A program made the translations under genes and the position numbers. The notes beneath the pieces are model-generated. The model was not told where the DNA came from and ran no database searches. It worked only from the letters and a program-made list of their open reading frames with translations. Shown here in pieces: positions 1 through 56,328 of a stretch of 56,328 bases of DNA. The stretch's first letter is position 1; each line of letters starts with the position of its first letter. Origin of the DNA: a virus (taxonomy: Duplodnaviria; Caudoviricetes); the IMG/VR virus record IMGVR_UViG_3300021963_000154, positions 1 to 56,328 of that record. One strand, 5' to 3'.

Positions 1-941
1 GATGTCTGATATGCGTTGGGGATCGGACCGGTGTAGGTCGAGGACACCGAAGTCGGAATCGTGAACCCTTTCATCAGAGCGGCTTGCTGTGCAGCCACCT
101 GAAGCGGGAACAGTTGCTGATTCTGAGCCATCTGCTGTTGCTGAGCGCCCATCGTTGATAGCGCATTGACATCACCCATGCCGAGGTTCTGCGTCGTCGT
201 ACCCAAAGCACCCATCTGCGCCCCACCGCCCATCTGACGCTGTAGGTCGGCTTGTGCGGCTGTAATAGCGTTCTGGTAGCCACCAGCAAGCAATCCCTGT
301 TGCTGACCGCCCAAGTTCTGCAAGGCGCTTGTGATGTTCTGACCCAGCACATTAGCGCCACGGGTTGATCCAAATTGACCAGAGCCTACAGCACCCGCAG
401 TTGCCTGAGGAGAGATAGTGTTACGGATGTTCTGCAACCCTAAGCGACCAGCCTCATTAACTACACCGCTGATGTAGGGATTCATGTATGCAGCCGCCAT
501 ATTTGGAGCTGCAGTCGTTGCGGCGTTCATCGTGAGCGCATTAGCCGCTGCAAGGTTTGGCTGATAGTTGCCCACATTCGCCGCAGTTTGTTCAAACGCT
601 TGTTGCTGTAATGGCTGCGCACCAATGTACTGAGCGTTCTGACCGGCAGCAGTGCTTGTACCTGCCAAGTTGTTCAGGTAATCCATGTACCACGCAGGAG
701 CAGCCGTGGCTTGCTGTTGCGTAGTCGTAATGGATGGAAGGGCTGCACCCTGAGTAAATGACCCACCCGATGGCGTAGATGGTGTCGCTAACTGAGGAGG
801 CGTCACATAATTTGATGCGCCTGCGGTCAGGTTAGGGCCAGTCGCCGCTGTGAATGTCGCGCCCGGCGTAGGTGCTGCGGGTGCTGTCGGCAATGCAGGA
901 GTCGTCGTTGCGGTAGGATCAAGCGTTGTTGGATCAGCCAT
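1..941 (-). CDS. Virion ejection/DNA pilot-like protein, N-terminal part (runs off the left edge)
   Basis: Not in the ORF track because it has no stop in the window. ATG at 941 follows AAAGGAAAT. Reads MADPTTLDPTATTT...AYMNPYISGVV...AVGSGQFGSTRG...IPNAYQTS; Q/A/G-rich with YMNPY and FGS-RG motifs typical of podoviral ejection proteins. Confidence 0.75.
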   Translation of the reverse strand, partial: MADPTTLDPTATTTPALPTAPAAPTPGATFTAATGPNLTAGASNYVTPPQLATPSTPSGGSFTQGAALPSITTTQQQATAAPAWYMDYLNNLAGTSTAAGQNAQYIGAQPLQQQAFEQTAANVGNYQPNLAAANALTMNAATTAAPNMAAAYMNPYISGVVNEAGRLGLQNIRNTISPQATAGAVGSGQFGSTRGANVLGQNITSALQNLGGQQQGLLAGGYQNAITAAQADLQRQMGGGAQMGALGTTTQNLGMGDVNALSTMGAQQQQMAQNQQLFPLQVAAQQAALMKGFTIPTSVSSTYTGPIPNAYQT

Positions 942-1521
942 GATTATTTCCTTTACTTAAATTTTGTTTTGCGTGCAATACCTGCAAGTTCCAAGGCACA
1001 TGAAACCCAGATACTGTCTTGCCTTGCAAAGGGACAATGTGGTCAACATGATAAAACTCACCAACCACTTTTGAAATTTCCGCAGCTTCCCAATAAAACC
1101 GTTCAATCTGCTCATGATGTGCTTTAGTCAACCACAGCGGAGTACGCTGAAGCTTGGCGGCACGACGATTGGCAGTAGCGGCATATACCTTAATCGGGTT
1201 ATCTTGCTTCCAGCGCTTCTTAACAATTTTGGTATTTTCATGCTCAGGATTATCTTGACGCCATTGAGCAGCGCGATCAGCACCTTTTTGTAAGCGTATC
1301 AACCGCTGTTGTTCTGTTTCTGTAATGCGCGTTTTAACAGTTTGTAACCTAGCGCATTCCATACAACCACCGCTACTTACAATACGCTTTTCAATATGAC
1401 CGTTTTTGCACGGTTTGCCAGTAAAGTAATGAGTGTCGCCACGCAACTTTGCCTCATGGCGCAAACCACGATTCGGAGCAATTTGCCCTTTTTGAAAAGC
1501 CGTCGATGGCAGTTTTCTCAT
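934..1521 (-). CDS. HNH homing endonuclease
   Basis: YFTGKPCKNGH..CMEC N-terminus and RRAAKLQRTPLWL...HVDHIVPLQGKTVSGFHVPWNLQVL..N HNH core; overlaps both neighbouring genes. Confidence 0.9.
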   Translation of the reverse strand: MRKLPSTAFQKGQIAPNRGLRHEAKLRGDTHYFTGKPCKNGHIEKRIVSSGGCMECARLQTVKTRITETEQQRLIRLQKGADRAAQWRQDNPEHENTKIVKKRWKQDNPIKVYAATANRRAAKLQRTPLWLTKAHHEQIERFYWEAAEISKVVGEFYHVDHIVPLQGKTVSGFHVPWNLQVLHAKQNLSKGNNHG

Positions 1522-4500
1522 TTCATACCAACTTTTTTCATAGCCTCTTGCATATACATCAGTGGTGATGCCTTAGGCGGTATTTTATCCTTTGGAGCCG
1601 CTCTTGTGTGTTCTCTCAGAGATTCCCTGAAAGCATCCAACAATTTAGCACCAGCATCCGAAGAGCCGTTACCAAGGGTGGAAACAGAGGAGCTATCAAA
1701 TACAAACTCACCATCGGCAAGCATGGCAGGGATATCGTCCGATTGACCATCGCCACGACCCTTCACATAATGACCTGTCGCACCAGTGATGAACTCAGGG
1801 ATATGCTCACCCTCACCACCACCGTGTGCCTGACCGCCTTGAGCCAACATACCTGCGGGCAAGTTAGAAATCCCCGATCCTGCAGAAGCAAGCGGGTTTG
1901 ATCCCGACCCCTTGTACAGCCAGTCAGACGACGAAGCCTGACCTGTTGGAATCACAGGAATGCCGGGGGTCGGCTTAGCTTGTAATTGACTGCCTGCAAA
2001 CTTCGTAGGTTCGCCGCCAGAGGTGTCAGAACCGTAGGTGAAGTAGTTTGGTGCTTGGCGCTTTTGTAGGACGCTGTAGAGGCTAGGATCGATCCCATAG
2101 ACGCTTTGTTGCATCTGAGCAAGCTGTAGGGGGCTACCGCCTTGAGCGGCACGCACAGGCTGGAGCTGTTCGTAGACATTGTAATTCTCGAATGGGTTGT
2201 AATCGTTCACATTAGCACCTTGCAGGAATGTAGCCTCTAGATTGCCGGGCAACGCACCGGGGCTTGCCCCTTGAGCGCCTAAATTAAAGTATGAGTATGA
2301 TGGCGACGAAACTGTTGGGACTACTGGAGCTTTAGCGCCGCCCGTGCCTGAACCGCTCGTGCCTGTACCAGCGCCGCCGAGACCCAGACCGCTACCAAAG
2401 CCATCGCCTGATCCTGTACCCGTGCCTTCACCAACCCCAACTCCTGTCCCTGTACCTAAGCCACCAACATTAGTACCAGTTAAACCGCCTACGCCAGTTC
2501 CTGATATCGCTGCACCAGAATCAGCTCCTGTCGTTGCGCCAGCCCCAGTAGAAGTAACGCCTGAGCCAGTGTCTGTCCTTGCGGTGGTGGATGCGTTTGT
2601 AAGCGCCACAACATCAGAAGCTAACAGACCAGAAATATCAGCAAGCCTCTTGATGCCTTTGTCTGTTAATGACCCATCAGGATTAATTAAGCCGCTTGAA
2701 ATGGCTTGCTCAGGAGATACCCCCAACGCAGAAGAGTTAGACAAGATGCGCTGAGTGTCAATAGCGATGTCTTCTGCTGGTATATCACCTGCGCTCGCGG
2801 CTTCAGAAGCAATTCTATCGGCTTGGGATTCAGATTCAGACGCCTCCCCAGATGCGGTCAGCGCACCGGGCGCTCCCTCATTGCCAGCCGATGAAGCCCC
2901 CTGCGTCCCAAGACCGCCCGCTGGTTGGTTATCACCTGATGTGGAAGAGGATGCCGTAGGCTCTTTGACAGGCTCTTCAACAGGCTCTTTTGCAGTCTCT
3001 AGCGGAGGTGTAACTGGTGTAGGTGATGTTGACTGATCAATATAAACAGGAACTTGCTTGTCTAGCTGTACTTGATCGTAAATTTCTTTTATCAAGTCCT
3101 GCGGAGATGCTGTAGCGCTATTTGAATACTGATCTATAAAATTAATGCGCTCTTGCTCTGTTGGCTGACGCCCCGCCAAGGCAGGATACACCGCATCGAC
3201 AAGCGCTCCGGGTTCTTGAGTGAACTGATCTAGCGTCCTGTAAGAGACATCTAAACCTGCGTCCTCAAGCGCCTTGATTGCAGGTTCATATTCACTTGCT
3301 GGAAGCTGTGGCTGAAATGGCGATTCAAGTGGGGCATCTGGGTTATATGTCCCAGCGTTTATTCGATCTAATGCGCCAACAAATGCAGGATCATCTACAG
3401 ACTCCGCCGTAGGCAACCCAAGCTTTTCCATTTCTTCGTTATAGATTCGTAGCGTGTCTTCATCACCAGTGACAGATACTTCAGGCAATGTTGGGGTATT
3501 TTCTACAGCAACAGGATTTACATCACTTGTCGTTGCACTTGCCAGAGGAGCCGATGGCGTTCCAATGTATGGGTTCTCCAGTCCCGCTAAAAGCGCATTG
3601 GTTACATCATCAGGATTGACAGCCTGATTGATGGCGTTTTGCACAAGGGGAGGAGTAATGACTGTCTCAGCAGTTACTGGCGTATTGCGGTTGATAGCGT
3701 CCTGCACCAAGGGTGGCGGATTGCGATTAATCACATCCTCTGCGTCTTGCTGAAAGATGCTATCTATCACATCAGTCTGACTTGGTGGTGGAGCCATATC
3801 TCCATACTCACCAAGGAAACCACCAGCCGTCGTCTTTGGCGTCAGGTAGTCTTTAACCGTCTGAGCGAGTTCTGACTCTGACAAGTCTTTAAATGCGCCA
3901 CTAGCGATATCTTTACCGAGGCTGACCAATCCATTGGTGACGCCGCTTACCGCCGCATTAGAGATGTCTTGACCATTAAACCCAGCGCCAATCACGCTTC
4001 CTGCCGTACTCATGATGATATTTTGAATCGGCTTGGGCAGGCTAGAGATAATATTGGATGTCTCTGGGGGTAGCGCCTCGTTTAAGACAACAGGCAATGT
4101 GCTATTGATGAGCGAAGAGATAAGTGCGTTCGGTACATTGCCGCCCGCAATCGCCGCCAAGCCTGTCTGAATACCAGCCTTTGCTGCGATGTTGCCTACA
4201 GTGCCAAGGTCGGCTGCACCTACAAAACCACCCAGACCTGCTCCTACACCGCCCAAAATACCTGCCTTGAGCATTTGATCTGGCGTTGCGCCTTGAATTC
4301 CAGCTACGGCTATGCTTGTCAGTGCGCCTTTTGCTGCAGTCAAACCGATTGCCGCAGTCGAACCCGGCGCAGCGGCTGCCACAGATGCAGGCACTAACGC
4401 ACCGCTTGCGAGACCAGCCGTCAAACCAGCAGCGACAAGCGCACCAGCCTTTGCCCAGCCGCCCTCGCCCATGAATCCGCCAGTATCCTTACTGTACGGG

Positions 4501-5687
4501 TCCATAATTGGGGCAAATGTGCTTCCACCTGAGCCGAGGGTAGAGATGAATTTGTTGTCGCCGTACTTGTACTCTGTAACGAATTTGCCTTGGTTTGGAT
4601 CAAACACCGATCCAATCGGTTTTACATCACTGGCTTTTGTCCACTCTCCCGTCAATCTATTGACGAACTCCGTGAGGTTGCCATTAGCATCGTAGCGCTG
4701 ATATGGCTCACCATCTTCGTTCTTTAATTCGTAAGCGTATCCAACCGCCTGACCTCTGCCTAAACCGAATGGAGTATTCTTTTCGGATACCGCTTGCTTC
4801 AGCAGGTCATCCAATGTAAATACAGGGCTACTAGAGCTTGTACCTGAGTCTCCAGCGCCTTCAAAATTGACGCTGTATTTACCACCATCTTGTGGGGCAA
4901 CAGCAGATATGATGCTGCCAGATTTATCAACCAAGTATGTCTCGGTAGAGCCACTTCCTGCGTCGCCACCGCCGCCACCTGTGATCGTATCAATGCGGAA
5001 TGGTGAATCTAATTTCTGTTTAAGGGCGTTGGCTTCCTCAATGTACGGCTGTGCTAGATCAGGTCTGCCCTGCTCCATCTGCCAATTGGCAAGCTTGGCT
5101 GCGTTGTAATACTGAGTCTCTGTGTCAGTGGTGTATCCGTATTGGTCTAGATTAAATGGCGTATATGTTGGAGCAGCGGGGGCAAGAGGTGCAACAGGGG
5201 CGGCTGGAGCAGGCGCTGGAGACAACCCCATAGACTGACCTTCTGGGCTAGTTCTGAGAGCCTCACGCATTTGCTCGCCGGTCATGCCTTGATTCAACAG
5301 GTTAGTAAATGTTGCCATCCCGCTTGGATCGGCTTGTCTACCAAATGTCTGCTGATAGATATCATTCACCGTCTGCGTCCAATCAGGAGCTGCTGGAGCT
5401 ACAGGAAGCGCAGGTGCAGGTGCTGGCTCAGGCGGAGGCGACCAAGGAGCTGGCGCAGGTGCAGGAGCGGGTGCTTCAGGCGGTGGAGACCAAGGAGCAG
5501 GTGCAGGTTCTGGGTCAGGAATCCAAACCGCCCCGGCGTCTCCGCCGCCACCCCACGATCCACCAGTAGGTTCTGGTTCGTAGTACCAGCTATCACCACC
5601 ATGCAGACGCATAGAGCGTCCACCCACGACACTGCCACGAGGCTTAAAAGCACCGATTGGCAACATACTGTCGTGGTTATATTTCAT
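1518..5687 (-). CDS. Large internal virion/ejection protein (1389 aa)
   Basis: Leader ending RLHGG, Pro-rich linker, DUF4214-like helix pair (IYQQTFGRQADPSG), Gly/Ala hydrophobic helices, C-terminal GDGQSDDIPAMLADGEFV domain; lies after the GNAT and nozzle genes. Confidence 0.65.
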   Translation of the reverse strand: MKYNHDSMLPIGAFKPRGSVVGGRSMRLHGGDSWYYEPEPTGGSWGGGGDAGAVWIPDPEPAPAPWSPPPEAPAPAPAPAPWSPPPEPAPAPALPVAPAAPDWTQTVNDIYQQTFGRQADPSGMATFTNLLNQGMTGEQMREALRTSPEGQSMGLSPAPAPAAPVAPLAPAAPTYTPFNLDQYGYTTDTETQYYNAAKLANWQMEQGRPDLAQPYIEEANALKQKLDSPFRIDTITGGGGGDAGSGSTETYLVDKSGSIISAVAPQDGGKYSVNFEGAGDSGTSSSSPVFTLDDLLKQAVSEKNTPFGLGRGQAVGYAYELKNEDGEPYQRYDANGNLTEFVNRLTGEWTKASDVKPIGSVFDPNQGKFVTEYKYGDNKFISTLGSGGSTFAPIMDPYSKDTGGFMGEGGWAKAGALVAAGLTAGLASGALVPASVAAAAPGSTAAIGLTAAKGALTSIAVAGIQGATPDQMLKAGILGGVGAGLGGFVGAADLGTVGNIAAKAGIQTGLAAIAGGNVPNALISSLINSTLPVVLNEALPPETSNIISSLPKPIQNIIMSTAGSVIGAGFNGQDISNAAVSGVTNGLVSLGKDIASGAFKDLSESELAQTVKDYLTPKTTAGGFLGEYGDMAPPPSQTDVIDSIFQQDAEDVINRNPPPLVQDAINRNTPVTAETVITPPLVQNAINQAVNPDDVTNALLAGLENPYIGTPSAPLASATTSDVNPVAVENTPTLPEVSVTGDEDTLRIYNEEMEKLGLPTAESVDDPAFVGALDRINAGTYNPDAPLESPFQPQLPASEYEPAIKALEDAGLDVSYRTLDQFTQEPGALVDAVYPALAGRQPTEQERINFIDQYSNSATASPQDLIKEIYDQVQLDKQVPVYIDQSTSPTPVTPPLETAKEPVEEPVKEPTASSSTSGDNQPAGGLGTQGASSAGNEGAPGALTASGEASESESQADRIASEAASAGDIPAEDIAIDTQRILSNSSALGVSPEQAISSGLINPDGSLTDKGIKRLADISGLLASDVVALTNASTTARTDTGSGVTSTGAGATTGADSGAAISGTGVGGLTGTNVGGLGTGTGVGVGEGTGTGSGDGFGSGLGLGGAGTGTSGSGTGGAKAPVVPTVSSPSYSYFNLGAQGASPGALPGNLEATFLQGANVNDYNPFENYNVYEQLQPVRAAQGGSPLQLAQMQQSVYGIDPSLYSVLQKRQAPNYFTYGSDTSGGEPTKFAGSQLQAKPTPGIPVIPTGQASSSDWLYKGSGSNPLASAGSGISNLPAGMLAQGGQAHGGGEGEHIPEFITGATGHYVKGRGDGQSDDIPAMLADGEFVFDSSSVSTLGNGSSDAGAKLLDAFRESLREHTRAAPKDKIPPKASPLMYMQEAMKKVGMK

Positions 5688-6130
5688 GCAAGCACCTTAG
5701 TGAAATTCTTTTCGTAATGCGTATAACCCAACGACTCAATCATCTCTGTGTGATCGTGGTCTACCTTACAACTAATCATCACACGATTAACGCCAGCATT
5801 ACGCAACACATTTTCTGCGTACTTAAATAATGCTTTACCGATCCCGTTGCCTCTACATTTAGGAACAATGTAGTACCAATCTTCTTTGGCTATTTTATAG
5901 CCCTTGTGACGCATATGATCGTACACAAAAAAACCAATCCATCCTATAAGTTCATCGCCTATTCGACAGGTAATCATTTGGTAGATGTTCTTTGCCGCCA
6001 CATACCGATCCCAGTTGATGTCTAGTGGCGTATCGTCAAATGCGTTTACTTCTGCATGATGAGCGACAGACAAAGGAGCCAACTCATCAATTATGTCTTC
6101 AATATGCTCAACACCAAACTGAGGACTCAT
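5684..6130 (-). CDS. GNAT-family acetyltransferase (P22 gp14-like position)
   Basis: YIVPKCRGNGIGKALFKYAE (GNAT motif A R-G-x-G) and ESLGY; start at 6130 by ATGA overlap with the upstream gene. Confidence 0.85.
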   Translation of the reverse strand: MSPQFGVEHIEDIIDELAPLSVAHHAEVNAFDDTPLDINWDRYVAAKNIYQMITCRIGDELIGWIGFFVYDHMRHKGYKIAKEDWYYIVPKCRGNGIGKALFKYAENVLRNAGVNRVMISCKVDHDHTEMIESLGYTHYEKNFTKVLA

Positions 6131-6360
6131 GGCTGTATGCTCATAATTCCGACGATCGATACCGCCCAATCTTCCCAATTATCAAAGGTGCGTGAGTCAG
6201 GGATATTGGAACTCATAAAGTAACCAATCCCTGCCATTGCATCACCCCACTCACGCCACCGATCCTCTGGCACTGTACCCAATTGCTGTGGCGCAAACAA
6301 CTCAGCCATAAGCGCACACCATGAGTCCCAACTCTGCCCGCGAGGATCGTATGTGACCAT
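6127..6360 (-). CDS. Small Trp-rich virion-module protein
   Basis: MVTYDPRGQSWDSW...FDNWEDWA; translationally coupled (TAATG) to the nozzle gene. Confidence 0.7.
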   Translation of the reverse strand: MVTYDPRGQSWDSWCALMAELFAPQQLGTVPEDRWREWGDAMAGIGYFMSSNIPDSRTFDNWEDWAVSIVGIMSIQP

Positions 6361-8384
6361 TATGGGTTGCCTGTGCTTCTTACATCGCCAACATCCGCAG
6401 AGAGTAGGTTCAGACCGCACTCGTAGTTGCCGTTGACGACATTACTCTCAAACCTCAAGCGCATCTCACGACGCTGCTCACGCAAGTCAATCTTCAATGT
6501 ATCGGGGGCAAAGACATACGGTCCTGTCACCACATCGACATCTGACGCATACCCCTTACCTGTGACATACATATTCATGTCGCCAGACTGCACAAAGTCG
6601 GGTTCAACACGCTCAAGCCTGATCCAGTTGTTCATGCCTACTGGGTCGTTCTGGTTCGGGCCACCATTCACCCATCCAAGACTATCCGTCTCAAAGTAGC
6701 TCTGGATCGCTGTCTCTTGGCTCAAGTTCACACGGTTTGTGCCTGACTCTTGTTGCCAGAGAGTGTATGTACCCGCATCGTTCTCTTCGTTGCCAGCCCA
6801 GATTGGCTTGCGGAACACCTCAGAGAATGTTCCTGCAGAGCGACGAGCGCCTAATGCCTCGCCTGCGTCATACCAAATCTTCTCTCTGACGTTAAAGATG
6901 ATTGCGTCCGTACATTCAGTTGCATTACCACGGGGATAGAACCACCAAATCTCACCCCAGCGAGGAATCTTCGTTGCCCACACTTTTTGACGTTGAGCAT
7001 AGTTCAGGTTGTCAAAGAAGTGGTTGATGTTCATGTTGTTCTGAACCTCAGTCACAACACCGTTGTACATCAAGAATCGATCCACGCCGCACCAAAAGAA
7101 CAATCCGTCGTACTCAATCACGCTCGATGAGGACAGAATTGAACTCTGGCTACTGACAATGTCATAGCGCCAATAGATCGTGCTTGTTCCGACCGTTGTA
7201 GGGGCGTAGCTCACACGAATAAGGGAGTCTAACGACCAGAACAAGCCAGATGGTGAAGTTGTACCACCTCGCACAGGTAGACCCTTGACGATCTTTCCTG
7301 CCGATACTGTGTTCTCGTTGGCATCGGCTGACACCCAGTCTTGGAAGTTGCCAGCCGAGCTGTTCTTTATCAAACCGTTGTTGCCGTACACAAACAAGTA
7401 CGGATGCAACATCACACACCCACCTGATACGCTGATGTTATTGTTGAATGTAAGCGTCAATGCGCCCGCTGTCGTGGCTGTATTGGACAGCGTGACATCA
7501 GTTGTAGATGATCCAATCACAACATTAGTGACAGTCGTGCCTGATGGGATGCCTGTACCCGTTACAGTCTGACCGATAGCGATCAAAGCGTTGATGGAGT
7601 TGATGGTGAACACGCTGGGTGGTCCTACCACCATCGTGCCAGCCGCCGTAAACACTCCGACTTGGCTCATCACCCCAGCAGGGAAATCGCCAATCAGCAC
7701 AGGTGTATTGATCGTGTTGTCAATATTCGTCAGATTCTGACCGGGGTGCGCAATAATAGTTTGATTGCCTGATCCACCAGAATCAAAACCAATGTCAAAT
7801 TGCCAAAGATTATTTGCGTTGGCAGTAAAACTTGAATCAACAGTTCCAACGGTAATAGAAAATCCAGTGCCAGTGCCACCAATGCTTGCCGCAGGCGCGC
7901 TTAGTACATCACCAGACAGGTAACCAATACCACCCGAAACCAAAGTCACCACCGTAACGACAGCGCCAGCAACCGTAATATCTGCAATAGCACCAGAGCC
8001 TGAGCCACCCGTTAGTGAAACACCAGAATAAGTACCGTTCGTGTATGCACTACCACCCACCAAAGTAGGTGTGGTTAAAATAGCCCCAGAGAATTGAATG
8101 TTGGTTGGGCCTGACCCAACACCATCATCGTCATCAGTTACCCACTCTTGCAGACCATCGCTCCATCCTGAGTAAACATAGTTCAGACCGTTTTCTGAGT
8201 TTAAAATCATGCCACGGCTGATTCCTGCAGCGTTCTGGAAGATCCCCTTGTAGCCACCCACCTTGCGAGGACGACCACGCTGAAAGCGCACCCATCTACC
8301 ATCAACATAAACAGGCGCATCAAATTGAGTACCATCGCGCTGGATGCCCGGCTTAATGTTTAGACTAATGACTTTGGTTGCCAT
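6360..8384 (-). CDS. Tail nozzle/tail tubular B-like (P22 gp10-like) protein
   Basis: MATKVISLNIKPGIQRDGT...WVRFQRGRPRKVGGY; beta-propeller-like composition, EIWWFYP, C-terminal REQRREMRLRFESN; position in the tail module. Confidence 0.7.
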   Translation of the reverse strand: MATKVISLNIKPGIQRDGTQFDAPVYVDGRWVRFQRGRPRKVGGYKGIFQNAAGISRGMILNSENGLNYVYSGWSDGLQEWVTDDDDGVGSGPTNIQFSGAILTTPTLVGGSAYTNGTYSGVSLTGGSGSGAIADITVAGAVVTVVTLVSGGIGYLSGDVLSAPAASIGGTGTGFSITVGTVDSSFTANANNLWQFDIGFDSGGSGNQTIIAHPGQNLTNIDNTINTPVLIGDFPAGVMSQVGVFTAAGTMVVGPPSVFTINSINALIAIGQTVTGTGIPSGTTVTNVVIGSSTTDVTLSNTATTAGALTLTFNNNISVSGGCVMLHPYLFVYGNNGLIKNSSAGNFQDWVSADANENTVSAGKIVKGLPVRGGTTSPSGLFWSLDSLIRVSYAPTTVGTSTIYWRYDIVSSQSSILSSSSVIEYDGLFFWCGVDRFLMYNGVVTEVQNNMNINHFFDNLNYAQRQKVWATKIPRWGEIWWFYPRGNATECTDAIIFNVREKIWYDAGEALGARRSAGTFSEVFRKPIWAGNEENDAGTYTLWQQESGTNRVNLSQETAIQSYFETDSLGWVNGGPNQNDPVGMNNWIRLERVEPDFVQSGDMNMYVTGKGYASDVDVVTGPYVFAPDTLKIDLREQRREMRLRFESNVVNGNYECGLNLLSADVGDVRSTGNP

Positions 8385-8385
8385 A

Positions 8386-9612
8386 TCAGAATGTACCGCC
8401 CGAGACGCCAGCAGGAACAAACAAACCACTAGTAGTAAGCGTCAATGCGTTTGACCCGCCCAAAGCAAAACCAACTTGGTTGGTCGCGGGCTGATACATA
8501 CCAGTGGTTATGTTGCCCGCAAAATTTAGTGAAGGGGCTGATGCCGATCCGGGATTAATGGTTAATGATGTAACCACGCCCCCAGATGCCGAGCTTGAGT
8601 TAAATACATTTGTACCGTCACAAATGACCGTTAGCGTCTGACCTTGCGGAACAGTAACAGTTGCCGCACCAACAGCCGATGTCTTGAAGGTTAATAAATA
8701 CGATCCAGTTGTCTGATTGTTCAGGTAATAAATCTGTACCGTAGACGGCAGAACGATGATCTGGTTCGATGTTAAAGCGCCGAAGTATTCCTGCACGACG
8801 TTTGCATATTCAACCGCTGTAAGCGTGTCTGTGCCGCCTGTAACGGTCTTTGCAAGCTGTGTGTACGCAAATGTATTACTACGCCCATATGCAAATGTGC
8901 TATAGCCATCAATGCCGTTTGATACAACAACTAATGACTCAGTAAGCTGTAGCTGCTGAGAGGAGTTGGTGTCAATAGTGTCTGTGCCGCTAGGGTTAAT
9001 GGTTAGGATGCCTGATCCACCATTTCGGATCATTACAAACCAACCATTACCGACCGAAGACGCTGTGGGTAATGTAAGCGTACCCACACCACCTGCCCAG
9101 ACTAAAAATTGAGCGCGGTAAGTGTCATTCAAAGCGGTGCTTGAAAAAACAGAACTCTCTACATATTCCTGATTAAGCGTAACGCCCGAAGCAAATAATC
9201 CATACCCAGCCAATGCCGCAGCGTTTGCCGAGGAAGTGCCTGCGCCAAATGTAACGGTAGACCATATACCATTATTTGTAGAATTGTTGGTGAGGAATAT
9301 GTATTGCGCTACGCCTGACGCAATCGATACAATCGTGTTGCCAGAGATATCTGTAACGGTGAATGTGTTTGATCCAATGTTTTGAATCAAGACGCTCTGA
9401 CCTGTGCTGACTTGCAGCGCAGATGGCATCAATAGGTCTAATCCCGTTGTCGTCGCCGTAACTTGGATAATCGCCGCAACAACATTGGTGTTTGTCGTCC
9501 CATTGATGGGCCAATCCAACTCCGTGTTCGTTGATATCGTAAGTTGATCGTAGCCCACTTGCGATGGGCTGATGGTCTGTCCCGTAATAGGGTTGACATA
9601 TGCATTAGTCAT
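8386..9612 (-). CDS. Tail/structural protein
   Basis: Thr/Ser/Gly-rich beta protein with repeated LPxA..G.GW and C-terminal GSASAPSLNF...SGGTF. Confidence 0.65.
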   Translation of the reverse strand: MTNAYVNPITGQTISPSQVGYDQLTISTNTELDWPINGTTNTNVVAAIIQVTATTTGLDLLMPSALQVSTGQSVLIQNIGSNTFTVTDISGNTIVSIASGVAQYIFLTNNSTNNGIWSTVTFGAGTSSANAAALAGYGLFASGVTLNQEYVESSVFSSTALNDTYRAQFLVWAGGVGTLTLPTASSVGNGWFVMIRNGGSGILTINPSGTDTIDTNSSQQLQLTESLVVVSNGIDGYSTFAYGRSNTFAYTQLAKTVTGGTDTLTAVEYANVVQEYFGALTSNQIIVLPSTVQIYYLNNQTTGSYLLTFKTSAVGAATVTVPQGQTLTVICDGTNVFNSSSASGGVVTSLTINPGSASAPSLNFAGNITTGMYQPATNQVGFALGGSNALTLTTSGLFVPAGVSGGTF

Positions 9613-9620
9613 GGTTACCT

Positions 9621-10250
9621 CTAAGAGTCCACAGCGATAGCTGAGCGGTCGCCAACGCGAGTAACATCCTCAGCCTTGAGAGACTGCATTGCCATGTCGT
9701 ACTTTTGTTGAAATATCTGGCGTGCATCGTCTTTGAGGTAGATCACCGCCTGAAGTAATGCACCAAAGAGCATGGCATTGGGGGCGTTGTTCGTGATCCA
9801 GTTTGTTTGGTTCGTGGACGATAGCGGCTGGAGACGCTGATAAATCAACACCTCAAATGTGTATGCCTGATCAGGGATTGGAGATACATACCAGTTGTCG
9901 TAGTCGTAGTCGCCGTAATACAGCGGCAATCCACTTGGACTCTCATCGTTGTAGTTCGTCAGGTACTCGTACTTGCGCAAGAAAACGGGGTTCTTGATGC
10001 CATCAGAGGTCACTGACATCGATACGGTTTTTCGCCAACGGGCTGGTTTTTGGATGACAGGGTTGCCGACTTCCATCACGCCCTGAGCAACTTCAATCTG
10101 CCCCAAAGTTTTAATTTGCTGAGCAATTTCAAACTCAGCAAGCGTGATAAATGTAGGAATCTGATCGACAACAGCGGCGTCATTACGCTCAAGGTACTGT
10201 TCAATCGTTGATACTAGGCTGTCATAGGTTAGAACAAAGCTCGCGGTCAT
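9621..10250 (-). CDS. Head-tail adaptor/tail tubular A-like protein
   Basis: TYDSLVSTIEQYLER...IPTFITLAE...P.YY...PIPDQAY...TNWITNNAP.LLFGAL, a podoviral adaptor pattern. Confidence 0.7.
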   Translation of the reverse strand: MTASFVLTYDSLVSTIEQYLERNDAAVVDQIPTFITLAEFEIAQQIKTLGQIEVAQGVMEVGNPVIQKPARWRKTVSMSVTSDGIKNPVFLRKYEYLTNYNDESPSGLPLYYGDYDYDNWYVSPIPDQAYTFEVLIYQRLQPLSSTNQTNWITNNAPNAMLFGALLQAVIYLKDDARQIFQQKYDMAMQSLKAEDVTRVGDRSAIAVDS

Positions 10251-10320
10251 GGCGACACCCACAAATTATGTGATTTTGAGTGCGTTTTATCCCAAAGCGC
10301 TTTGTCTGACATTTTACCCT

Positions 10321-10833
10321 CTATCCAAGCATTGTGGTAGCTTTAACTTTAACTGCGGCAACTCGGTTCAGCCAGCCTTTTCCAAAGGTCTCAAACGTGT
10401 TCAGTGACCGATAAAAGTCCTCTTTGGCTTGGCTGAACTTTTCAATCAGCTCAGCCTCTGGAATAGCGTTTACAGCGGCTAAAGTGATTGGTCCAATCCC
10501 GCCATCAGGCGTCACACCCACAGCAGTCTGAAGGACTTTTGCCGAACGACCACAGCCCGCATTGACCGCGAAATCAAAGACGAGGTAGTCAATACCCGAT
10601 TTGAGGTCGTCGCAGCGACATGCGTCCCAGAATTTGCGCTTATATAGCGGTTCGACCATTTCAGGAGTCAGCGAACGCATTTCTTTTTCGTTTGATTCAC
10701 GCCCAACCCATTCTTCCCAGACACGCTTAGTGACACCAAGATTCGTCATGCCGCCGGGGTCGGAAGAATGATTACTGAAGCCCCCTTCTGATGCCAACAT
10801 TTGATTAAATGATTTATCCCAGTTCTCTTTCAT
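10321..10833 (-). CDS. Endolysin, glycoside hydrolase family 108 with C-terminal peptidoglycan-binding domain
   Basis: EGGFSNHSSDPGGMTNLGVT, FDFAVNAG, DGGIGPITL, FGKGWLNR. Confidence 0.92.
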   Translation of the reverse strand: MKENWDKSFNQMLASEGGFSNHSSDPGGMTNLGVTKRVWEEWVGRESNEKEMRSLTPEMVEPLYKRKFWDACRCDDLKSGIDYLVFDFAVNAGCGRSAKVLQTAVGVTPDGGIGPITLAAVNAIPEAELIEKFSQAKEDFYRSLNTFETFGKGWLNRVAAVKVKATTMLG

Positions 10834-11329
10834 GTTCCATCCTATGGCAGTTAGCACACAACAAAATACATTTTGATAGTTCTTCGGCTATTTTATCAAT
10901 GCCGGAATTTGCTATCATCCAAGAGGGGTCACCATCTTTTTTGCCTATATGATGGAAATCATACACAGCCATACTAAAAACTCCACCGCAGCTTTGACAA
11001 CATCCACCAAGAGCATTTACAAGAGATTCTTTGATTGTTCTTTGTCTTGCCTTTTTGTAATGATTGGCACACCGCATCCAGCCGCCTTTATTATTTAACG
11101 GCTTTCCGCAATCAATACAATCTTTCGTTCTTGTTCTAATAGGCCTATCTGAATCTTTTCCTTTTTTGTTACGCAAATAATGTGCGTTGCACAACCCCTT
11201 CGCAACAGCATCATCTTGGCATTTATCAACAAGACAAGTTCCGCGCTTTACGGACAGCTTTTCTACGGCCGCATCAAGACCAGCTTGAATTATCAAAGCT
11301 ATGTCTTGCTTGGCTTTACTTGCTGCCAT
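10814..11329 (-). CDS. HNH endonuclease (Zn-binding) inserted in the lysis cassette
   Basis: C..C..H motifs, LGGCCQSCG...DFHH...KCILLCANCHRMEH; AT-rich. Confidence 0.85.
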   Translation of the reverse strand: MAASKAKQDIALIIQAGLDAAVEKLSVKRGTCLVDKCQDDAVAKGLCNAHYLRNKKGKDSDRPIRTRTKDCIDCGKPLNNKGGWMRCANHYKKARQRTIKESLVNALGGCCQSCGGVFSMAVYDFHHIGKKDGDPSWMIANSGIDKIAEELSKCILLCANCHRMEHERELG

Positions 11330-11744
11330 TTTCGCTTTCCTTGACCTTACGTTTCTCAACCATGTCTGCAACCTTTTCCACAGTTCTGCCGCCGAAGTAG
11401 AAGGACATAATTATGATGCCCCACTGACCAAGCAGTTCGACGTATTGTTTATGCGTGTCCATATCAAACGCCGACATCATTGCAAAGGTGAAGTACCCAC
11501 CCAGAATGATTAGGAGGGTCATAGGCCGAATGTTTTTAGACAGCCAAGAATCAGACGCCATGTCTACCGTATGGCGTTTAGTAAGCTCACCTTGCTCCTG
11601 CATATCGGCTTGCATCTTGGCAAGTTCGCCATTTTGCTGCATCTGCATTAGCTCTAGCTGAGCCTTTGCTTTCTGTTCAGGATCAGGGAAAAACTTGTCT
11701 AGCACCTTCATGCCGATGCCAAGGATATCCATTATCGGTAACAT
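11316..11744 (-). CDS. Holin (GTA-type 3TM holin family-like)
   Basis: LDKFFPDP..KAKAQLEL, DSWLSKNIRP, FYFGGRTVEK; two C-terminal hydrophobic segments; upstream of the endolysin. Confidence 0.8.
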   Translation of the reverse strand: MLPIMDILGIGMKVLDKFFPDPEQKAKAQLELMQMQQNGELAKMQADMQEQGELTKRHTVDMASDSWLSKNIRPMTLLIILGGYFTFAMMSAFDMDTHKQYVELLGQWGIIIMSFYFGGRTVEKVADMVEKRKVKESENGSK

Positions 11745-11745
11745 A

Positions 11746-11832
11746 TTAGAACCTCACGCCTGAAAACCATGCCTTAGTTGCTGTCCACTTGGCGTTACAC
11801 CAAGCCTTTACTGCTTCCCATTTTGCTTTCAT
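11746..11832 (-). CDS. 28-aa cationic amphipathic peptide (below the ORF-track cutoff)
   Basis: MKAKWEAVKAWCNAKWTATKAWFSGVRF*; AAGGAAG RBS, ATGA overlap with the upstream gene, fills the gap exactly. Confidence 0.6.
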   Translation of the reverse strand: MKAKWEAVKAWCNAKWTATKAWFSGVRF

Positions 11833-12179
11833 TTTGCTTCCTTTTTAAAGTTGGATAGCGCCAAGCACAACAACCCTGCAGCAAGACCTGTCACAAGCGC
11901 CTCGGTAAACTCACCACCAAAGTGTGTAGGATGGATCAAATAATCAGCAACAGCAGTCGCAAAGCCCGTCAGACCAGCGATGGTGTACTTGTTGTCCATC
12001 AGGTCTTTGCGTGGCGTAAACGACAGACAAACCATAATCAGCCCTGCAATAGCACCTGTCTGGCAAGCCTTGAGCCAATGCCCTAAAGACAACGCTAGTG
12101 GGTTGCCCTGCACCATCACCATCAAACAAGCTGGCATTGCCTCGCTAAACCTTCTGCAAAATATTTCTAGGCGATTCAT
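11829..12179 (-). CDS. Small multi-pass membrane protein in the lysis region
   Basis: About 4 hydrophobic segments; GGAG RBS and ATGA coupling. Confidence 0.65.
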   Translation of the reverse strand: MNRLEIFCRRFSEAMPACLMVMVQGNPLALSLGHWLKACQTGAIAGLIMVCLSFTPRKDLMDNKYTIAGLTGFATAVADYLIHPTHFGGEFTEALVTGLAAGLLCLALSNFKKEAK

Positions 12180-12862
12180 TTGTCCATCTCCGTAGCGGCT
12201 AATATCATCCGAGTTTTCACGGATATCAAGTCCCGTGGCATGTCTTTGAAGCCAACCGTTATATAACCTGCAAACTTGCCTATTTCGTTTGGAATGGATG
12301 CACGGCAAGCGTACTTAACACCCATTGATCTTGCCCAGTCACCAATTGCGCTAGACGGCATAAAGTCGCTACACGACACTTCATTGTTTAGCATACTAAC
12401 CACAGCCGCGTTCCTGTCTGGGCTGGCTGCAAACAAAGACACCGTGATGCCCTCAAGCTTGTGGTTGCGTTCACCGTTAGCAATAGCGAGGACTGTGGTT
12501 CTGCTGTTTGTGGCAAGGTTTACTTTATTGATAACAATGCCCACAGCGTTTACATCTTTAACCAAACTGTTTGCCAGTGGCAATAACTGATCGTGGTCTT
12601 TGAGTTGGGGCATCGAGTTGTTTGACTGAATCGCAGCCAAGATAACCTGACGACTATCCCAAGCAAAGTATCCTGCAAACGCAATCGTGGACAGCAAAAT
12701 GACGGAAACAAGCTTGAACGGGTTATCCACCCACTTAATCAGATCAAGAATCTTGTCGGTCATATCCCGTGGTGCAGCCTTGGGGGATGCCTTCGATGAA
12801 ACTTTTCTTACTGCCGCTCGCTTCACAGGCGCTCTGGCGACGGTCTTCTTCGCCGTGACCAT
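12176..12862 (-). CDS. Single-TM protein with C-terminal periplasmic domain, T4 gp t holin-like
   Basis: Basic N-terminal tail, one TM (LVSVILLSTIAFAGYFAW), then ~150-aa soluble domain with two Cys (VSC...YACRASIP...FAGYITVGF); same topology as T4 holin T. Confidence 0.55.
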   Translation of the reverse strand: MVTAKKTVARAPVKRAAVRKVSSKASPKAAPRDMTDKILDLIKWVDNPFKLVSVILLSTIAFAGYFAWDSRQVILAAIQSNNSMPQLKDHDQLLPLANSLVKDVNAVGIVINKVNLATNSRTTVLAIANGERNHKLEGITVSLFAASPDRNAAVVSMLNNEVSCSDFMPSSAIGDWARSMGVKYACRASIPNEIGKFAGYITVGFKDMPRDLISVKTRMILAATEMDK

Positions 12863-13116
12863 TACTTATCGACCTTTGAGTCAAGCTTATCGAATAGACG
12901 GTCTAACAGCATTTCAATGCGGTCAAAGCGCTTGTCCATGTCTGCCCGCAGGTTCTCGACCTCAGACTTCTTGACATAGTTCTCGCTCATGTGCAATTCA
13001 AGTCTGCCAATATCGTTCTTGAGCTTTTCTACAGCATCCCACAACTGGCGGCAAAACCACCCGCCAACTGCGAGTAACGCACCTGCACCCAAGTTAATTA
13101 GATATTGCCAGTCCAT
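12862..13116 (-). CDS. N-terminal TM plus coiled-coil protein (XhlA/holin-accessory-like)
   Basis: MDWQYLINLGAGALLAVGGWF followed by heptads ...NYVKKSEV...FDRIEMLLDRL. Confidence 0.65.
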   Translation of the reverse strand: MDWQYLINLGAGALLAVGGWFCRQLWDAVEKLKNDIGRLELHMSENYVKKSEVENLRADMDKRFDRIEMLLDRLFDKLDSKVDK

Positions 13117-13117
13117 A

Positions 13118-13411
13118 TTAGTACCATCTAGAAAGGATGAGCGCGGCTATCACAACCGCTGTGGGAAACAATACATCAAGGACAGCATCAAGCGTCCAAT
13201 ACTTCGGTTTAAACCCCGCATACCACGGCATATTGGCTCGCTTGCCGCCGAAGTCTGTATTGATCGCTTTGTACTCAGCCTGAGCGTGTTCACGACCGAA
13301 GAAGAAACCAACACCAAGCATTGCTCCTGCTAATAGGTTGCCAGTTAGCAGCCAGACTACACCCTGCATAAGCAAGGCGTATCCAGCGTGTTCAAAGTTG
13401 GTGCGGTTCAT
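13118..13411 (-). CDS. Small membrane protein
   Basis: FEHAGYAL...GREHAQAEY...LDVLFP, hydrophobic segments. Confidence 0.65.
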   Translation of the reverse strand: MNRTNFEHAGYALLMQGVVWLLTGNLLAGAMLGVGFFFGREHAQAEYKAINTDFGGKRANMPWYAGFKPKYWTLDAVLDVLFPTAVVIAALILSRWY

Positions 13412-13500
13412 CAGTACCCCTTCATCTGCTCATCCATACCCGCGCAGAGCCAGAAAAAGAATCCGACAATTGCCACGGGTATGAGCAAGAGCCACCACAT
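13411..13500 (-). CDS. 29-aa single-TM peptide (below the ORF-track cutoff)
   Basis: MWWLLLIPVAIVGFFFWLCAGMDEQMKGY*; start and stop overlap both neighbours (TAATG, TGATG). Confidence 0.55.
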   Translation of the reverse strand: MWWLLLIPVAIVGFFFWLCAGMDEQMKGY

Positions 13501-13841
13501 TACGCAGCTTCTTCGGCGGGGGCTTCAACTACTGGCTCAGGCGCAACCCAAGGCAATGGGGTAGGTTGTGGAGTAGGAATAGCCGCCTGTGCAATCAAGG
13601 CATCCACTTCAGCTTCCATCGCTGTTACACGCTCTGCGCCCAATGCGTCTTGCGTCCATTGGATAGCTTCGGCTTGGGTAATGTCTGCGTAGGGGATAAA
13701 GTTTGATGCGTCAGCGGGCAGGAGGTTAACCGAGTAAGTCACCGATTGACCGTCCTCCGAGATGGTGAAGTTGCTCATCACTGCCGTTTCTGGCTCTGGC
13801 GTGTTTAATGTCGACAGAGAATTGATTGTCCATACTTTCAT
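13500..13841 (-). CDS. Tail-fibre-associated small acidic protein
   Basis: W.INSL...FIPYADITQAEAIQW...PLPW, typical of proteins following phage tail fibres. Confidence 0.65.
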   Translation of the reverse strand: MKVWTINSLSTLNTPEPETAVMSNFTISEDGQSVTYSVNLLPADASNFIPYADITQAEAIQWTQDALGAERVTAMEAEVDALIAQAAIPTPQPTPLPWVAPEPVVEAPAEEAA

Positions 13842-14002
13842 AGTTGCACCTGTGGGATTGATTCTTGAGATTTGGCAGACTCATCTGCTTGTTTTTTGAT
13901 TTCTACCATTAGCGGGAAAGCCCCGCTAGATGTTGGAAGCTGTCCAAGCGTTTGCAAAATTGCGTTAACCTGTTCTACTTCTAGTGTAAGAGTGACTTTC
14001 AA
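13838..14002 (-). CDS. 54-aa tail-fibre-associated protein (TTG start)
   Basis: MKVTLTLEVEQVNAILQTLGQLP...EIKKQA; GGAG RBS, ATGA coupling to the next gene. Confidence 0.65.
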   Translation of the reverse strand: MKVTLTLEVEQVNAILQTLGQLPTSSGAFPLMVEIKKQADESAKSQESIPQVQL

Positions 14003-14015
14003 TTAAATCTCCAAG

Positions 14016-16580
14016 TTACGAAATAACGGCTAGTTTACGGACGTTACCTGCGCCGTCCTTGATCTCAATGTACCCTGTGATAGCCACATCAGAGGTCGCT
14101 GTAAGTGTACCGAATCTGACGTTTCCTGTGCCTTTTGGTGTAAGGGCTAGGTCAATGTTGGTGTCTGAGCCTCCCGCAGCAACTTGAACCGCTGCTCCAG
14201 TTGCGCTACCGGAAACAAGTACAGCGTTGACTGCGGAGGCTGTGTTGGATATAACAAATTGATTTCCGCCGCCAGTAAAAAAACTGTGTGGCCCTGTGCC
14301 TTTGGTAGAGTAGAAATTTGTAATGTTTGCGTCACTACCTTGAGCCGATAAAGCAACACCAACGCCCGTAGCCCCACCCGTTACCTGTAAGTAATTAACA
14401 GCGGAGGCTGTGTGGGCTACGACAAATTGGTTTGTTGCCCCAGAGGCTGTTCCAAAATATAATCCGCCAGTACCTTTGCTATACATACCGCCAGATACGT
14501 TTGTATCACTTCCTTGTGACGTAAAATAAGGATAGTTACCAGTAGAGCCGCCCGTTACCTGTAAGTAGTTAACTGCGGAGGCTGTGTGGGCTACACGAAA
14601 CTGCAAACTGCCATAGTTGTTGGAATAGAAATCAGATACGCCATTACCTTTGGTTGTAAAGCCAAGCGAAATATTAGTATCACCACCTGTTGCCGCAGCG
14701 CCAATAGCGTTACCAGCGGTATTGCCTGTGAAGTTCCAAAAATTCACCGCACTCGCAACAGGCGTGACACGCAGGGATTCTGCGCCGGGGGCTGCGCCTA
14801 GGGAGATTGTTCCAACGGAGGCAATGCGCATCCGTTCTACGCCATTGATTATCGTATAAAAAGCACCGCCGAATTGACCGATATTAACGCTATTGGCTAC
14901 GGTATCGCTAAATTGAATGTTGGCATCATAGCCACTTCCGTTTGTCTGAAAACGTGAGATAACATTGCTACCCGCCGTTGTCCCTGTGCCTGTGGTCTGT
15001 ACTGTAAATTGTGCAGGGGCGTTAGTTGTTCCAACCGACAAAGAGCCAGCAAAATAGTTAGCAGCCGTACCCGCAGCGTAAAAATTCCAACGTCCTGTGC
15101 CGCTTGCGATGTTGCCGTAGAAGCCGTAGTTGTTGGTTGCGCCTGTGAGGGATGCGTCAGCAAAGTAGCCGAATTGATTGGTTACGGAAGAACCCGCTCC
15201 AAATGCGTTTTGGAAAGTCCAGTAATGGCGTAAGTTAGATAAAGTAAACGCCGTGGCTTGTGTAGTAGCAACGCTTGTGAAGTAACTAGCTGAAAAAGTT
15301 GTGTCAGATTGAACGGCGGCATCCATAGCTACGCCGTAGGCATTTACTCCACCAGTAATCGTTGCGCCAACTTTTAACTTATAGCCAGTCAATGAACTAG
15401 AACCAATCCCAACCCGCCCTGCGTTATCAATCCTCATCCGCTCAGTCGGACTACTCGCACCATCAGCCGTAGTGGAGAACACCAAGCGACCGGGCATATC
15501 GTTTGTGCCGGGTGTTTCGTCTACGGCTGCAACAATAGTTGCCGCTTGATTGTATGCAGAACCATTAAAGCCATTAAAAATTATGTTACCTAACGCATCA
15601 CCGCTGTTTACGACTGTTCCTGTACCAATTGTGCCGCTACGAGACTTTCCAAAATTTAATCCGCCGGCAAATTGATTTGCGCCAAAATCTCCAATTTGTA
15701 TGCCTTGACCTGATGCGCCGTACACACTTAATGGCTCATTAGCAGAATAAGTATTTACTTGAAGGAAACTTGTATACCCAAAAACTCCCCGACCAGATGA
15801 ATCAATCACCACGGGCGTAGCATCAGGATTAGCACTATCCTCAACGGTCAGAGCGTTACCTGAGCCTACTTGTGTGATGCGCAGACCGTCAGACGAGCTA
15901 TTAGCCGCAATAACAGTCGCACCATCGTCACCAATCGTGACCGCTGAGTTTTGGATAATCTTGCCCGTTGTGCCATCGTAGCGAGCTACAGCGTTATCCG
16001 TAGCGGAGGCAGGGCCGTACACATCGCCCGATGCCGCAGTAGACCAAGACAACACGCCTGAGCCGTCTGTAATCAACGCCTGACCGCTTGTACCGTCATC
16101 TGCAGGTAAGGTAAGGGTGTAGCTAGATGAGAGCGTAGCAGGGGCTTGTAGAGCCACATACTCGCCACCCGTTGAGTCTTGTAGGCGCAGATCACCTTGG
16201 GCTGTAATGTCTACTTGCGTAGCTACTACGGTAGATGGAGTTGTAGCTCCCACCGAGCCGTTTAGAGGACCAGAAAATCCTGTGGCAGTTACAACGCCAG
16301 CAGAGATTGTTGCGCCAGAGTTGTCTTTAATTAACTTGCCAGTTGTGCCATCAAAGCTTGGTATCGCATTAGCAGTTGCCGATGCAGGACCGACCACATC
16401 GCCGCTTGCGCCAGCTTTTGTGGCGATGACTTGTACAACTCCTGAACTGTCTTCGTAGAAGAGCTTGCCGTCGTTGTTGTTCAGCGCTAACTCACCCGGC
16501 TCTAAGTTAGCCGCCGTGGGGACAGCCGCCGCAGTAGTGGAGAGGTAAAGTTTAATTGGGGTAAATCCGCTTTGTGCCAT
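14016..16580 (-). CDS. Tail fibre/receptor-binding protein (854 aa)
   Basis: N-terminal AVPTAANLEPGELALN..DGKLFY fibre anchor, ERMRID..GRVGIG fibre repeats, C-terminal SAVN repeats. Confidence 0.85.
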   Translation of the reverse strand: MAQSGFTPIKLYLSTTAAAVPTAANLEPGELALNNNDGKLFYEDSSGVVQVIATKAGASGDVVGPASATANAIPSFDGTTGKLIKDNSGATISAGVVTATGFSGPLNGSVGATTPSTVVATQVDITAQGDLRLQDSTGGEYVALQAPATLSSSYTLTLPADDGTSGQALITDGSGVLSWSTAASGDVYGPASATDNAVARYDGTTGKIIQNSAVTIGDDGATVIAANSSSDGLRITQVGSGNALTVEDSANPDATPVVIDSSGRGVFGYTSFLQVNTYSANEPLSVYGASGQGIQIGDFGANQFAGGLNFGKSRSGTIGTGTVVNSGDALGNIIFNGFNGSAYNQAATIVAAVDETPGTNDMPGRLVFSTTADGASSPTERMRIDNAGRVGIGSSSLTGYKLKVGATITGGVNAYGVAMDAAVQSDTTFSASYFTSVATTQATAFTLSNLRHYWTFQNAFGAGSSVTNQFGYFADASLTGATNNYGFYGNIASGTGRWNFYAAGTAANYFAGSLSVGTTNAPAQFTVQTTGTGTTAGSNVISRFQTNGSGYDANIQFSDTVANSVNIGQFGGAFYTIINGVERMRIASVGTISLGAAPGAESLRVTPVASAVNFWNFTGNTAGNAIGAAATGGDTNISLGFTTKGNGVSDFYSNNYGSLQFRVAHTASAVNYLQVTGGSTGNYPYFTSQGSDTNVSGGMYSKGTGGLYFGTASGATNQFVVAHTASAVNYLQVTGGATGVGVALSAQGSDANITNFYSTKGTGPHSFFTGGGNQFVISNTASAVNAVLVSGSATGAAVQVAAGGSDTNIDLALTPKGTGNVRFGTLTATSDVAITGYIEIKDGAGNVRKLAVIS
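14377..14594. repeat. 44-bp direct repeat (14377-14420 and 14551-14594) inside the tail fibre gene
   Basis: cccgttacctgtaagta(a/g)ttaac(a/t)gcggaggctgtgtgggctac twice, 174 bp apart, encoding VAHTASAVNYLQVTG. Confidence 0.9.
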
Positions 16581-18301
16581 TAGAATACTCCACCTGAAAT
16601 TCCACCTGTTGCGGTCAATGCGCCCGTAGATGGAATAAATGATAATTTAGTTGATGTGACTTTTTGTGGCAAGTTGCCAGTATTGGCTGTTACCCAAGTC
16701 GGATATACCGCTGTTGCCGTACTTGTATCTTCCGTAATTGCGGTATTTGTTGCGTTTGTTGCAGTCGTTGCCGACCCAACAGCCAATGTTGACTGAGCTA
16801 CATATTGAGGGATTGTGGCTCCTGCAACCAACACATAGCCATTTGTGCCAATGCCTAAGTATGCACTTGCGCCTACCGCAGACTGGTAAACCAAAGAGCC
16901 TGTAGCTCCTCCAGTTAGTGTCGTTGCGTTTGTTGCGTTTGTGATCGTTGTTGATCCGATCGCTGTTGCAATTTGCGATCCTGTCGCCGCAGAGAGCGCT
17001 GTTCCATTGCCGTACACCACACCCGTCACATTAGTGGATAGCGTAATCGCTGGGGTCGTAGTCGGATTAGAGACTGTGCCTAAAAACCCGTTTCCTGCAG
17101 AGACGGATACCGAAGTAACTGAGCCGACAGAGCCATTAGAGGCAGCCGTAATGCGCCCTTGCTGATCAACAGTAATGTTTGCCGCCGTATAACTATTTGG
17201 CGAAACCGCAGTATCAGCGAGTGCAATAGTGACTGGCGTTGAGCCTGTGTAGCTTGAACCGCTTAGCCCTGTGCCAATTGTCAGCGCGTTAGGATTAGTT
17301 GCTGTAATTGTTCCAGAACCACCGAGAGATACAGAAGTGCCATTGATTGTGATTGCGCTATTCGCTAATTGAGCATTAGAAATAGTTCCAGACAAATCCG
17401 TGGTTGGAATTGTAGTGGACGCTGTAGAAGCCGATGCGCCATTACTATATAAATATCCTGTAAGCGCCGAAGCGCCTGTACCGCCGCTGGTGCTATTCAA
17501 TAAACCAGAGAGCGTCACAACGCCAGATGTAGGAGAACTTGGGGAGAATCCAGTTGACCCTGCACTAAATGACAATACTCCGCCTGTTAGCGAAAACTCA
17601 CGCCACAATCCTCCAGCAAACCCTTCGTAAGCTACAGACTGACTGTTATATCGAATCTCGCCGTCAGTGCCGACACTTCGTTGCGCGGTCGTACCAACTG
17701 GGATCACTATACCTGCGTTGCCCGGCACAATCGGATTATCCGCCAATCCGATCGTTGGGTTGCCGCCTGCGCCGTTACCATTAGAAATAGTGATCTCATT
17801 TGGGTCACCAATCAGAGTCAATGGCGATAATGTTGATCCATTCAGACCAACTAACCCTGTGCCACTCATGTTAGCAATTGCTAATGCTAAACCTGTTAGC
17901 TGGAATGTTGGGTTACCTGATACGCCATCGCCGTTTGTGACACTAATGCCATTGCCGCTTGTGCTAAGTGTTCGTGATGAAATCGTATTTGGCGCCGATT
18001 TAACAATCACGCCAGTAGAAGCGCCTTCCAGTGAAGCGGATGTTCCATTCAAAGCGATTATGTACGCACCCTGCGCACCGCCGTCAGTAATGCCAAGACC
18101 TGTGCCAGTCGAGAAGTATCGGCTGTTAGGCAAGCCAGTCTGCAAACCAACGGTCAGGAATGTCTGTGTAAGCGATGGGCTGGAAGTGATTGCGGAGACG
18201 GTTGTCTGAACCGTCAATCCGTTTTGAACAATCGGGACTAACTCAGCGCCAGTGATCGGGCTTTGTGCGGTTGGTAGCGCGGTTATCCGAACGTCTGCCA
18301 T
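16580..18301 (-). CDS. Tail fibre/structural protein (573 aa)
   Basis: MADVRITALP..ITGAELVPIVQNG N-terminus; IPVGTTAQR...IRYN, ITVDQQGRITAAS, GSVTSV fibre motifs. Confidence 0.8.
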   Translation of the reverse strand: MADVRITALPTAQSPITGAELVPIVQNGLTVQTTVSAITSSPSLTQTFLTVGLQTGLPNSRYFSTGTGLGITDGGAQGAYIIALNGTSASLEGASTGVIVKSAPNTISSRTLSTSGNGISVTNGDGVSGNPTFQLTGLALAIANMSGTGLVGLNGSTLSPLTLIGDPNEITISNGNGAGGNPTIGLADNPIVPGNAGIVIPVGTTAQRSVGTDGEIRYNSQSVAYEGFAGGLWREFSLTGGVLSFSAGSTGFSPSSPTSGVVTLSGLLNSTSGGTGASALTGYLYSNGASASTASTTIPTTDLSGTISNAQLANSAITINGTSVSLGGSGTITATNPNALTIGTGLSGSSYTGSTPVTIALADTAVSPNSYTAANITVDQQGRITAASNGSVGSVTSVSVSAGNGFLGTVSNPTTTPAITLSTNVTGVVYGNGTALSAATGSQIATAIGSTTITNATNATTLTGGATGSLVYQSAVGASAYLGIGTNGYVLVAGATIPQYVAQSTLAVGSATTATNATNTAITEDTSTATAVYPTWVTANTGNLPQKVTSTKLSFIPSTGALTATGGISGGVF

Positions 18302-18310
18302 ATTTAATCT

Positions 18311-18652
18311 CTACGGTGAAAGCACATCAAGGTTGCCGTCATTTGGTGTATTAGCCTGCTCAGTCGCAATGCCAATATCGTTTTGGTTTTGGATTCCCGG
18401 ATCAGTGATGATGTTGTCGTGATTCTCAGCAACATCGGTGTCTGGGCGGGGAAACCGCAAACTAATCTTTTCAGGCTGCCTTGCTGGTAACCTATATGGG
18501 TCAAACTCATCAGAACAACTCTCGCTACAGACCTTGATTGCGGGGATGTTTCCATCGGGTCGCATATCGCTGTAAGGTCTTTTCATCTTACATCTGTCAC
18601 AGATGAAGATGCTTAGCGTGCTGTTGCCAATTGTATCAAGGAAGCGAGGCAT
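18311..18652 (-). CDS. Small Cys-containing virion-module protein
   Basis: ICDRC...VCSESC.D..P...PRPD. Confidence 0.65.
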   Translation of the reverse strand: MPRFLDTIGNSTLSIFICDRCKMKRPYSDMRPDGNIPAIKVCSESCSDEFDPYRLPARQPEKISLRFPRPDTDVAENHDNIITDPGIQNQNDIGIATEQANTPNDGNLDVLSP

Positions 18653-18664
18653 TTTATACCCCCT

Positions 18665-19723
18665 CTACCTTGTATATGGCATTAAATTTGGAGTGAAGAA
18701 GATCGGCGACTTATCTCTGTTTTCGTTCTGCGCCATCAACAGATGCTTCTCGTACTGTTGCTCACAATAAGCGATGCGAGCAGGATCAACTTGTGGCAAC
18801 TCACACGCCATCTGATGCGCTAATCCCCACTGGATCGCCAAGTAGAAATACTGTGGAATCTCAATCTCGCCGCTCAGGTCACCCACATCCTGAATGTACC
18901 TGTTCAACCACAACTCAAGCTGCGGCTGGATGCTGTTGGGAACGGGCCAGACTTCCATGTTGGGCTGCGGGATCGTGCGGTTGAACCAGTATTGCAGAGG
19001 ACGCAACGCTGTGAACGAACGATTGGGCAAACTGGAGTAATCATCACGGTTCATGCGAGCCATGTTGATCGACATCGGCATTGTGCCGAATACGACCTGA
19101 TAGAAGCCCATATTTACGCCTGAAACCTGCTGAATTCTCCAGAATGGAGCTGTCGCAGATGGATCAAGGTCGTAATAAATCCATGTTCCAGATGTCCAAG
19201 CAACAGTGCCGGGGTCATACACCGTCGTCCAAGTCGAACCATCCTGCGAATATTGCAATTGAATGGCAACGTTGCCAGTCACGGCAGGCAAAATACCGAT
19301 CGTGCTGATGTAAACAGCATTATTTGTACCGTTTGCAATGCCGATAGAGCCTGTATTGTTGGTCAGTTGACATACAAGGTCGCCCACGCCATTAAAAGCG
19401 TTCAGAGCCGTTCCTGATGTGCTGTAAGCGCCTGTTGAAACGTTGGTCAGGGTACGATAATTGGCGTTCAAGACGTCAACAGTGCCAACTGGCAAGAAAT
19501 ATTCGAATTTATCTGGCTGCAAACCAACGATAACCTTGTTGATTGCCCAATAATTGACGCCGTAATTGGCGAGACTGGAGAGCAAATAGTACAGACTCTG
19601 CTTGGATGCTTGAACTTGCTCAACGGTTAGCTCTTCTGCAAGCTTTCCTGCCCGACGAGCGCCGTGGTCGATCAACTGTTGGACAGAGATTGTGGTCTGA
19701 GAGACAGTTCCGCTAGTTGACAT
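18665..19723 (-). CDS. Head-tail connector/tail tubular protein
   Basis: MSTSGT...LIDHGARRAG, NRDDYSSLPN...RPLQYWF.R, VWPVP, LAIQWGLA. Confidence 0.65.
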   Translation of the reverse strand: MSTSGTVSQTTISVQQLIDHGARRAGKLAEELTVEQVQASKQSLYYLLSSLANYGVNYWAINKVIVGLQPDKFEYFLPVGTVDVLNANYRTLTNVSTGAYSTSGTALNAFNGVGDLVCQLTNNTGSIGIANGTNNAVYISTIGILPAVTGNVAIQLQYSQDGSTWTTVYDPGTVAWTSGTWIYYDLDPSATAPFWRIQQVSGVNMGFYQVVFGTMPMSINMARMNRDDYSSLPNRSFTALRPLQYWFNRTIPQPNMEVWPVPNSIQPQLELWLNRYIQDVGDLSGEIEIPQYFYLAIQWGLAHQMACELPQVDPARIAYCEQQYEKHLLMAQNENRDKSPIFFTPNLMPYTR

Positions 19724-20242
19724 CTACCACCCCGGACATTTCCAGCGTTTTAACGAGGCTTTCGCACGAGGTGCGTCACCGCTTGCATTCTTTACTACAC
19801 CACTCATGCGTGCGCAGAATGAATCTTTGCGCGATCCGCCTTGCGGTTGGGGAGCTTTTAGGTTGCTTCCCGTCTCACGATTATACTTTGCGCGACCCTT
19901 GGCGGTAAGCCCTGCGCCACGCTCAACAGATAATTTTTCACCACGACCAACAGCAAGCGATACGCCGCCTTCTTTCATCTTGGCAGTCTTTGCAGACTCT
20001 TTGAATGCGTCGGCTGTAGGTGCGCCCTCGCTGCCCACCTTGCGCATTTTCTCGCCTGATCCTGCCGCAATGCGCTCACGCTTGGCATGGATGTTGGCAT
20101 ACAGTCCACCGCGCTTCATGCCCTTATCAGCCTTCTCAAATTCCTTGCCCACGCTAGTCGGGATGCCAACCTTCTTGGCAAACTTAGGGCTGTGTGCCAC
20201 TGCTTGCATCAAACGCTTTTGGGCAGGGGATTTGCTTGGCAT
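19724..20242 (-). CDS. Basic virion-region protein (DUF6321-like C-terminus) with two xKxGG motifs
   Basis: MPSKSPAQKRLM.AVAH, MKRGG, GLYANIHAKRER, MKEGG, SFCARMSG...SLKRWKC. Confidence 0.7.
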   Translation of the reverse strand: MPSKSPAQKRLMQAVAHSPKFAKKVGIPTSVGKEFEKADKGMKRGGLYANIHAKRERIAAGSGEKMRKVGSEGAPTADAFKESAKTAKMKEGGVSLAVGRGEKLSVERGAGLTAKGRAKYNRETGSNLKAPQPQGGSRKDSFCARMSGVVKNASGDAPRAKASLKRWKCPGW

Positions 20243-20244
20243 GA

Positions 20245-20976
20245 TTAGTCTGCGTTCTTAATGAGGTAGCCTTCTTGCGAGATGGCAACAGCGCCTGTGC
20301 CTGAGTCAATTTTACATTGCAACTGAATATCGGTTTTTTCCGCAAATGGGCGAGGCATAACACGCAACGCATCATAACTAACCGGAAAAGGTGCTTGCTG
20401 AGTAAGAGTCACAACACCTGTCGGGCTAGTTGTTTTGTTCTGGTATGTTACAAACTTGTTGCCGTTGAGTGATGTATAGATATTCACTCGCTGTAAGAAA
20501 TACGTGAATCCAGCAGGAACAGTGTAAATAGCTGCCTGTGTACGACCTACTCCAGCATTGATCTGTGCGTAAATTACAGTATTTGTGAGATTTTTCAGCG
20601 TCACAACACCAGCAGGGTTTGTGGCACTACCTGCCGTGACTTGCATGCTGTTAATGCGCAAATAAGACTTTACTGTTTGAACGGGTGTTTCGCCATTCAT
20701 AACCAGTGTTTCAGAAATTGGCAGGTAGTTTGCATCCAGTCCGCTAATCAAAATTGATGCGGTATCGCCTGCCGTACCAGCCAAATTCATTTGCGTGGCA
20801 GCTACAGGGTAAGTGTATTGCGTTGCATTTTCCCAAATAGGGATAAAGTCAGTCGCTACAACAGTTTGATAACCATACACGTTGACGGTGGAATGACCCA
20901 TAACCTGACCACGAGCAACCTGTAGGTCAAATGGTTCATACGCACCCTGCCGAGTTGCGGAAGAGTATGTACCCAT
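20245..20976 (-). CDS. Virion structural protein
   Basis: EPFDLQVARGQ..H, IYTVPAG, EKTDIQ; beta-rich; in the head cluster. Confidence 0.6.
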   Translation of the reverse strand: MGTYSSATRQGAYEPFDLQVARGQVMGHSTVNVYGYQTVVATDFIPIWENATQYTYPVAATQMNLAGTAGDTASILISGLDANYLPISETLVMNGETPVQTVKSYLRINSMQVTAGSATNPAGVVTLKNLTNTVIYAQINAGVGRTQAAIYTVPAGFTYFLQRVNIYTSLNGNKFVTYQNKTTSPTGVVTLTQQAPFPVSYDALRVMPRPFAEKTDIQLQCKIDSGTGAVAISQEGYLIKNAD

Positions 20977-21281
20977 TACGCAATTCCCGCCTGTACAACT
21001 TTCATGGTTACTGTGCCAGTGCCAGAATTAACCAGCGTCTTGAGCCCAGTAATAGGGAAATTGATTGCGCCATCTTCATTACCAGTCTTGCTAGTGATGG
21101 TCGCATCATCGAACCATGTAGTAAAACCAGACTCTGGATCGTCATATGTGAACTGAACAGAGTAATTAACAGTGCCAGTCACAATCACCGCAAAGCCAAT
21201 ATTGATGGGCGTACAGTTTGTATTGATGACAATAGGAGTTGTTGAGCCTGCGCCAGTTCGAGAGACCACTTGTACTTTCAT
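20976..21281 (-). CDS. Small virion structural protein
   Basis: Beta-rich 101 aa (NYSVQFTYDDP...VVQAG) coupled to its neighbour. Confidence 0.6.
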   Translation of the reverse strand: MKVQVVSRTGAGSTTPIVINTNCTPINIGFAVIVTGTVNYSVQFTYDDPESGFTTWFDDATITSKTGNEDGAINFPITGLKTLVNSGTGTVTMKVVQAGIA

Positions 21282-21327
21282 GACAATCCTTCAAGAAGGT
21301 GGGGTGACCTAAGTCACCCCGTTCCTA

Positions 21328-22080
21328 TTACCAGCAACCGCCTTTTTTCATCCCTTTGAAGCCAGACTCACCGCCTGTCTTCATCGCACAATGACCGCCG
21401 TCTTTATAGCCAGCAGGTGCTTGCTTGATCGACTTTGTGCCGAGAGGTTTCGTAGGCATCTTAGGACCGCCGTGCATCAAAGTATTCTCATACTTCTTGA
21501 CGCTGCCGCCCTTAGCGTAACCACGACCCTCTAGACCACCAGTCTTGGTGTTTAAGGACTTAACTTGCTTGGCTGTGACCATCTTGGTTTTAGCTTCTTG
21601 AGCAACAGTGTTGCGCTGAATCTTGCCACCAGACTTGTAGCCGGGACCTTCGATGCCGCCAGTCACACGCTTTGGGTTAGGACGAGTTGCCTCGATCCCG
21701 CCGAGCAGACCACCCATCTTCAAGCCCTTGTGAGCCTTGGATGCTGGCTTGCCTTCATGCGCCTTAAGCTCGCTCTTGAGACCACTGATCTCACGCTCTT
21801 CTTTTGCATGCATGGCTTTGCTCTCGACTTCGCCACCTTTCTTGCGCATCATCGGCGCACGTTGAGCCATCGCAGCTTCCATCATTGCTGCGCGTGGATC
21901 AGGACGACGAGCAGGCATTGCACGACGCCCCATAGGAGCAGCAGCAGCCGCCAAAGGTGCTACAGGCATTGCTCCGCCCATAGCCATCTTCTTTGTCTTG
22001 CCGCCTTTCTTCATACCGTTACCGACTTCATCAACTGAAGGCTCAGTTGTATCCATCTTTTCCATGCGTTTGAAACCCAT
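21328..22080 (-). CDS. Very basic low-complexity protein built from about 9 [MYLR][AK]xGG repeats
   Basis: MKKGG, MAMGG, RKKGG, LKMGG, YKSGG, YAKGG, YKDGG, MKTGG, MKKGG; AAGGGG RBS. Confidence 0.75.
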   Translation of the reverse strand: MGFKRMEKMDTTEPSVDEVGNGMKKGGKTKKMAMGGAMPVAPLAAAAAPMGRRAMPARRPDPRAAMMEAAMAQRAPMMRKKGGEVESKAMHAKEEREISGLKSELKAHEGKPASKAHKGLKMGGLLGGIEATRPNPKRVTGGIEGPGYKSGGKIQRNTVAQEAKTKMVTAKQVKSLNTKTGGLEGRGYAKGGSVKKYENTLMHGGPKMPTKPLGTKSIKQAPAGYKDGGHCAMKTGGESGFKGMKKGGCW

Positions 22081-22090
22081 GATTTACCCC

Positions 22091-22834
22091 TTAGGCTTGT
22101 GTGACGCCAAGAGCGCCGGTACGAGTAGCTTGAGGACCAACAGCAATCGCTGGCAAGAGGATGCCCATAACGAGGCGCTTAGCACCATCGGGTGCGCTCG
22201 AAGGAACATATGTTCCACGAACATCGCCAGATGTTGTCGTAGCAGTCGTCGTAACAGCGGCAACAAATGTGCCTGCGTCATCAGCCAATGCACCATCCCA
22301 ACCAGAGCGAGCGATGTAGCCAGCGTTGGTGATACGGACAGGTGCGCCAAGGATATCAGTTGTGCCGACTGCAACGGTCACAACAGGGCTACCAGAGATC
22401 GTGATGCTGCTGATCTGATAGAAAGCCTTCTTGCCGTTGACTGTTGTCGATTGGACAGTACCAGTGGCGATAACTTCGCTCATTGGCTGACCGTAGACAT
22501 CGTAGCCAGAGATAGTGACGTTGCGGCTTGTTGGTGTACCAGCGCCAGTCGTTGTAGCGACAGCACGAGGAACATCAAGCTGAACAACCGTAACACCGTC
22601 AGCACGGACAACCGAAGTCGTGCCAGTACCTGCAGTCAGAGTGACTGTCGATGTGTACACGCTTGCAGTTGCAATGTTGTTTGTTGCTTTGGCGACAGGA
22701 ACGCTGTCCCAAACATAGATGCGACCCAAAGGACCGACACCCAAGCCCATTGGCGAAGGATTGCCAAGAGCCGAATTGAGACCCATGTAGGTCTCTGCTG
22801 TTCCGAGGAACAGATCATCTGAAAATTGTGCCAT
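22091..22834 (-). CDS. Virion structural (decoration-like) protein
   Basis: MAQFSDDLFLG, ISGYDVYGQPMSE, GKKAF, GDVRGTY; just downstream of the capsid gene. Confidence 0.65.
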   Translation of the reverse strand: MAQFSDDLFLGTAETYMGLNSALGNPSPMGLGVGPLGRIYVWDSVPVAKATNNIATASVYTSTVTLTAGTGTTSVVRADGVTVVQLDVPRAVATTTGAGTPTSRNVTISGYDVYGQPMSEVIATGTVQSTTVNGKKAFYQISSITISGSPVVTVAVGTTDILGAPVRITNAGYIARSGWDGALADDAGTFVAAVTTTATTTSGDVRGTYVPSSAPDGAKRLVMGILLPAIAVGPQATRTGALGVTQA

Positions 22835-22879
22835 TTTATTCTCCTGTGGCTTGAACCACTCGGGGATTAATCGAAAATA

Positions 22880-23338
22880 CTAAAGAGCGAATGAAGCATT
22901 CTTTCTGACATTTTCAAGGCCGGGTATTACTTGAATATTACTCGGAACATGAAGTCCAGAAACTTTCTTGCCCTGCAAAGGTACAACATGATCGACGTGC
23001 CATTCAAAACCAAGCATTGCGCTTCTTTTTTTGGCTAACTCGTATGCTTCTTCAATCATCCACAGGTCGTCTTGCGTCAACCATTTTGGAGTGCGCTGAA
23101 GAATCATTGCACGACGCTTTGCCTCATAAGATGCACGCTTGTCTGAATTTTGCGAAAACCATTGACGGTTATATGCGTTCCGAGATTCCGCATTACTCTT
23201 GCGATTTTTTGCAAGAATCTCAGAACGTTTTTCAGGGTTAGCCTCAGCCCATGCTTTCGCACGAGCCTTGGTAAGCTCACGATTACGGAGATACCATTCA
23301 CGCTTTAAGTGTTTGGCATTTTCCATATCGCGAGCCAT
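22880..23338 (-). CDS. HNH homing endonuclease directly after the major capsid gene
   Basis: KRRAMILQRTPKWL...WHVDHVVPLQGKKVSGLHVPSNIQV...N..K; same family as 934..1521. Confidence 0.9.
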   Translation of the reverse strand: MARDMENAKHLKREWYLRNRELTKARAKAWAEANPEKRSEILAKNRKSNAESRNAYNRQWFSQNSDKRASYEAKRRAMILQRTPKWLTQDDLWMIEEAYELAKKRSAMLGFEWHVDHVVPLQGKKVSGLHVPSNIQVIPGLENVRKNASFAL

Positions 23339-23353
23339 TTTTACTAATCCTCG

Positions 23354-24268
23354 TCAAACACCCGGCGTGCCGTAAACGGCTCGTGGGTCTGTCCAGCTAA
23401 TTGTGTAACGCTCTGTAGCCTTATAGCGCATGGAGTCGGTCTCAAAGTCCCCCTCCATCGTTTTCTCCAGACCACGGCGCATCATCAACTTCAGACCTTC
23501 AGGAGCGTCTGTCTGTACCCACCAGTTAGTGGCAGAAGTCAGACGGCTCAGCACTGCAGCACCCTCAGGCATCAGACCAATCGACTTGACTGGGTTGATG
23601 TCGTTGTTTGCTGTGCCAGTACGGAGAACCGACTTGAGCAGAACTTCAGCTTGGAACACATTGCCGGGGGCAACGATCAGCTTCAGCGGCTGAAGACGAA
23701 TCTTCTTGCCGTTGTTGTCCACAGCCTGACGAACTTGGATGAGCATCTGCTCAAGCGAAGTTTGCGACAGGTTAGCTGCTGTGCTCAACAGGTTGCTGAA
23801 TGTACCGTTGACGATCGGGTGAGCGTTAGAACTCAATTGAACGCCGTCACCGCCTGTGTAGCTGCTGTTGAACGCACGGTTCAACACGTTAGCTGCAAGC
23901 AGTTCTTTCGTTTCAACCAGCGACTGTGCCAAGTGCTTGGCATAGACCTGACCGATGCGGATGTGATCGCCGTCCTCAACCAACACTTTGGTCAACGCGA
24001 AGGCTAAGCCGTACACATTGTAAACATAGCGCTGGAGGAACAGCACGCCGCCCTGCTGGTACGAGACGGGTGTGCCGTCAGGTAACTGAGGAGCTGCGCC
24101 GAAGCCGTACAGGACGGGTTCTTCGTGGTAGTTGCGTGGGATACCCTGTTGCTCGCGGAACACATGGCTCCACTCGTCAGAGCGTTGGTCATAGACTCCG
24201 TCGAAACACTCGTTGAGGATTGGCTCAACGATCGACCGGAAGTCGGTACTGCGCATTGGAGCTGCCAT
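23354..24268 (-). CDS. Major capsid protein (HK97 fold)
   Basis: 304 aa; EEPVLYGFGAAP, AANVLNRAF, GGDGV.L.S.AHP, KLIVAP, EGDFETDSMRYKATERY...W.DPR; strong GGAGG RBS. Confidence 0.9.
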   Translation of the reverse strand: MAAPMRSTDFRSIVEPILNECFDGVYDQRSDEWSHVFREQQGIPRNYHEEPVLYGFGAAPQLPDGTPVSYQQGGVLFLQRYVYNVYGLAFALTKVLVEDGDHIRIGQVYAKHLAQSLVETKELLAANVLNRAFNSSYTGGDGVQLSSNAHPIVNGTFSNLLSTAANLSQTSLEQMLIQVRQAVDNNGKKIRLQPLKLIVAPGNVFQAEVLLKSVLRTGTANNDINPVKSIGLMPEGAAVLSRLTSATNWWVQTDAPEGLKLMMRRGLEKTMEGDFETDSMRYKATERYTISWTDPRAVYGTPGV

Positions 24269-24281
24269 TTTTTAGCCCTCC

Positions 24282-24869
24282 TTAAATAGCGTTAGTGGTT
24301 GCGACAAACTGTGGCTTGCTGACTTGTACGCGAACGATCACATACGCATCACCCCAGTTGTTGTCAGGATACGGAGCGATGTCAACGATACGGAATTGAG
24401 CAGCCGAACCCGAACCAGCCAAAGAGGCGGAGAGAGTCATCTGTGACAAACCAGTAGTTGTTGAACCTGCCGTAAAGTTGCTCAGGTTAGCTTCGTTGCC
24501 GACAGCCGTTTGAGCCATAGTACCGTCAGTCTGAATTTCATAAACGATCTGTTGATCATTGTAGAAATAAGCGACGACGCTTCCAGCGATTGCAGTAGTT
24601 CCTGCGGGCCAGTAGTTCGACACGCGACGACGACCAGTCGTATCAGTCCACTCAACGCCTGCGAAAGCGCCAGAGACCAAACCACTGTTGGTTGTTGTGT
24701 CGAGAACTGGAAGGATCACGCCAGCGTTTGGCGAGTATTGAACAGCTTGACCTTTGAGGATGGCAGTGCCATAGCCAGAGGTAATTCCATTAGCCAACGC
24801 CTGTGCGCGTTCCAACCCAGTTGGGAAATACGCAGGTCGCAGACCAAAAGGTGCAGAGGTTGCACTCAT
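24282..24869 (-). CDS. Capsid-associated (cement/decoration) protein
   Basis: MSATSAPFGLRP, GAFAGVEWTD, GSTTTGLS; immediately upstream of the capsid gene. Confidence 0.7.
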   Translation of the reverse strand: MSATSAPFGLRPAYFPTGLERAQALANGITSGYGTAILKGQAVQYSPNAGVILPVLDTTTNSGLVSGAFAGVEWTDTTGRRRVSNYWPAGTTAIAGSVVAYFYNDQQIVYEIQTDGTMAQTAVGNEANLSNFTAGSTTTGLSQMTLSASLAGSGSAAQFRIVDIAPYPDNNWGDAYVIVRVQVSKPQFVATTNAI

Positions 24870-25040
24870 AGGATGCTCCTAAAAACGGTTAAAAGGATAA
24901 TGTTTTCGCTTTCTTCAAAGCTACAGGCAAAATCACTAAATGGCGCGATTTTTAGGACTGAATTTGGTTGGTTACCCGCTTTATGCAAAACGGGCAACCT
25001 TGTACTGATTTTAATACATTTTTACAAAAAACAACATCTG
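24870..25040 (-). promoter_or_regulatory. Structured 5' leader/promoter of the capsid operon
   Basis: 170-bp intergenic; hairpin at 24970-24999; TCCTAAAAA/TTTTTAGGA complementarity (24949-24957 vs 24877-24885) covering the AGGAG RBS. Confidence 0.5.
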
Positions 25041-25568
25041 TTAATTGAAGTGTGGTAATTGCACATTGCTCTCATCAGGCAAGCCACCTTCAATTGTGCC
25101 CATAGCCTTACCCGAACGATCACGCTGGCTCACGAGCTGCTCTTGCTGAACCTTGATCTTCTCGGCTTCGTCCATCGGTTGGTAGTGGTGATGCTCAAGC
25201 ATGATGTCCTGATACACATCCATCGGCATCTTGCACAGCAACATCTCGTTGCACATGATGTGACCCGACTGGTCTCCTTCCTTGACCTTGTACATGTCGT
25301 AGCCGGGCATCTCATCAGCACGCACAGGCGTGTAGCCTAGCGAGAACCGACGGTGGATAGGATCGTACTGGCTGTTGGTGGCGAGCCAGCACAGGTGGTA
25401 GCCGGGGATATCAGGGATATTCGGCAACACCGTCTGCTGGAACTCGTTACGAGCGCGACGACGCTCACGGGTCAGCGGAAAGCTCTCTTCGGGGGCGGCA
25501 CGAGTCTCATCTTGCTCGGTGCGGTTCTTGCGGGTGTCTCCCGCACTGCGTTTGATACGGCTATCCAT
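25041..25568 (-). CDS. Conserved head-cluster protein
   Basis: LPNIPDIPGYHLCWL...GYTPV...LLCKMP; lies between scaffold and capsid genes. Confidence 0.7.
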   Translation of the reverse strand: MDSRIKRSAGDTRKNRTEQDETRAAPEESFPLTRERRRARNEFQQTVLPNIPDIPGYHLCWLATNSQYDPIHRRFSLGYTPVRADEMPGYDMYKVKEGDQSGHIMCNEMLLCKMPMDVYQDIMLEHHHYQPMDEAEKIKVQQEQLVSQRDRSGKAMGTIEGGLPDESNVQLPHFN

Positions 25569-25860
25569 GATTAATTCCTTGTTCAACAATTACCCAGTCT
25601 TCAGACAACATATCTGTTTGACTAGCGAGCCAGCCGGGAAGCATTGCTTTTCGACCAGATGAGTTGGTTGTGTACATGTCAATGTGTGGAAGTATCTCGC
25701 CTGATAAAAAACCCGCTTTGTAATAAGCTGATCCTTCAGCACAGTCGACGTTAGACGTGCCAGACACAAGGATTAACCACATCCCTTTTCCGTTCCATCC
25801 TTGTCTGGCTACTTTTTCACCTGATTTCAATGCTTTGATTGCGTCACCAAAATCCATCAT
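25561..25860 (-). CDS. tad2: DUF2829 protein, Tad2-like anti-defence nucleotide sponge
   Basis: MDFGDAIKALKSGEKVARQGWNGKGMW...PHIDM...GWLASQTDMLSEDW, the hallmark DUF2829 motifs. Confidence 0.8.
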   Translation of the reverse strand: MMDFGDAIKALKSGEKVARQGWNGKGMWLILVSGTSNVDCAEGSAYYKAGFLSGEILPHIDMYTTNSSGRKAMLPGWLASQTDMLSEDWVIVEQGINHG

Positions 25861-26819
25861 TGATTCCTTTTGTTTTCACGATCCCAAGCGGCGTACTTTT
25901 TAATCGCCTTGGCTCGTAGTTCTGGGTTGTCCCACATGCCTGCCTCTTTCATCGCTGCGACACGATCTGGAGAGATTCTGAACTCGTTTGCACGCCCTGA
26001 TGGGGCAGACTCACGACCAGAACCCGTCATGCGAGGACGAGCCGTAGCAGGGCGCTGTGGTGCAGATTCTGCACGATGCGGCAGATACTTCGCCACACGA
26101 TCATCAAGCTCTTCCCAATAGTCTGGGCTTGAAGGGTCATAACCCTCGTCAGTCAGCTTCTTATCCAGACGCTGAGCGATTTCTGAGTCCATGTCCTTGG
26201 CTTGTGGGTCGTACCACGGGTTGCGCTCCATCCAAGACGCCGCATTGCGCTGTACCGATGGGTCTGGCACATTCATTGTGGGCTTTGGAGGCTGCGACAT
26301 CTGCCGTGTAGCCTGATCCTTGATGTTCTTGAGTGACTCAACCTTACGCTGAGACTCATACATCATCTCTTGGGCTTTCACGACCGCATCGCCGTCTTGA
26401 TTGGCGACCGCTTCACGCATCTTCATCTTTGCGTACTCGATCTGCACCTCAGTGTCGTCAATTGCCTTGTCAACACGCGCTAATTCAGCGCCAGAAGTGC
26501 GCTTCTCAAGGTGAGCCAGACGCTCAGCAAGTTGCTGGTTCTGGGTCTTGAGAGCATTGATCAGGTGATTGGACTCTTTGGTCTTCTCACGATGAATTTG
26601 CTTCTTGAGCTTGCGCTCTTCGCGTCGAGCAGCACGAATCTGCTCACGATCGGGGTCAGAATCAAGTCCGTCGTTGGCATCATTGACCTCAACCTCGCCA
26701 CCTTCGGCAAGTTCAGGTTTCTGCTCAACTTCAGGAGCTTCTCCTTCCTCCAAGTGCGCAACCGCTGAGCCATCCTGCTCCTCAGCGACTTGCATTTCCA
26801 TTTTATCTGTTGGGTTCAT
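25857..26819 (-). CDS. Capsid scaffolding protein
   Basis: Acidic N-terminus, long coiled coil, W.ERNPWY, GYDP.S.DYWEELD.R, C-terminal basic helix; between portal and capsid genes. Confidence 0.75.
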   Translation of the reverse strand: MNPTDKMEMQVAEEQDGSAVAHLEEGEAPEVEQKPELAEGGEVEVNDANDGLDSDPDREQIRAARREERKLKKQIHREKTKESNHLINALKTQNQQLAERLAHLEKRTSGAELARVDKAIDDTEVQIEYAKMKMREAVANQDGDAVVKAQEMMYESQRKVESLKNIKDQATRQMSQPPKPTMNVPDPSVQRNAASWMERNPWYDPQAKDMDSEIAQRLDKKLTDEGYDPSSPDYWEELDDRVAKYLPHRAESAPQRPATARPRMTGSGRESAPSGRANEFRISPDRVAAMKEAGMWDNPELRAKAIKKYAAWDRENKRNQ

Positions 26820-27226
26820 ACGAATTGCCTCATATCTAGGACTTTTTCGGGGTCAACCTTCGCCCACAACTCAAAGTCATTAAGAACTTGAATAGAGATT
26901 TGATCATCAGGGTCGGTTGGGTTGGGAATCGTGAACCGATCACCAGACCAACGGGGAACGCGCACATAATCACCGACGGAACACCAAAGTCCTTCGCCCC
27001 ATTCGGATAATGTGTCACGATTTTTGAATGCGATCGGTCCGAGTGCAAGAACCTTAGCAACCATTGACTGAACACGCTCAGATTCTCGTGTCTCGTCTAC
27101 TAGGATGATGCCGCCTTTGCTTGCTTTTTTGACGCTTTTGAGCTGTAACAACACTCTAGCGCCGAGAGGTGTGACGCCGGGGTCACAAGATGGGAACGCC
27201 TCGTCGAGGGTCTCAAAGTCCTTCAT
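26816..27226 (-). CDS. GroES/Cpn10-like co-chaperonin
   Basis: PLGARVLL...SKGGIIL...KVLALGP...VGDYV...LND. Confidence 0.85.
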   Translation of the reverse strand: MKDFETLDEAFPSCDPGVTPLGARVLLQLKSVKKASKGGIILVDETRESERVQSMVAKVLALGPIAFKNRDTLSEWGEGLWCSVGDYVRVPRWSGDRFTIPNPTDPDDQISIQVLNDFELWAKVDPEKVLDMRQFV

Positions 27227-27237
27227 ACTTACTCCTT

Positions 27238-27278
27238 AAAATGCCATTCGGCATTTGGTTAAAAGCGCCATTCGGCGC
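27238..27278 (-). promoter_or_regulatory. Two tandem GCC-GAAU-GGC hairpins just 5' of the GroES-like RBS
   Basis: aaatgccattcggcattt (27238-27255) and gcgccattcggcgc (27265-27278) on the plus strand. Confidence 0.55.
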
Positions 27279-27286
27279 GGGTGGTA

Positions 27287-27478
27287 CTACAAATCTTCGT
27301 CCTTCTCCGTCAAAATGTCGTCGAGTATGTCTAGAGCTTCACCTAAGCCCTGATACTGACCGACCATACGGTGGTATGACTCAATATTGATGGCGTAACC
27401 GTCGGCAAGAGACAGCGCTAACTCCAAGCGCCGCTCTTTGAGCCTGCCGATCAGGTCGCTTACGGGATTAACGCCCAC
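27287..27478 (-). CDS. Small conserved head-cluster protein
   Basis: LADG..NIESYHRMVGQYQGL motif, between portal and GroES-like genes. Confidence 0.7.
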   Translation of the reverse strand: MGVNPVSDLIGRLKERRLELALSLADGYAINIESYHRMVGQYQGLGEALDILDDILTEKDEDL

Positions 27479-27752
27479 GACCTGCTGCTTTGCGCATTGG
27501 AACTGCTACAGCGATAGTGATCCCCATGCCTTTTTTGGCGACATTGCCACCCTTTTTATAGGTTGCAATCTTTGTGCCGCTCGATTTCTCAAGTGGTGGG
27601 GGTGCTGAGCCACGAGCTGGTAGGTTTGCCACCTTGCTCTCGCTCATTACAGACCCGCCGTTAGCGTATTTCTGGATAACGGACTTGCCTTTTGCCATCG
27701 GAACGGTTTCGCCCATTGCCATGCGTTTGTGTTGCGAGATTGCGTCAGACAT
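27468..27752 (-). CDS. Small basic protein with YANGG and YKKGG motifs
   Basis: MSDAISQHKRMAMG...; AAGGAG RBS inside the portal 3' end. Confidence 0.65.
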   Translation of the reverse strand: MSDAISQHKRMAMGETVPMAKGKSVIQKYANGGSVMSESKVANLPARGSAPPPLEKSSGTKIATYKKGGNVAKKGMGITIAVAVPMRKAAGRGR

Positions 27753-30300
27753 TTGGTGCTCCTTGCGGGGGTACTTGAGGTTGAGATTGCTGCATTGCAG
27801 CCTGTTGCTGCTGTATTGCCATTTCTTGCTGCTGTTGCGCTTGAAGTTGCCGTCTTTGTGCTTCATGTTGCTGTTCAAGCGTCAGCAAATTGATGTCATG
27901 AGTGAGTTCTGCCGCTTTGATCTGCTGGTCAGCGACATTCTTCTCCTGCTTGGCTTGGGTGTCAGCCTGTAATTTAGCGCCATCAAGCTGTAATCTAGCC
28001 TGATCGTATGCCGCCTTACGCTGAGTTTCAGCCATCTGTGTCTGCACAAGCGCTTGAACCGACGGATCAGTAGGCTGTTGCTGCGCTTTAAGTTGCTGGA
28101 TGGTCTGAATCATTTGTTGCATCACAGGCATTACGCCAGAGAACTGCTGCTGGCTGTCCATGTGGACATTCTGTGAGCTTGCCGCGAGGAGCTTCTGCGC
28201 CTCTTGGATGATAGGTTGTACCTTCAGGATGTCAAACGGCTCGCTCAGGGCGTCAGAGGCGTATGCATCCATCGCATTGAGATACCAGAGCGTCAAGTGT
28301 TGCTTCAGATGCTCAAGCATTGCGGGGATGAACACAGGAGCCATGATCGGGCTTGCGCCGTACATCGGGTCTTTAGCGTAATCCAAGTGAACCTGAAGGT
28401 GTGCCAAGTGTTCTTGGCTGGGGAATGCACCGACTGGCTTGCCAAGCGTCATGGCGACATTCTCAAGCGCAGGGTTCATCTCTTTAACATCTTGCGGATC
28501 AGGTAGCACTTCATTGATATCAGGAAGCTTGATCTGCTTAAGAATTCGCTTCTCAACAGCCAAGCGATTGTATAAGTCTGGATTCGCCTGAGCGCGTGCG
28601 GCGAGGGCTTGTACCTGAGCATATCGTTGGCTCTCCGCAAAGATGTGCGGGTCAGAGACAGGCACAACATCAGAGTTCTTCTCAAAGTCCTTGGAGCTTA
28701 CGCCAAGTTCTTGACTCATCTCATCAGGATTGTCGTCCAAGTACCAACGGTTCAGGCGACCAATGATCTTCAGAACTCGTGCTTGGCTAGTATGTAAGCG
28801 TGCATGGATGGCTGAGAATACCGCCGCGCCTTGCTCAATCAACGCCTGAGTCGTTCCAACGGGGGCGTTGGAGGTAACATCCGCAATCTTCTCTTCGGCG
28901 GTCGTGACGACCCCTTTAGCCGCTCCTGTGAGCCATCCCAACAACTGGAACAGCACAGGGCTTGGCTGATTGAACGGCATCGGCATGGCAATCTTGCGCA
29001 CATCGTCCACGCCCGGTGCGCCCTCGATCTCAGTTACCTGAGTGGGTTCGACCACAATGCTCTGACCAGATATCTTGCCGCCCTTGAGCTTGAGCATCGT
29101 GGGGCTGTTGTTTATATGAGCAGAATCAAGCAAAGCCCGCAGAGCGCCAGTAAGAGCAGCAGACAGACCGCCAATAAGATGGGGCAGACCCACTGCATAA
29201 GCACCTCGCCAAGGAATGAATTTAAACTCAACGATCCAGTCGAGCTTGCTCATCAGAGCATCGCCGTCTTCCCAGTTACGGTACAGACCCACGACTTCGC
29301 TGCTCAGCTCATCGATCATCAGGATGTATGGAGCGCGTTCGCCTTTGGACTTTTGGTCGTCCTCTAGCTCCATGAATGTGTAGATGTGGAACACACGACG
29401 GATGCCATCGATGTTATCGGCTTCGCTCTTGCGACCCTCAATCTTGTTGTTTGCCTTCTCAGGCTTGGACTCTTCAGGCTCTTGACTGGCACGGTAGATG
29501 TCCAGATCGATGTATAGACCAGACGAGACACGAGCCTCAAAGTCTTCTTGCGTGATGTCATTGACTTCCGTCACACGACTGGCGGTGTAGAAGTTAGCTG
29601 CAGCAAACGGTAGGTACACATTGTCGATCGGCAGGAACTCAGCGCATGGGCGCTTCTTGCCCTCGTCGTACCATATCTTCATGTACTGTGAGCCACCGAG
29701 CGGGAGCTGGGTGAGGAGCTGCTCTTCCTCGTCACGGTACTCTTCGATCTTCTCAGTCAACTGATAGTTCATGTAGTCGCGCTTACGCTCGGCGACCATC
29801 GTCTTCTCTTCAGTCACTTCGCCCAGAATCTTGGAGCGAACGGGACCGTCAGGCGGAAACAGCTCCTTGATTGCACGGGCAGCAAAGTCCACGCAACCCT
29901 CAGCCATGATCGGATGCACAACCTTGGATGCGCCCATGAAGGATGCACCGCCGGGGGCGTCTTGCCCTAGCCCTGTACGGCGCAGTCCTTCCTCGTACTG
30001 CTTGTCACGCCCCTCACGGGCTGACTTGTCTTTCTCTACTAGCTCGATGTACTTGATCGCAATTTTGGATAGATCATACGAATCGATCGACTCTGCGAGG
30101 TTCTCGTAAAAGTCGGGTGACTCGTCCGGTCCGAGCAAATCCTCATCCAGACGCACGATAGCTGAGCCGTCGTCTTGCTCCTCTACATCAGCCTGATCGA
30201 ACAGATCGACCTCAGCCGTGTTAGCAAACTCGCTGTCGCCATGCGCTTCGGGTGCTACGAATCGGTTGTAGTCTTGCGGGATCGGCATTTGAGTAGCCAT
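27745..30300 (-). CDS. Portal protein (podoviral, long Q-rich C-terminal barrel)
   Basis: 851 aa; VVHPIMAE..V.F.ARA..ELFP..GPV, YMNYQL, LPLGGS..K, PVGTT.AL.E.G. Confidence 0.88.
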   Translation of the reverse strand: MATQMPIPQDYNRFVAPEAHGDSEFANTAEVDLFDQADVEEQDDGSAIVRLDEDLLGPDESPDFYENLAESIDSYDLSKIAIKYIELVEKDKSAREGRDKQYEEGLRRTGLGQDAPGGASFMGASKVVHPIMAEGCVDFAARAIKELFPPDGPVRSKILGEVTEEKTMVAERKRDYMNYQLTEKIEEYRDEEEQLLTQLPLGGSQYMKIWYDEGKKRPCAEFLPIDNVYLPFAAANFYTASRVTEVNDITQEDFEARVSSGLYIDLDIYRASQEPEESKPEKANNKIEGRKSEADNIDGIRRVFHIYTFMELEDDQKSKGERAPYILMIDELSSEVVGLYRNWEDGDALMSKLDWIVEFKFIPWRGAYAVGLPHLIGGLSAALTGALRALLDSAHINNSPTMLKLKGGKISGQSIVVEPTQVTEIEGAPGVDDVRKIAMPMPFNQPSPVLFQLLGWLTGAAKGVVTTAEEKIADVTSNAPVGTTQALIEQGAAVFSAIHARLHTSQARVLKIIGRLNRWYLDDNPDEMSQELGVSSKDFEKNSDVVPVSDPHIFAESQRYAQVQALAARAQANPDLYNRLAVEKRILKQIKLPDINEVLPDPQDVKEMNPALENVAMTLGKPVGAFPSQEHLAHLQVHLDYAKDPMYGASPIMAPVFIPAMLEHLKQHLTLWYLNAMDAYASDALSEPFDILKVQPIIQEAQKLLAASSQNVHMDSQQQFSGVMPVMQQMIQTIQQLKAQQQPTDPSVQALVQTQMAETQRKAAYDQARLQLDGAKLQADTQAKQEKNVADQQIKAAELTHDINLLTLEQQHEAQRRQLQAQQQQEMAIQQQQAAMQQSQPQVPPQGAPNV

Positions 30301-30302
30301 AG

Positions 30303-33300
30303 TTAGCCTTTAGATAGTGCTAGACGCATAGCGTCGATGTTGTTGGCGAATTGTACTTTGCCGCCGCGCTTCATGTGAATGCCTTCCTTAAACGCCTCAC
30401 GCATCGCTGGAGTGATCTCCATGTAATGCAGGGGTTCTGAGCCGATGCCAAGGAACTTCAACGCTTCGGCATATGTATTAAATTCTTTGGTGTCACGACC
30501 TTGTCCTGTGTAGGCATAATACTTGCCGACATCTTTAAAAATCCTGTCCGTAGAAGGCTCAGTTTGCACAGAGGTCATACCAACATTTGCGCCATACTTC
30601 TTGCCAAACTTCTTGAGGTAGCCGGGATATATCTCGTCGTAATACTTCTTCATGCCCTTGCCGCCGACCTGAAGATCGAGACCAGTCAAAGACTTGACCA
30701 CTCCAACGCCAAGCTCGTCTGCAATGTCAGCATCGTATTGTGCTTTGCCTTCGTCCCCAACAATTTTCTTAGCAACATCTTTGCCGACAAGACCAGACAG
30801 CTCGTTCTCATCCAGTCTCTCTTTTGAGAACACCTCTTTGCCGCCCTTGATGGCAGACATGCTGTATGTGCCGTCATCGTTTTTGTTGTAGTCAATCCGA
30901 TCAATCTGCTTGCTCAGGTCAAACCGTTCAGCCACCCTTGCACCAGTTGGCAGCGCCACACGGTCGTAACCGCCGTCAATCGCTTCTTTGATGGCACGCT
31001 TGAGGGCTAGTTGATACCAGTCGTCTTTGAAGGGGGCGTCAGGTACGCCAGCAATTTTTTGGCGTTTTGCCCAGCTTTCATATTCAGTGGATAAATTATC
31101 CAATCGTTGACCACGAATATTTTCATTTGTTCCTTGCTCTGCACGCTCCCAACGAGAAAGGAAATCTTTCAAGTAGTCTTTTTGTCCAGAGCTTAATTTG
31201 TCACCATAATCCAAGAGCAACTCATCGGCGCTCATGGCTGGCATGTCAATATCGTTCTTGTACCCCTGCTCCCGCCCTGCCTGATGCCAGTCAGACTGCA
31301 CCTCATCGACGAGCAGCGTCTTCTTGCCATCCGTCACACGGTCGCTCATGCGCAGGTGAGCGAGGGGGTTGGCTTCGTCCCAATGGGAGGATTGGTAGTT
31401 GTTATAGCCGCCCATACCGTCACGAGCTTCTCTCTCTGTGCGGAACATTGCTGTGTCACCATCTTTGTATGTAACACGCCAATATCCAGAATCTGTTTTA
31501 CTAAGTGTGGCTCCCTCTAAAGGCTTGACGGGAAGCGTCAGCACAATCTCACGGTAGTTTTCACCGCCGGGAAGTTGGTATTGTTGAAACTTTGTAATGT
31601 TGGTGTTGGCGTATTCATCAACTATTTTTTTTGCGTCAGGATTGCCTTGTCTAGCCAGTGTTACAACATTATTAGCATCATCCTCAGACATTCCTCTTTG
31701 CATGGCAAATTTATTGATAGACGGCTTATCTTGATACACCGCCTCACCCAACTGAATCTTGTTCTTGGCGATGTAGTCCTGCACCTCAGCCGCTGTCACA
31801 TCCTTCTTGCCCTTGAGCCACTCATCCAAGCCCATAGCGTTGATCTCATCGGGGCGGACATTCTCTTGCTTCAAGAGGTCATTCAGGAACGCCTGACCGC
31901 TTCCTGACTTGCGCGGAAGGTTCAGTGCGGCAGCCTCGGTCGGTGAGTAGAAGCCTTGTGGATTGGCGGGGGCGAGGACTCGTGGGGTCACATCCTTGAT
32001 GGACATCCCAATCTGAGGAATGCGACCTGACTCATACCCTAGCCTGACCGCATCGTCGATCTTAGAGACTATCGGGGCGACCTTACCAACCACATCGCCA
32101 GTTACCGATCCAAGCGTCGGATAGCCCTGTGTAACCCCACGCTGGGCATTAAAGAAGTCGTTGGGGAACTGACCGACATCACGAGCAATCCCTTCCTTGA
32201 TCGTGCTCAGACCTCGTGGGACGCGATGTAGCCTTCCGGTCTGACCGATGATACCCATCGTTGGGTCGAGACCGTAGCTCGATCCTATGACCGCCTGTGC
32301 AGCCTCATCCGCAGCACCTAGCGCCTTCAGTGTTCCGCCAAGGAATGTGCTTCCCATCAATGCCGCCATTGCGTTCTGACCAAAGTCACCAGCGGTCTTG
32401 GGGCTGGTTACATAGCCCTTCCTCGCGGCTTGATCTTCAATGAAGTCCTTGCCCGACATCCAGCTAGGCTTGATCCCTGCTTCGAGCTGCTTCTCGACCT
32501 TATCGATCTCGATGTCATGCATCGTCTTTGGGAACGGCACTGACTTGCCAGCCGCATCAACCATCGGAACGCCGAACTCTGTGTAGGCTTGCGACGATGG
32601 CTTCCTGTTGAGGCTGAACAGGTCTTTATTCTGCTCATACATCTCGGGCGATGTGATTGCGTCACCCGCATCAAGCGACAAACGAGCTGGGTCTGCCATG
32701 CGTCGTGCGTTGGCGATCTGCTCATTGACATCGGTCGTGGGCTTGAGCGTTGGCTGGTTAGCCAGCTCCAAGCGAATCTGATCCATGACCGCCTGATCTA
32801 CGATCTCGTCGGGATCGCCGCCATCCTTCATGTGGACAGCGCCGCCTTGTGCGTACAGATCGGGAAGTTGAACCATTTTTCTTCTTATTTCTTGTTGCGC
32901 AACATCATCCCAATACTGTTCAGGCTTGACCTTGTTGTCAGTCAGCGCCATTTCTTTTCTTATCGCATCAATGTATTCCGCTTGCGATCGGCGTGGGAAT
33001 GGCTCACGCAACTCAGCCCTCGGCTGAAACTCAACCAAAGACGAAGTAATACCACTATCGGCAAGAGAGCGGCTACGGTGTCTGCCTTCATGACCAGTAA
33101 TCCACGGCAACTGAACTTCGCCCGCAACGCCCTTATTTACTAACAGATATGGAACCTGATCAAATCCACCAACACCTTGCAAATATTTGACATAGTCCTC
33201 TGTAGACATATCGTGTTTGTCTTTATTACCACCTACCTTGGTAGTAGGATTTAACTCAAGCGGTCTTGCAAACTTCTCAAAGTCCGCAGGGTTCATCGTC

Positions 33301-34352
33301 ATCAGCGCACGGGCATTATCCCCACTGAAGGCGCTGCGCAATGCATCCTGCGTGTACATCTCGCCCAGTCTGGGGATTTCGTCTGCGGCACGCTGAACTC
33401 TTCGCTCACCATACGAGCCTTCACGGTTCTTGATGTATTCAGCCAGCTCGGAGATACCACTGCGGGTCATGATGCTGGGGGCTTCGACCTTGGGAAGCAT
33501 CCTGTTCGCCAGCTTGCGACCTGCACCACCACCAGCCATATGGACAGCGCCGCCGCTCTTCATGCCAAGCTGACGACGGACTTCCTCAAACGGAACTTGC
33601 GCCTGCTCGAACACGGCAGGAGGCTTGACTGCTCCGCCTTCTGCCTTCGTGATGTCAGGATTGGATGTGTCGTATGTGCCTTCGTTTCCGATGGCGGACT
33701 TAACTGCATTGGGGTTATACACACCAAGGTTCTTCACACCTTTTTCTTTGGCGTAAAAAGAATCATGCCCAAGCTCTTTGATTGACTCTTGGATTTCTGG
33801 GTTTTCAATTGACGTCCAGTTGCTTTCAGTCTTTGGGTTGCCTAAATGTTTTATGTACTCAACTATTGCATCGTCATCAATATCATTTGGTCGATGCTCA
33901 ATTAAATATGACCTTAGATTTTCAATATGCTTTGGGTTTTCATAATCGAATGGGTTCTTTGCCTGAACATACATTGGGTATATTGCAGGTCTTGCGAGTG
34001 GATCTGGGGTAATCGTTCCAGAAAATTTGTTTGCAAATTCATAGCTTGGAGTCATGAATAATGCATTTGCTGTCGGGTCTGAATACGAACCCATTTTGTT
34101 TAAATCGTCTGGTAGTTTAAAACTTGAGATGCCTTCGTCTGGAGCTGTTTTTACATAGCCCATGTCATCATCATAATAATGAGGGCTGGCATGATACATC
34201 CGATCTTTGATTGCGCTTCCTTCAAGCATCTTACCCAGATTCGCATCACGCTCAGCTTTAGGCATCACGCCCCGTGCGCGATCGACCGCCATCTCCATCT
34301 TCATCTGGGATGGAGTCTTGACCTTGGGTGCTTTAATTCCTGCCATAGCCAC
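30303..34352 (-). CDS. Polyvalent multidomain protein: ART-like, ParB-like and large EVQSDW domains
   Basis: MYHAS...FMTP...YPMYV..KNPFD...GHD...YNPNAVKSAIGN.G.YD..NPDI (ART-PolyVal-like); GHEGRHR (ParB/Srx-like); LPGGENYRE, SHW, DEVQSDWHQ, PDAPFK; domains separated by xAxGG/xKxGG linkers. Confidence 0.7.
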   Translation of the reverse strand: MAMAGIKAPKVKTPSQMKMEMAVDRARGVMPKAERDANLGKMLEGSAIKDRMYHASPHYYDDDMGYVKTAPDEGISSFKLPDDLNKMGSYSDPTANALFMTPSYEFANKFSGTITPDPLARPAIYPMYVQAKNPFDYENPKHIENLRSYLIEHRPNDIDDDAIVEYIKHLGNPKTESNWTSIENPEIQESIKELGHDSFYAKEKGVKNLGVYNPNAVKSAIGNEGTYDTSNPDITKAEGGAVKPPAVFEQAQVPFEEVRRQLGMKSGGAVHMAGGGAGRKLANRMLPKVEAPSIMTRSGISELAEYIKNREGSYGERRVQRAADEIPRLGEMYTQDALRSAFSGDNARALMTMNPADFEKFARPLELNPTTKVGGNKDKHDMSTEDYVKYLQGVGGFDQVPYLLVNKGVAGEVQLPWITGHEGRHRSRSLADSGITSSLVEFQPRAELREPFPRRSQAEYIDAIRKEMALTDNKVKPEQYWDDVAQQEIRRKMVQLPDLYAQGGAVHMKDGGDPDEIVDQAVMDQIRLELANQPTLKPTTDVNEQIANARRMADPARLSLDAGDAITSPEMYEQNKDLFSLNRKPSSQAYTEFGVPMVDAAGKSVPFPKTMHDIEIDKVEKQLEAGIKPSWMSGKDFIEDQAARKGYVTSPKTAGDFGQNAMAALMGSTFLGGTLKALGAADEAAQAVIGSSYGLDPTMGIIGQTGRLHRVPRGLSTIKEGIARDVGQFPNDFFNAQRGVTQGYPTLGSVTGDVVGKVAPIVSKIDDAVRLGYESGRIPQIGMSIKDVTPRVLAPANPQGFYSPTEAAALNLPRKSGSGQAFLNDLLKQENVRPDEINAMGLDEWLKGKKDVTAAEVQDYIAKNKIQLGEAVYQDKPSINKFAMQRGMSEDDANNVVTLARQGNPDAKKIVDEYANTNITKFQQYQLPGGENYREIVLTLPVKPLEGATLSKTDSGYWRVTYKDGDTAMFRTEREARDGMGGYNNYQSSHWDEANPLAHLRMSDRVTDGKKTLLVDEVQSDWHQAGREQGYKNDIDMPAMSADELLLDYGDKLSSGQKDYLKDFLSRWERAEQGTNENIRGQRLDNLSTEYESWAKRQKIAGVPDAPFKDDWYQLALKRAIKEAIDGGYDRVALPTGARVAERFDLSKQIDRIDYNKNDDGTYSMSAIKGGKEVFSKERLDENELSGLVGKDVAKKIVGDEGKAQYDADIADELGVGVVKSLTGLDLQVGGKGMKKYYDEIYPGYLKKFGKKYGANVGMTSVQTEPSTDRIFKDVGKYYAYTGQGRDTKEFNTYAEALKFLGIGSEPLHYMEITPAMREAFKEGIHMKRGGKVQFANNIDAMRLALSKG

Positions 34353-36057
34353 GCTCCATCATCTCGATCAGCATCTCTTCGGGAGATGGGTGAACAGCGC
34401 CGCCATGCTTCTTGACGACCTCTAAGCTCTCAGGCTTAATGATCTTGAACCACTCGTCGCGTCCGCCTGTTCCTGTCGCTGGGCGCTGGTAACCCCAGAA
34501 CCCGCCAGCCTCGGTGATGCCGGGCATCATGCGATCCATCGGCTGCTTGTTCGCTGACAGGAGGTCGTATATCTCCTCCCCAGTCATGCCTGTGTCCGCA
34601 GGTAAGCGGTTCCAGTACCGACGCATCTGGTTGACTTGCTCAGCCGTGTATGGCGTCTCGTCCATCCGCAGGAGCTTCTCTTCAGGGATGTCGTAACGAT
34701 TCACCATCGGCGGACCCTCCAACCCCAACTGACCCAGCTTATCCGAGCCGCGCTTGGTTGCGTACAAAGAGTCGGTCGTCACATGCAGGGGGCGCTCGTT
34801 GGTTGGCTTAATCTTCACAGGGCTGCCGTGCATGATACGCATCTTCCCGCCACCTGCCATTCGCTGCGGCTGGTTCATCAGCGCCAAGTTCGCCAAGTCC
34901 ATGTCCAGCATTCTGTATGCCTCAGGATCGGTAATCGTGTTCTTGATCGCCTCTTCGGGGGCGGATGTAACCATGCCACCGTCTGCCTTGCCGATCCTTG
35001 CCTCGCCCATCATGACTAAGTCGCGTGCCGTCTCAGGACTGACGCCGAGCCTACGAGCCGTATCCATTATCTGGTCGGCAATCATCTCTAGCTTGGGCGA
35101 TCCGATCGGTGTCGTCACCCCTGTCTGACCTGAGAACGCGCCCCATGTCCGAGCCTGCGCAGGGACAGACTCAATGCCGAGCTGCTCAGCGATCTTCTCT
35201 CGCCACCAAGGAGCGAGCTGTGTCATCTCAGGGTTGCTCACGCTTGCACCGAAGTTCTTCGATGTGCGTGTGTCGCCAAGACCAACAGCCCGCGACCAGT
35301 GCGCGTCACCAACTGGCGTGCGTGTCTGGAATCCAGTGTCAGGAACGCCGCTCGACTCAATGTAGAGCGGTACTTTCGGCGTGGTCATGGTGAACTCGCC
35401 GCTCTTCAGGTATTTGTCCATCGGCTCGGCTTGAGCGGTTCGGTGGTAGACATGACCCGGCACACCGATGATGTCCTCCGCCACTCCCGCAGCCTTGCGC
35501 CCCTTCTGAGGGATCGCTACGGACTCCATGAACTCGGGCCAGCGACCCTGCTTGTTCAGGAAGTAAGCCGCCGATCCTCGTGGAATCTCCGTCATGACCT
35601 CACTGCCCGGCGATGCCATCCCAGATAGGATGTTCATCTTTGTGTACTCTTCGATCGCCTTGTCTTTGCCCATCAGCTCAACCATGCGCTGGTAGAACGG
35701 ATCCATCACATACCACGGATCCATCCCACGCACGAGCTCTGGGAACTTCGTCGCCTCGGCGTTCACATCCAGAATGCGCTGCACATTCTTGGGTGTCATG
35801 ATCTTCTCTGCTGCCTCTGACCCTCTTGGGTTGGCTGCCGCACCGGGGAGCGCCCCCGGCAAGTTCCCCTCTCTGCTATTGACAATGTCCTGAAGGTCAG
35901 CCCTCGTGACACCGAACAGCCGCTTGAGGTTTGGGCTTTCTGGTGCAACCCTCGATGCAGCCTCTGCCGCTATCTTTGCTGGATTGTCGTAGATACCCGG
36001 AAACGCTATGCGCTCAGGTGATTTAACAGTGGGTCTTACCTTTGGTGGTTTTGCCAT
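34333..36057 (-). CDS. Polyvalent protein: HhH-glycosylase-like domain plus small ART-like domain
   Basis: WY...ASP...PKV...VGDAHW...IAEQLGI...AQARTW; then HGSP...LHVTTDSLYA; KADGG, MAGGG and KKHGG linkers. Confidence 0.55.
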   Translation of the reverse strand: MAKPPKVRPTVKSPERIAFPGIYDNPAKIAAEAASRVAPESPNLKRLFGVTRADLQDIVNSREGNLPGALPGAAANPRGSEAAEKIMTPKNVQRILDVNAEATKFPELVRGMDPWYVMDPFYQRMVELMGKDKAIEEYTKMNILSGMASPGSEVMTEIPRGSAAYFLNKQGRWPEFMESVAIPQKGRKAAGVAEDIIGVPGHVYHRTAQAEPMDKYLKSGEFTMTTPKVPLYIESSGVPDTGFQTRTPVGDAHWSRAVGLGDTRTSKNFGASVSNPEMTQLAPWWREKIAEQLGIESVPAQARTWGAFSGQTGVTTPIGSPKLEMIADQIMDTARRLGVSPETARDLVMMGEARIGKADGGMVTSAPEEAIKNTITDPEAYRMLDMDLANLALMNQPQRMAGGGKMRIMHGSPVKIKPTNERPLHVTTDSLYATKRGSDKLGQLGLEGPPMVNRYDIPEEKLLRMDETPYTAEQVNQMRRYWNRLPADTGMTGEEIYDLLSANKQPMDRMMPGITEAGGFWGYQRPATGTGGRDEWFKIIKPESLEVVKKHGGAVHPSPEEMLIEMMERGYGRN

Positions 36058-36059
36058 GA

Positions 36060-37499
36060 TCACGCCGCATATGGGTTCACCCGCTTGATGCGGGTATCGT
36101 CAACATAATCATTATCGTCGTAATGAGGTGCTGGGTCAATATCTAAGAAGCCAGCGTCCCTCAGGTATCGCAGGGCTTGGCTCATCGTATCTACATAGTC
36201 GTCATGGCTGGTCTCAGGGAATGCACACACCTGTTGCACGAACGGCTCGACCCAGTCCCTCACATAGCCCTTCTTCTTCGTGGACTCAGGCAGGTACACC
36301 CGCCCCGCTGCGATGATGTTCGATATCAGGTGGACACGCTGCACCTTGTCGAGCTTGCCGGGGTTATAGCCACGCACCTGAACATGCGCACGCCCTAAGT
36401 CCTGAATGAGTGACTGACCGCTCGCCTTCTCCTCGATCAGCACGAGATCGACCCGCTTGCCCGGCTCGCCGTACACCGCCGTGTAGTCCTCCAGCAGCTT
36501 GGGCTTCAAGTCAGGATAAGCCAGATGCTCTGACCAGCAGTCCAGAAGCATCGCACACAGCGGACGATCTAGCGGCTTGAATATCCCCCAGACCGAGCAC
36601 GCAGTCGGATCACCAGTCGTGCGCTCGGTGAACGCAGTGTCATAGCTCTGCAGGACATACTCAAACTGAGGGAACTCCCGCTCTGCGGGCCAGAGCCGGA
36701 ACCAGTCACGATTGATAATGCCACCTTCCTCAGGATCGATGATCTCAGCGTAAATTTCTTGCCTACCAATCTTCGTGCCTTCATAGCTGAGAATCTGCTC
36801 CCTGAATGATGGTGCTAGGTTATCGATGTTCGAGTATGTCGAAGCCGTCGTGACCACCACATTGTCGCCATCACGCCCGATCAGCTCCATAATCAGCTCT
36901 TTGGGCTTGGGGGTCGTCGTTGCAAGTATCCTTGTGTGGTCGCCCAGACGCACGGAGAACATGATCATGTCCCACGCCTCCCTGAGGTACTCCCAAGCCG
37001 CTAACTCATCGAGCCATGCCCCGTGGTACTGTCCGCCACGAAAGCGCTCTGGCTCAGAGCTGGGGACGCCCTTGATCAGCGAGCCATTGGTCAGCTTGAT
37101 CTCGTGGTACGACTTGTTGTAGTCCTTGATCAGCTCTCGCGGGATCACGCTCAGTAGTCCCGAATCGCCCTCAAAGCATGTCGAGCGGACATCAGCCGAT
37201 GTGGGGGCGGAGACCAGCCATCTACTATTAGGCGTCGTCCACGCCCACCAGCCTATCTGCTCAGCCGCCACCCTTGTCTTGCCAGCGCCACGACCAGCCA
37301 GCAGGAGCCAGATCGACCACCAGTCGCCCGAAGGTAGTATCTGGTGCTGATGCGCCGCTGACAGCCATTTAAGCCGCCAGTCGAACGCAATCTTCTGCTC
37401 AACTGGGGCGGTTTCGTACTCTTTCAGGAAGTCTGGGCTTTTCAGTAGCTCGATCGTATCCGACACGGCACTGGCAACGTTGCCACTAATCTTCTTCAT
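36060..37499 (-). CDS. terL: Terminase large subunit
   Basis: Walker A LAGRGAGKT, Walker B AWLDELAAW, TTTP, nuclease SYDTA, IEEKASG, HDDYVD. Confidence 0.95.
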   Translation of the reverse strand: MKKISGNVASAVSDTIELLKSPDFLKEYETAPVEQKIAFDWRLKWLSAAHQHQILPSGDWWSIWLLLAGRGAGKTRVAAEQIGWWAWTTPNSRWLVSAPTSADVRSTCFEGDSGLLSVIPRELIKDYNKSYHEIKLTNGSLIKGVPSSEPERFRGGQYHGAWLDELAAWEYLREAWDMIMFSVRLGDHTRILATTTPKPKELIMELIGRDGDNVVVTTASTYSNIDNLAPSFREQILSYEGTKIGRQEIYAEIIDPEEGGIINRDWFRLWPAEREFPQFEYVLQSYDTAFTERTTGDPTACSVWGIFKPLDRPLCAMLLDCWSEHLAYPDLKPKLLEDYTAVYGEPGKRVDLVLIEEKASGQSLIQDLGRAHVQVRGYNPGKLDKVQRVHLISNIIAAGRVYLPESTKKKGYVRDWVEPFVQQVCAFPETSHDDYVDTMSQALRYLRDAGFLDIDPAPHYDDNDYVDDTRIKRVNPYAA

Positions 37500-37977
37500 T
37501 CTGGAGCTGAAGCTTGCGTTCAAGGTTGGTGATCACATCATCCAGCACGCCAGAGTGCTTGACCTCAATCGGTGCTTCCTTGTCGCCAGCAATCGTTGTG
37601 CGCTCGCCATACTTCTTGGGCTTGAGCTTGGATGCCACCCACTTACGGGCATCAACACGCAACCGATTGCGCTGGATGCCAGCAGGATCAACCCGCTTGG
37701 TGACCTTCCCATCCTCGTCGGTGATGACCATCATGGGGACTTCTTCCCCGATGTCCACGATCTCGTCGGAGTAGGTATCCGCTTGATCTTCCCGCGCGCG
37801 AGCGTATTTGTCACAAAAGTCTTTGTCTTTGAACAACCACCGATACACAGTCGCCACCGTGGGCATATGCTCATCCTTGCATATCTTGGTGAGTGACTGT
37901 CCCTCCGCTATGCGTGTACATATCTCGACAGCGAGGTCTTCGGTGTACTTCGTAGGTCTTCCCATCTTAGCCATCAT
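37486..37977 (-). CDS. terS: Terminase small subunit
   Basis: GRPTKYT...ICTRIAEGQSL..IC...MP...TVYRWL...YARARE, RLRVDARKW.ASKL.PKKYG. Confidence 0.9.
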   Translation of the reverse strand: MMAKMGRPTKYTEDLAVEICTRIAEGQSLTKICKDEHMPTVATVYRWLFKDKDFCDKYARAREDQADTYSDEIVDIGEEVPMMVITDEDGKVTKRVDPAGIQRNRLRVDARKWVASKLKPKKYGERTTIAGDKEAPIEVKHSGVLDDVITNLERKLQLQNEED

Positions 37978-38029
37978 GCTTTCTCTCAAGGCATTGTGAT
38001 GGTGGAATTGTAGTGTTGTTTCGGCGCAT

Positions 38030-38430
38030 TCGCTACTTCCTGTTTATGCGGACTAGGAAACAGTACGGAGTCTTCGGGCAAAACTCCCCCAAGGGTAGCC
38101 GTAGCCGCCCCCGAGGTGTTCCGTGCTGACTGAGGTATCCAGTGACTATCGCAACGGGCTGTGCTTATCGCTCATTATTCCAGCACAACTGATCAGACTA
38201 TCGCTCCCTAATGTGCGGGAACCCGATACCGCTCTGACCGAGCTTGTCATCACAGGGTGCTCTGGATTCAGCTCTCCCGCCAGATTGACCTGACGGAGCT
38301 ACACCCATTGCGTGGTGCTACCTGTGACCGCTCTCAACTCCCACGGTTGGCGCTTTCGCTTAGTTCGCCACTTCCATCTACATGACCCGATGCGTATTCA
38401 GCCTAAAATCATCATGTATGACGGGAAAAT
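38030..38430 (-). ncRNA. Candidate large structured non-coding RNA upstream of terS
   Basis: No credible ORF; many nested stems (TACATGA/TCATGTA, TCACAGG/CCTGTGA, GGTCAGA/TCTGATC, TGTGCT/AGCACA). Confidence 0.45.
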
Positions 38431-38545
38431 AAAAAAAACCGCTTTAGTCTATGCCCCGATTGGAAATTTGATCTTTGTGGGATCAAGCCCCCTTGCGGGG
38501 CGGGACACAGATTAAAGCGGTCTTCTCTCATCGGATTTCCAAGCC
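38431..38545 (-). ncRNA. c4-antisense-like RNA / attenuator
   Basis: Long basal stem (38438-38457 with 38502-38521) followed by a U-tract, GCAA-capped and TTGATC/GATCAA inner hairpins, unpaired AUUUCCAA complementary to upstream UUGGAAAU (38535-38542). Confidence 0.6.
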
Positions 38546-38560
38546 CGACAATATAATTAA

Positions 38561-38588
38561 ATTTTACTACTCCTACATACTTTGTCAA
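38561..38588 (-). promoter_or_regulatory. Sigma70-type promoter
   Basis: TTGACA-N16-TAAAAT on the minus strand, directly upstream of the c4-like element. Confidence 0.65.
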
Positions 38589-38599
38589 GCGATTTAATA

Positions 38600-38839
38600 C
38601 TACAACTCGTAATCTGGATCGTAATCCCAAAAAATGACTGGGGTAGCATCACCAACATAAGCACCCTCGACATTGAACGATATCCACTCTCTCGCCTCCT
38701 CCTCGGTCATGCCTTCCGACATGAAGTGCTCGACCATCTTATTGCCGCTATAGACCGTCCTAAGCACCTTGGCTCCATTTGTAAGCCAGACCTCGCTCAT
38801 TCCTACAAGGGCGCTATCTAATCCGTCAAAAGTAATCAT
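38600..38839 (-). CDS. Conserved phage hypothetical protein
   Basis: DGLDSALVG...VYS...GMTEEEAREWISFNVEGAYVG..TP; AAGGA RBS. Confidence 0.7.
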   Translation of the reverse strand: MITFDGLDSALVGMSEVWLTNGAKVLRTVYSGNKMVEHFMSEGMTEEEAREWISFNVEGAYVGDATPVIFWDYDPDYEL

Positions 38840-38856
38840 TGGTGTCCTTTGTTTGG

Positions 38857-38962
38857 GTGGGTTCCCATAAAGCAGGGTCGAAATCAAAGATTGGCGAGAG
38901 TGCAAGTGCCTGCCAAGGTACTCATTTCTACGCCAGTTGGGGCGCTAACCCCCAACACCCAC
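38857..38962 (-). ncRNA. Candidate ~105-nt multi-stem RNA element
   Basis: Closing GTGGGT/ACCCAC enclosing hairpins GTTGGGGG-TTAGCG-CCCCAAC, TGGCG..CGCCA and CCC-TGCTTTAT-GGG; intergenic. Confidence 0.45.
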
Positions 38963-38978
38963 TTACACAGTATATCCG

Positions 38979-39059
38979 CTACAGCATGACAAGTAGCACC
39001 ATCAGGACGGTAAAAGATATCCCTGCCAGCACCTCATCCCAGAACTTGTATTCCCTCAT
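38979..39059 (-). CDS. 26-aa TM peptide
   Basis: MREYKFWDEVLAGISFTVLMVLLVML*; GGAGG RBS, ATGA overlap. Confidence 0.45.
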   Translation of the reverse strand: MREYKFWDEVLAGISFTVLMVLLVML

Positions 39060-39256
39060 AATTCCTCCACAGTGATCCGATATTTCTTGCCAGTGACATC
39101 CGTCACATCGATTGTCTTCTTGGTACTCAGGAATGACCCATCCTCTGACAGGTCGTACTCGATGCTCTCCACATCCTTGAGCATCCCCTCGTGGTTATCA
39201 TCAACCTCCCGCAGGAAGGTGTAAATCAGGTGAGCGATGTAGTCACAGTAGCTCAT
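39056..39256 (-). CDS. Hypothetical early protein
   Basis: ORF with GGAG RBS and ATGA coupling. Confidence 0.6.
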   Translation of the reverse strand: MSYCDYIAHLIYTFLREVDDNHEGMLKDVESIEYDLSEDGSFLSTKKTIDVTDVTGKKYRITVEEL

Positions 39257-39456
39257 GCTCGCTCCGCAATCTCGTGCTTGATCTCGGCGATCAGTTCGTC
39301 ATCCAGCTTGCGCTCCAGCCACATAGCACGGCGACCACGGCGGTCACACACCTCGAACTCGCTAACGACATTGTTGTACATCCCACTGCGGCGGACATCT
39401 AACGCAGTGACATTGATGATTGCTGGGATTCCTGCGACGCGGTATTCAAATTGCAT
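39253..39456 (-). CDS. Hypothetical early protein
   Basis: MQFEYRVAGIP...EFEVCDRRGRRAMWLERKL; GGAG RBS. Confidence 0.7.
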   Translation of the reverse strand: MQFEYRVAGIPAIINVTALDVRRSGMYNNVVSEFEVCDRRGRRAMWLERKLDDELIAEIKHEIAERA

Positions 39457-39661
39457 GGTTAATCTCCAATGAAGCCAAAACTCTCTTGCCGACGCGACCG
39501 CTCGGATCAATTGAAGCGTAGCGCTGGCTGTAACTTGGGCGGGCGCTACGGGCGGTGCTCGGAACAATCGCTTCCCATGTCGTCGAGATGCTGATAAAGC
39601 CGTTGTCGTGCCGCACAACCGTGTACTGTTTGCTGTTGATGTTGATGTATTGTTTTTGCAT
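39446..39661 (-). CDS. Hypothetical early protein
   Basis: AGGAG RBS preceded by a GCAA-loop hairpin. Confidence 0.6.
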   Translation of the reverse strand: MQKQYININSKQYTVVRHDNGFISISTTWEAIVPSTARSARPSYSQRYASIDPSGRVGKRVLASLEINHAI

Positions 39662-39692
39662 GTTGCTCTCCTAGTGGAGGCTTGCGCCCCTG

Positions 39693-39890
39693 TTAATTTA
39701 ATTTGTAGATTTGTGTATCGGCGTTGTATTGCAGTTCACTGCCAAATACGCGCCTTGCCGCAATGAATGAGATGTTGGTCATGCGCATTGCGCGGTAGCC
39801 TTTGCGAAACGATGGGTGGTAAAAACGATCCTCGGAGCTGTTCAAGTAAGCACCGTCTTTTAGCAACTCTACGATTTTGTCTTTGTTCAT
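39693..39890 (-). CDS. Hypothetical early protein
   Basis: GGGAGAG RBS, first gene after the duplicated promoter cassette. Confidence 0.6.
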   Translation of the reverse strand: MNKDKIVELLKDGAYLNSSEDRFYHPSFRKGYRAMRMTNISFIAARRVFGSELQYNADTQIYKLN

Positions 39891-39895
39891 CTCAT

Positions 39896-39990
39896 CTCTC
39901 CCAGTTGTCCTGACTGCGTTGTCAGTGATTAAATATTAACACGATATTAACGATTGTGCATATATTTAACTAGGGACTTACCCTAATGTC
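39896..39990 (-). promoter_or_regulatory. Early promoter/leader cassette, copy 1
   Basis: CTGAC/GTCAG leader hairpin, TTAACGATT box (39947-39955) and TAGGG..TACCCTA palindrome; imperfect repeat of 42082-42190. Confidence 0.65.
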
Positions 39991-39999
39991 GCTTTTGAG

Positions 40000-40242
40000 C
40001 TACAGGTTAATGATTTTGGGGAGCTTCATGATGTGATCAATGGTGATCTCCTCATCCCTCAGGGGCGACGATTTGTAGCAGGTGTCATGTAGGTCACACC
40101 ATTCACGATTAATGCACTCACAGGGCTTCTGGTGGCTTCTGGCGGCATCCCACGCGGCGCACCACACATCGTATGCAAATGACTCCGACTTCGTCCCCAT
40201 GCGAGCGTCGTACCACTTGCGAAATTCCTGATCACGATCCAC
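40000..40242 (-). CDS. Hypothetical protein
   Basis: ORF overlapping the upstream gene, EFRKWY...W.AAW. Confidence 0.5.
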   Translation of the reverse strand: MDRDQEFRKWYDARMGTKSESFAYDVWCAAWDAARSHQKPCECINREWCDLHDTCYKSSPLRDEEITIDHIMKLPKIINL

Positions 40243-40453
40243 CGTTCTTCTCCTTCCTTAAAACTTCAGCAACCCGTACTAGCTCAACCATATCTTCGTG
40301 ACTGATTCTGCCAACCCACTCATGCCCCTCTTTGTAGAAAGCAATGTCCAGTAGATGTGCGCCGCTTGTCGAGTATATGGGTAGCGCAATGAATGGAGTA
40401 GTGTTGTTGTGCCATGCTATCTTTGCGCGTCTGATTAAATCGTCATCATTCAC
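40232..40453 (-). CDS. Hypothetical protein
   Basis: ORF coupled to neighbours; EWVG...EVLRKEKN. Confidence 0.55.
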   Translation of the reverse strand: MNDDDLIRRAKIAWHNNTTPFIALPIYSTSGAHLLDIAFYKEGHEWVGRISHEDMVELVRVAEVLRKEKNGGS

Positions 40454-40892
40454 CGTTCTTCTCCTTGAGTTTGGCTTCTGCCCATCTTGTAATATTCAAA
40501 AACGATTTGTCACCCGCATAAGTTTCGGGTATATCATCCAAATGCAGACCGACCCATTCACGCTTGGGTGGTGCGGTGTAGAGGGGAATCAGTTTGACAG
40601 GGGTATTAAAAATAGGGGGCTTTTCTTCCCCATACAACATTAGCTTTTTATCGTCCTGTGTTAACACCATCCACGCCACAGGCTCTTGCTCAGGCTTTTG
40701 CTTCTCTGCTTGCTCGATGGCTTGAATCTCAGGCAGCAACTCAACCTTATACTCAGCGTCAATGCCAATCTCCCACAGGTGTTCAAACTTAGCCAACGCT
40801 TGCATCAGAATCAAACAATAGACAATCCCGCAAATTATTGAACTTGAGATAAAAAACAAAGACAAATCAAATACAACAGATTCAAAAGTCAT
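40446..40892 (-). CDS. Hypothetical protein with EPVAW...PLYTAPP..EWVGL module
   Basis: Motif common in accessory genes of proteobacterial phages; N-terminal hydrophobic segment. Confidence 0.6.
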   Translation of the reverse strand: MTFESVVFDLSLFFISSSIICGIVYCLILMQALAKFEHLWEIGIDAEYKVELLPEIQAIEQAEKQKPEQEPVAWMVLTQDDKKLMLYGEEKPPIFNTPVKLIPLYTAPPKREWVGLHLDDIPETYAGDKSFLNITRWAEAKLKEKNGE

Positions 40893-41110
40893 TCTCGCCC
40901 CCCGTTCATGGCCCGATCGACCTGATCGTTTAACTGCTTCTCAGTCACCATAAACAACTGGTGCGTTGATCTGTTCAACCAACGGTAGCGGTCTGCGTCT
41001 TCCTTCAATGCTCGCACGATGTTAGCTACTTGCTTCATCTCTTCATGCGTCATTAGGTAGCCGTTGTCTAGCACACGCAACAACTGTGCGTAGTCTCGGA
41101 GGTCTCTCAT
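40889..41110 (-). CDS. Hypothetical protein
   Basis: DADRYRWL motif; ATGA coupling. Confidence 0.6.
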   Translation of the reverse strand: MRDLRDYAQLLRVLDNGYLMTHEEMKQVANIVRALKEDADRYRWLNRSTHQLFMVTEKQLNDQVDRAMNGGRE

Positions 41111-41388
41111 CTTGTTGCTCCTGACATAGGCATCAAAGGCATAATCGGCATCAATGGCATCACAGGAGGCACAGGAGGCACAGGAGCCACCACAGGAGGC
41201 GATTGGAAGGTGGGTGGGGGTAATGTAGGGGGAGGTTGTGTCGCCGTCCCTACGGGCTGTCCGTACTGGTTTGAGTAGTAGGTCGTGTTGCCCACCGTGG
41301 TCGAGCTACCGACTGGTTGACCGTACTGGTTGCTGTAGATGGTTTGTGCGCTGGCATTAAACGCCAACAGGATGATCAGGTATTTCAT
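41107..41388 (-). CDS. Predicted secreted/periplasmic small protein
   Basis: Signal peptide MKYLIILLAFNASA|Q, duplicated YSNQYGQPVG, Pro/Met-rich tail. Confidence 0.65.
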   Translation of the reverse strand: MKYLIILLAFNASAQTIYSNQYGQPVGSSTTVGNTTYYSNQYGQPVGTATQPPPTLPPPTFQSPPVVAPVPPVPPVMPLMPIMPLMPMSGATR

Positions 41389-41579
41389 ACGAACTCCGAT
41401 TGCAAAGGGTTGAGCGTCTTGAAGTAGGTGTCACGCACCATCTCATAATATTCTGCGCCACGCTTGGTGCGGTTGTGTAGGTTGCCGTCCTCATCGGACA
41501 GGTCACCCATGTGGTGCGAGACGACACGCATGATCATCTCGATCTGCTGCTCAGTCAGTTGTACTGTAATCTTGTTCAT
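41385..41579 (-). CDS. Hypothetical protein
   Basis: GGAGG RBS, ATGA coupling. Confidence 0.6.
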   Translation of the reverse strand: MNKITVQLTEQQIEMIMRVVSHHMGDLSDEDGNLHNRTKRGAEYYEMVRDTYFKTLNPLQSEFV

Positions 41580-41752
41580 AGTTCCTCCATCGATACTAGC
41601 TCAACGATCAGGTCGTAATGCTCACCGTCCTGACGACTAAATGATTCAGCCTTCTTGAGAACTTCTGGCTTGCTCTCAGCGAAGGCGAAGTCCACAACAC
41701 CACCATCACGGTCAACCAACTCTGCGATCCACTCATATACGATTCGATTCAT
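41576..41752 (-). CDS. 58-aa hypothetical protein (below the ORF-track cutoff)
   Basis: MNRIVYEWIAELVDRDGGVVDF...SMEEL*; AGGAG RBS after a UUCG-loop hairpin. Confidence 0.6.
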   Translation of the reverse strand: MNRIVYEWIAELVDRDGGVVDFAFAESKPEVLKKAESFSRQDGEHYDLIVELVSMEEL

Positions 41753-41783
41753 GATTGCTCCTAGCCCCCGAAGGGGCGTCTGA

Positions 41784-42077
41784 TTAGCGGGTTGTTATCT
41801 TGACGCTGAACACAGCAGTCGTCTTGGTGTACTTGGCTAACTGGTCGGCAGTAACGCCGATGTCAGCGCAGAGCTTCTTGTAGTCAACTGTCGAGCGATT
41901 GGACTCAATGAATGTAGCCTTGAACATAGCACCCTCGTAGACCTTGTCGCCACCGCTTGTAGCTGCGTCCTTGATACTATCCTTGATTGCGTCAGCCTTG
42001 GCTGTCAGATCGGCAATCTGTGCCAACAACATACCGAGTTCGTCAACTTGATTCAAAGCGATTTCTGTAACTTGCAT
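41784..42077 (-). CDS. Conserved phage hypothetical protein
   Basis: VDELG.L.AQIADL...IKD.IK...EG.MFKA...VDYK; first gene after a TTGACA promoter. Confidence 0.7.
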   Translation of the reverse strand: MQVTEIALNQVDELGMLLAQIADLTAKADAIKDSIKDAATSGGDKVYEGAMFKATFIESNRSTVDYKKLCADIGVTADQLAKYTKTTAVFSVKITTR

Positions 42078-42081
42078 TTTC

Positions 42082-42190
42082 CTCTCCCATTTGTTCCTGA
42101 CTACGCTGTCAGTACCGTTACTATAATCTTAACGATTATGATCTGTCAAACGGTTTGTGCAAATTATTTTGCTAGGCGTTTACCCTAATG
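42082..42190 (-). promoter_or_regulatory. Early promoter/leader cassette, copy 2
   Basis: TTGACA (42144-42149)-N18-TATAGT with the TTAACGATT box (42129-42137) in the spacer; same leader hairpin and TACCCTAATG as copy 1. Confidence 0.7.
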
Positions 42191-43391
42191 CTGTTTTTAT
42201 GCTATTCCCGATCCATTGCATGACTGGTACAGCCATTGATCGCCCTAGTGCGTTATATCTTTTGGCTATAGATGGATTGCCAATATTCGTCCAGTTATCA
42301 GGGAATCCTTGTAGCCGCTCGCATTCAATTGGAGTAAGCCTCCTGACTTTATAGTCATAGGAAATCGCATGAACTCCTGTGGCGTTTAATGTGAAACTAA
42401 CCTCCTCATTGATCCCAATGCCATTCCCGCCGTTGTGGTGCTCCCTATCAATAATATTTTCAACAATTGAATAGGCGACTAAGTCAGTAGCAGACTTCCA
42501 GTCACGAGCACTTATGGTTGAGGCAACAGTATTTGAACCATATTGGAGGATTCCTTGCCGATCAAAAGTTTGCACAAATGGAACATTGTTTCCGCCAGTC
42601 CCCCAGCGGGCAGTAATGGTTGGAAAAACATTAACTTCTTTAATTTTAAAATCCATCATATGTTGTTCGTATGCGATTGCTCGTTTGCAATCTTGATCAA
42701 CGCTTCCTCCAGCAGTGGCGGGATTTTTTTGCCCCTTACTTTCATTCTGTTTAGTAACCTTTCGCAGGTTGAGGGCTTCAAGAAGTATCGGCTTTCTACC
42801 TTTCCAGTTTCCAGTATCGAGGAGAGCAAAGACTCTACGCCTCCGTTGCGGAACTCCGAACCATTGAGCGTCCAACACTGCCCATTCACACAATGAATCT
42901 CTACCGCAGACAACGCCCTCGTTTCCCCAAACAAGTCCACCGTCACGGAATTTGACCCCAACCAATGTCTCAAGAATTGTTCCAAAATCTTTACCCTCCT
43001 GACTAGATAATGCACCAGCTACATTTTCCCATAGCATGAACCGTGCGCCACAGTGTTTTTGAGCCAACCTAAAGACTCTCACACCCTCAAAAAATAATAT
43101 TGATGAGTGATTTTCATCCTCCTTAATTGCATTTAATCCTGCGCGTTTTCCTGAAATACTCATGTCCTGACACGGCGAGCCAAACACAACAACATCAATT
43201 TTCCCAAGTTTAATCAGGTCATTCTCAGTTATCTTTGTAACATCACCAAGATTAGGAACATCAGGGTAATGATGCTTCAACACAGAGGACTGATACGGCA
43301 ATATTTCAGATACGCCTACACACTCCCATCCCAGCGGTTTCCATGCCACAGACACGGCTTCAATGCCGCTAAACAGGCTCAGGTATCTCAT
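42180..43391 (-). CDS. C5-cytosine DNA methyltransferase family, candidate carboxymethyltransferase
   Basis: Motifs I LFSGIEA, IV GSPCQ, VI ENV, VIII QRRRRVF, IX RRLTPIECERLQGFPD, X LGRSMAVPV (Arg in place of the usual Asn). Confidence 0.9.
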   Translation of the reverse strand: MRYLSLFSGIEAVSVAWKPLGWECVGVSEILPYQSSVLKHHYPDVPNLGDVTKITENDLIKLGKIDVVVFGSPCQDMSISGKRAGLNAIKEDENHSSILFFEGVRVFRLAQKHCGARFMLWENVAGALSSQEGKDFGTILETLVGVKFRDGGLVWGNEGVVCGRDSLCEWAVLDAQWFGVPQRRRRVFALLDTGNWKGRKPILLEALNLRKVTKQNESKGQKNPATAGGSVDQDCKRAIAYEQHMMDFKIKEVNVFPTITARWGTGGNNVPFVQTFDRQGILQYGSNTVASTISARDWKSATDLVAYSIVENIIDREHHNGGNGIGINEEVSFTLNATGVHAISYDYKVRRLTPIECERLQGFPDNWTNIGNPSIAKRYNALGRSMAVPVMQWIGNSIKTALG

Positions 43392-44023
43392 CCTTCAATC
43401 ACCCAGCCCACGAACTCGCCAAGCCTGAAGAACTCTTTAAACTCCAGTGTTTCGTTTTCATCAAATGGTCTTTGAATTCCGCTCAAGCTCAATTCCTTGT
43501 TTATTATTTCATCAGGTGAAGCACCATTTTTTAGCTTGTAATCAAATGTCATTCGTCTCAATACCGTTCCAAAATAGCCGCCTTCAACAGTTATTTTGTC
43601 CACAATAATAATTATTCCGCCTTCAATCATTTTGTCTTTTAATTTTTCAATCAAGCAAGACCTTTCGCTTTTTGTCATAAACATCAAAACTAAAAAACAA
43701 ACCGCTACATCAAATTTTTCGTAACTAAAATATGCCGCATCCGCTTTCGTGCAAACCCCGTAACCGTTCCATGTCGAAACCATATCCCCGCTGTTATCAA
43801 TAGAAATTACTTCTGTTTCACGATCCCTTGCAAAACCAGCGATTGCCTTTGTTATATTTCCTGTGGATGCGCCGATGTCGTATAGCCGACCATGTTTAGG
43901 CAAGTAATTACGAACAATCATTGAAACGGCATGAGTCAACATTGAATAAAAAGGAAGTTGCTCATTAACATGCATATCAAAATTTTCACCTGTCATTTCG
44001 CCTGAGAATTTAAAATCTTTCAT
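43388..44023 (-). CDS. CmoA-like SAM-dependent enzyme (candidate carboxy-SAM synthase)
   Basis: F..HV..QLPFY, YDIGASTG, IDNS..M, LVLMFM, GG.I..VDK, K..NG.S.DEI..K, matching the CmoA layout (VYDLGCSLG, IDNSPAM, FTLQFL, KRANGYSELEISQK). Confidence 0.75.
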   Translation of the reverse strand: MKDFKFSGEMTGENFDMHVNEQLPFYSMLTHAVSMIVRNYLPKHGRLYDIGASTGNITKAIAGFARDRETEVISIDNSGDMVSTWNGYGVCTKADAAYFSYEKFDVAVCFLVLMFMTKSERSCLIEKLKDKMIEGGIIIIVDKITVEGGYFGTVLRRMTFDYKLKNGASPDEIINKELSLSGIQRPFDENETLEFKEFFRLGEFVGWVIEG

Positions 44024-44091
44024 TTTGTTTATCCTATTAATTTTTACATCAATTTGAAGGTACTCTTGTTAATTATATATTAACGATTGAT

Positions 44092-44349
44092 TTAATCAAA
44101 AAGCCTCTCAATGGTGACATTCAGTGCGTCCAACTCGTCCATCTTCTTGATCGCCCACATACGCTTCTGCCCGTGCCAGCCCATCAGACTGCCCTGATGA
44201 CAGTCCTTGCAGAGCGCCACAACGGTGTACTGGCGGTGTTGTTTGATGTGGTGGGCATCAGAGGGTGGGGGAGCGTCACAAACGCTACAGGCAAGCTCCT
44301 TGACCCGTCCCACATGCTCTCGTTGCTTAGCGGTCAGCTTGTTGTTCAC
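44092..44349 (-). CDS. Ref-like (RecA-dependent/HNH-like) Zn nuclease
   Basis: REHVGRVKELACSVC...DAHHI...VALCKDCHQG...GWHG. Confidence 0.7.
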   Translation of the reverse strand: MNNKLTAKQREHVGRVKELACSVCDAPPPSDAHHIKQHRQYTVVALCKDCHQGSLMGWHGQKRMWAIKKMDELDALNVTIERLFD

Positions 44350-44510
44350 TTGTTCGCCCCGTAGGTTCTCTGACACCAGTCACACAGCCCATCTTTCAAG
44401 CGGCTGTACTGTCCGCAGGTATCGCACTCATCGATCCCGTCTCGGACTTGTGGGGCATCGATCCCGTTGATGCGATCTGCAATTCGTTTAATCAGGTCTG
44501 CGATAATCAT
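44346..44510 (-). CDS. 54-aa Zn-finger-like protein
   Basis: ECDTCG...LCDWC; GTGA overlap with the next gene. Confidence 0.55.
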   Translation of the reverse strand: MIIADLIKRIADRINGIDAPQVRDGIDECDTCGQYSRLKDGLCDWCQRTYGANK

Positions 44511-44667
44511 CCCTCACCTCTCCGTTTGGGTAATAAAGCCTCCCGCCAATGCGGGATGGGTATGCAAACATATTCAAGCAATTAGGGCGTGTCGCCATCT
44601 TGCTCATCGGCAGACACCTGTATAACTTTGCCCACCGATCAACAACCTCTTGCTTCTTCTTTCTCAT
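44488..44667 (-). CDS. 59-aa hypothetical protein
   Basis: MRKKKQEVVDRW...YPSRIGGRLYYPNG; ATGA coupling. Confidence 0.5.
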   Translation of the reverse strand: MRKKKQEVVDRWAKLYRCLPMSKMATRPNCLNMFAYPSRIGGRLYYPNGEVRDDYRRPD

Positions 44668-44867
44668 GGTTTATTGCGCACCATCGCCTCAGCCATACCC
44701 CAACATAATTTAGCGGCTTGATCAACGCTCATTCCAATTGCGTTCCAATCTAAGCTCTCAAGCGCCGCAACCGCAAACTCATGCTCCTGACGCTCGGTGT
44801 CGGAGGCAATCGCTATCGCCAGCTCCTGAATGTGTTCCTGTACATCATCTGTCTTTTTAGTGGCCAT
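44664..44867 (-). CDS. Small helical protein (FA..A...AEAM family)
   Basis: HEFAVAAL...AKLCWGMAEAMV. Confidence 0.6.
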   Translation of the reverse strand: MATKKTDDVQEHIQELAIAIASDTERQEHEFAVAALESLDWNAIGMSVDQAAKLCWGMAEAMVRNKP

Positions 44868-44964
44868 TGAACTTCCTTTCAAGGTAAATAGTTAAAACGA
44901 TTACGAGCGCCCCGATCGCTGTCAGAATGATTGGTGCTAGTACGATGGCGATCACTATGCTCAT
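44857..44964 (-). CDS. 35-aa TM peptide
   Basis: MSIVIAIVLAPIILTAIGALVIVLTIYLERKFNGH*; fills the gap. Confidence 0.4.
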   Translation of the reverse strand: MSIVIAIVLAPIILTAIGALVIVLTIYLERKFNGH

Positions 44965-44980
44965 GTTAATACAAAATTAA

Positions 44981-45316
44981 CTACAGTGTGAGTTTATCTT
45001 GCGTCCGATTGGTTGCTTCCTGTGAACGCCAGACCTCGATCCTTGCCTGTGCAGCGATCAAGTCCCACCGAAGCTTCTCCTCGGTCTCTACAGCCTCCCT
45101 GAGACCTTCTAGGAGCGCAGAATAGTCGTCATGAGCATACGCATCACGCTCCTGCGCTGCAATCACTTTCTGACCGCTATTCTGCATGAGGATCGCCTTC
45201 AGAGACTTCCTGTACTCCTCAATGTAGACACGCTCAGCCCGCGCCTTGGCAAACCTGCCAGCGTTCTGGATGATGTAATCGACTGCGTCGTTTGGATCAA
45301 TTTTTCGTTCGCTCAA
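44981..45316 (-). CDS. Conserved phage coiled-coil protein
   Basis: AKARAERVYIEEYRKSLKA.LM...QERDAYA...IEVWRSQEA. Confidence 0.7.
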   Translation of the reverse strand: MSERKIDPNDAVDYIIQNAGRFAKARAERVYIEEYRKSLKAILMQNSGQKVIAAQERDAYAHDDYSALLEGLREAVETEEKLRWDLIAAQARIEVWRSQEATNRTQDKLTL

Positions 45317-45461
45317 GGCGCTTCTCCCGTTCTTTAATCATTGCCTCAGCCATCGAATATGAATCGCTGGCAATTTCTGCCCAATTTTGGATATCGTTTT
45401 GCGATAAGTATCCTTGCATCGCAAGTGCTGCAAACACATCAAGCATTTCGTCGTTATTCAT
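45297..45461 (-). CDS. 54-aa helical protein (D.FAA.AMQG...SY.MAEAM family)
   Basis: MNNDEMLDVFAALAMQGYLSQ...DSYSMAEAMIKER; AAGGA RBS. Confidence 0.6.
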   Translation of the reverse strand: MNNDEMLDVFAALAMQGYLSQNDIQNWAEIASDSYSMAEAMIKEREKRLERTKN

Positions 45462-45915
45462 AATTTTCCTTAAGCCATACAGCCATCAGTAGAGCATCAG
45501 CCCTACCGTGGTCTTTCTGACGGGTTAGTGGTGCTTCAGGGAACATCGATCGAGCCAACTCAAGGCTGGCTGCTTTCTCCGTTCCGATCAGACCGTGGTG
45601 TTTTTTCCAAGCCTGTGGGGTGACTAAAACGAACGGGTAGTGCGTAAGCTCTGCCGTTGCCTCAATAGCCCCCACAGCACGCATAAATTTCGCAGTGCTG
45701 GCGATTCCTTGCTTCGGCATACTGTGGACGCTCTCGACCGCAATCATCGCCGTATCAAACGATGACACGCACGACTTCAGGCAATACCTCAATTGCGAGG
45801 CGTTGATCCTTCCATCGACGCTTGGGATATCCCCGCAGCCGATGAACTCGCCGTTGTGGTCGATCGCAGCATAAGCGCCTGATACTGCGCCGGGGTCGAT
45901 CCCGATGTAGATCAT
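45454..45915 (-). CDS. RuvC-like Holliday junction resolvase
   Basis: IYIGIDPG, VESV..MP.QG, VTPQ.WKK, DHGRADALL. Confidence 0.85.
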   Translation of the reverse strand: MIYIGIDPGAVSGAYAAIDHNGEFIGCGDIPSVDGRINASQLRYCLKSCVSSFDTAMIAVESVHSMPKQGIASTAKFMRAVGAIEATAELTHYPFVLVTPQAWKKHHGLIGTEKAASLELARSMFPEAPLTRQKDHGRADALLMAVWLKENYE

Positions 45916-46151
45916 TTGTTCCTCTCATCGAAGAGGCTGTTGATCACCACAGCACACTCAAACAAATTGTTCATCACATCTGATGGGTGTTCAGGCGGGT
46001 TGTAATAGCATGGAATCTTGTCAGGCGTGCTTTGCCAACAATTTTTTTCTTTATAGATAAATGTTCTATTTGTCATCGCGTCAGGATTTTGCAGCTTCCA
46101 TATATCAGCAGCGTTGATCCATCCCAAGACTCTTTGTTTTTCATAGATCAT
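45912..46151 (-). CDS. Hypothetical protein
   Basis: ORF with ATGA overlaps on both sides. Confidence 0.55.
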   Translation of the reverse strand: MIYEKQRVLGWINAADIWKLQNPDAMTNRTFIYKEKNCWQSTPDKIPCYYNPPEHPSDVMNNLFECAVVINSLFDERNK

Positions 46152-46429
46152 TTCTTCATCCTGTCACGAATGTTCTCTGCGCACTTCTCAAGCGCCATCA
46201 CAAGGCTGAGCGGTGAGTCAGGGATCGCTGCCCACTCTTTGGCAAGCTCCATAGCAATCTTGGCGCATTCTTCGCGCTCGATCGCAATCGCCGTCTTGGT
46301 CGTATCAATCGCAATCTGCATGATCTCCGCCTTGGCAATCGCCAGTTGCTCGTCGAACTCCTTCTGGGTGTAGACCGTCATGCCGCTACGCCCAAGGAAT
46401 GACTTCTGAAAATCTGACATTTGACTCAT
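46148..46429 (-). CDS. Hypothetical protein
   Basis: EREECAKIA...CAENIR.R motif common in phage accessory proteins. Confidence 0.65.
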   Translation of the reverse strand: MSQMSDFQKSFLGRSGMTVYTQKEFDEQLAIAKAEIMQIAIDTTKTAIAIEREECAKIAMELAKEWAAIPDSPLSLVMALEKCAENIRDRMKK

Positions 46430-46626
46430 AACAATCTCCAATCGTTGTATTGACCTCGGTTACCTCTAAACCATTGCCGTCGGACATCGTCCTCAAGCTT
46501 GGTGTTCTTGTGCTTCTTTTCCCACCTCTGCAAGAACGCAATCGCTTCCTTTCTGCTCTTGATCCTCATCTGGAGCACATACCTAACCAAGCACTGGTGG
46601 CGGTACTCCTCTGACCATGTATCCAT
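46426..46626 (-). CDS. Hypothetical protein
   Basis: SEEYRHQC.VR...QW.RGNRG...W; follows the primase. Confidence 0.65.
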   Translation of the reverse strand: MDTWSEEYRHQCLVRYVLQMRIKSRKEAIAFLQRWEKKHKNTKLEDDVRRQWFRGNRGQYNDWRLL

Positions 46627-47426
46627 CAGAACCCCTTGAGCAACTGAATCGACTTGAATAGACCGACACGCAATTGCAGGTCATTGAAATCTTCGCCGCA
46701 CACATCGCTCATCACATACTTCAGCCCAGTCTCCTTGGCAACTCTTTCACCCGTCAGCGACACATCGTTATCCGCCACCACAAGCCCCGCTGGGTCTGTC
46801 GCCAATCTCTTGAGGTTCCCAGCAGAGAAGCACACAACCACGCTCCTGCGCATCTTGCCTACAGTCAGCGCACGCATGATCGACAGACCAGTGGCATACC
46901 CCTCACAGTAGATCGGAGTACCCGAACCCATCACGAAGCACGCGTCGTTAGTCTTCTGTCCTGTCAGGAACTTCTTACCACCCGCCTCATCGATCAGTTG
47001 CGCACCCACCAAGTTCTTGCCGATACGCATTGGAATCACTAGGATGTCGTTCCAGACATTACCCTTCAACTCCTCAAACCCCTTGCGCTTCAAATACGGG
47101 TGCGTGGCAAGCTCAGAGGCGTCGAGGATACGCTGACCCTTGTCCGCCGCTTTTCTGCGCTCTAACGCCCGTTTGCGGTCTTCCTCGGTGGTCTTCTGAA
47201 GCACTACCTTCGGATCGATCCTGATCTCGCTCTGGGTCTCAGGCTTCCAGATGCTCACGCTGATCTGCGTGGCATGGTTCTGAACGAAACCCACATCACC
47301 CATGTACTTGTAAGCCCCGTTCCTCGACCGAGGGTGATCCACCGTAGGAGTCCTCACCCACCGACCTACATCGATGTCATGAACGATCAATCCATGCGCA
47401 CGAGCAAAGTCTATGAATTCCATCAT
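46626..47426 (-). CDS. TOPRIM-domain primase-like protein
   Basis: HPYLKRKG, Q.I...G.K.FL.G, YCEGYATGLS, VCFSAGNL, VADND, DFND. Confidence 0.85.
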   Translation of the reverse strand: MMEFIDFARAHGLIVHDIDVGRWVRTPTVDHPRSRNGAYKYMGDVGFVQNHATQISVSIWKPETQSEIRIDPKVVLQKTTEEDRKRALERRKAADKGQRILDASELATHPYLKRKGFEELKGNVWNDILVIPMRIGKNLVGAQLIDEAGGKKFLTGQKTNDACFVMGSGTPIYCEGYATGLSIMRALTVGKMRRSVVVCFSAGNLKRLATDPAGLVVADNDVSLTGERVAKETGLKYVMSDVCGEDFNDLQLRVGLFKSIQLLKGF

Positions 47427-48898
47427 TTCCTCTTCGAGTAAGCGATGGCACGGGACTTCAGCCAATTAAGTGTCTGCATCGATGGCATCGTCTCAACCTT
47501 CTCTAGCAACCTTGGAAACACCCCGAACTTCTCCTTGTACTTCCACGCCGCCCAGCCCTCCTTGTAGCCACGGTTCTTTACGAGGTACAGAAGCTCGGAG
47601 TAGAACTCCTGCTTATCAGCCTTGGCAACCGCCTTACCCTCAAGCTCGACCATCTCGCCCGGCTTGTCAATCACCTTGCTGCGACGCTCACGCACAAACC
47701 CACAGTGTGAACACACATCCGAATTACCCCAGAGGCTCCCACAGCGTGGGCATTTCGCGCCCGCCTTCTCTGCCTGTGTGGGTTCTTTCTTGGGCTTTTC
47801 CTTGCCATCATCTAACTCCCCTGCGCCGTTCTCGTAGATGTCGTCCCACTCCTCACGGAAGCGCAGGTAATTGCCAGAGTGATCTAGCCACAAGCCAAAA
47901 TCCTTGGATGGGTGCTGCCGCATCACACGCCCCATCTGCTGGACATGCGAGGACAAGGACTTAGAGAATGGACGGGCTGACACACCGATCATCACATCAG
48001 GCACATCGAAGCCCTTTGTCAGGATATCCACAGCAATCAGCCCGTGGATGTTTGTGTCAGGGCGTGCAAAGTCCTCAAACACCTCTTTCTTGTACTCGTC
48101 TGTGTCCATGTATGAGATCGGCACAAAGTTGTATCCAGCCTCGTTGAACTTCGATGCCAGATCAGCGCCATGCGCAACTGATGCCGCAAACACAATCGTC
48201 TTGCGTGGGCGACCAAACACCTCGTGCGTCTTCTTGATCCACTCGTTGACTACATCACCGGTGATCTTAATGCCACGCTCTGTAGCCTCTGCATCCGACC
48301 ATTCACCCGCAATCTTCTTGGCTCCCGTCATGTCAATCTCTTTGGCAAGAAACACACGCAGCGGCACGAGCATCTTTGTCTCTACAAGGTTCTTGGTCGT
48401 CACAGTATTGACAACATTCGTGAACACACCGCCAAGCCCTTTCGTAAAAGGCGTAGCGCTTAACCCAATCACCTTGATCGACGGATGCATATCAATGAAC
48501 TTCTTGGTAGCCTTCCTGATTTGATGCGCCTCGTCCACGATCAGCAGATCGAGACCGGGGAAGCTCTTGCGCTTCTCTAGCGTCTGCGCCGAACACACTT
48601 GAATCTGCTCATAGGGACGATATCTCCAGTGGCTGGCTTGCAACACGCCATGCTCAATCCCATAGGAATCAAGCCGTGTCGATGTCTGGTTGCACAGGAC
48701 AATACGATCCATGATCATCGCTGAGCGTCTGCCCATGCGACGGCTGTACTCCATCAGCGCAATCGCAATCTCCGTCTTACCCGCCCCCGTAGGGGCGTAT
48801 AGGAGTTGTGACCGATGACCTTGCTTGATTCCCTCTCTCAGATTTTCCAACCCTTCCACTTGATAGTCCCGTAGTCTCTCATCGATGTTGAATGTCAT
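47423..48898 (-). CDS. SF2 (DEAH/ResIII-like) helicase with C-terminal Zn ribbon
   Basis: LRDYQ, PTGAGKT, DEAH, SATP, KGFDVPD, QQMGRVMR, CPRC..CSHCG. Confidence 0.92.
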   Translation of the reverse strand: MTFNIDERLRDYQVEGLENLREGIKQGHRSQLLYAPTGAGKTEIAIALMEYSRRMGRRSAMIMDRIVLCNQTSTRLDSYGIEHGVLQASHWRYRPYEQIQVCSAQTLEKRKSFPGLDLLIVDEAHQIRKATKKFIDMHPSIKVIGLSATPFTKGLGGVFTNVVNTVTTKNLVETKMLVPLRVFLAKEIDMTGAKKIAGEWSDAEATERGIKITGDVVNEWIKKTHEVFGRPRKTIVFAASVAHGADLASKFNEAGYNFVPISYMDTDEYKKEVFEDFARPDTNIHGLIAVDILTKGFDVPDVMIGVSARPFSKSLSSHVQQMGRVMRQHPSKDFGLWLDHSGNYLRFREEWDDIYENGAGELDDGKEKPKKEPTQAEKAGAKCPRCGSLWGNSDVCSHCGFVRERRSKVIDKPGEMVELEGKAVAKADKQEFYSELLYLVKNRGYKEGWAAWKYKEKFGVFPRLLEKVETMPSMQTLNWLKSRAIAYSKRK

Positions 48899-49647
48899 TT
48901 TTCAAGTCCCTTTAGTTTCTTCTGATAGTACGCGCACTGCTTCTTTAGCTCCCGAATCTCAACCATCATAGTATCTCTGGTCGCCTTCAATCCATCGTTC
49001 TCAGCCTTTAGCGTCTTGATCTCCTCTGCCTGTCTCTCCATGATCTGTTGTGCGTCTTCCATGCCCTCTGCGAGGACGCCTGCAGCCGCCGCACGACTTG
49101 CCTTCTCAAGCTCCTCATTCAGGACGGCAATGCTCTCACGCATGTCGTCTGTAGGATCATATTCAGGCTCTTCCTGCTTAGGAAGCTGCTTCTTTGCCTT
49201 AGGTGCGAGTTCTGCGGGTGGCAACGTTGCCAGTGATTTCTTCACAATCTGCACATAAGTGTGGGAAACATTACACGCCCGAGCTATCTCACGCTCTGAC
49301 ATTCCCTTCCATGCCGACTCATTTAGCACCAGCAAAACGGCATTGCGCTTGTCTGCAATCGTGCGTGGCTGACCGTGTGTGGCATTTGCGCCACAGGCAT
49401 ACAGCTTGGCATCAAGAATGTTGCCACGCCTGACATCAGCATCAATCTCAGTGCGCTTAATCATCTGGCAAGCGTAATAGCGGTTAAAACCGTCTGCAAG
49501 CCAGTAGTCTTTGCCATCATAAAACGCCACAACAGGCGGGAACTCTACCCCGTCTTTGAGTGCATCGGCATACGATTGCACCGTCTCATCACTCATCTTT
49601 GCTCGTGCCTGTGTGCCGCCATCTATCCTGATATCACTGAGTCTCAT
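48895..49647 (-). CDS. ParB-like N-terminal domain protein with HTH and coiled coil
   Basis: GTQ.R...V..YA...FPPV..F.DG...LADGFNR, MSEREIARACNVSHTYV. Confidence 0.8.
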   Translation of the reverse strand: MRLSDIRIDGGTQARAKMSDETVQSYADALKDGVEFPPVVAFYDGKDYWLADGFNRYYACQMIKRTEIDADVRRGNILDAKLYACGANATHGQPRTIADKRNAVLLVLNESAWKGMSEREIARACNVSHTYVQIVKKSLATLPPAELAPKAKKQLPKQEEPEYDPTDDMRESIAVLNEELEKASRAAAAGVLAEGMEDAQQIMERQAEEIKTLKAENDGLKATRDTMMVEIRELKKQCAYYQKKLKGLEK

Positions 49648-49706
49648 GGTTTTCCCTAATCGTTAAGTTATGTGGAGTATTGCGGAGTATTACGAAGTTT
49701 ACGGAT

Positions 49707-49907
49707 TTATTCGAACATGTCCGGACGGAGAACTTTACGCTTGACTTTGCCTTTAGTCAAACGCTCTATCATTACGCACAGGATCGGGCTAGGAACCGCA
49801 TGTCCATTGGTTATCAGCGATAACCATGTCCTTGTTACACCTAGCTGCTTAGCCACAGCAGTCATAGCCCCGTGTGGCTGTTTTGAGAAGTATTCTTTGA
49901 GTGTCAT
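49707..49907 (-). CDS. Cro/YdaS-like HTH regulator
   Basis: A.QLGVTRTWLS...G...PS...IE..T.G.V....LRPD.F. Confidence 0.85.
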   Translation of the reverse strand: MTLKEYFSKQPHGAMTAVAKQLGVTRTWLSLITNGHAVPSPILCVMIERLTKGKVKRKVLRPDMFE

Positions 49908-49936
49908 AATCCACCTGAAGTTTGTTGCAAAATCAT

Positions 49937-49966
49937 ATTGTACTTTTTTATTAACATGTGTACAAT
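49937..49966. promoter_or_regulatory. Fully overlapping divergent sigma70 promoters
   Basis: Plus strand TTGTAC(49938-43)-N17-TACAAT(49961-66); minus strand TTGTAC(49965-60)-N17-TACAAT(49942-37). Confidence 0.7.
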
Positions 49967-49998
49967 CTGTTTTCGTTAATAATTTTGAGAGAGTTGAA

Positions 49999-50199
49999 AT
50001 GACCGAAGAAATGATGTTGAGAGATGGTGACAAAGCGTATGCACCCGCATCCGCAACGAGTGTGCAACGCACATGGAAACGAGTCTGCAACTGGACACCA
50101 CCGTCCAAAGACCCAGAGACCATTGCGAAGTGGGACTACTACAAAACATTAGTCGTTCGATCAGAGAACGCACTACAACTTACAAGGGAAGCAAAATGA
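49999..50199 (+). CDS. Hypothetical protein
   Basis: YAPASATSVQRTWKR..W.PPS; first plus-strand gene, GAGAG RBS. Confidence 0.65.
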   Translation: MTEEMMLRDGDKAYAPASATSVQRTWKRVCNWTPPSKDPETIAKWDYYKTLVVRSENALQLTREAK

Positions 50200-50390
50200 A
50201 ACAAGATTTGAAAAATTATCAATATTTAGTTCACTCAATTCTTGCGGTCGTAGAAAAAGTATCGAATGACCGTGACCTTGATTCGCTGGAAATTATTGGC
50301 GCACTAGAGGCAGCAAAATTTGTGGTCATTGACACATTCAAGAACGAGGACAATGAAATCGCCTCCATGTCATTTAAAGGGATAAATTGA
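50196..50390 (+). CDS. Hypothetical protein
   Basis: EIIGALEAAKF; ATGA coupling. Confidence 0.6.
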   Translation: MKQDLKNYQYLVHSILAVVEKVSNDRDLDSLEIIGALEAAKFVVIDTFKNEDNEIASMSFKGIN

Positions 50391-50575
50391 TGAACACTGA
50401 ACAACCAGCATTCCCAACTTGGGTACGAAACGACGACATGACCCCCGGCATGACACTGCGTGACTTTTTTGCAGCTCAAATAATCACACGACACGAGAGG
50501 TGGGATGACGATTATGCAATGGCTAAATATGCATATCAAGTAGCCGACGCAATGCTCAAGGCGAGGGAACAATGA
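50387..50575 (+). CDS. Small helical protein (GMTLRDFFAA...AY..ADAML family)
   Basis: PAFP...GMTLRDFFAAQ...AYQVADAMLKARE. Confidence 0.75.
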   Translation: MMNTEQPAFPTWVRNDDMTPGMTLRDFFAAQIITRHERWDDDYAMAKYAYQVADAMLKAREQ

Positions 50576-50736
50576 GGCAAGACGAATATCACCAGCTTGA
50601 GCTGGAAAGAATGGAGCAACTCGAAGAGGCTATAGAACGAGCCACTGAGGGTCTAGCTACAGAGGATGATTGGAACATCATCCGTTTTGAATGTGGAATA
50701 CATCAGCGTCCTTTAATCAACCAATTGGGAAAATAA
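50572..50736 (+). CDS. 54-aa hypothetical protein
   Basis: MRQDEYHQLELERMEQLEEAIERA...DDWNIIRFECG; ATGA coupling. Confidence 0.6.
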   Translation: MRQDEYHQLELERMEQLEEAIERATEGLATEDDWNIIRFECGIHQRPLINQLGK

Positions 50737-50737
50737 A

Positions 50738-51379
50738 ATGTCACTAATAGCTAAAGCAAACGAAGGCGGCGGATACCAGCCAGTACCAGCAGGGATGCAC
50801 CTTGCACGCTGCTACAAGATCGTAGACCTCGGAAGCCAGAAGACGGAATACATGGGTCAGGCAAAGGTTCAACACAAGATCATGCTTCAGTTTGAGGTGT
50901 GGTCAGAGGATGAGAACGGACAGCCTACAGTGACACAGAAGGGAGAGCCACTGTCTATCACTAAGCGCTACACACTCACGCTGTCAGAGAAGTCAGCTCT
51001 GCGCAATGATTTGAAGACTTGGCGTGGTCGTGACTTCACGCCAGAAGAGCTGCGTGGCTTTGAGTTGAAGAATGTACTGGGCGTCTGGGCGATGCTGTCA
51101 GTCTCCCGTGACGCAGGTCGTGACGGCAAGGAATACACAAACATCCAAGCCATCATGCCTGTTCCTGCGCACCTCAAAAAGGCTGGGCTTCCTGATCCAC
51201 ACAACACCCCTGCGATGTACTCGATCGAGGATCATGACGGTGAGATATTTGAGAGCCTCTCTGAGGGCGTCAAGAAGCTGATCATGGCAAGCCCAGAGTT
51301 CCAGTCACGCAACCCACACACATTATCTGCATCCCGTGCTGTGCCTGTCGAGATTGATACTGACGATATTCCGTTTTAG
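50738..51379 (+). CDS. Phage single-stranded DNA-binding-like/replication protein
   Basis: VPAG.HLARC..IVDLG, YTL.LSEKS.LR.DL..WRG, acidic DDIPF C-terminus (SSB-type tail). Confidence 0.7.
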   Translation: MSLIAKANEGGGYQPVPAGMHLARCYKIVDLGSQKTEYMGQAKVQHKIMLQFEVWSEDENGQPTVTQKGEPLSITKRYTLTLSEKSALRNDLKTWRGRDFTPEELRGFELKNVLGVWAMLSVSRDAGRDGKEYTNIQAIMPVPAHLKKAGLPDPHNTPAMYSIEDHDGEIFESLSEGVKKLIMASPEFQSRNPHTLSASRAVPVEIDTDDIPF

Positions 51380-51402
51380 TTCTATTTGGCTGACAAAGCA
51401 AA

Positions 51403-51678
51403 ATGACTACGAAAAAATTGAAACCATTGAAAGTTGATGTTGTTTTTTTAGACCCTGTCACTATGGTAAAAATCTGTTCACTCAATGAGTGCATAGAAAA
51501 ATTCACATTGTCAGGCATAACCCAAGAAACAAGTTACCCAAAATGGTTGCACGGAAAACCTTTGATCAAGGATTGTCATTATCGTGAGTGTGTTGAATGC
51601 CATCGCAGGTATAAAGCACGCGAAGATAAACGCAAAAACATCGAAAGTTTTTATGAATCAGTAACAAAAGTTAATTAA
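51403..51678 (+). CDS. Hypothetical protein
   Basis: ORF with C..C/ECVECH motif; AT-rich. Confidence 0.5.
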   Translation: MTTKKLKPLKVDVVFLDPVTMVKICSLNECIEKFTLSGITQETSYPKWLHGKPLIKDCHYRECVECHRRYKAREDKRKNIESFYESVTKVN

Positions 51679-51690
51679 AAAGGAAACCTC

Positions 51691-52053
51691 ATGTTTATTT
51701 CAAGCAACGAGAAACAATACTTCCACGACACGCTCAATGACCTGAATCGCAAGATACAGATACAAGCGGAAATCTTTCAACAGCAAATCGCCACCCTCAA
51801 GGAGGAGAACGCCAATCTCTCTAAGCGGCTGAGCCAACTGTTGGTCAGCGGTATCGCAGCCACTGTCAGGGATAAATCTTCTCAGGAAGAGAAGCCTGTC
51901 ATTCAAAAGACCAACCCATCAAAGCGTGAGTATGCAAAGCAATACTACTGGCGCAAGAAGGCTGAGCGTCTTGCAAGTGGCTCAAAAGAGAAAATCCGTG
52001 GACACAAAGGGGTAGCAAATGCTGGCGAAAACACCAACAATCAGAGCGTCTGA
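51691..52053 (+). CDS. Hypothetical coiled-coil protein
   Basis: AAGGA RBS; KREYAKQYYWRKK basic motif. Confidence 0.6.
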   Translation: MFISSNEKQYFHDTLNDLNRKIQIQAEIFQQQIATLKEENANLSKRLSQLLVSGIAATVRDKSSQEEKPVIQKTNPSKREYAKQYYWRKKAERLASGSKEKIRGHKGVANAGENTNNQSV

Positions 52054-52789
52054 GTCCAACCACTGGTACACCCGTGACGGTGTGCCGATGTACACAGTCG
52101 AAGCCAAGGACGGCTCGCAGCGCACTACAACGCTGCGGGACGCACGAAAGCTCAACCTAGTACCATCGGTCACCACGATCCTTGGAATGGCGGCTAAGCC
52201 CGCCCTGATCGCTTGGATGCAGCAACAGGTACTCATGGCAGCCCTCACCCTCCCCCGTGGCGTTGATGAGGACGAAAATGATTACATCAAGCGCATCATC
52301 CGTGACTCGAAAGAGGAGGGCAAGGCAGCCGCCGACAAGGGAACGGAAATCCACGAGTCCATTCAGGGCTTCTTTGAGGGTAAGGGCTACGGCAATTACC
52401 CCAAACATACTGCAGTGACTGCGGCAAAGCTCTACGACAAGTACGGTCAGCAAGATTGGATCGCTGAGCGTGCATTCAGCCACGACATGGGCTTTGGGGG
52501 GAAGTGCGACCTCCACTCCCTGAACGCTGGTGGGATCGTTGTTGATATCAAGACGAAGGACTTTGAGAACGAGGACGATGTAGTGGGATACGACGAGCAT
52601 CTGATGCAGCTCGCAGCCTACCGTGTTGGGCTAGGAATACCCAATGCGGTCTGTGCGAACATATTCGTCTCACGCTCCGTACCGGGTCTCGCAGTCGTCT
52701 ACGAATGGACGGAAGAGGAACTTCAGAAGGGATGGACAATGTTCACCCACCTTTTACACTTTTGGCAAGCTAAAACAGGACACAAATGA
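52019..52789 (+). CDS. PD-(D/E)XK (Cas4/lambda-exo-like) exonuclease
   Basis: HWY...PSVTTIL...GT.IH...E...GGKCDL...VDIKT...QLAAY. Confidence 0.85.
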   Translation: MLAKTPTIRASESNHWYTRDGVPMYTVEAKDGSQRTTTLRDARKLNLVPSVTTILGMAAKPALIAWMQQQVLMAALTLPRGVDEDENDYIKRIIRDSKEEGKAAADKGTEIHESIQGFFEGKGYGNYPKHTAVTAAKLYDKYGQQDWIAERAFSHDMGFGGKCDLHSLNAGGIVVDIKTKDFENEDDVVGYDEHLMQLAAYRVGLGIPNAVCANIFVSRSVPGLAVVYEWTEEELQKGWTMFTHLLHFWQAKTGHK

Positions 52790-53025
52790 TGATCACAGAT
52801 GCAAAAATCAAAGAGCTATTCTTGGAATGTCACAACAAAGACCCCGACGGGCTGTATGCCGATGATGTTGACCTTCTGGAGTTTGGGCGTAAACTTGAGG
52901 CGGTGGCTCGTCAAGAGGCAACTACCGAAGAGCGTGAAACATGCGTTAAATTTGTTCGCACCCTCAATACCGAGGTAGCCAAAGCACTGGAGGATTGGCG
53001 CAAATGGACAGACAGGAGTCAATAG
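52786..53025 (+). CDS. Hypothetical protein
   Basis: ATGA coupling; EERETCV motif. Confidence 0.6.
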   Translation: MMITDAKIKELFLECHNKDPDGLYADDVDLLEFGRKLEAVARQEATTEERETCVKFVRTLNTEVAKALEDWRKWTDRSQ

Positions 53026-53222
53026 ACGAGCTTGAACTTGATTGGGATGCCATCGAGCTACAAGCTGAAATGTACGACAACGGGGACAGAAGTCCACTGT
53101 CTGTGCGTGCAAAGATGCTTGAGGTGGCATACCGTGACGGGTATGAGCAGTGCGATCAGGATCACCACGACTTCGCCCTGCAGATGGACTTACTGATCAA
53201 TCACACGCTTGGCAACGCATAA
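53004..53222 (+). CDS. Hypothetical protein
   Basis: GGAGG RBS; acidic ORF ending at the terminator. Confidence 0.55.
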   Translation: MDRQESIDELELDWDAIELQAEMYDNGDRSPLSVRAKMLEVAYRDGYEQCDQDHHDFALQMDLLINHTLGNA

Positions 53223-53246
53223 AAAAAGCCCGCTGGTTAGGCGGGC
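53221..53246 (-). terminator. Intrinsic terminator at the convergence of the two transcription directions
   Basis: GCCCGC-loop-GCGGGC followed by T7 on the minus strand (aaaaaaagcccgc...gcgggc on plus). Confidence 0.75.
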
Positions 53247-53274
53247 GAAAAGACCCTGAACGGTCTCAAGGAAA

Positions 53275-54450
53275 TTATTTCTTTTGTCCTGATGGATTAA
53301 ACAGCTTCTGAAAAGCTGACCACGCCAAAGGACCGTACTCGTAAGCAAATGCTGGGGCGGCAGCAGCGACACCAGCAGCCTTGACAAGTGGGTGTGGGGC
53401 TAACATTAAAGCACCGCTAACACCCTCTAATCCGTGCAAAAGGGCATTTTTGTAATCACCTTCCATTAGCTCTCTGTACGCTGGTGATAAATGGTATGCG
53501 GATAAAGCACCTAGACCTGCGCTAGTCTTTGGGCCAGACAGCATTTTTGCCATCCTGTCCATTACACCAGCACCTTTTGCCTCAGCCGCCAACATATCAG
53601 CTCGCTGACCAGCGACTTGACGCTCTAGCCTATCTGCATCGGATTGCAGCTTCGGGCTAACGCGAGCCTGAGCTGCAGCCTCTGCCTCTTTTGCTCGTTC
53701 TGCAGCAATGATAGCCTCTTGCAATGTTTTATCAATATTTCCAACCATTAGACCAGCTCGTGTTGATTCAGGTCCAGTACCCGCCGTGCGAAATAGTCCG
53801 CTAGGGTCTTGAACGGTGCGACCAACCACCTGCTGCGCCTTTGGTTCAGTTGCCATGAAACTTCCAACAGCTTCTTTTGCTCCGCCCTTGCCAACCAATT
53901 TGTTTTCCACAAGCGGATTAACATTGCCGTATTCCGACTTAAACCAGTTCTTTGCTCCATAACCGGCTTGCGGAGCCATAGCCTTTTCAAATAGCTCTGG
54001 ACTTTTAACAAAATCTCTTGGGTCAACGCCTAAATCCATCGCTCTCTTGGTAACCGCCTCCATGAGCATACGATTACGGTTAAGCTCCATTTGAGCGGCT
54101 TCTGCAGCCGTTTGAGCAGCTACAACAGGCGCTCTGGCAGTTTCCAATTGCTGACCAATAACACCTTGCTGACCAAGCAAACTAGAAAGCTTACGCTCCG
54201 CCTTTACATCAGATGTAATCGGCGGAAGCAATTTGCTTCCAAGGTATCCAGCCGCCGCGCCACCGCCAACAATTGCGGCTTTTGCAGCAGGGTCTTCATA
54301 CCAACTGACCTCTACATTTCCGCTCCTATCGGATTGGTTTGGTTCAGGCGAAAAAGAACCTGATGTAGGAAGCGAAAAATTACCAGACTTGTCTACAAAC
54401 TCAGGGAGAATGTTGGCAAGCTCTGACTTGGGTTTCTCTTTGTTATCCAT
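53275..54450 (-). CDS. Internal virion/ejection protein (391 aa)
   Basis: Gly/Ala hydrophobic helices at both ends plus coiled coil; last gene of the virion operon. Confidence 0.6.
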   Translation of the reverse strand: MDNKEKPKSELANILPEFVDKSGNFSLPTSGSFSPEPNQSDRSGNVEVSWYEDPAAKAAIVGGGAAAGYLGSKLLPPITSDVKAERKLSSLLGQQGVIGQQLETARAPVVAAQTAAEAAQMELNRNRMLMEAVTKRAMDLGVDPRDFVKSPELFEKAMAPQAGYGAKNWFKSEYGNVNPLVENKLVGKGGAKEAVGSFMATEPKAQQVVGRTVQDPSGLFRTAGTGPESTRAGLMVGNIDKTLQEAIIAAERAKEAEAAAQARVSPKLQSDADRLERQVAGQRADMLAAEAKGAGVMDRMAKMLSGPKTSAGLGALSAYHLSPAYRELMEGDYKNALLHGLEGVSGALMLAPHPLVKAAGVAAAAPAFAYEYGPLAWSAFQKLFNPSGQKK

Positions 54451-54458
54451 GATCAGTC

Positions 54459-56156
54459 CTATTTTTTCCTGTATGGAGAGTTTGCAACCAAATCGCGCAT
54501 CGTTGCGCCATAGCGGTCAACAATGTCTGTGTATGATTTGTTTTTGCTGCTAAAGAAAGACGAGGTCGATGCTTTTGGATTTTTGTCAAAATAATCTTGT
54601 TGCGCTTCAGCCATCTCGCCCATGTATTTATTAGTAATAAGGTTTTTGCTTGCCAAGTACACAATAAACGACATCGGGTCTGTTGACTTAAATCCGGGCT
54701 TAGCCATCTCTTGCGCATCGTATGCGGAGATTTGCGGTCCGTAAATGTCTTTACCGGCTCGCATAATCGACTGATTAAGATCAGACATGAGCTGTATGAT
54801 ATTTCGCGCAACAGCTTGCTTTTCTGGATTAAGGGTTATTTTGTTCATTGCTTCAGTAACTGGGACTGACAATGATCCCATTGGAGTTGTTATCCCAGAC
54901 TCTGCAGCCTGAAGCAAAGCGTAGATTGGACCCTGATGAACAAGTTGACCAACGACATCTTGATGATCTTTCACTAGCTGAATCAATTCACGATTTTTCA
55001 GCTCGTTGGTTTGAACAGTGTTGTAATCAAATCCAGCCACAGTGTCATACTTTTTCTGAAACGATTCACCTCGTTTTGACGATGCTTCAGCTTGTTTCTG
55101 AAGAGCTAATTCCTCAGCTTTCTTGAAAATTTCCTGATCTACTTGCAGTTCCTTGGCAATAAAATCTCTAATGTCCTTAGGTCCATAATTTTCTGGAACA
55201 ACAATTTCCCTATTACTGGGCAACAGCCTATATTTATTCGGTGCTATCTGTACAACTCCAGCCTGAACAGCGTCTGTTTTTGGTGCAGATGCATCAGAAC
55301 TTGGACGAGTTATTGGCTGACCCTGAATTACAACTGGCTTATTTGTATCTGGGTCTGGTTGAGCTTTAATGTCAATGACATTACCGTCTGCATCACGAAC
55401 TACATACGGGCTGGTAGTGACATCATCTTGAGGAGTCTCTGCAGCAGCAGGAGGCTTACCAGTAGCGCGTGGTTGCCCAGCAGGAGGTTGTACTGTTTGC
55501 GCTGATGGTCCGCCTTGTCCGGGAGTCATGCCTCCCTGTAATCTCATAAAGCGATCTGTGACATCCTTTCCAAATTGATCATACATTTGAGCAATGGTCA
55601 TGTTCATCTTGGTGGCTTCAATCATAGCCTTGTAGCGCTCTACATCCATACCAGCGGCGTTCTTTACAACATCAGCAATTTTTGGATCAACCATTGCCAT
55701 TGCAGCGTAAGCATCTGGTGTAAATTTTGATCCAAGCCCAAAAAGTCCATTGCCTGTTTGCAAAGCTTTGGCGGCTGTTTGTGCATCAGGGAATCCCATC
55801 ATGTTAGCAAGCATCCCAAAAGCTCTTTGTTTGTTACCAACTTCAAGCTGCTGCCCAGCTAACTGCGCACGCATCTGAGCAACTGGCAACGCACGAGCCT
55901 CTTCAGCCTCTTGCTCTTTGCCAAGAACACCCATTGCGCGACCAAAGCCTTCGCTCCAATGACCAGTGCGACCGGGTTCAGCTAATGCTTGCGATATCTT
56001 GAACCAAGGAATATCACGAGGTTTCTCAATCGTAGACAATACTTTTGCAATCGCATCGTTAAATTTTTGCTGCGCCTCAGGGTCAGCCGCTCCAAACCCG
56101 CTTGGAGCAGGAGGTAATGCACCCGATACTGGAATTCCGTCAACTTTGGTAACCAT
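54459..56156 (-). CDS. Internal virion/ejection protein (565 aa)
   Basis: LAEPGRTG.WSE.FG, helical, C-terminal G.QIS..D motif; follows the pilot-like gene. Confidence 0.6.
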   Translation of the reverse strand: MVTKVDGIPVSGALPPAPSGFGAADPEAQQKFNDAIAKVLSTIEKPRDIPWFKISQALAEPGRTGHWSEGFGRAMGVLGKEQEAEEARALPVAQMRAQLAGQQLEVGNKQRAFGMLANMMGFPDAQTAAKALQTGNGLFGLGSKFTPDAYAAMAMVDPKIADVVKNAAGMDVERYKAMIEATKMNMTIAQMYDQFGKDVTDRFMRLQGGMTPGQGGPSAQTVQPPAGQPRATGKPPAAAETPQDDVTTSPYVVRDADGNVIDIKAQPDPDTNKPVVIQGQPITRPSSDASAPKTDAVQAGVVQIAPNKYRLLPSNREIVVPENYGPKDIRDFIAKELQVDQEIFKKAEELALQKQAEASSKRGESFQKKYDTVAGFDYNTVQTNELKNRELIQLVKDHQDVVGQLVHQGPIYALLQAAESGITTPMGSLSVPVTEAMNKITLNPEKQAVARNIIQLMSDLNQSIMRAGKDIYGPQISAYDAQEMAKPGFKSTDPMSFIVYLASKNLITNKYMGEMAEAQQDYFDKNPKASTSSFFSSKNKSYTDIVDRYGATMRDLVANSPYRKK

Positions 56157-56166
56157 GATTTATTCC

Positions 56167-56328
56167 TTAATCATTAGGGCTTAAGCCACCCAAGCCACTT
56201 AGCGCGTCGCCTGAAGATGTGCCACCGCTACTTCCAAACGTCTTGCTCAGCCAGTCGCCGATGTTTGTGATTGTGCTTGCGCCACCACCCGTTGGCGTTG
56301 CAAACAATCCAGCAATACCAGAGCCAAG
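56167..56328 (-). CDS. C-terminal part of the pilot-like protein that starts at 941
   Basis: Open frame LGSGIAGLFATPTGGG...GLGGLSPND* entering from the right edge; Gly-rich like the 1..941 segment. Confidence 0.65.
   Translation of the reverse strand, partial: LGSGIAGLFATPTGGGASTITNIGDWLSKTFGSSGGTSSGDALSGLGGLSPND

What the first reader, a model, noticed from the sequence alone, without database searches (positions are those of the whole stretch)
19724..36057. Genome-wide di-glycine motif [MYLKRA]-[AK]-x-G-G as a candidate virion cargo-loading/processing code
Seen: about 25 copies by eye in seven proteins. 576-aa: KADGG, MAGGG, KKHGG. 1349-aa: KAEGG, MKSGG, MAGGG, YAQGG, MKDGG, MKRGG. 27468-27752: YANGG, YKKGG. 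Scaffold: LAEGG. 250-aa: about 9. 172-aa: MKRGG, MKEGG. 1389-aa ejection protein: AAQGG, LAQGG. In the multidomain proteins the motif sits at domain boundaries and is often followed by a short helix (IDAMRLAL, MDQIRLEL, PEEMLIEM). I did not notice it in early or replication proteins. Established: adenovirus protease and ASFV pS273R cleave viral precursors at GG-containing sites. Inference: either a polyprotein cleavage site or a docking tag that packs enzymatic cargo into the head for injection. No obvious protease gene is visible, which favours a docking tag or a cryptic/host protease.
Basis: partly seen in the sequence, partly recalled or inferred. Interest (0 to 1): 0.85.

Follow-up and report, generated by a model that had tools for sequence, protein, structure and literature searches.

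The report
Conserved di-glycine tag on phage cargo proteins
A short peptide motif with two glycines really does mark a special set of head-associated "cargo" proteins in this phage and its many uncultured relatives; it looks most like a loading tag, though a cutting site is not excluded.

Summary
The core is [M/Y/F]-[A/K]-x-G-G-x-V. The window has 18 copies against 1.4 expected from shuffles, all in late proteins and none in 39 early ORFs. In 81 related loci there are 591 copies against 43 expected.

The motif is confined to accessory head-module proteins:
- the polyvalent proteins between terminase and portal (576 and 1349 aa);
- a 94-aa protein after the portal;
- a disordered, basic 250-aa protein, where the Gly pairs of five motif copies are invariant;
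- a 172-aa fusion of three modules, with the motif exactly at both junctions.

Terminase and capsid never carry it, portal and scaffold only rarely.

New here: in polyvalent proteins the motif pairs with an amphipathic helix (D-x-M-R-x-E-L) 4 or 8 residues downstream. Together they form a portable C-terminal tail, found in 61 of 61 such proteins and on at least 29 unrelated upstream domains.

No peptidase family matched any of 65 ORFs. Codon use and upstream sequence rule out a nucleotide-level signal.

Best reading (about 0.42): a multivalent encapsidation or assembly tag. Main rival (about 0.27): a maturation cleavage site. No description was found in four literature searches. Virion mass spectrometry would decide.

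The parts
34333..36063 (-). 576-aa polyvalent-type protein, the first gene after the large terminase. Motif copies: KADGG 34975-34989, MAGGG 34846-34860, KKHGG 34399-34413.
   Evidence: No Pfam, PHROG or PDB match. Only residues about 351-425, the junction cassette, are shared with 26 loci.
34846..34989 (-). Internal junction cassette of the 576-aa protein: GG motif, helical stretch, then a second GG motif.
   Evidence: This is the most widely conserved part of the protein among relatives.
34336..34413 (-). C-terminal tail of the 576-aa protein: GG-x-V, then a helix of the EEM-x-IEMMER type, then a basic end.
   Evidence: The same tail type ends the upstream of two polyvalent genes in other loci.
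30303..34352 (-). 1349-aa polyvalent protein directly upstream of the portal. ART-PolyVal covers residues 92-226, and residues about 700-1326 form a conserved domain of unknown fold. Six motif copies.
33525..33647 (-). Junction 1 after the ART domain: KAEGG 33633-33647, MKSGG 33549-33563 and MAGGG 33525-33539. The last two form a tandem pair 8 residues apart.
32754..32855 (-). Junction 2: tandem YAQGG 32841-32855 and MKDGG 32817-32831, followed by the helix D-Q-I-R-L-E-L.
30306..30374 (-). C-terminal tail of the 1349-aa protein: MKRGG (30360-30374), then K-V, an 8-residue spacing, the helix D-A-M-R-L-A-L, and a basic end.
   Evidence: The region has pLDDT below 50 in the AF2 model.
34290..34310 (-). 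Helix-type element near the N-terminus of the 1349-aa protein (residues 15-21), with no GG before it.
   Evidence: The position depends on the start codon chosen.
27468..27752 (-). 94-aa basic protein (pI 10.7) directly after the portal. It has YANGG 27654-27668 and YKKGG 27546-27560, then a hydrophobic stretch and a basic end.
   Evidence: The ATG at 27752 fits the alignment of relatives. There is no tblastn hit in isolated phages.
21328..22080 (-). 250-aa basic (pI 10.2), disordered, motif-rich protein with 9 copies at residues 23, 32, 79, 120, 148, 188, 225, 233 and 244.
   Evidence: The Gly pairs of five motif copies (residues 23, 32, 188 and 225, and one at alignment columns 270-271) are invariant or at least 90% conserved in 60 homologues, and those at 79 and 148 are at least 90% conserved. 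AF2 gives mean pLDDT 50.4 and pTM 0.13. 1,447 unnamed relatives were found.
19724..20242 (-). 172-aa basic (pI 10.5) fusion of three small modules. MKRGG 20105-20119 and MKEGG 19964-19978 lie exactly at the two junctions. The C-terminal module is DUF6321.
27745..30300 (-). Portal protein (851 aa). Context only: it has no motif here, but the portals of three relatives that lack the 94-aa gene end with the motif.
25857..26819 (-). Scaffold-like protein (320 aa). Its single LAEGG is probably background.
1518..5687 (-). 1389-aa ejection-type protein. AAQGG and LAQGG lie in a Gly-rich region (12.9% Gly, 28 GG dipeptides) and are probably background.

Best explanation
The motif is the core of a short linear motif, [K/G]-[M/Y/F]-[A/K]-x-G-G-x-V. 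It lies in disordered linkers and tails of a defined set of accessory head-module proteins. The carriers belong to an uncultured clade of podophages distantly related to the HTVC023P, CRP-901 and Caulobacter RW group.

In the polyvalent (cargo) proteins encoded between terminase and portal, the motif is joined to an amphipathic helix (D-x-M-R/K-x-E/A-L) that starts 4 or 8 residues after GG, followed by a basic end. Together they form a portable tail in which the last GG lies 10-21 residues before the C-terminus.

Most likely this cassette is an encapsidation or assembly signal. The GG core would act as a multivalent 'sticker' and the tail as a directional docking peptide. They would recruit polyvalent enzymes and small basic internal proteins into the procapsid interior or a portal-proximal core. 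The proteins would then be packaged and leave with the DNA.

Shown: the motif, its selection at protein level, its distribution, its position, its disorder and its portability.
Inferred: that the carriers are inside the head, that the motif binds something, and what that something is (capsid interior, scaffold, portal, other motif-bearing proteins, or DNA). Cleavage after docking is not excluded.
For: 1. Specific distribution. In 81 loci the motif is confined to orthologues of the 576-aa (26 motifs in 9), 1349-aa (164 in 53), 250-aa (125 in 32) and 172-aa (46 in 36) proteins, and to ORFs without a window homologue (220 in 386). There are 0 in TerL (69), MCP (47), GroES-like (68), p182 (58), p195 (51) and adaptor (33).
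2. Protein-level selection. The Gly codons are a GGC/GGT mix, and GGAGG makes up 1.6% of 426 motif contexts against 5.2% of other GG dipeptides.
3. Universal C-terminal position. 61 of 61 distinct complete ORFs of 500 aa or more directly upstream of the portal have GG-x-[VIAT] 10-21 residues before the end, and 61 of 61 have K/R in the last 4 residues. 17 of the 61 have no internal strict copy at all. A profile of the tail finds 239 representatives in 1.84 billion proteins, and 141 of the best 150 have GG 8-24 residues from the C-terminus.
4. Portability. The 250 residues before the tail fall into 29 BLAST-unrelated families among 131 proteins. These carry polyvalent-protein domains: ART-PolyVal in 4 of 29, LPD23 in 3, PcfJ in 2, and PBECR5, RadC and GNAT in 1 each.
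5. Fixed polarity and discrete spacing. 47 of 47 C-terminal helices have GG upstream and none downstream. The spacing is 4 residues (20 cases) or 8 residues (30 cases) among 58. G15, G16 and M27 are invariant in alignment A4.
6. Multivalency in disorder. The 250-aa family keeps its motif Gly pairs invariant or at least 90% conserved while the rest averages 26% column identity. AF2 gives pLDDT 50.4 and no fold. Successive copies peak at 8-9 residues apart (57 of 276).
7. Interior location hint. In L072, L074 and L075, which lack the 94-aa gene, the portal ends with the motif 5 residues before its C-terminus.
8. No peptidase family matched any of 65 window ORFs at E<=0.01. The capsid gene has a separate scaffold-like neighbour.
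Against: - No receptor is identified.
- Caulobacter phage RW shares portal (51% identity), capsid (77%), scaffold, p182, p195 and GroES-like proteins, yet has no motif enrichment and lacks all the carrier genes. A receptor among the shared proteins would therefore have to be clade-specific in detail.
- Several copies inside one polypeptide are not needed for simple tagging.
- In the 172-aa protein the motif sits exactly where other phages have stop and start codons between separate genes. That is what a processing site would look like.
- GG with an upstream hydrophobic residue is a classical viral protease site (PMC4246237, passages read).
- That the carriers are virion proteins is inferred from gene position and domain types only. 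There is no proteome of any member.
- 10 of 20 N-terminal helices and 17 of 21 internal regex hits have no GG nearby, so helix and GG are not always coupled.
Confidence: 0.42

Rival explanations
1. Maturation cleavage site. The carriers are polyproteins or precursors cut at or next to GG by a cryptic phage protease or a host protease. This would release enzyme domains, small basic internal peptides and the terminal helices.
For: - The motif lies at domain boundaries.
- It lies exactly at the two junctions of the 172-aa protein, whose three modules are separate genes without the motif in DSL-LC05, S-CBP4 and MW202483.
- Hydrophobic-x-GG sites, sites 8 residues apart in pTP, and basic core-protein substrates are known for the adenovirus protease (PMC4246237, passages).
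- The 250-aa protein with 9 copies would give small basic peptides.
- The residue right after GG is variable.
Against: - No peptidase family matched any of 65 window ORFs or any of 29 tail-bearing representatives.
- The conserved domain of the polyvalent protein has no protease-like fold match; the best Foldseek hit is E=0.027, GNAT-like.
- H65 and C67 of p182 are not kept in CRP-901 or HTVC023P, and p195 has no invariant His, Cys or Asp.
- 17 of 61 giant multidomain proteins have no internal copy, so domains are not systematically separated.
- Copies lie 1-2 residues from a C-terminus and 5 residues from a portal end, where cutting achieves little.
- Conserved positions lie on both sides of GG, with fixed spacing to the helix.
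- The hydrophobic residue is three residues before GG, not two as at adenovirus sites.
Confidence: 0.27
2. DNA-binding or DNA-condensing motif of internal, histone-like head proteins. Lys contacts phosphate, the Gly pair lets the backbone approach, and M/Y/F acts as a wedge. This would tether cargo to the packaged genome.
For: - The small carriers are very basic (pI 10.2, 10.5 and 10.7) and disordered.
- The flanks are rich in K and G.
- A copy sits at the tip of the portal C-terminus, which points into the DNA-filled interior.
Against: - Position 1 is Ala as often as Lys.
- The polyvalent carriers are acidic overall (pI 5.7 and 6.7).
- Cargo must enter the procapsid before DNA does, so DNA binding cannot by itself load it. 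This is inference from established packaging biology.
Confidence: 0.12
3. Passive flexible hinge or relic of gene fusion. The M-[A/K] would be left over from the starts of once-separate genes, with no specific partner.
For: - In the 172-aa protein the motif Met aligns with the start Met of the separate genes in other phages, whose N-termini read M-A-K or M-S-K.
- Met is the commonest first residue (45%).
Against: - Y and F make up 54% of first residues and cannot be start relics.
- Both Gly and the V at +2 are about 9x enriched.
- The motif Gly pairs are among the invariant columns of a family with 26% mean identity.
- A strong Shine-Dalgarno match precedes only 4% of M-type copies, against 32% of real starts and 2% of other internal Met.
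- A plain linker would not keep eight positions.
Confidence: 0.07
4. Repeat unit of a folded beta-rich structure, such as a solenoid or spiral, rather than a linear motif.
For: Runs of 9-residue units occur in some relatives, and the 8-9-residue spacing is the commonest (57 of 276).
Against: - AF2 with 60 sequences predicts no strand and no confident region in the 250-aa protein (pLDDT 50.4, pTM 0.13).
- Most copies are isolated or 35-47 residues apart.
- The tail region is below pLDDT 50.
Confidence: 0.04

Closest known systems
Capsid targeting sequence of phage T4 internal proteins
   Same: A short conserved peptide is the only thing shared by a diverse set of anti-defence proteins, and it directs them into the prohead interior (PMC3012670, passages read). 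Here too one short cassette is shared by at least 29 unrelated upstream domains.
   Different: The T4 signal is N-terminal, single-copy, aimed at a scaffolding core, and removed by a known prohead protease (the last point is recalled, not read). Here the cassette is C-terminal or internal, often multi-copy, built on GG, and no protease gene was found.
Adenovirus protease sites (M/I/L)XGG|X and (M/I/L)XGX|G
   Same: A hydrophobic residue precedes a Gly pair. The substrates include basic core proteins and a scaffold. pTP has two sites 8 residues apart (PMC4246237, passages read).
   Different: The register differs: here the hydrophobic residue is three residues before GG, and it is M/Y/F rather than M/I/L. 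V at +2 is conserved. No clan-CE or any other peptidase family matched in the genome.
Polyvalent proteins of phages and conjugative elements (Iyer et al. 2017, PMC5512222)
   Same: The large carriers are members. ART-PolyVal is present in the window protein, and LPD23, PBECR5, RadC and PcfJ in tail-bearing relatives. They are encoded beside head genes.
   Different: The paper proposes processing by zincin-like metallopeptidase domains (abstract and passages). No such domain matched here. A word search of its main text found 'glycine' 0 times, 'GG motif' 0 times and 'linker' 0 times. Its supplements could not be seen.
C-terminal cargo-loading peptides of encapsulins and encapsulation peptides of bacterial microcompartments (recalled, no call)
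   Same: Short terminal peptides (Gly plus hydrophobic residues, or an amphipathic helix on a flexible linker) load unrelated enzymes into a protein shell. Encapsulin shells have the same fold class as this phage's capsid protein (Phage_capsid_4).
   Different: The sequences differ. The motif is multi-copy and also internal. The shell here is a DNA-filled virus head. Binding was not shown.
Demarcation motifs of polymorphic toxins such as VENN (recalled, no call)
   Same: A short conserved motif marks the border between a conserved part and swappable effector domains.
   Different: Those motifs precede the variable domain. Here the cassette follows variable domains and ends the protein.

Membership tests
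Short linear motif in a disordered region | At most about 10 residues with a few fixed positions and unconserved flanks | tested here: met
   A logo of 409 unique contexts shows information only at positions -1 to +6. Enrichments are M 7.7x, Y 7.4x, F 3.8x, G about 9x each and V 9x.
Short linear motif in a disordered region | Lies in regions predicted to be disordered | tested here: met
   The 250-aa protein has mean pLDDT 50.4 and pTM 0.13, with no residue at 70 or above. The tail of the 1349-aa protein is below 50.
Short linear motif in a disordered region | Occurs in otherwise unrelated proteins | tested here: met
   There are four carrier families plus 29 unrelated upstream domains.
Polyvalent proteins (Iyer et al. 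2017) | A large multidomain protein of a phage or plasmid carrying effector domains of the described set | tested here: met
   ART-PolyVal is found in the 1349-aa protein: E=8.9e-07 at 30.2 bits for the whole protein (cut-off 31.2), and E=6.8e-08 at 33.8 bits for residues 1-235 alone. Four ART stretches occur in L067. LPD23, PBECR5, RadC and PcfJ occur in relatives.
Polyvalent proteins (Iyer et al. 2017) | Delivered with the DNA (packaged in the virion) | not testable with these tools
   Gene position between terminase and portal is the only evidence.
Substrate site of an adenain-type (GG-specific) viral cysteine protease | Hydrophobic residue two positions before GG (P4), with GG at P2-P1 | tested here: not met
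   The hydrophobic residue is three positions before GG in all copies by definition of the enriched pattern. The consensus is taken from PMC4246237.
Substrate site of an adenain-type (GG-specific) viral cysteine protease | A cognate protease encoded by the virus | tested here: not met
   Of 65 window ORFs scanned against Pfam at E<=0.01, 0 matched a peptidase family. 20 ORFs were scanned against PHROGs, also with none. A novel fold cannot be excluded.
Substrate site of an adenain-type (GG-specific) viral cysteine protease | Cleavage observed | not testable with these tools
   No proteome of any member was found.
T4-type capsid targeting sequence | N-terminal, about 10 residues, followed by a prohead-protease site | tested here: not met
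   The last copy lies within 35 residues of the C-terminus in 59% of 195 carriers, against 34 +/- 3% for random placement. It is 61 of 61 for polyvalent proteins.
T4-type capsid targeting sequence | Portable between unrelated cargo proteins | tested here: met
   29 unrelated upstream families among 131 proteins.
Encapsulin-type C-terminal cargo-loading peptide | A short peptide at the C-terminus of cargo, with a shell protein of the HK97 fold class | tested here: met
   Position. Capsid protein: Phage_capsid_4 at E=1.6e-10 and Mu-like gpT.
Encapsulin-type C-terminal cargo-loading peptide | The peptide binds the inner face of the shell | not testable with these tools
   Needs procapsid structures or binding assays.

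The most novel reading that the evidence does not exclude
The tail (GG-x-V, a 4- or 8-residue spacer, an amphipathic D-x-M-R-x-E-L helix and a basic end; the last GG lies 10-21 residues before the C-terminus) is a protease-independent, transferable address label. It would load any protein into the heads of a large uncultured phage clade. The bare [M/Y/F]-[A/K]-x-G-G core would be a multivalent sticker. Through it the portal end, the 94-aa protein, the 250-aa hub and the polyvalent enzymes would condense into an internal core that is ejected with the DNA. That would be a cargo-loading code for tailed phages, analogous to encapsulin targeting peptides.
Probability: 0.25. Interest if true: 0.8.

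Novelty: new variant of a known kind. Interest (0 to 1): 0.62.

Why it matters
How large polyvalent anti-defence enzymes get into phage heads is largely unknown outside T4. Here a single short cassette marks every such protein of a widespread clade. The clade shows up as 283 portal-related stretches in IMG/VR, 1,447 clusters of the 250-aa family and 239 representative tail-bearing proteins. The cassette therefore gives a concrete, mutable handle on the question.

If it is a loading tag, it could be used to package chosen proteins into phage particles. If it is a cleavage site, it implies a GG-type maturation protease of unknown kind in tailed phages. Either result is directly testable with virion mass spectrometry and reporter fusions.

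Tried and rejected
1. Nucleotide-level signal. I asked whether GG is encoded as a Shine-Dalgarno-like GGAGG, or whether the Met marks an internal start. Rejected. GGAGG is found in 1.6% of 426 motif contexts against 5.2% of other GG dipeptides. A strong SD match precedes 4% of 200 M-type copies, against 32% of 758 gene starts.

2. Hidden protease.
- Pfam on 65 window ORFs and PHROGs on 20 gave no peptidase.
- PDB sequence searches with the 1349- and 576-aa proteins gave nothing.
- The protein atlas search returned only unnamed viral clusters.
- AF2 of the conserved 700-residue C-terminal part gave pLDDT 63.8. Foldseek found no match at E<=0.001; the best was a GNAT-like NatD at E=0.027.
- p182, p195 and the scaffold have no conserved catalytic-type His/Cys/Asp set.

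3. Structural repeat. Rejected for the monomer.

4. Clade-specific receptor among the genes next to the carriers. The gene after the capsid gene is a variable, decoration-like protein of several unrelated types, so it is not a universal partner.

5. A complex prediction of capsid protein plus scaffold plus the 34-residue tail returned 'no answer' (score 0.15, mark 0.32). This is neither for nor against binding.

6. Isolated phages carrying the system. tblastn found none for the 94-aa protein. Only distant partial hits turned up for the conserved domain: Dolichospermum phage Dfl-JY45, HTVC028P, MW202675 and Pseudoalteromonas PH1.

7. Literature. Searches found no description of the motif or tail. 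These searches cover only the held library. Supplements were closed and not consulted, and those of PMC5512222 may list linker motifs.

Caveats:
- ORFs in the loci come from my own simple caller: plus strand only, first ATG/GTG/TTG. N-terminal positions are therefore approximate.
- The loci are related to each other. Counts were made on unique sequence contexts where stated.

Full report
**What the window is**

The window is the whole held genome, 56,328 bp, of a podovirus-like phage. Nearly all genes are on the minus strand. The late genes, in order, are:

| Gene | Coordinates | Evidence |
|---|---|---|
| Small terminase (Sf6-type) | 37486-37989 | |
| Large terminase | 36060-37523 | |
| 576-aa protein | 34333-36063 | |
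| 1349-aa protein with an ART-PolyVal domain | 30303-34352 | |
| Portal | 27745-30300 | |
| 94-aa protein | 27468-27752 | |
| 63-aa protein | 27287-27478 | |
| GroES-like protein | 26816-27226 | |
| Scaffold-like protein | 25857-26819 | |
| Tad2-like protein | 25561-25860 | |
| p182 and p195 | 25041-25589; 24282-24869 | |
| Capsid protein | 23354-24268 | |
| Endonuclease VII-like insert | 22880-23338 | |
| Decoration-like p247 | 22091-22834 | |
| 250-aa protein | 21328-22080 | |
| p101 and p243 | 20976-21281; 20245-20976 | |
| 172-aa protein | 19724-20242 | |
| Adaptor and tail genes | from 18665 downwards | |
| Lysis genes | about 10321-11744 | |
| 1389-aa ejection-type protein | 1518-5687 | |

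The nearest records by capsid protein are an uncultured phage MW202545 (87% identity), Caulobacter phages RW, GB2A, RLK and KcrB (77%), and then Roseobacter CRP-901/902 and Pelagibacter HTVC023P (about 42%). Papers on that group were seen only as search listings and abstract starts.

Yes.

They give 1.4 +/- 1.2 for [MY][AK]xGG against 17 observed. No shuffle out of 2000 reached either value.
- Leaving out the 250-aa protein, 11 strict copies remain against 1.4 expected.
- The 39 early ORFs (5,960 aa) have none, although they hold 27 GG dipeptides.

I fetched 80 portal-anchored loci from IMG/VR (60-96% portal identity) and added MW202545. Together they hold 591 strict copies in 1,192 ORFs, against 43.2 +/- 7.0 in 50 shuffles.

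From 409 unique contexts the logo is [K/G]-[M/Y/F]-[A/K]-x-G-G-x-V, with nothing conserved outside. I also tested each position while fixing the others. M, Y and F are enriched 7.7x, 7.4x and 3.8x. K and A fill the second place. Each Gly is about 9x enriched, and V at +2 is 9x. By contrast K, L, R and A at the first place are near background.

**Where it occurs**

By orthologue group:

| Group | Orthologues | Motifs |
|---|---|---|
| 576-aa | 9 | 26 |
| 1349-aa | 53 | 164 |
| 250-aa | 32 | 125 |
| 172-aa | 36 | 46 |
| ORFs without a window homologue | 386 | 220 |
| Portal | 82 | 3 |
| Scaffold | 64 | 5 |
| Large terminase | 69 | 0 |
| Capsid | 47 | 0 |
| GroES-like | 68 | 0 |
| p182 | 58 | 0 |
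| p195 | 51 | 0 |
| Adaptor | 33 | 0 |

The ORFs without a window homologue are mostly divergent polyvalent proteins, the 94-aa family and motif-rich proteins.

The gene map of all loci shows one conserved plan. After the terminase come one or two giant proteins (0-8 copies), then the portal. A protein of about 93 aa follows (2-3 copies), and then the core head genes with none. After the capsid gene come a variable decoration-like gene, a motif-rich protein (2-12 copies), another variable gene, a 172-aa-like protein (1-3 copies) and the adaptor.

Caulobacter phage RW and Roseobacter CRP-901 share the core head genes. They lack all carrier genes and show no enrichment. The system is therefore an accessory layer of one clade.

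That clade is large and unnamed:
- 283 portal-related stretches in IMG/VR;
- 1,447 clusters of the 250-aa family in the 5.8-billion-protein collection, none with an informative name.

**It is a protein-level linear motif in disordered sequence**

- The Gly codons are mixed GGC/GGT, and GGAGG is rarer than at other GG dipeptides.
- Shine-Dalgarno-like sequence does not precede the Met-type copies (4% against 32% at real starts).
- The 250-aa family keeps the Gly pairs of five motif copies invariant and two more at 90% or above, while mean column identity is only 26%.
- AF2 with 60 sequences gives pLDDT 50.4, pTM 0.13 and two short helices.
- The tail of the 1349-aa protein is below pLDDT 50.
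- The small carriers are very basic: pI 10.2, 10.5 and 10.7.

**A second element, and a portable tail**

- Every one of 61 distinct complete ORFs of 500 aa or more directly upstream of a portal ends the same way. GG-x-[VIAT] lies 10-21 residues before the stop (60 of 61 have V or I), and K/R lies within the last four residues. 52 of the 61 match a helix pattern.
- Only 31 of the 61 have the strict first two residues, so the GG-x-V part is the constant one.
- In an alignment of 30 tails, G15, G16 and M27 are invariant, and V18 and R28 are at least 90% conserved.
- The helix starts 4 residues (20 cases) or 8 residues (30 cases) after GG among 58 cases.
- All 47 C-terminal helices have GG upstream and none downstream.

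A profile of the tail, searched against 1.84 billion representative proteins, found 239 hits at E<=0.001. 141 of the best 150 have GG 8-24 residues from the C-terminus. The 250 residues before the tail fall into 29 BLAST-unrelated families among 131 proteins.

Pfam finds in 29 representatives the hallmark domains of polyvalent proteins:
- ART-PolyVal in 4;
- LPD23 in 3;
- PcfJ in 2;
- PBECR5, RadC and GNAT in 1 each;
- no peptidase.

The helix also occurs near the N-terminus of many of these proteins, often without GG. That result depends on my choice of start codons.

**Junctions**

In the 172-aa protein three modules are joined by MKRGG and MKEGG. The same modules are separate small genes without the motif in phage DSL-LC05, cyanophage S-CBP4 and MW202483. 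The motif Met aligns with their start Met.

The first module also heads 'virion structural proteins' of jumbo phages.

In the 1349-aa protein the copies follow the ART domain and precede the conserved C-terminal domain. However, 17 of 61 giant proteins have no internal copy.

**Is there a protease?**

None was found.

- 65 ORFs were scanned against Pfam and 20 against PHROGs.
- PDB sequence searches gave nothing.
- The conserved domain was folded and compared; the best match was GNAT-like at E=0.027.
- The unknown core head proteins have no conserved catalytic residues.

The capsid protein has a separate scaffold-like neighbour. In well-studied podoviruses this goes with protease-free assembly; that point is established knowledge, not tested here. 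A protease of unknown fold, or a host enzyme, remains possible.

**Weighing the readings**

A cleavage site is suggested by:
- the junction positions;
- the classical look of a hydrophobic residue followed by GG (adenovirus consensus and two pTP sites 8 residues apart; PMC4246237, passages);
- the many copies in a basic protein.

A docking or assembly tag is suggested by:
- the universal C-terminal position;
- the fixed polarity and the discrete 4- or 8-residue spacing to the helix, which point to one directional epitope;
- conservation on both sides of GG;
- tandem copies typical of avidity;
- giant proteins with only the terminal copy;
- copies so close to an end that cutting would be pointless, including the portal C-terminus in the three loci that lack the 94-aa gene;
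- the missing protease.

The T4 capsid targeting sequence is the nearest functional precedent (PMC3012670, passages). I put the tag reading at about 0.42, cleavage at 0.27, DNA binding at 0.12, a passive hinge or fusion relic at 0.07 and a folded repeat at 0.04.

**Novelty**

Four literature searches, plus a word search of the polyvalent-protein paper, found no description of the motif or tail. Supplements could not be read.

The carriers are members of a known class, the polyvalent proteins. Targeting peptides and GG cleavage sites are known kinds. This cassette, its C-terminal rule and its multivalent use in a podophage clade appear to be new.

Noticed in passing
window 25561-25860 (-): A Tad2-like (Thoeris anti-defence 2) domain protein (PF11195, E=2e-24) sits inside the head module between the scaffold-like gene and p182. 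The orthologue table lists no orthologue in the 81 related loci.
   Followed up: partly
window 23354-24268 (-); alignment A2: The capsid protein is extraordinarily conserved: 88-98% identity and 93% mean column identity across 25 sequences. In the same loci the portal falls to 60% and the scaffold to 41%.
   Followed up: partly
window 26816-27226 (-): A GroES-like (Cpn10) gene sits next to the scaffold-like gene. It is conserved in 68 loci and is also annotated in Caulobacter RW, Roseobacter CRP-901, Pelagibacter HTVC023P and phage DSL-LC05.
   Followed up: no
L072 10001-12577, L074 5293-7866, L075 4086-6659: These portals end with the motif (MKQGG) 5 residues before the stop. These are the loci where no 94-aa gene follows the portal.
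   Followed up: partly
window 19724-20242 (-): The first 43 residues of the 172-aa protein match the N-termini of 'virion structural proteins' and hypothetical proteins of phiKZ-like and Rak2-like jumbo phages (140 records). The other two modules are widespread small genes in cyanophages and pelagiphages (621 records).
   Followed up: partly
window 30306-32405 (-); alignment A1: The conserved C-terminal domain of the polyvalent protein has invariant E286, H341 and D372 (alignment numbering). No fold match was found. Distant homologues occur in Dolichospermum phage Dfl-JY45 and Pelagibacter phage HTVC028P. It looks like an enzyme of unknown kind.
   Followed up: partly
window 21328-21351 and 19724-19750 (-); relatives: The 250-aa and 172-aa families end with a conserved Cys one to a few residues from the stop, often next to Trp or Tyr. 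This was not explained.
   Followed up: no
window 34336-34413 and 30306-30374 (-): The two polyvalent genes of one genome carry different tail types: the EEM-x-IEMMER type on the upstream gene and the DAMR-x-EL type on the portal-proximal gene. The same split is seen in L009, L022, L029 and L065.
   Followed up: partly
window 22880-23338 (-) and 10814-11371 (-): An endonuclease VII-like ORF lies between the capsid and decoration genes, with one orthologue in L012. An HNH-like ORF lies in the lysis region. Both look like homing-type inserts.
   Followed up: no
window 5684-6178 (-): A GNAT acetyltransferase gene lies directly upstream of the 1389-aa ejection-type protein. CRP-901 also has a GNAT gene among its tail and ejection genes.
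   Followed up: no
window 49707-52789: The only strand switch in the genome. A YdaS/Cro-like ORF lies on the minus strand, facing four plus-strand ORFs. This may be a regulatory switch region.
   Followed up: no

What the first reader, a model, noticed from the sequence alone, without database searches (positions are those of the whole stretch)
38030..38430. ~400-nt densely base-paired non-coding region directly upstream of terS
Seen: this is the longest gene-free stretch in a tightly packed genome. It is not AT-rich, and the minus strand has nested stems: UACAUGA/UCAUGUA; UCACAGG/CCUGUGA enclosing AGCUC..GAGCU and GUCAG/CUGGC; GGUCAGA/UCUGAUC enclosing UUCCC/GGGAG; UGUGCU/AGCACA; a terminal CUGUUU/AAACAG. 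It lies downstream of a TTGACA promoter and the c4-like element. Inference: an undescribed large phage ncRNA (packaging-associated, replication-primer/origin or regulatory). It matches no tRNA, tmRNA or intron pattern I can recognise.
Basis: partly seen in the sequence, partly recalled or inferred. Interest (0 to 1): 0.7.

Follow-up and report, generated by a model that had tools for sequence, protein, structure and literature searches.

The report
New large structured phage RNA
The roughly 375-base gene-free stretch ahead of this freshwater phage's DNA-packaging genes encodes a strongly conserved, intricately folded RNA that matches no family in the RNA family library, and its job is still unknown.

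Summary
Window 38046-38420 (minus strand) is a real structured RNA of about 375 nt.

Folding energy alone did not show it: z is -1.87 for the 411-nt stretch and local z runs from -1.1 to +1.4. Comparison with relatives did. Pattern scans found homologues on 17 viral contigs, giving 12 distinct sequences.

- **Conservation:** the RNA is 98-99% identical between phages whose terL genes are 87-90% identical.
- **Pairing:** a curated model of 84 pairs is 97.2% paired over 1005 cells. 25 pairs changed on both sides, against 11.3±2.1 in shuffles (0 of 500) and 1-5 in slid controls. This includes a loop-loop kissing helix.
- **Strand:** G·U pairs (91) far outnumber A·C (4), which fixes the minus strand.
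- **Not coding:** no ORF is conserved.
- **Not in Rfam:** no family matches, even at E≤10.

The RNA always follows a promoter, structured leader and hairpin-plus-U-run module. It is absent from close relatives, which carry other non-coding RNAs in the same slot, including Betaproteobacteria-1. In three of the 12 distinct sequences (L182, L198, L199) it heads a replication operon rather than terS.

My best reading is an exchangeable, free-standing RNA cargo. Its function is unknown.

The parts
38046..38420 (-). Conserved core of the structured RNA, about 375 nt. It runs from the first covarying hairpin to the invariant 3' tail that ends in GCAU.
   Evidence: Alignments of 8, 9 and 12 distinct homologues. 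nhmmer profile hit at 38439-38032, E 2.4e-154, and the only copy in the window. Contigs in two sequencing runs break away to unlike sequence at 38038/38039.
38379..38418 (-). Hairpin Pa: 38418-38412 pairs with 38385-38379, with a conserved 26-nt loop.
   Evidence: 7 pairs, 5 with changes on both sides, 100% of cells paired.
38348..38370 (-). Hairpin Pb: 38370-38366 pairs with 38352-38348, with a conserved 13-nt loop.
   Evidence: 5 pairs, 3 with changes on both sides, 100% paired.
38240..38333 (-). Domain closed by Pe (38333-38330 with 38243-38240) and Pc (38328-38321 with 38256-38249). It encloses the arm Pd1 (38301-38297 with 38273-38269) and Pd2 (38296-38289 with 38284-38277).
   Evidence: Pairs with changes on both sides: Pe 1 of 4, Pc 3 of 8, Pd1 2 of 5, Pd2 2 of 8. 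95-100% of cells paired.
38191..38239 (-). Long arm made of Pf (38239-38233 with 38197-38191) and Pg (38222-38217 with 38208-38203).
   Evidence: Pf: 7 pairs, 100% paired, changes on one side only. Pg: 6 pairs, 3 with changes on both sides.
38158..38189 (-). Hairpin Ph: 38189-38182 pairs with 38165-38158, with a 16-nt loop.
   Evidence: 8 pairs, 2 with changes on both sides (from L194, L198 and L199), 97.9% paired.
38173..38213 (-). Loop-loop (kissing) helix K: 38213-38209 in the Pg loop pairs with 38177-38173 in the Ph loop.
   Evidence: 5 pairs, 2 with changes on both sides; 4 and 3 of the 12 sequences carry the changes. 95% paired.
38047..38153 (-). 3' domain. It holds Pj (38115-38108 with 38095-88) and three weakly supported helices: Pi (38143-38139 with 38133-38129), Pk (38087-84 with 38070-67) and Pz (38153-50 with 38050-47). 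It also holds the near-invariant tail 38064-38046.
   Evidence: Pj has 2 pairs with changes on both sides. Pi, Pk and Pz have none and are 85-93% paired. The tail and the Pi region are the only parts that still align in the distant homologue L008.
38432..38588 (-). Upstream module: a sigma-70-type promoter (-35 at 38588-38583, -10 at 38566-38561), a structured leader, and a long closing hairpin followed by a run of eight U (38439-38432).
   Evidence: Promoter scan, 11 of 12 matches. The 120-nt window 38420-38539 has z -7.66. The module is conserved at 75-95% in relatives with and without the RNA. Weak isrK-like Rfam hit of 17.9 bits, E 0.23.
37990..38045 (-). Spacer and terS 5' untranslated region. 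The last ~35 nt before the start codon are shared with relatives that carry other cargo in the slot.
   Evidence: Sequences printed.
37486..37989 (-). terS, the small terminase subunit (Sf6-like). terL follows at 36060-37523.
   Evidence: Pfam PF20901 E 4.7e-40; PF03237 E 1.1e-22 and PF17289 E 1.6e-10.

Best explanation
**Shown.**
- Window 38046-38420 (minus strand) encodes a folded RNA of about 375 nt belonging to a family not in Rfam 15.
- It has at least nine helices that covary. Two adjacent hairpin loops also pair with each other, and nearly every base of the 3' half is under purifying selection.
- It is an exchangeable cassette. Close relatives carry other non-coding RNAs or small genes at the same place, and more distant phages carry this RNA ahead of a different operon.

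**Inferred: how it is made.** The RNA has no room for a promoter of its own. It would be made when polymerase starting at the strong promoter at 38588-38561 reads through the hairpin-plus-U8 terminator at 38432-38524, as the first part of the terS-terL-portal transcript.

**Inferred, my best guess: what it does.** It acts as a free-standing folded RNA that is cut or kept out of the operon leader. It would act on a host factor or on itself, for example as a decoy, a scaffold or a self-assembling particle. It would not be a switch for terS. This resembles the tRNA and accessory genes that lambdoid phages carry just after their late terminator (recalled knowledge).
For: **Conservation**
- The RNA is 98.0-99.0% identical to L082, L083, L086 and L088, whose terL DNA is 87.4-89.5% identical.
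- It is 87-90% identical to L087 and to the L084 and L085 groups, whose terL is 69-81.5% identical.

**Structure**
- RNAalifold on 8 sequences gives 117 pairs, 13 with changes on both sides.
- The curated model on 12 sequences has 84 pairs, with 97.2% of 1005 cells paired against 36.4-42.4% when partners are slid by 1-3 columns.
- 25 pairs changed on both sides, against 11.3±2.1 in 500 shuffles (none reaches 25) and 1-5 in slid controls.
- The same holds on 9 sequences: 16 of 81 pairs, against 6.3±1.6.

**Strand:** 91 G·U cells against 4 A·C cells.

**Not coding:** the longest open frames differ in frame and strand between homologues, and indels are 1-2 nt.

**No known family:**

**Cassette behaviour**
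- The RNA is absent from terL relatives at 86-95% protein identity: L102-L104, L108-L111 and L115-L121.
- In those relatives the same slot holds Betaproteobacteria-1 RNA (L115 95.6 bits, L002 90.3 bits), a second conserved ~255-nt element, or DUF5710 genes.
- Lar-like anti-restriction genes sit between the RNA and terS in L122 and L113.

**Varying downstream gene**
- terS in the window's group.
- Lar in L086 and L084.
- An 80-aa zinc-ribbon-like ORF followed by ParB-like, helicase and primase genes in L198 and L199; ParB-like, helicase and primase directly in L182; the zinc-ribbon-like ORF followed by other genes in L194.
- A DUF5710-like ORF in L008.

**No phage-encoded partner:** 0 of 80 window ORFs are present in all three RNA-bearing records and absent from both RNA-lacking records.

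**Upstream context:** a hairpin plus U-run directly precedes the RNA behind two unrelated leader types.

**Transcription:** one metatranscriptome contig of 185 nt matches 38007-38189 without a difference.
Against: - **Transcript evidence is thin.** No start, end or level of the transcript is known. The one RNA-library contig has depth 3.1 and could come from contaminating DNA.
- **Few independent lineages.** The 12 sequences fall into about seven lineages, so covariation counts include inherited changes.
- **Controls have known biases.** The shuffle control ignores relatedness. The slid control favours a structure that was derived from the window's own sequence.
- **Part of the model is weak.** Three 3' helices (Pi, Pk, Pz) have no covariation and are broken in L198 and L199.
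- **Energy does not stand out.** Folding energy of the single sequence is not exceptional.
- **A cis role is not excluded.** In L084, L086, L194, L198, L199 and L008 an ORF with a ribosome-binding site starts within about 20 nt of the RNA's 3' end.
- **Regulation is unproven.** The hairpin-plus-U-run is a terminator by sequence only. No antiterminator gene was found among the ORFs I scanned, and not all ORFs were scanned.
- **The trans-acting function is a guess.** No target, ligand or activity is known.
Confidence: 0.6

Rival explanations
1. It is a cis-acting leader. The folded RNA stays attached to the operon transcript and controls it. Possible ways are protecting the 5' end from decay, blocking Rho loading on a long untranslated leader, making polymerase resistant to later terminators, or setting translation of the first downstream ORF.
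For: It is always the first element of an operon, directly after a promoter-leader-terminator module. In six lineages the next ORF's ribosome-binding site lies within about 20 nt of the RNA's 3' end. The RNA-library contig runs across the 3' boundary into the terS leader. Other RNAs occupy the same slot in relatives, as if some leader RNA were always wanted.
Against: The downstream gene is not constant: it is terS, Lar, a zinc-ribbon ORF, a DUF5710 ORF or ParB. In the window 55 nt of unrelated spacer separate the RNA from the terS start, and that spacer is shared with relatives lacking the RNA. A size of 375 nt, with near-invariant loops and a kissing helix, is far more than known leader devices need. 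No alternative terminator or anti-terminator pairing was seen.
Confidence: 0.2
2. It is an ornate self-assembling or catalytic RNA, in the manner of GOLLD or ROOL particles or a ribozyme. In that case the covarying loop-loop helix would join copies rather than fold one copy.
For: It is large and has many helices. The junctions and loops are near-invariant. A 5-bp loop-loop helix has two covarying pairs. It is phage-borne and exchangeable. No phage protein co-occurs with it. Intermolecular kissing loops hold the GOLLD and ROOL assemblies together (PMC12286853; I saw the abstract and search listing only).
Against: It has no sequence or model similarity to GOLLD, ROOL, OLE or any ribozyme family in Rfam. 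There are no neighbouring tRNA genes. The two loops sit on adjacent hairpins, so an intramolecular contact is at least as likely. Nothing here tests assembly or catalysis.
Confidence: 0.12
3. It is the remnant of a mobile self-splicing element that targets terminators: an ORF-less group II class C-like intron, or a group I intron.
For: It sits directly 3' of a hairpin-plus-U-run in two unrelated sequence contexts. That is the known insertion habit of class C group II introns (recalled). It shows presence/absence among close relatives and is much more conserved than flanking genes.
Against: There is no match to the Rfam group I or group II models at E≤10 in the window, L198 or L008. It has no reverse-transcriptase or endonuclease ORF. 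The sequences on either side are not conserved between contexts, and relatives have different cargo rather than an empty site. I saw no canonical group II ends or domain V when inspecting the alignment; that consensus is recalled, so this was not a formal test.
Confidence: 0.04
4. It is a packaging RNA or a DNA-level packaging or origin site (pac, cos or ori) that belongs to the terminase genes.
For: It lies immediately upstream of terS-terL-portal in the window and in most homologues.
Against: Relatives with 94-95% identical TerL lack it. In L182, L198 and L199 it lies between a Holliday-junction resolvase gene and ParB-like, helicase and primase genes. The G·U against A·C asymmetry (91 to 4) and the loop-loop covariation point to RNA, not duplex DNA. 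It does not match the Rfam pRNA family. No pile-up of molecule ends could be assessed, because the runs are held as contigs.
Confidence: 0.03
5. It is a decayed protein-coding gene or a chance set of stems.
For: Folding energy is within the range of shuffled sequence. Short ORFs of 35-67 aa occur in the stretch.
Against: It is conserved more strongly than terL. 25 pairs changed on both sides. Frames are inconsistent and indels are 1-2 nt. The 169-aa ORF of L002 has no tblastn similarity here.
Confidence: 0.01

Closest known systems
Betaproteobacteria-1 RNA motif (Rfam RF02932; an orphan 120-nt bacterial RNA of unknown function)
   Same: In the relatives L115 and L002 it occupies exactly the same slot, directly after the same promoter-leader-terminator module and ahead of terS. 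It is also a structured RNA with no known role.
   Different: It is 120 nt long against about 375 nt. The window does not match its model even at E≤10. The only similarity seen was three shared 8-9-mers beyond the common flank, which I do not count as homology.
GOLLD and ROOL large ornate RNAs (Rfam families; often in phages and prophages)
   Same: They are large, multi-helix, phage-associated non-coding RNAs of unknown function with presence/absence among relatives. Loop-loop pairing is important in their assemblies (PMC5737381, passages read; PMC12286853, abstract and listing only).
   Different: There is no model match. This RNA is smaller and is not next to tRNA genes. It sits at a fixed place behind a terminator at the head of an operon. 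Oligomerisation was not tested.
Accessory genes and tRNA genes carried just downstream of the late promoter and terminator (PR'-tR') of lambdoid phages, such as the tRNA and toxin genes of Stx phages (recalled knowledge, not from a call)
   Same: There is a strong constitutive-looking promoter, then a short structured transcript ending in an intrinsic terminator, then exchangeable cargo, then the late genes. A Holliday-junction resolvase gene lies upstream on the same strand (about 7 kb upstream in the window; directly upstream in L182 and L199).
   Different: No Q-like antiterminator gene was identified. In L182, L198 and L199 the module heads a replication operon rather than late genes. The cargo here is a large RNA of an unknown family.
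phi29 packaging RNA (pRNA)
   Same: It is a phage RNA encoded near packaging genes with complementary loops that covary.
   Different: There is no model match. This RNA is dispensable in relatives with near-identical TerL, a TerS is present, and in some phages it is found beside replication genes.
Class C group II introns
   Same: They are placed immediately 3' of a terminator-like hairpin. ORF-less forms are of similar size (recalled).
   Different: No domain V/VI match, no reverse-transcriptase ORF and no conserved flanking target beyond the hairpin.

Membership tests
Any of the 4227 Rfam 15 families | Covariance-model score at or above the family's gathering score, or at least E≤10 | tested here: not met
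   0 matches at gathering scores in the whole window. At E≤10 the only match in 37900-38700 is isrK, 17.9 bits, on the upstream hairpin and not on the RNA. There are no relevant matches in the homologues L198 and L008.
tRNA / tmRNA | Cloverleaf or tmRNA architecture found by ARAGORN | tested here: not met
   0 genes in the window and 0 in 13 related loci.
Group I intron | Match to the group I model, and an interrupted host gene with conserved exon flanks | tested here: not met
   No Rfam match at E≤10. The flanks differ between contexts and no ORF is interrupted.
Group II intron, class C | Insertion directly 3' of an intrinsic-terminator-like hairpin | tested here: met
   A hairpin plus U-run abuts the 5' side in both leader types.
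Group II intron, class C | Catalytic domain V/VI (Rfam group II model) | tested here: not met
   No match at E≤10 in the window, L198 or L008.
Group II intron, class C | Intron-encoded reverse transcriptase, or splicing | tested here: not met
   No ORF is conserved in any frame. Splicing cannot be tested with these tools.
GOLLD / ROOL ornate RNAs | Model match, and frequent adjacency to tRNA genes | tested here: not met
   No model match. No tRNA genes nearby.
GOLLD / ROOL ornate RNAs | Homo-oligomeric assembly through intermolecular loop contacts | not testable with these tools
   A covarying loop-loop helix exists, but sequence cannot tell whether the contact is within one molecule or between molecules.
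phi29-type packaging RNA | Required partner of the packaging motor, so present wherever the motor is | tested here: not met
   It is absent from relatives with 94-95% identical TerL. It lies beside replication genes in L182, L198 and L199.
Betaproteobacteria-1 RNA (RF02932) | Model match | tested here: not met
   It was not listed at E≤10 for 37900-38700. The family itself is found in the same slot in L115 and L002.
Cis-regulatory leader / riboswitch | Constant downstream gene class, and an expression platform overlapping its terminator or ribosome-binding site | tested here: not met
   The downstream genes differ: terS, Lar, a zinc-ribbon ORF, a DUF5710 ORF or ParB-like. In the window 55 nt of unrelated spacer precede the terS start.
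Lambdoid late promoter-terminator module (applies to the upstream element, not the RNA) | Strong sigma-70 promoter followed within about 150 nt by an intrinsic terminator ahead of late genes | tested here: met
   Promoter with 11 of 12 matches. Hairpin plus U8 with z -7.66. The module is conserved in relatives. Termination itself was not tested.
Lambdoid late promoter-terminator module (applies to the upstream element, not the RNA) | A Q-type antiterminator gene in the genome | tested here: inconclusive
   None appears among the 16 window ORFs and the related-locus ORFs scanned against Pfam or PHROGs. Most small window ORFs were not scanned.

The most novel reading that the evidence does not exclude
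This is the first member of a new class of large, autonomously folding phage RNAs with an activity of its own. It could be a ribozyme, or a self-assembling particle built through the covarying loop-loop contact. Phages would swap it as a cassette at the head of terminator-controlled operons and use it against a host function such as a defence system. That would fit the anti-restriction (Lar) genes in the same slot.
Probability: 0.15. Interest if true: 0.9.

Novelty: categorically new. Interest (0 to 1): 0.74.

Why it matters
Large bacterial and phage RNAs with complex conserved folds are rare. Those studied so far (ribosomal RNAs, RNase P, group I and II introns, and lately GOLLD, ROOL and OLE) turned out to be catalysts or unusual assemblies.

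This one is conserved more tightly than the terminase gene beside it. It has a covarying tertiary contact and matches nothing in Rfam. It is traded between different freshwater phages as a cassette.

The same slot in relatives holds another orphan RNA (Betaproteobacteria-1), a third conserved non-coding element and anti-restriction genes. The site therefore gives a genomic handle on what such orphan RNAs do. It also provides natural 'swap' controls for experiments.

What is shown here is a new family. A new mechanism is not shown.

Tried and rejected
- **Single-sequence thermodynamics** gave no signal for the RNA itself. Only the upstream terminator hairpin stands out.
- **Relatives fetched through TerS** (80 of 584 kept). 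None holds the RNA by blastn or nhmmer, because terS is mosaic in the RNA-bearing phages. This first suggested, wrongly, that the stretch was an unconserved spacer.
- **blastn against 50,697 phage records:** no match.
- **Exact-pattern scans of species-representative bacterial genomes:** 0 hits for two patterns.
- **DNA search of bacterial genomes:**
  - 4 MAGs that hold terL relatives: 0 hits.
  - 401 genomes of the order of one such MAG: one 32-nt hit at E 9.1e-4, taken as chance.
- **Pattern false positives:** L195, L196 and L200 lie in coding sequence and have no profile hit.
- **RNAalifold pairings dropped:**
  - It paired the internal loop of the Pf/Pg arm with the 3' tail, and paired GAUAGUCUGAU with a downstream segment.
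  - I replaced these with the Pf helix, which L087, L182 and L194 support through one-sided changes.
  - The long-range pairing remains untested.
- **Helices Pi, Pk and Pz:** kept in the count but not supported.
not conserved.
- **Hunt for a co-occurring phage protein:** 0 of 80 ORFs. Only five records were compared, and two of the three RNA-bearing records and one of the two RNA-lacking records are 68-80% complete.
- **Similarity to Betaproteobacteria-1:** three shared 8-9-mers beyond the common flank only.
- **Betaproteobacteria-1 in bacteria:**
  - Found in 1 of 151 genomes searched, next to an ATPase-like ORF.
  - One instance gives no conclusion.
- **One contig in run X3** joins 38170 to 38320, skipping 149 nt. 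It could be a deletion variant or a misassembly; I did not pursue it.
- **Parts of the stretch without contig cover** in the laid runs say nothing.
- **Supplements of PMC10690425** could not be opened, so I cannot say whether this RNA is among its 8,495 candidates.
- **Literature searches** found no description of an RNA of this kind upstream of terS.
Full report
**What is at the coordinates.**
The window is a complete 56,328-nt virus record. Most of its genes lie on the minus strand.
- terS is at 37486-37989 (Sf6-like, PF20901, E 4.7e-40).
- terL is at 36060-37523, followed by a 576-aa ORF at 34333-36063 (no Pfam match) in the usual portal position. A small ORF ends at 38600.
- The stretch between terS and that ORF is the longest ORF-free stretch of the genome at ORF cut-offs of 60, 70 and 80 aa.
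- GC is 0.53-0.57.
- A promoter, TTGACA-16-TAAAAT with 11 of 12 matches, lies at 38588..38561.
It folds far better than shuffles, with z -7.66 for 38420-38539.

**First tests were negative.**
- Rfam gave nothing at gathering scores for the whole window.
- At E≤10 it gave only an isrK-like hit (17.9 bits, E 0.23), and that hit lies on the upstream hairpin.
- ARAGORN found no tRNA or tmRNA.
- The 411-nt stretch folds only slightly better than shuffles on the minus strand (z -1.87; 6 of 100 shuffles fold as well). The plus strand does no better (z -0.70).
- Local 120-nt windows inside the stretch have z from -1.07 to +1.39.
- None of the 80 loci fetched through TerS held the stretch. Only the promoter-hairpin module (38421-38570) was conserved, in 5 of the 80.
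- At that point the stretch looked like a variable spacer.

**What changed the reading.**
- Public sequencing runs held parts of 37700-38900: 24 runs from 21 studies, all kept as contigs.
- I laid four of them. The gap region was present at 97-100% identity. In two runs the contigs broke away to unlike sequence at 38038/38039.
- I then scanned the viral collection with an exact 24-mer from the stretch and found 11 contigs.
- In those contigs the non-coding stretch is as conserved as terL or more so. Within the RNA proper:

| Relatives | RNA identity | terL DNA identity |
|---|---|---|
| L082, L083, L086, L088 | 98.0-99.0% | 87.4-89.5% |
| L087 | 88% | 80.9% |
| L084 group | 90% | 81.5% |
| L085 group | 87% | 69-70% |

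- Looser gapped patterns added L182, L194, L197, L198 and L199. A profile search had already picked out a distant relative, L008, which keeps only the 3' motifs.
- Three pattern hits were false: L195, L196 and L200.
- In all, 17 viral contigs besides the window carry the RNA. They give 12 distinct full-length sequences.
- The metagenome scan returned 9 contigs. All are identical in the RNA to the viral ones.

**Is it an RNA structure?**
- RNAalifold on 8 sequences predicted 117 pairs, 13 with changes on both sides.
- I curated a model from stacked covarying pairs and counted it with the tool.

| Measure | 9 sequences | 12 sequences |
|---|---|---|
| Pairs in the model | 81 | 84 |
| Cells paired | 98.8% | 97.2% of 1005 |
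| Pairs changed on both sides | 16 | 25 |
| Same count in 500 shuffles | 6.3±1.6 (0 of 500 reach it) | 11.3±2.1 (0 of 500 reach it) |
| Same count with partners slid 1-3 columns | 0-1 | 1-5 |
| Cells paired with partners slid | 35.0-44.7% | 36.4-42.4% |

- Well-supported helices are Pa, Pb, Pc, Pd1, Pd2, Pg, Ph and Pj. Pe has one double change. Pf is 100% paired with one-sided changes only.
- A 5-bp helix between the loops of Pg and Ph (38213-38209 with 38177-38173) has two covarying pairs, carried by L182, L194, L198 and L199.
- Pi, Pk and Pz are not supported.
- 91 cells are G·U and 4 are A·C. The pairs therefore work on the minus-strand transcript (98.8% paired) better than on the plus strand (86.8%).
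- No reading frame is conserved, and indels are 1-2 nt.
- Caveats:
  - The 12 sequences represent about seven lineages.
  - The shuffles ignore relatedness.
  - The model was read partly from the window's own sequence.

**Context.**
- The RNA always begins a few bases after a hairpin-plus-U-run. That hairpin closes a structured leader behind a sigma-70-type promoter.
- Two unrelated leader types are seen. Type 1 occurs in the window's group, in L084, L085 and L087, and in diverged form in L194. Type 2 occurs in L182, L198, L199 and L008.
- The RNA is a cassette. Relatives with TerL 86-95% identical keep the type-1 module but lack the RNA. They are L102-L104, L108-L111 and L115-L121. In its place they have one of the following:
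  - the Rfam family Betaproteobacteria-1, in L115 (95.6 bits) and L002 (90.3 bits);
  - a second conserved ~255-nt non-coding element shared by L003, L119 and L121 at 84-92%;
  - DUF5710 genes, in L102 and L119.
- Lar-like restriction-alleviation genes sit between the RNA and terS in L122 and L113.
- The last ~35 nt before the terS start are common to all cargo types. Exchange therefore seems to happen between the terminator and this untranslated region.
- In L182, L198 and L199 the module plus RNA lies elsewhere. It sits after a Holliday-junction resolvase gene (seen in L182 and L199) and ahead of ParB-like, helicase and primase genes, with a zinc-ribbon-like ORF first in L198 and L199. In the window those replication genes lie 8-11 kb upstream.
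- The window has a single copy of the module and of the RNA.
- I compared five whole records, three with the RNA and two without. None of the 80 window ORFs tracks the RNA.
- The host is probably betaproteobacterial.
  - terL relatives sit in MAGs labelled Fluviibacter, Burkholderiaceae, Burkholderiales and Thiobacillus, and one labelled Caulobacter.
  - The RNA itself was not found in those MAGs, nor in the 401 genomes of the order sampled.

**How it most likely works.**
- Shown: this is a conserved, folded, minus-sense, non-coding element. It is exchangeable and is not tied to one downstream gene.
- Inferred: it is transcribed from the 38588-38561 promoter by read-through of the U8 terminator, because there is no room for a promoter of its own. 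One metatranscriptome contig covers 38007-38189 exactly. That is weak support for transcription and for continuity into the terS leader.
- Best guess: it works as a free-standing RNA cargo, like the tRNA and accessory genes placed after the late terminator of lambdoid phages (recalled). I put this reading as a whole at about 0.6.
- Why: the downstream gene varies, the RNA is far larger and more constrained than known leader devices, other orphan RNAs and anti-restriction genes share the slot, and no phage protein co-occurs with it.
- Rivals:
  - a cis-acting leader (0.2);
  - a self-assembling or catalytic ornate RNA (0.12; this overlaps with the best guess as to being free-standing);
  - an intron-like mobile element that targets terminators (0.04);
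  - a packaging RNA or DNA site (0.03);
  - a decayed gene or chance (0.01).

**Comparison with what is known.**
- It is not a member of any Rfam family, including group I and II introns, pRNA, GOLLD, ROOL and Betaproteobacteria-1.
- It resembles GOLLD and ROOL in being a large phage-borne orphan RNA.
- It resembles Betaproteobacteria-1 in genomic position.
- It resembles class C group II introns only in sitting behind a terminator hairpin.
- Four literature searches found no description of it.
- A catalogue of 8,495 candidate RNAs from the same viral collection exists (PMC10690425; passages read). It may include this RNA in supplements that I could not open.
- PMC5737381 (passages read) does not discuss Betaproteobacteria-1 in its main text.

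**Verdict.**
The packaging link is positional, not obligatory. The function is open.

Noticed in passing
window 38432-38588 (minus strand): A conserved module lies just upstream: a near-consensus sigma-70 promoter, a leader with two inner hairpins closed by a long stem, and a run of eight U. It is kept at 75-95% identity in relatives with and without the big RNA, and visible compensatory changes occur in the inner hairpin. Rfam gives only a weak isrK-like hit (17.9 bits, E 0.23). It looks like a late-promoter/terminator or small-RNA unit.
   Followed up: partly
L115:1535-1651 and L002:2161-2282: The Rfam orphan family Betaproteobacteria-1 (95.6 and 90.3 bits) sits in phage relatives exactly where the window has its RNA, between the terminator module and terS. 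In bacteria it was found in 1 of 151 genomes searched, next to an ATPase-like ORF with a CxxC motif.
   Followed up: partly
L003:1421-1680, L121:1690-1945, L119:1452-1642: A third conserved non-coding element of about 255 nt (84-92% identical between these loci) occupies the same slot. It has no Rfam match at gathering scores in L003 or L121 and no tRNA. It may be another unknown RNA.
   Followed up: partly
L122:1689-2045 and L113:1550-1825: Lar-like restriction-alleviation genes (PF14354, E 8.6e-13 and 9.6e-10) are inserted between the RNA and terS in two lineages. DUF5710 genes sit in the same slot in L102 and L119.
   Followed up: no
L198:2166-2408, L194:2738-2989, L113:1822-2052, L115:1777-2007: A 76-83-aa cysteine-rich (zinc-ribbon-like) ORF with no family match recurs in the slot. 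It comes directly after the RNA in L194, L198 and L199, and after other cargo in L113 and L115.
   Followed up: no
window 38170-38320, seen in run X3: One contig joins 38170 to 38320 and skips 149 nt of the RNA. It could be a deletion variant or a misassembly.
   Followed up: no
window 37990-38025 (minus strand): The ~35 nt before the terS start codon are conserved across relatives whatever cargo lies upstream. A 15-nt purine-rich stretch there (37981-37995) is repeated at 80% in the upstream leader (38523-38537).
   Followed up: no
L082, L083 and L088 compared with window 37620-37916: terS is mosaic. Its first ~25 codons and the terL-proximal end match the window at 87-94% DNA identity, but the middle does not match at all. 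This is why the TerS-based search missed these phages.
   Followed up: no
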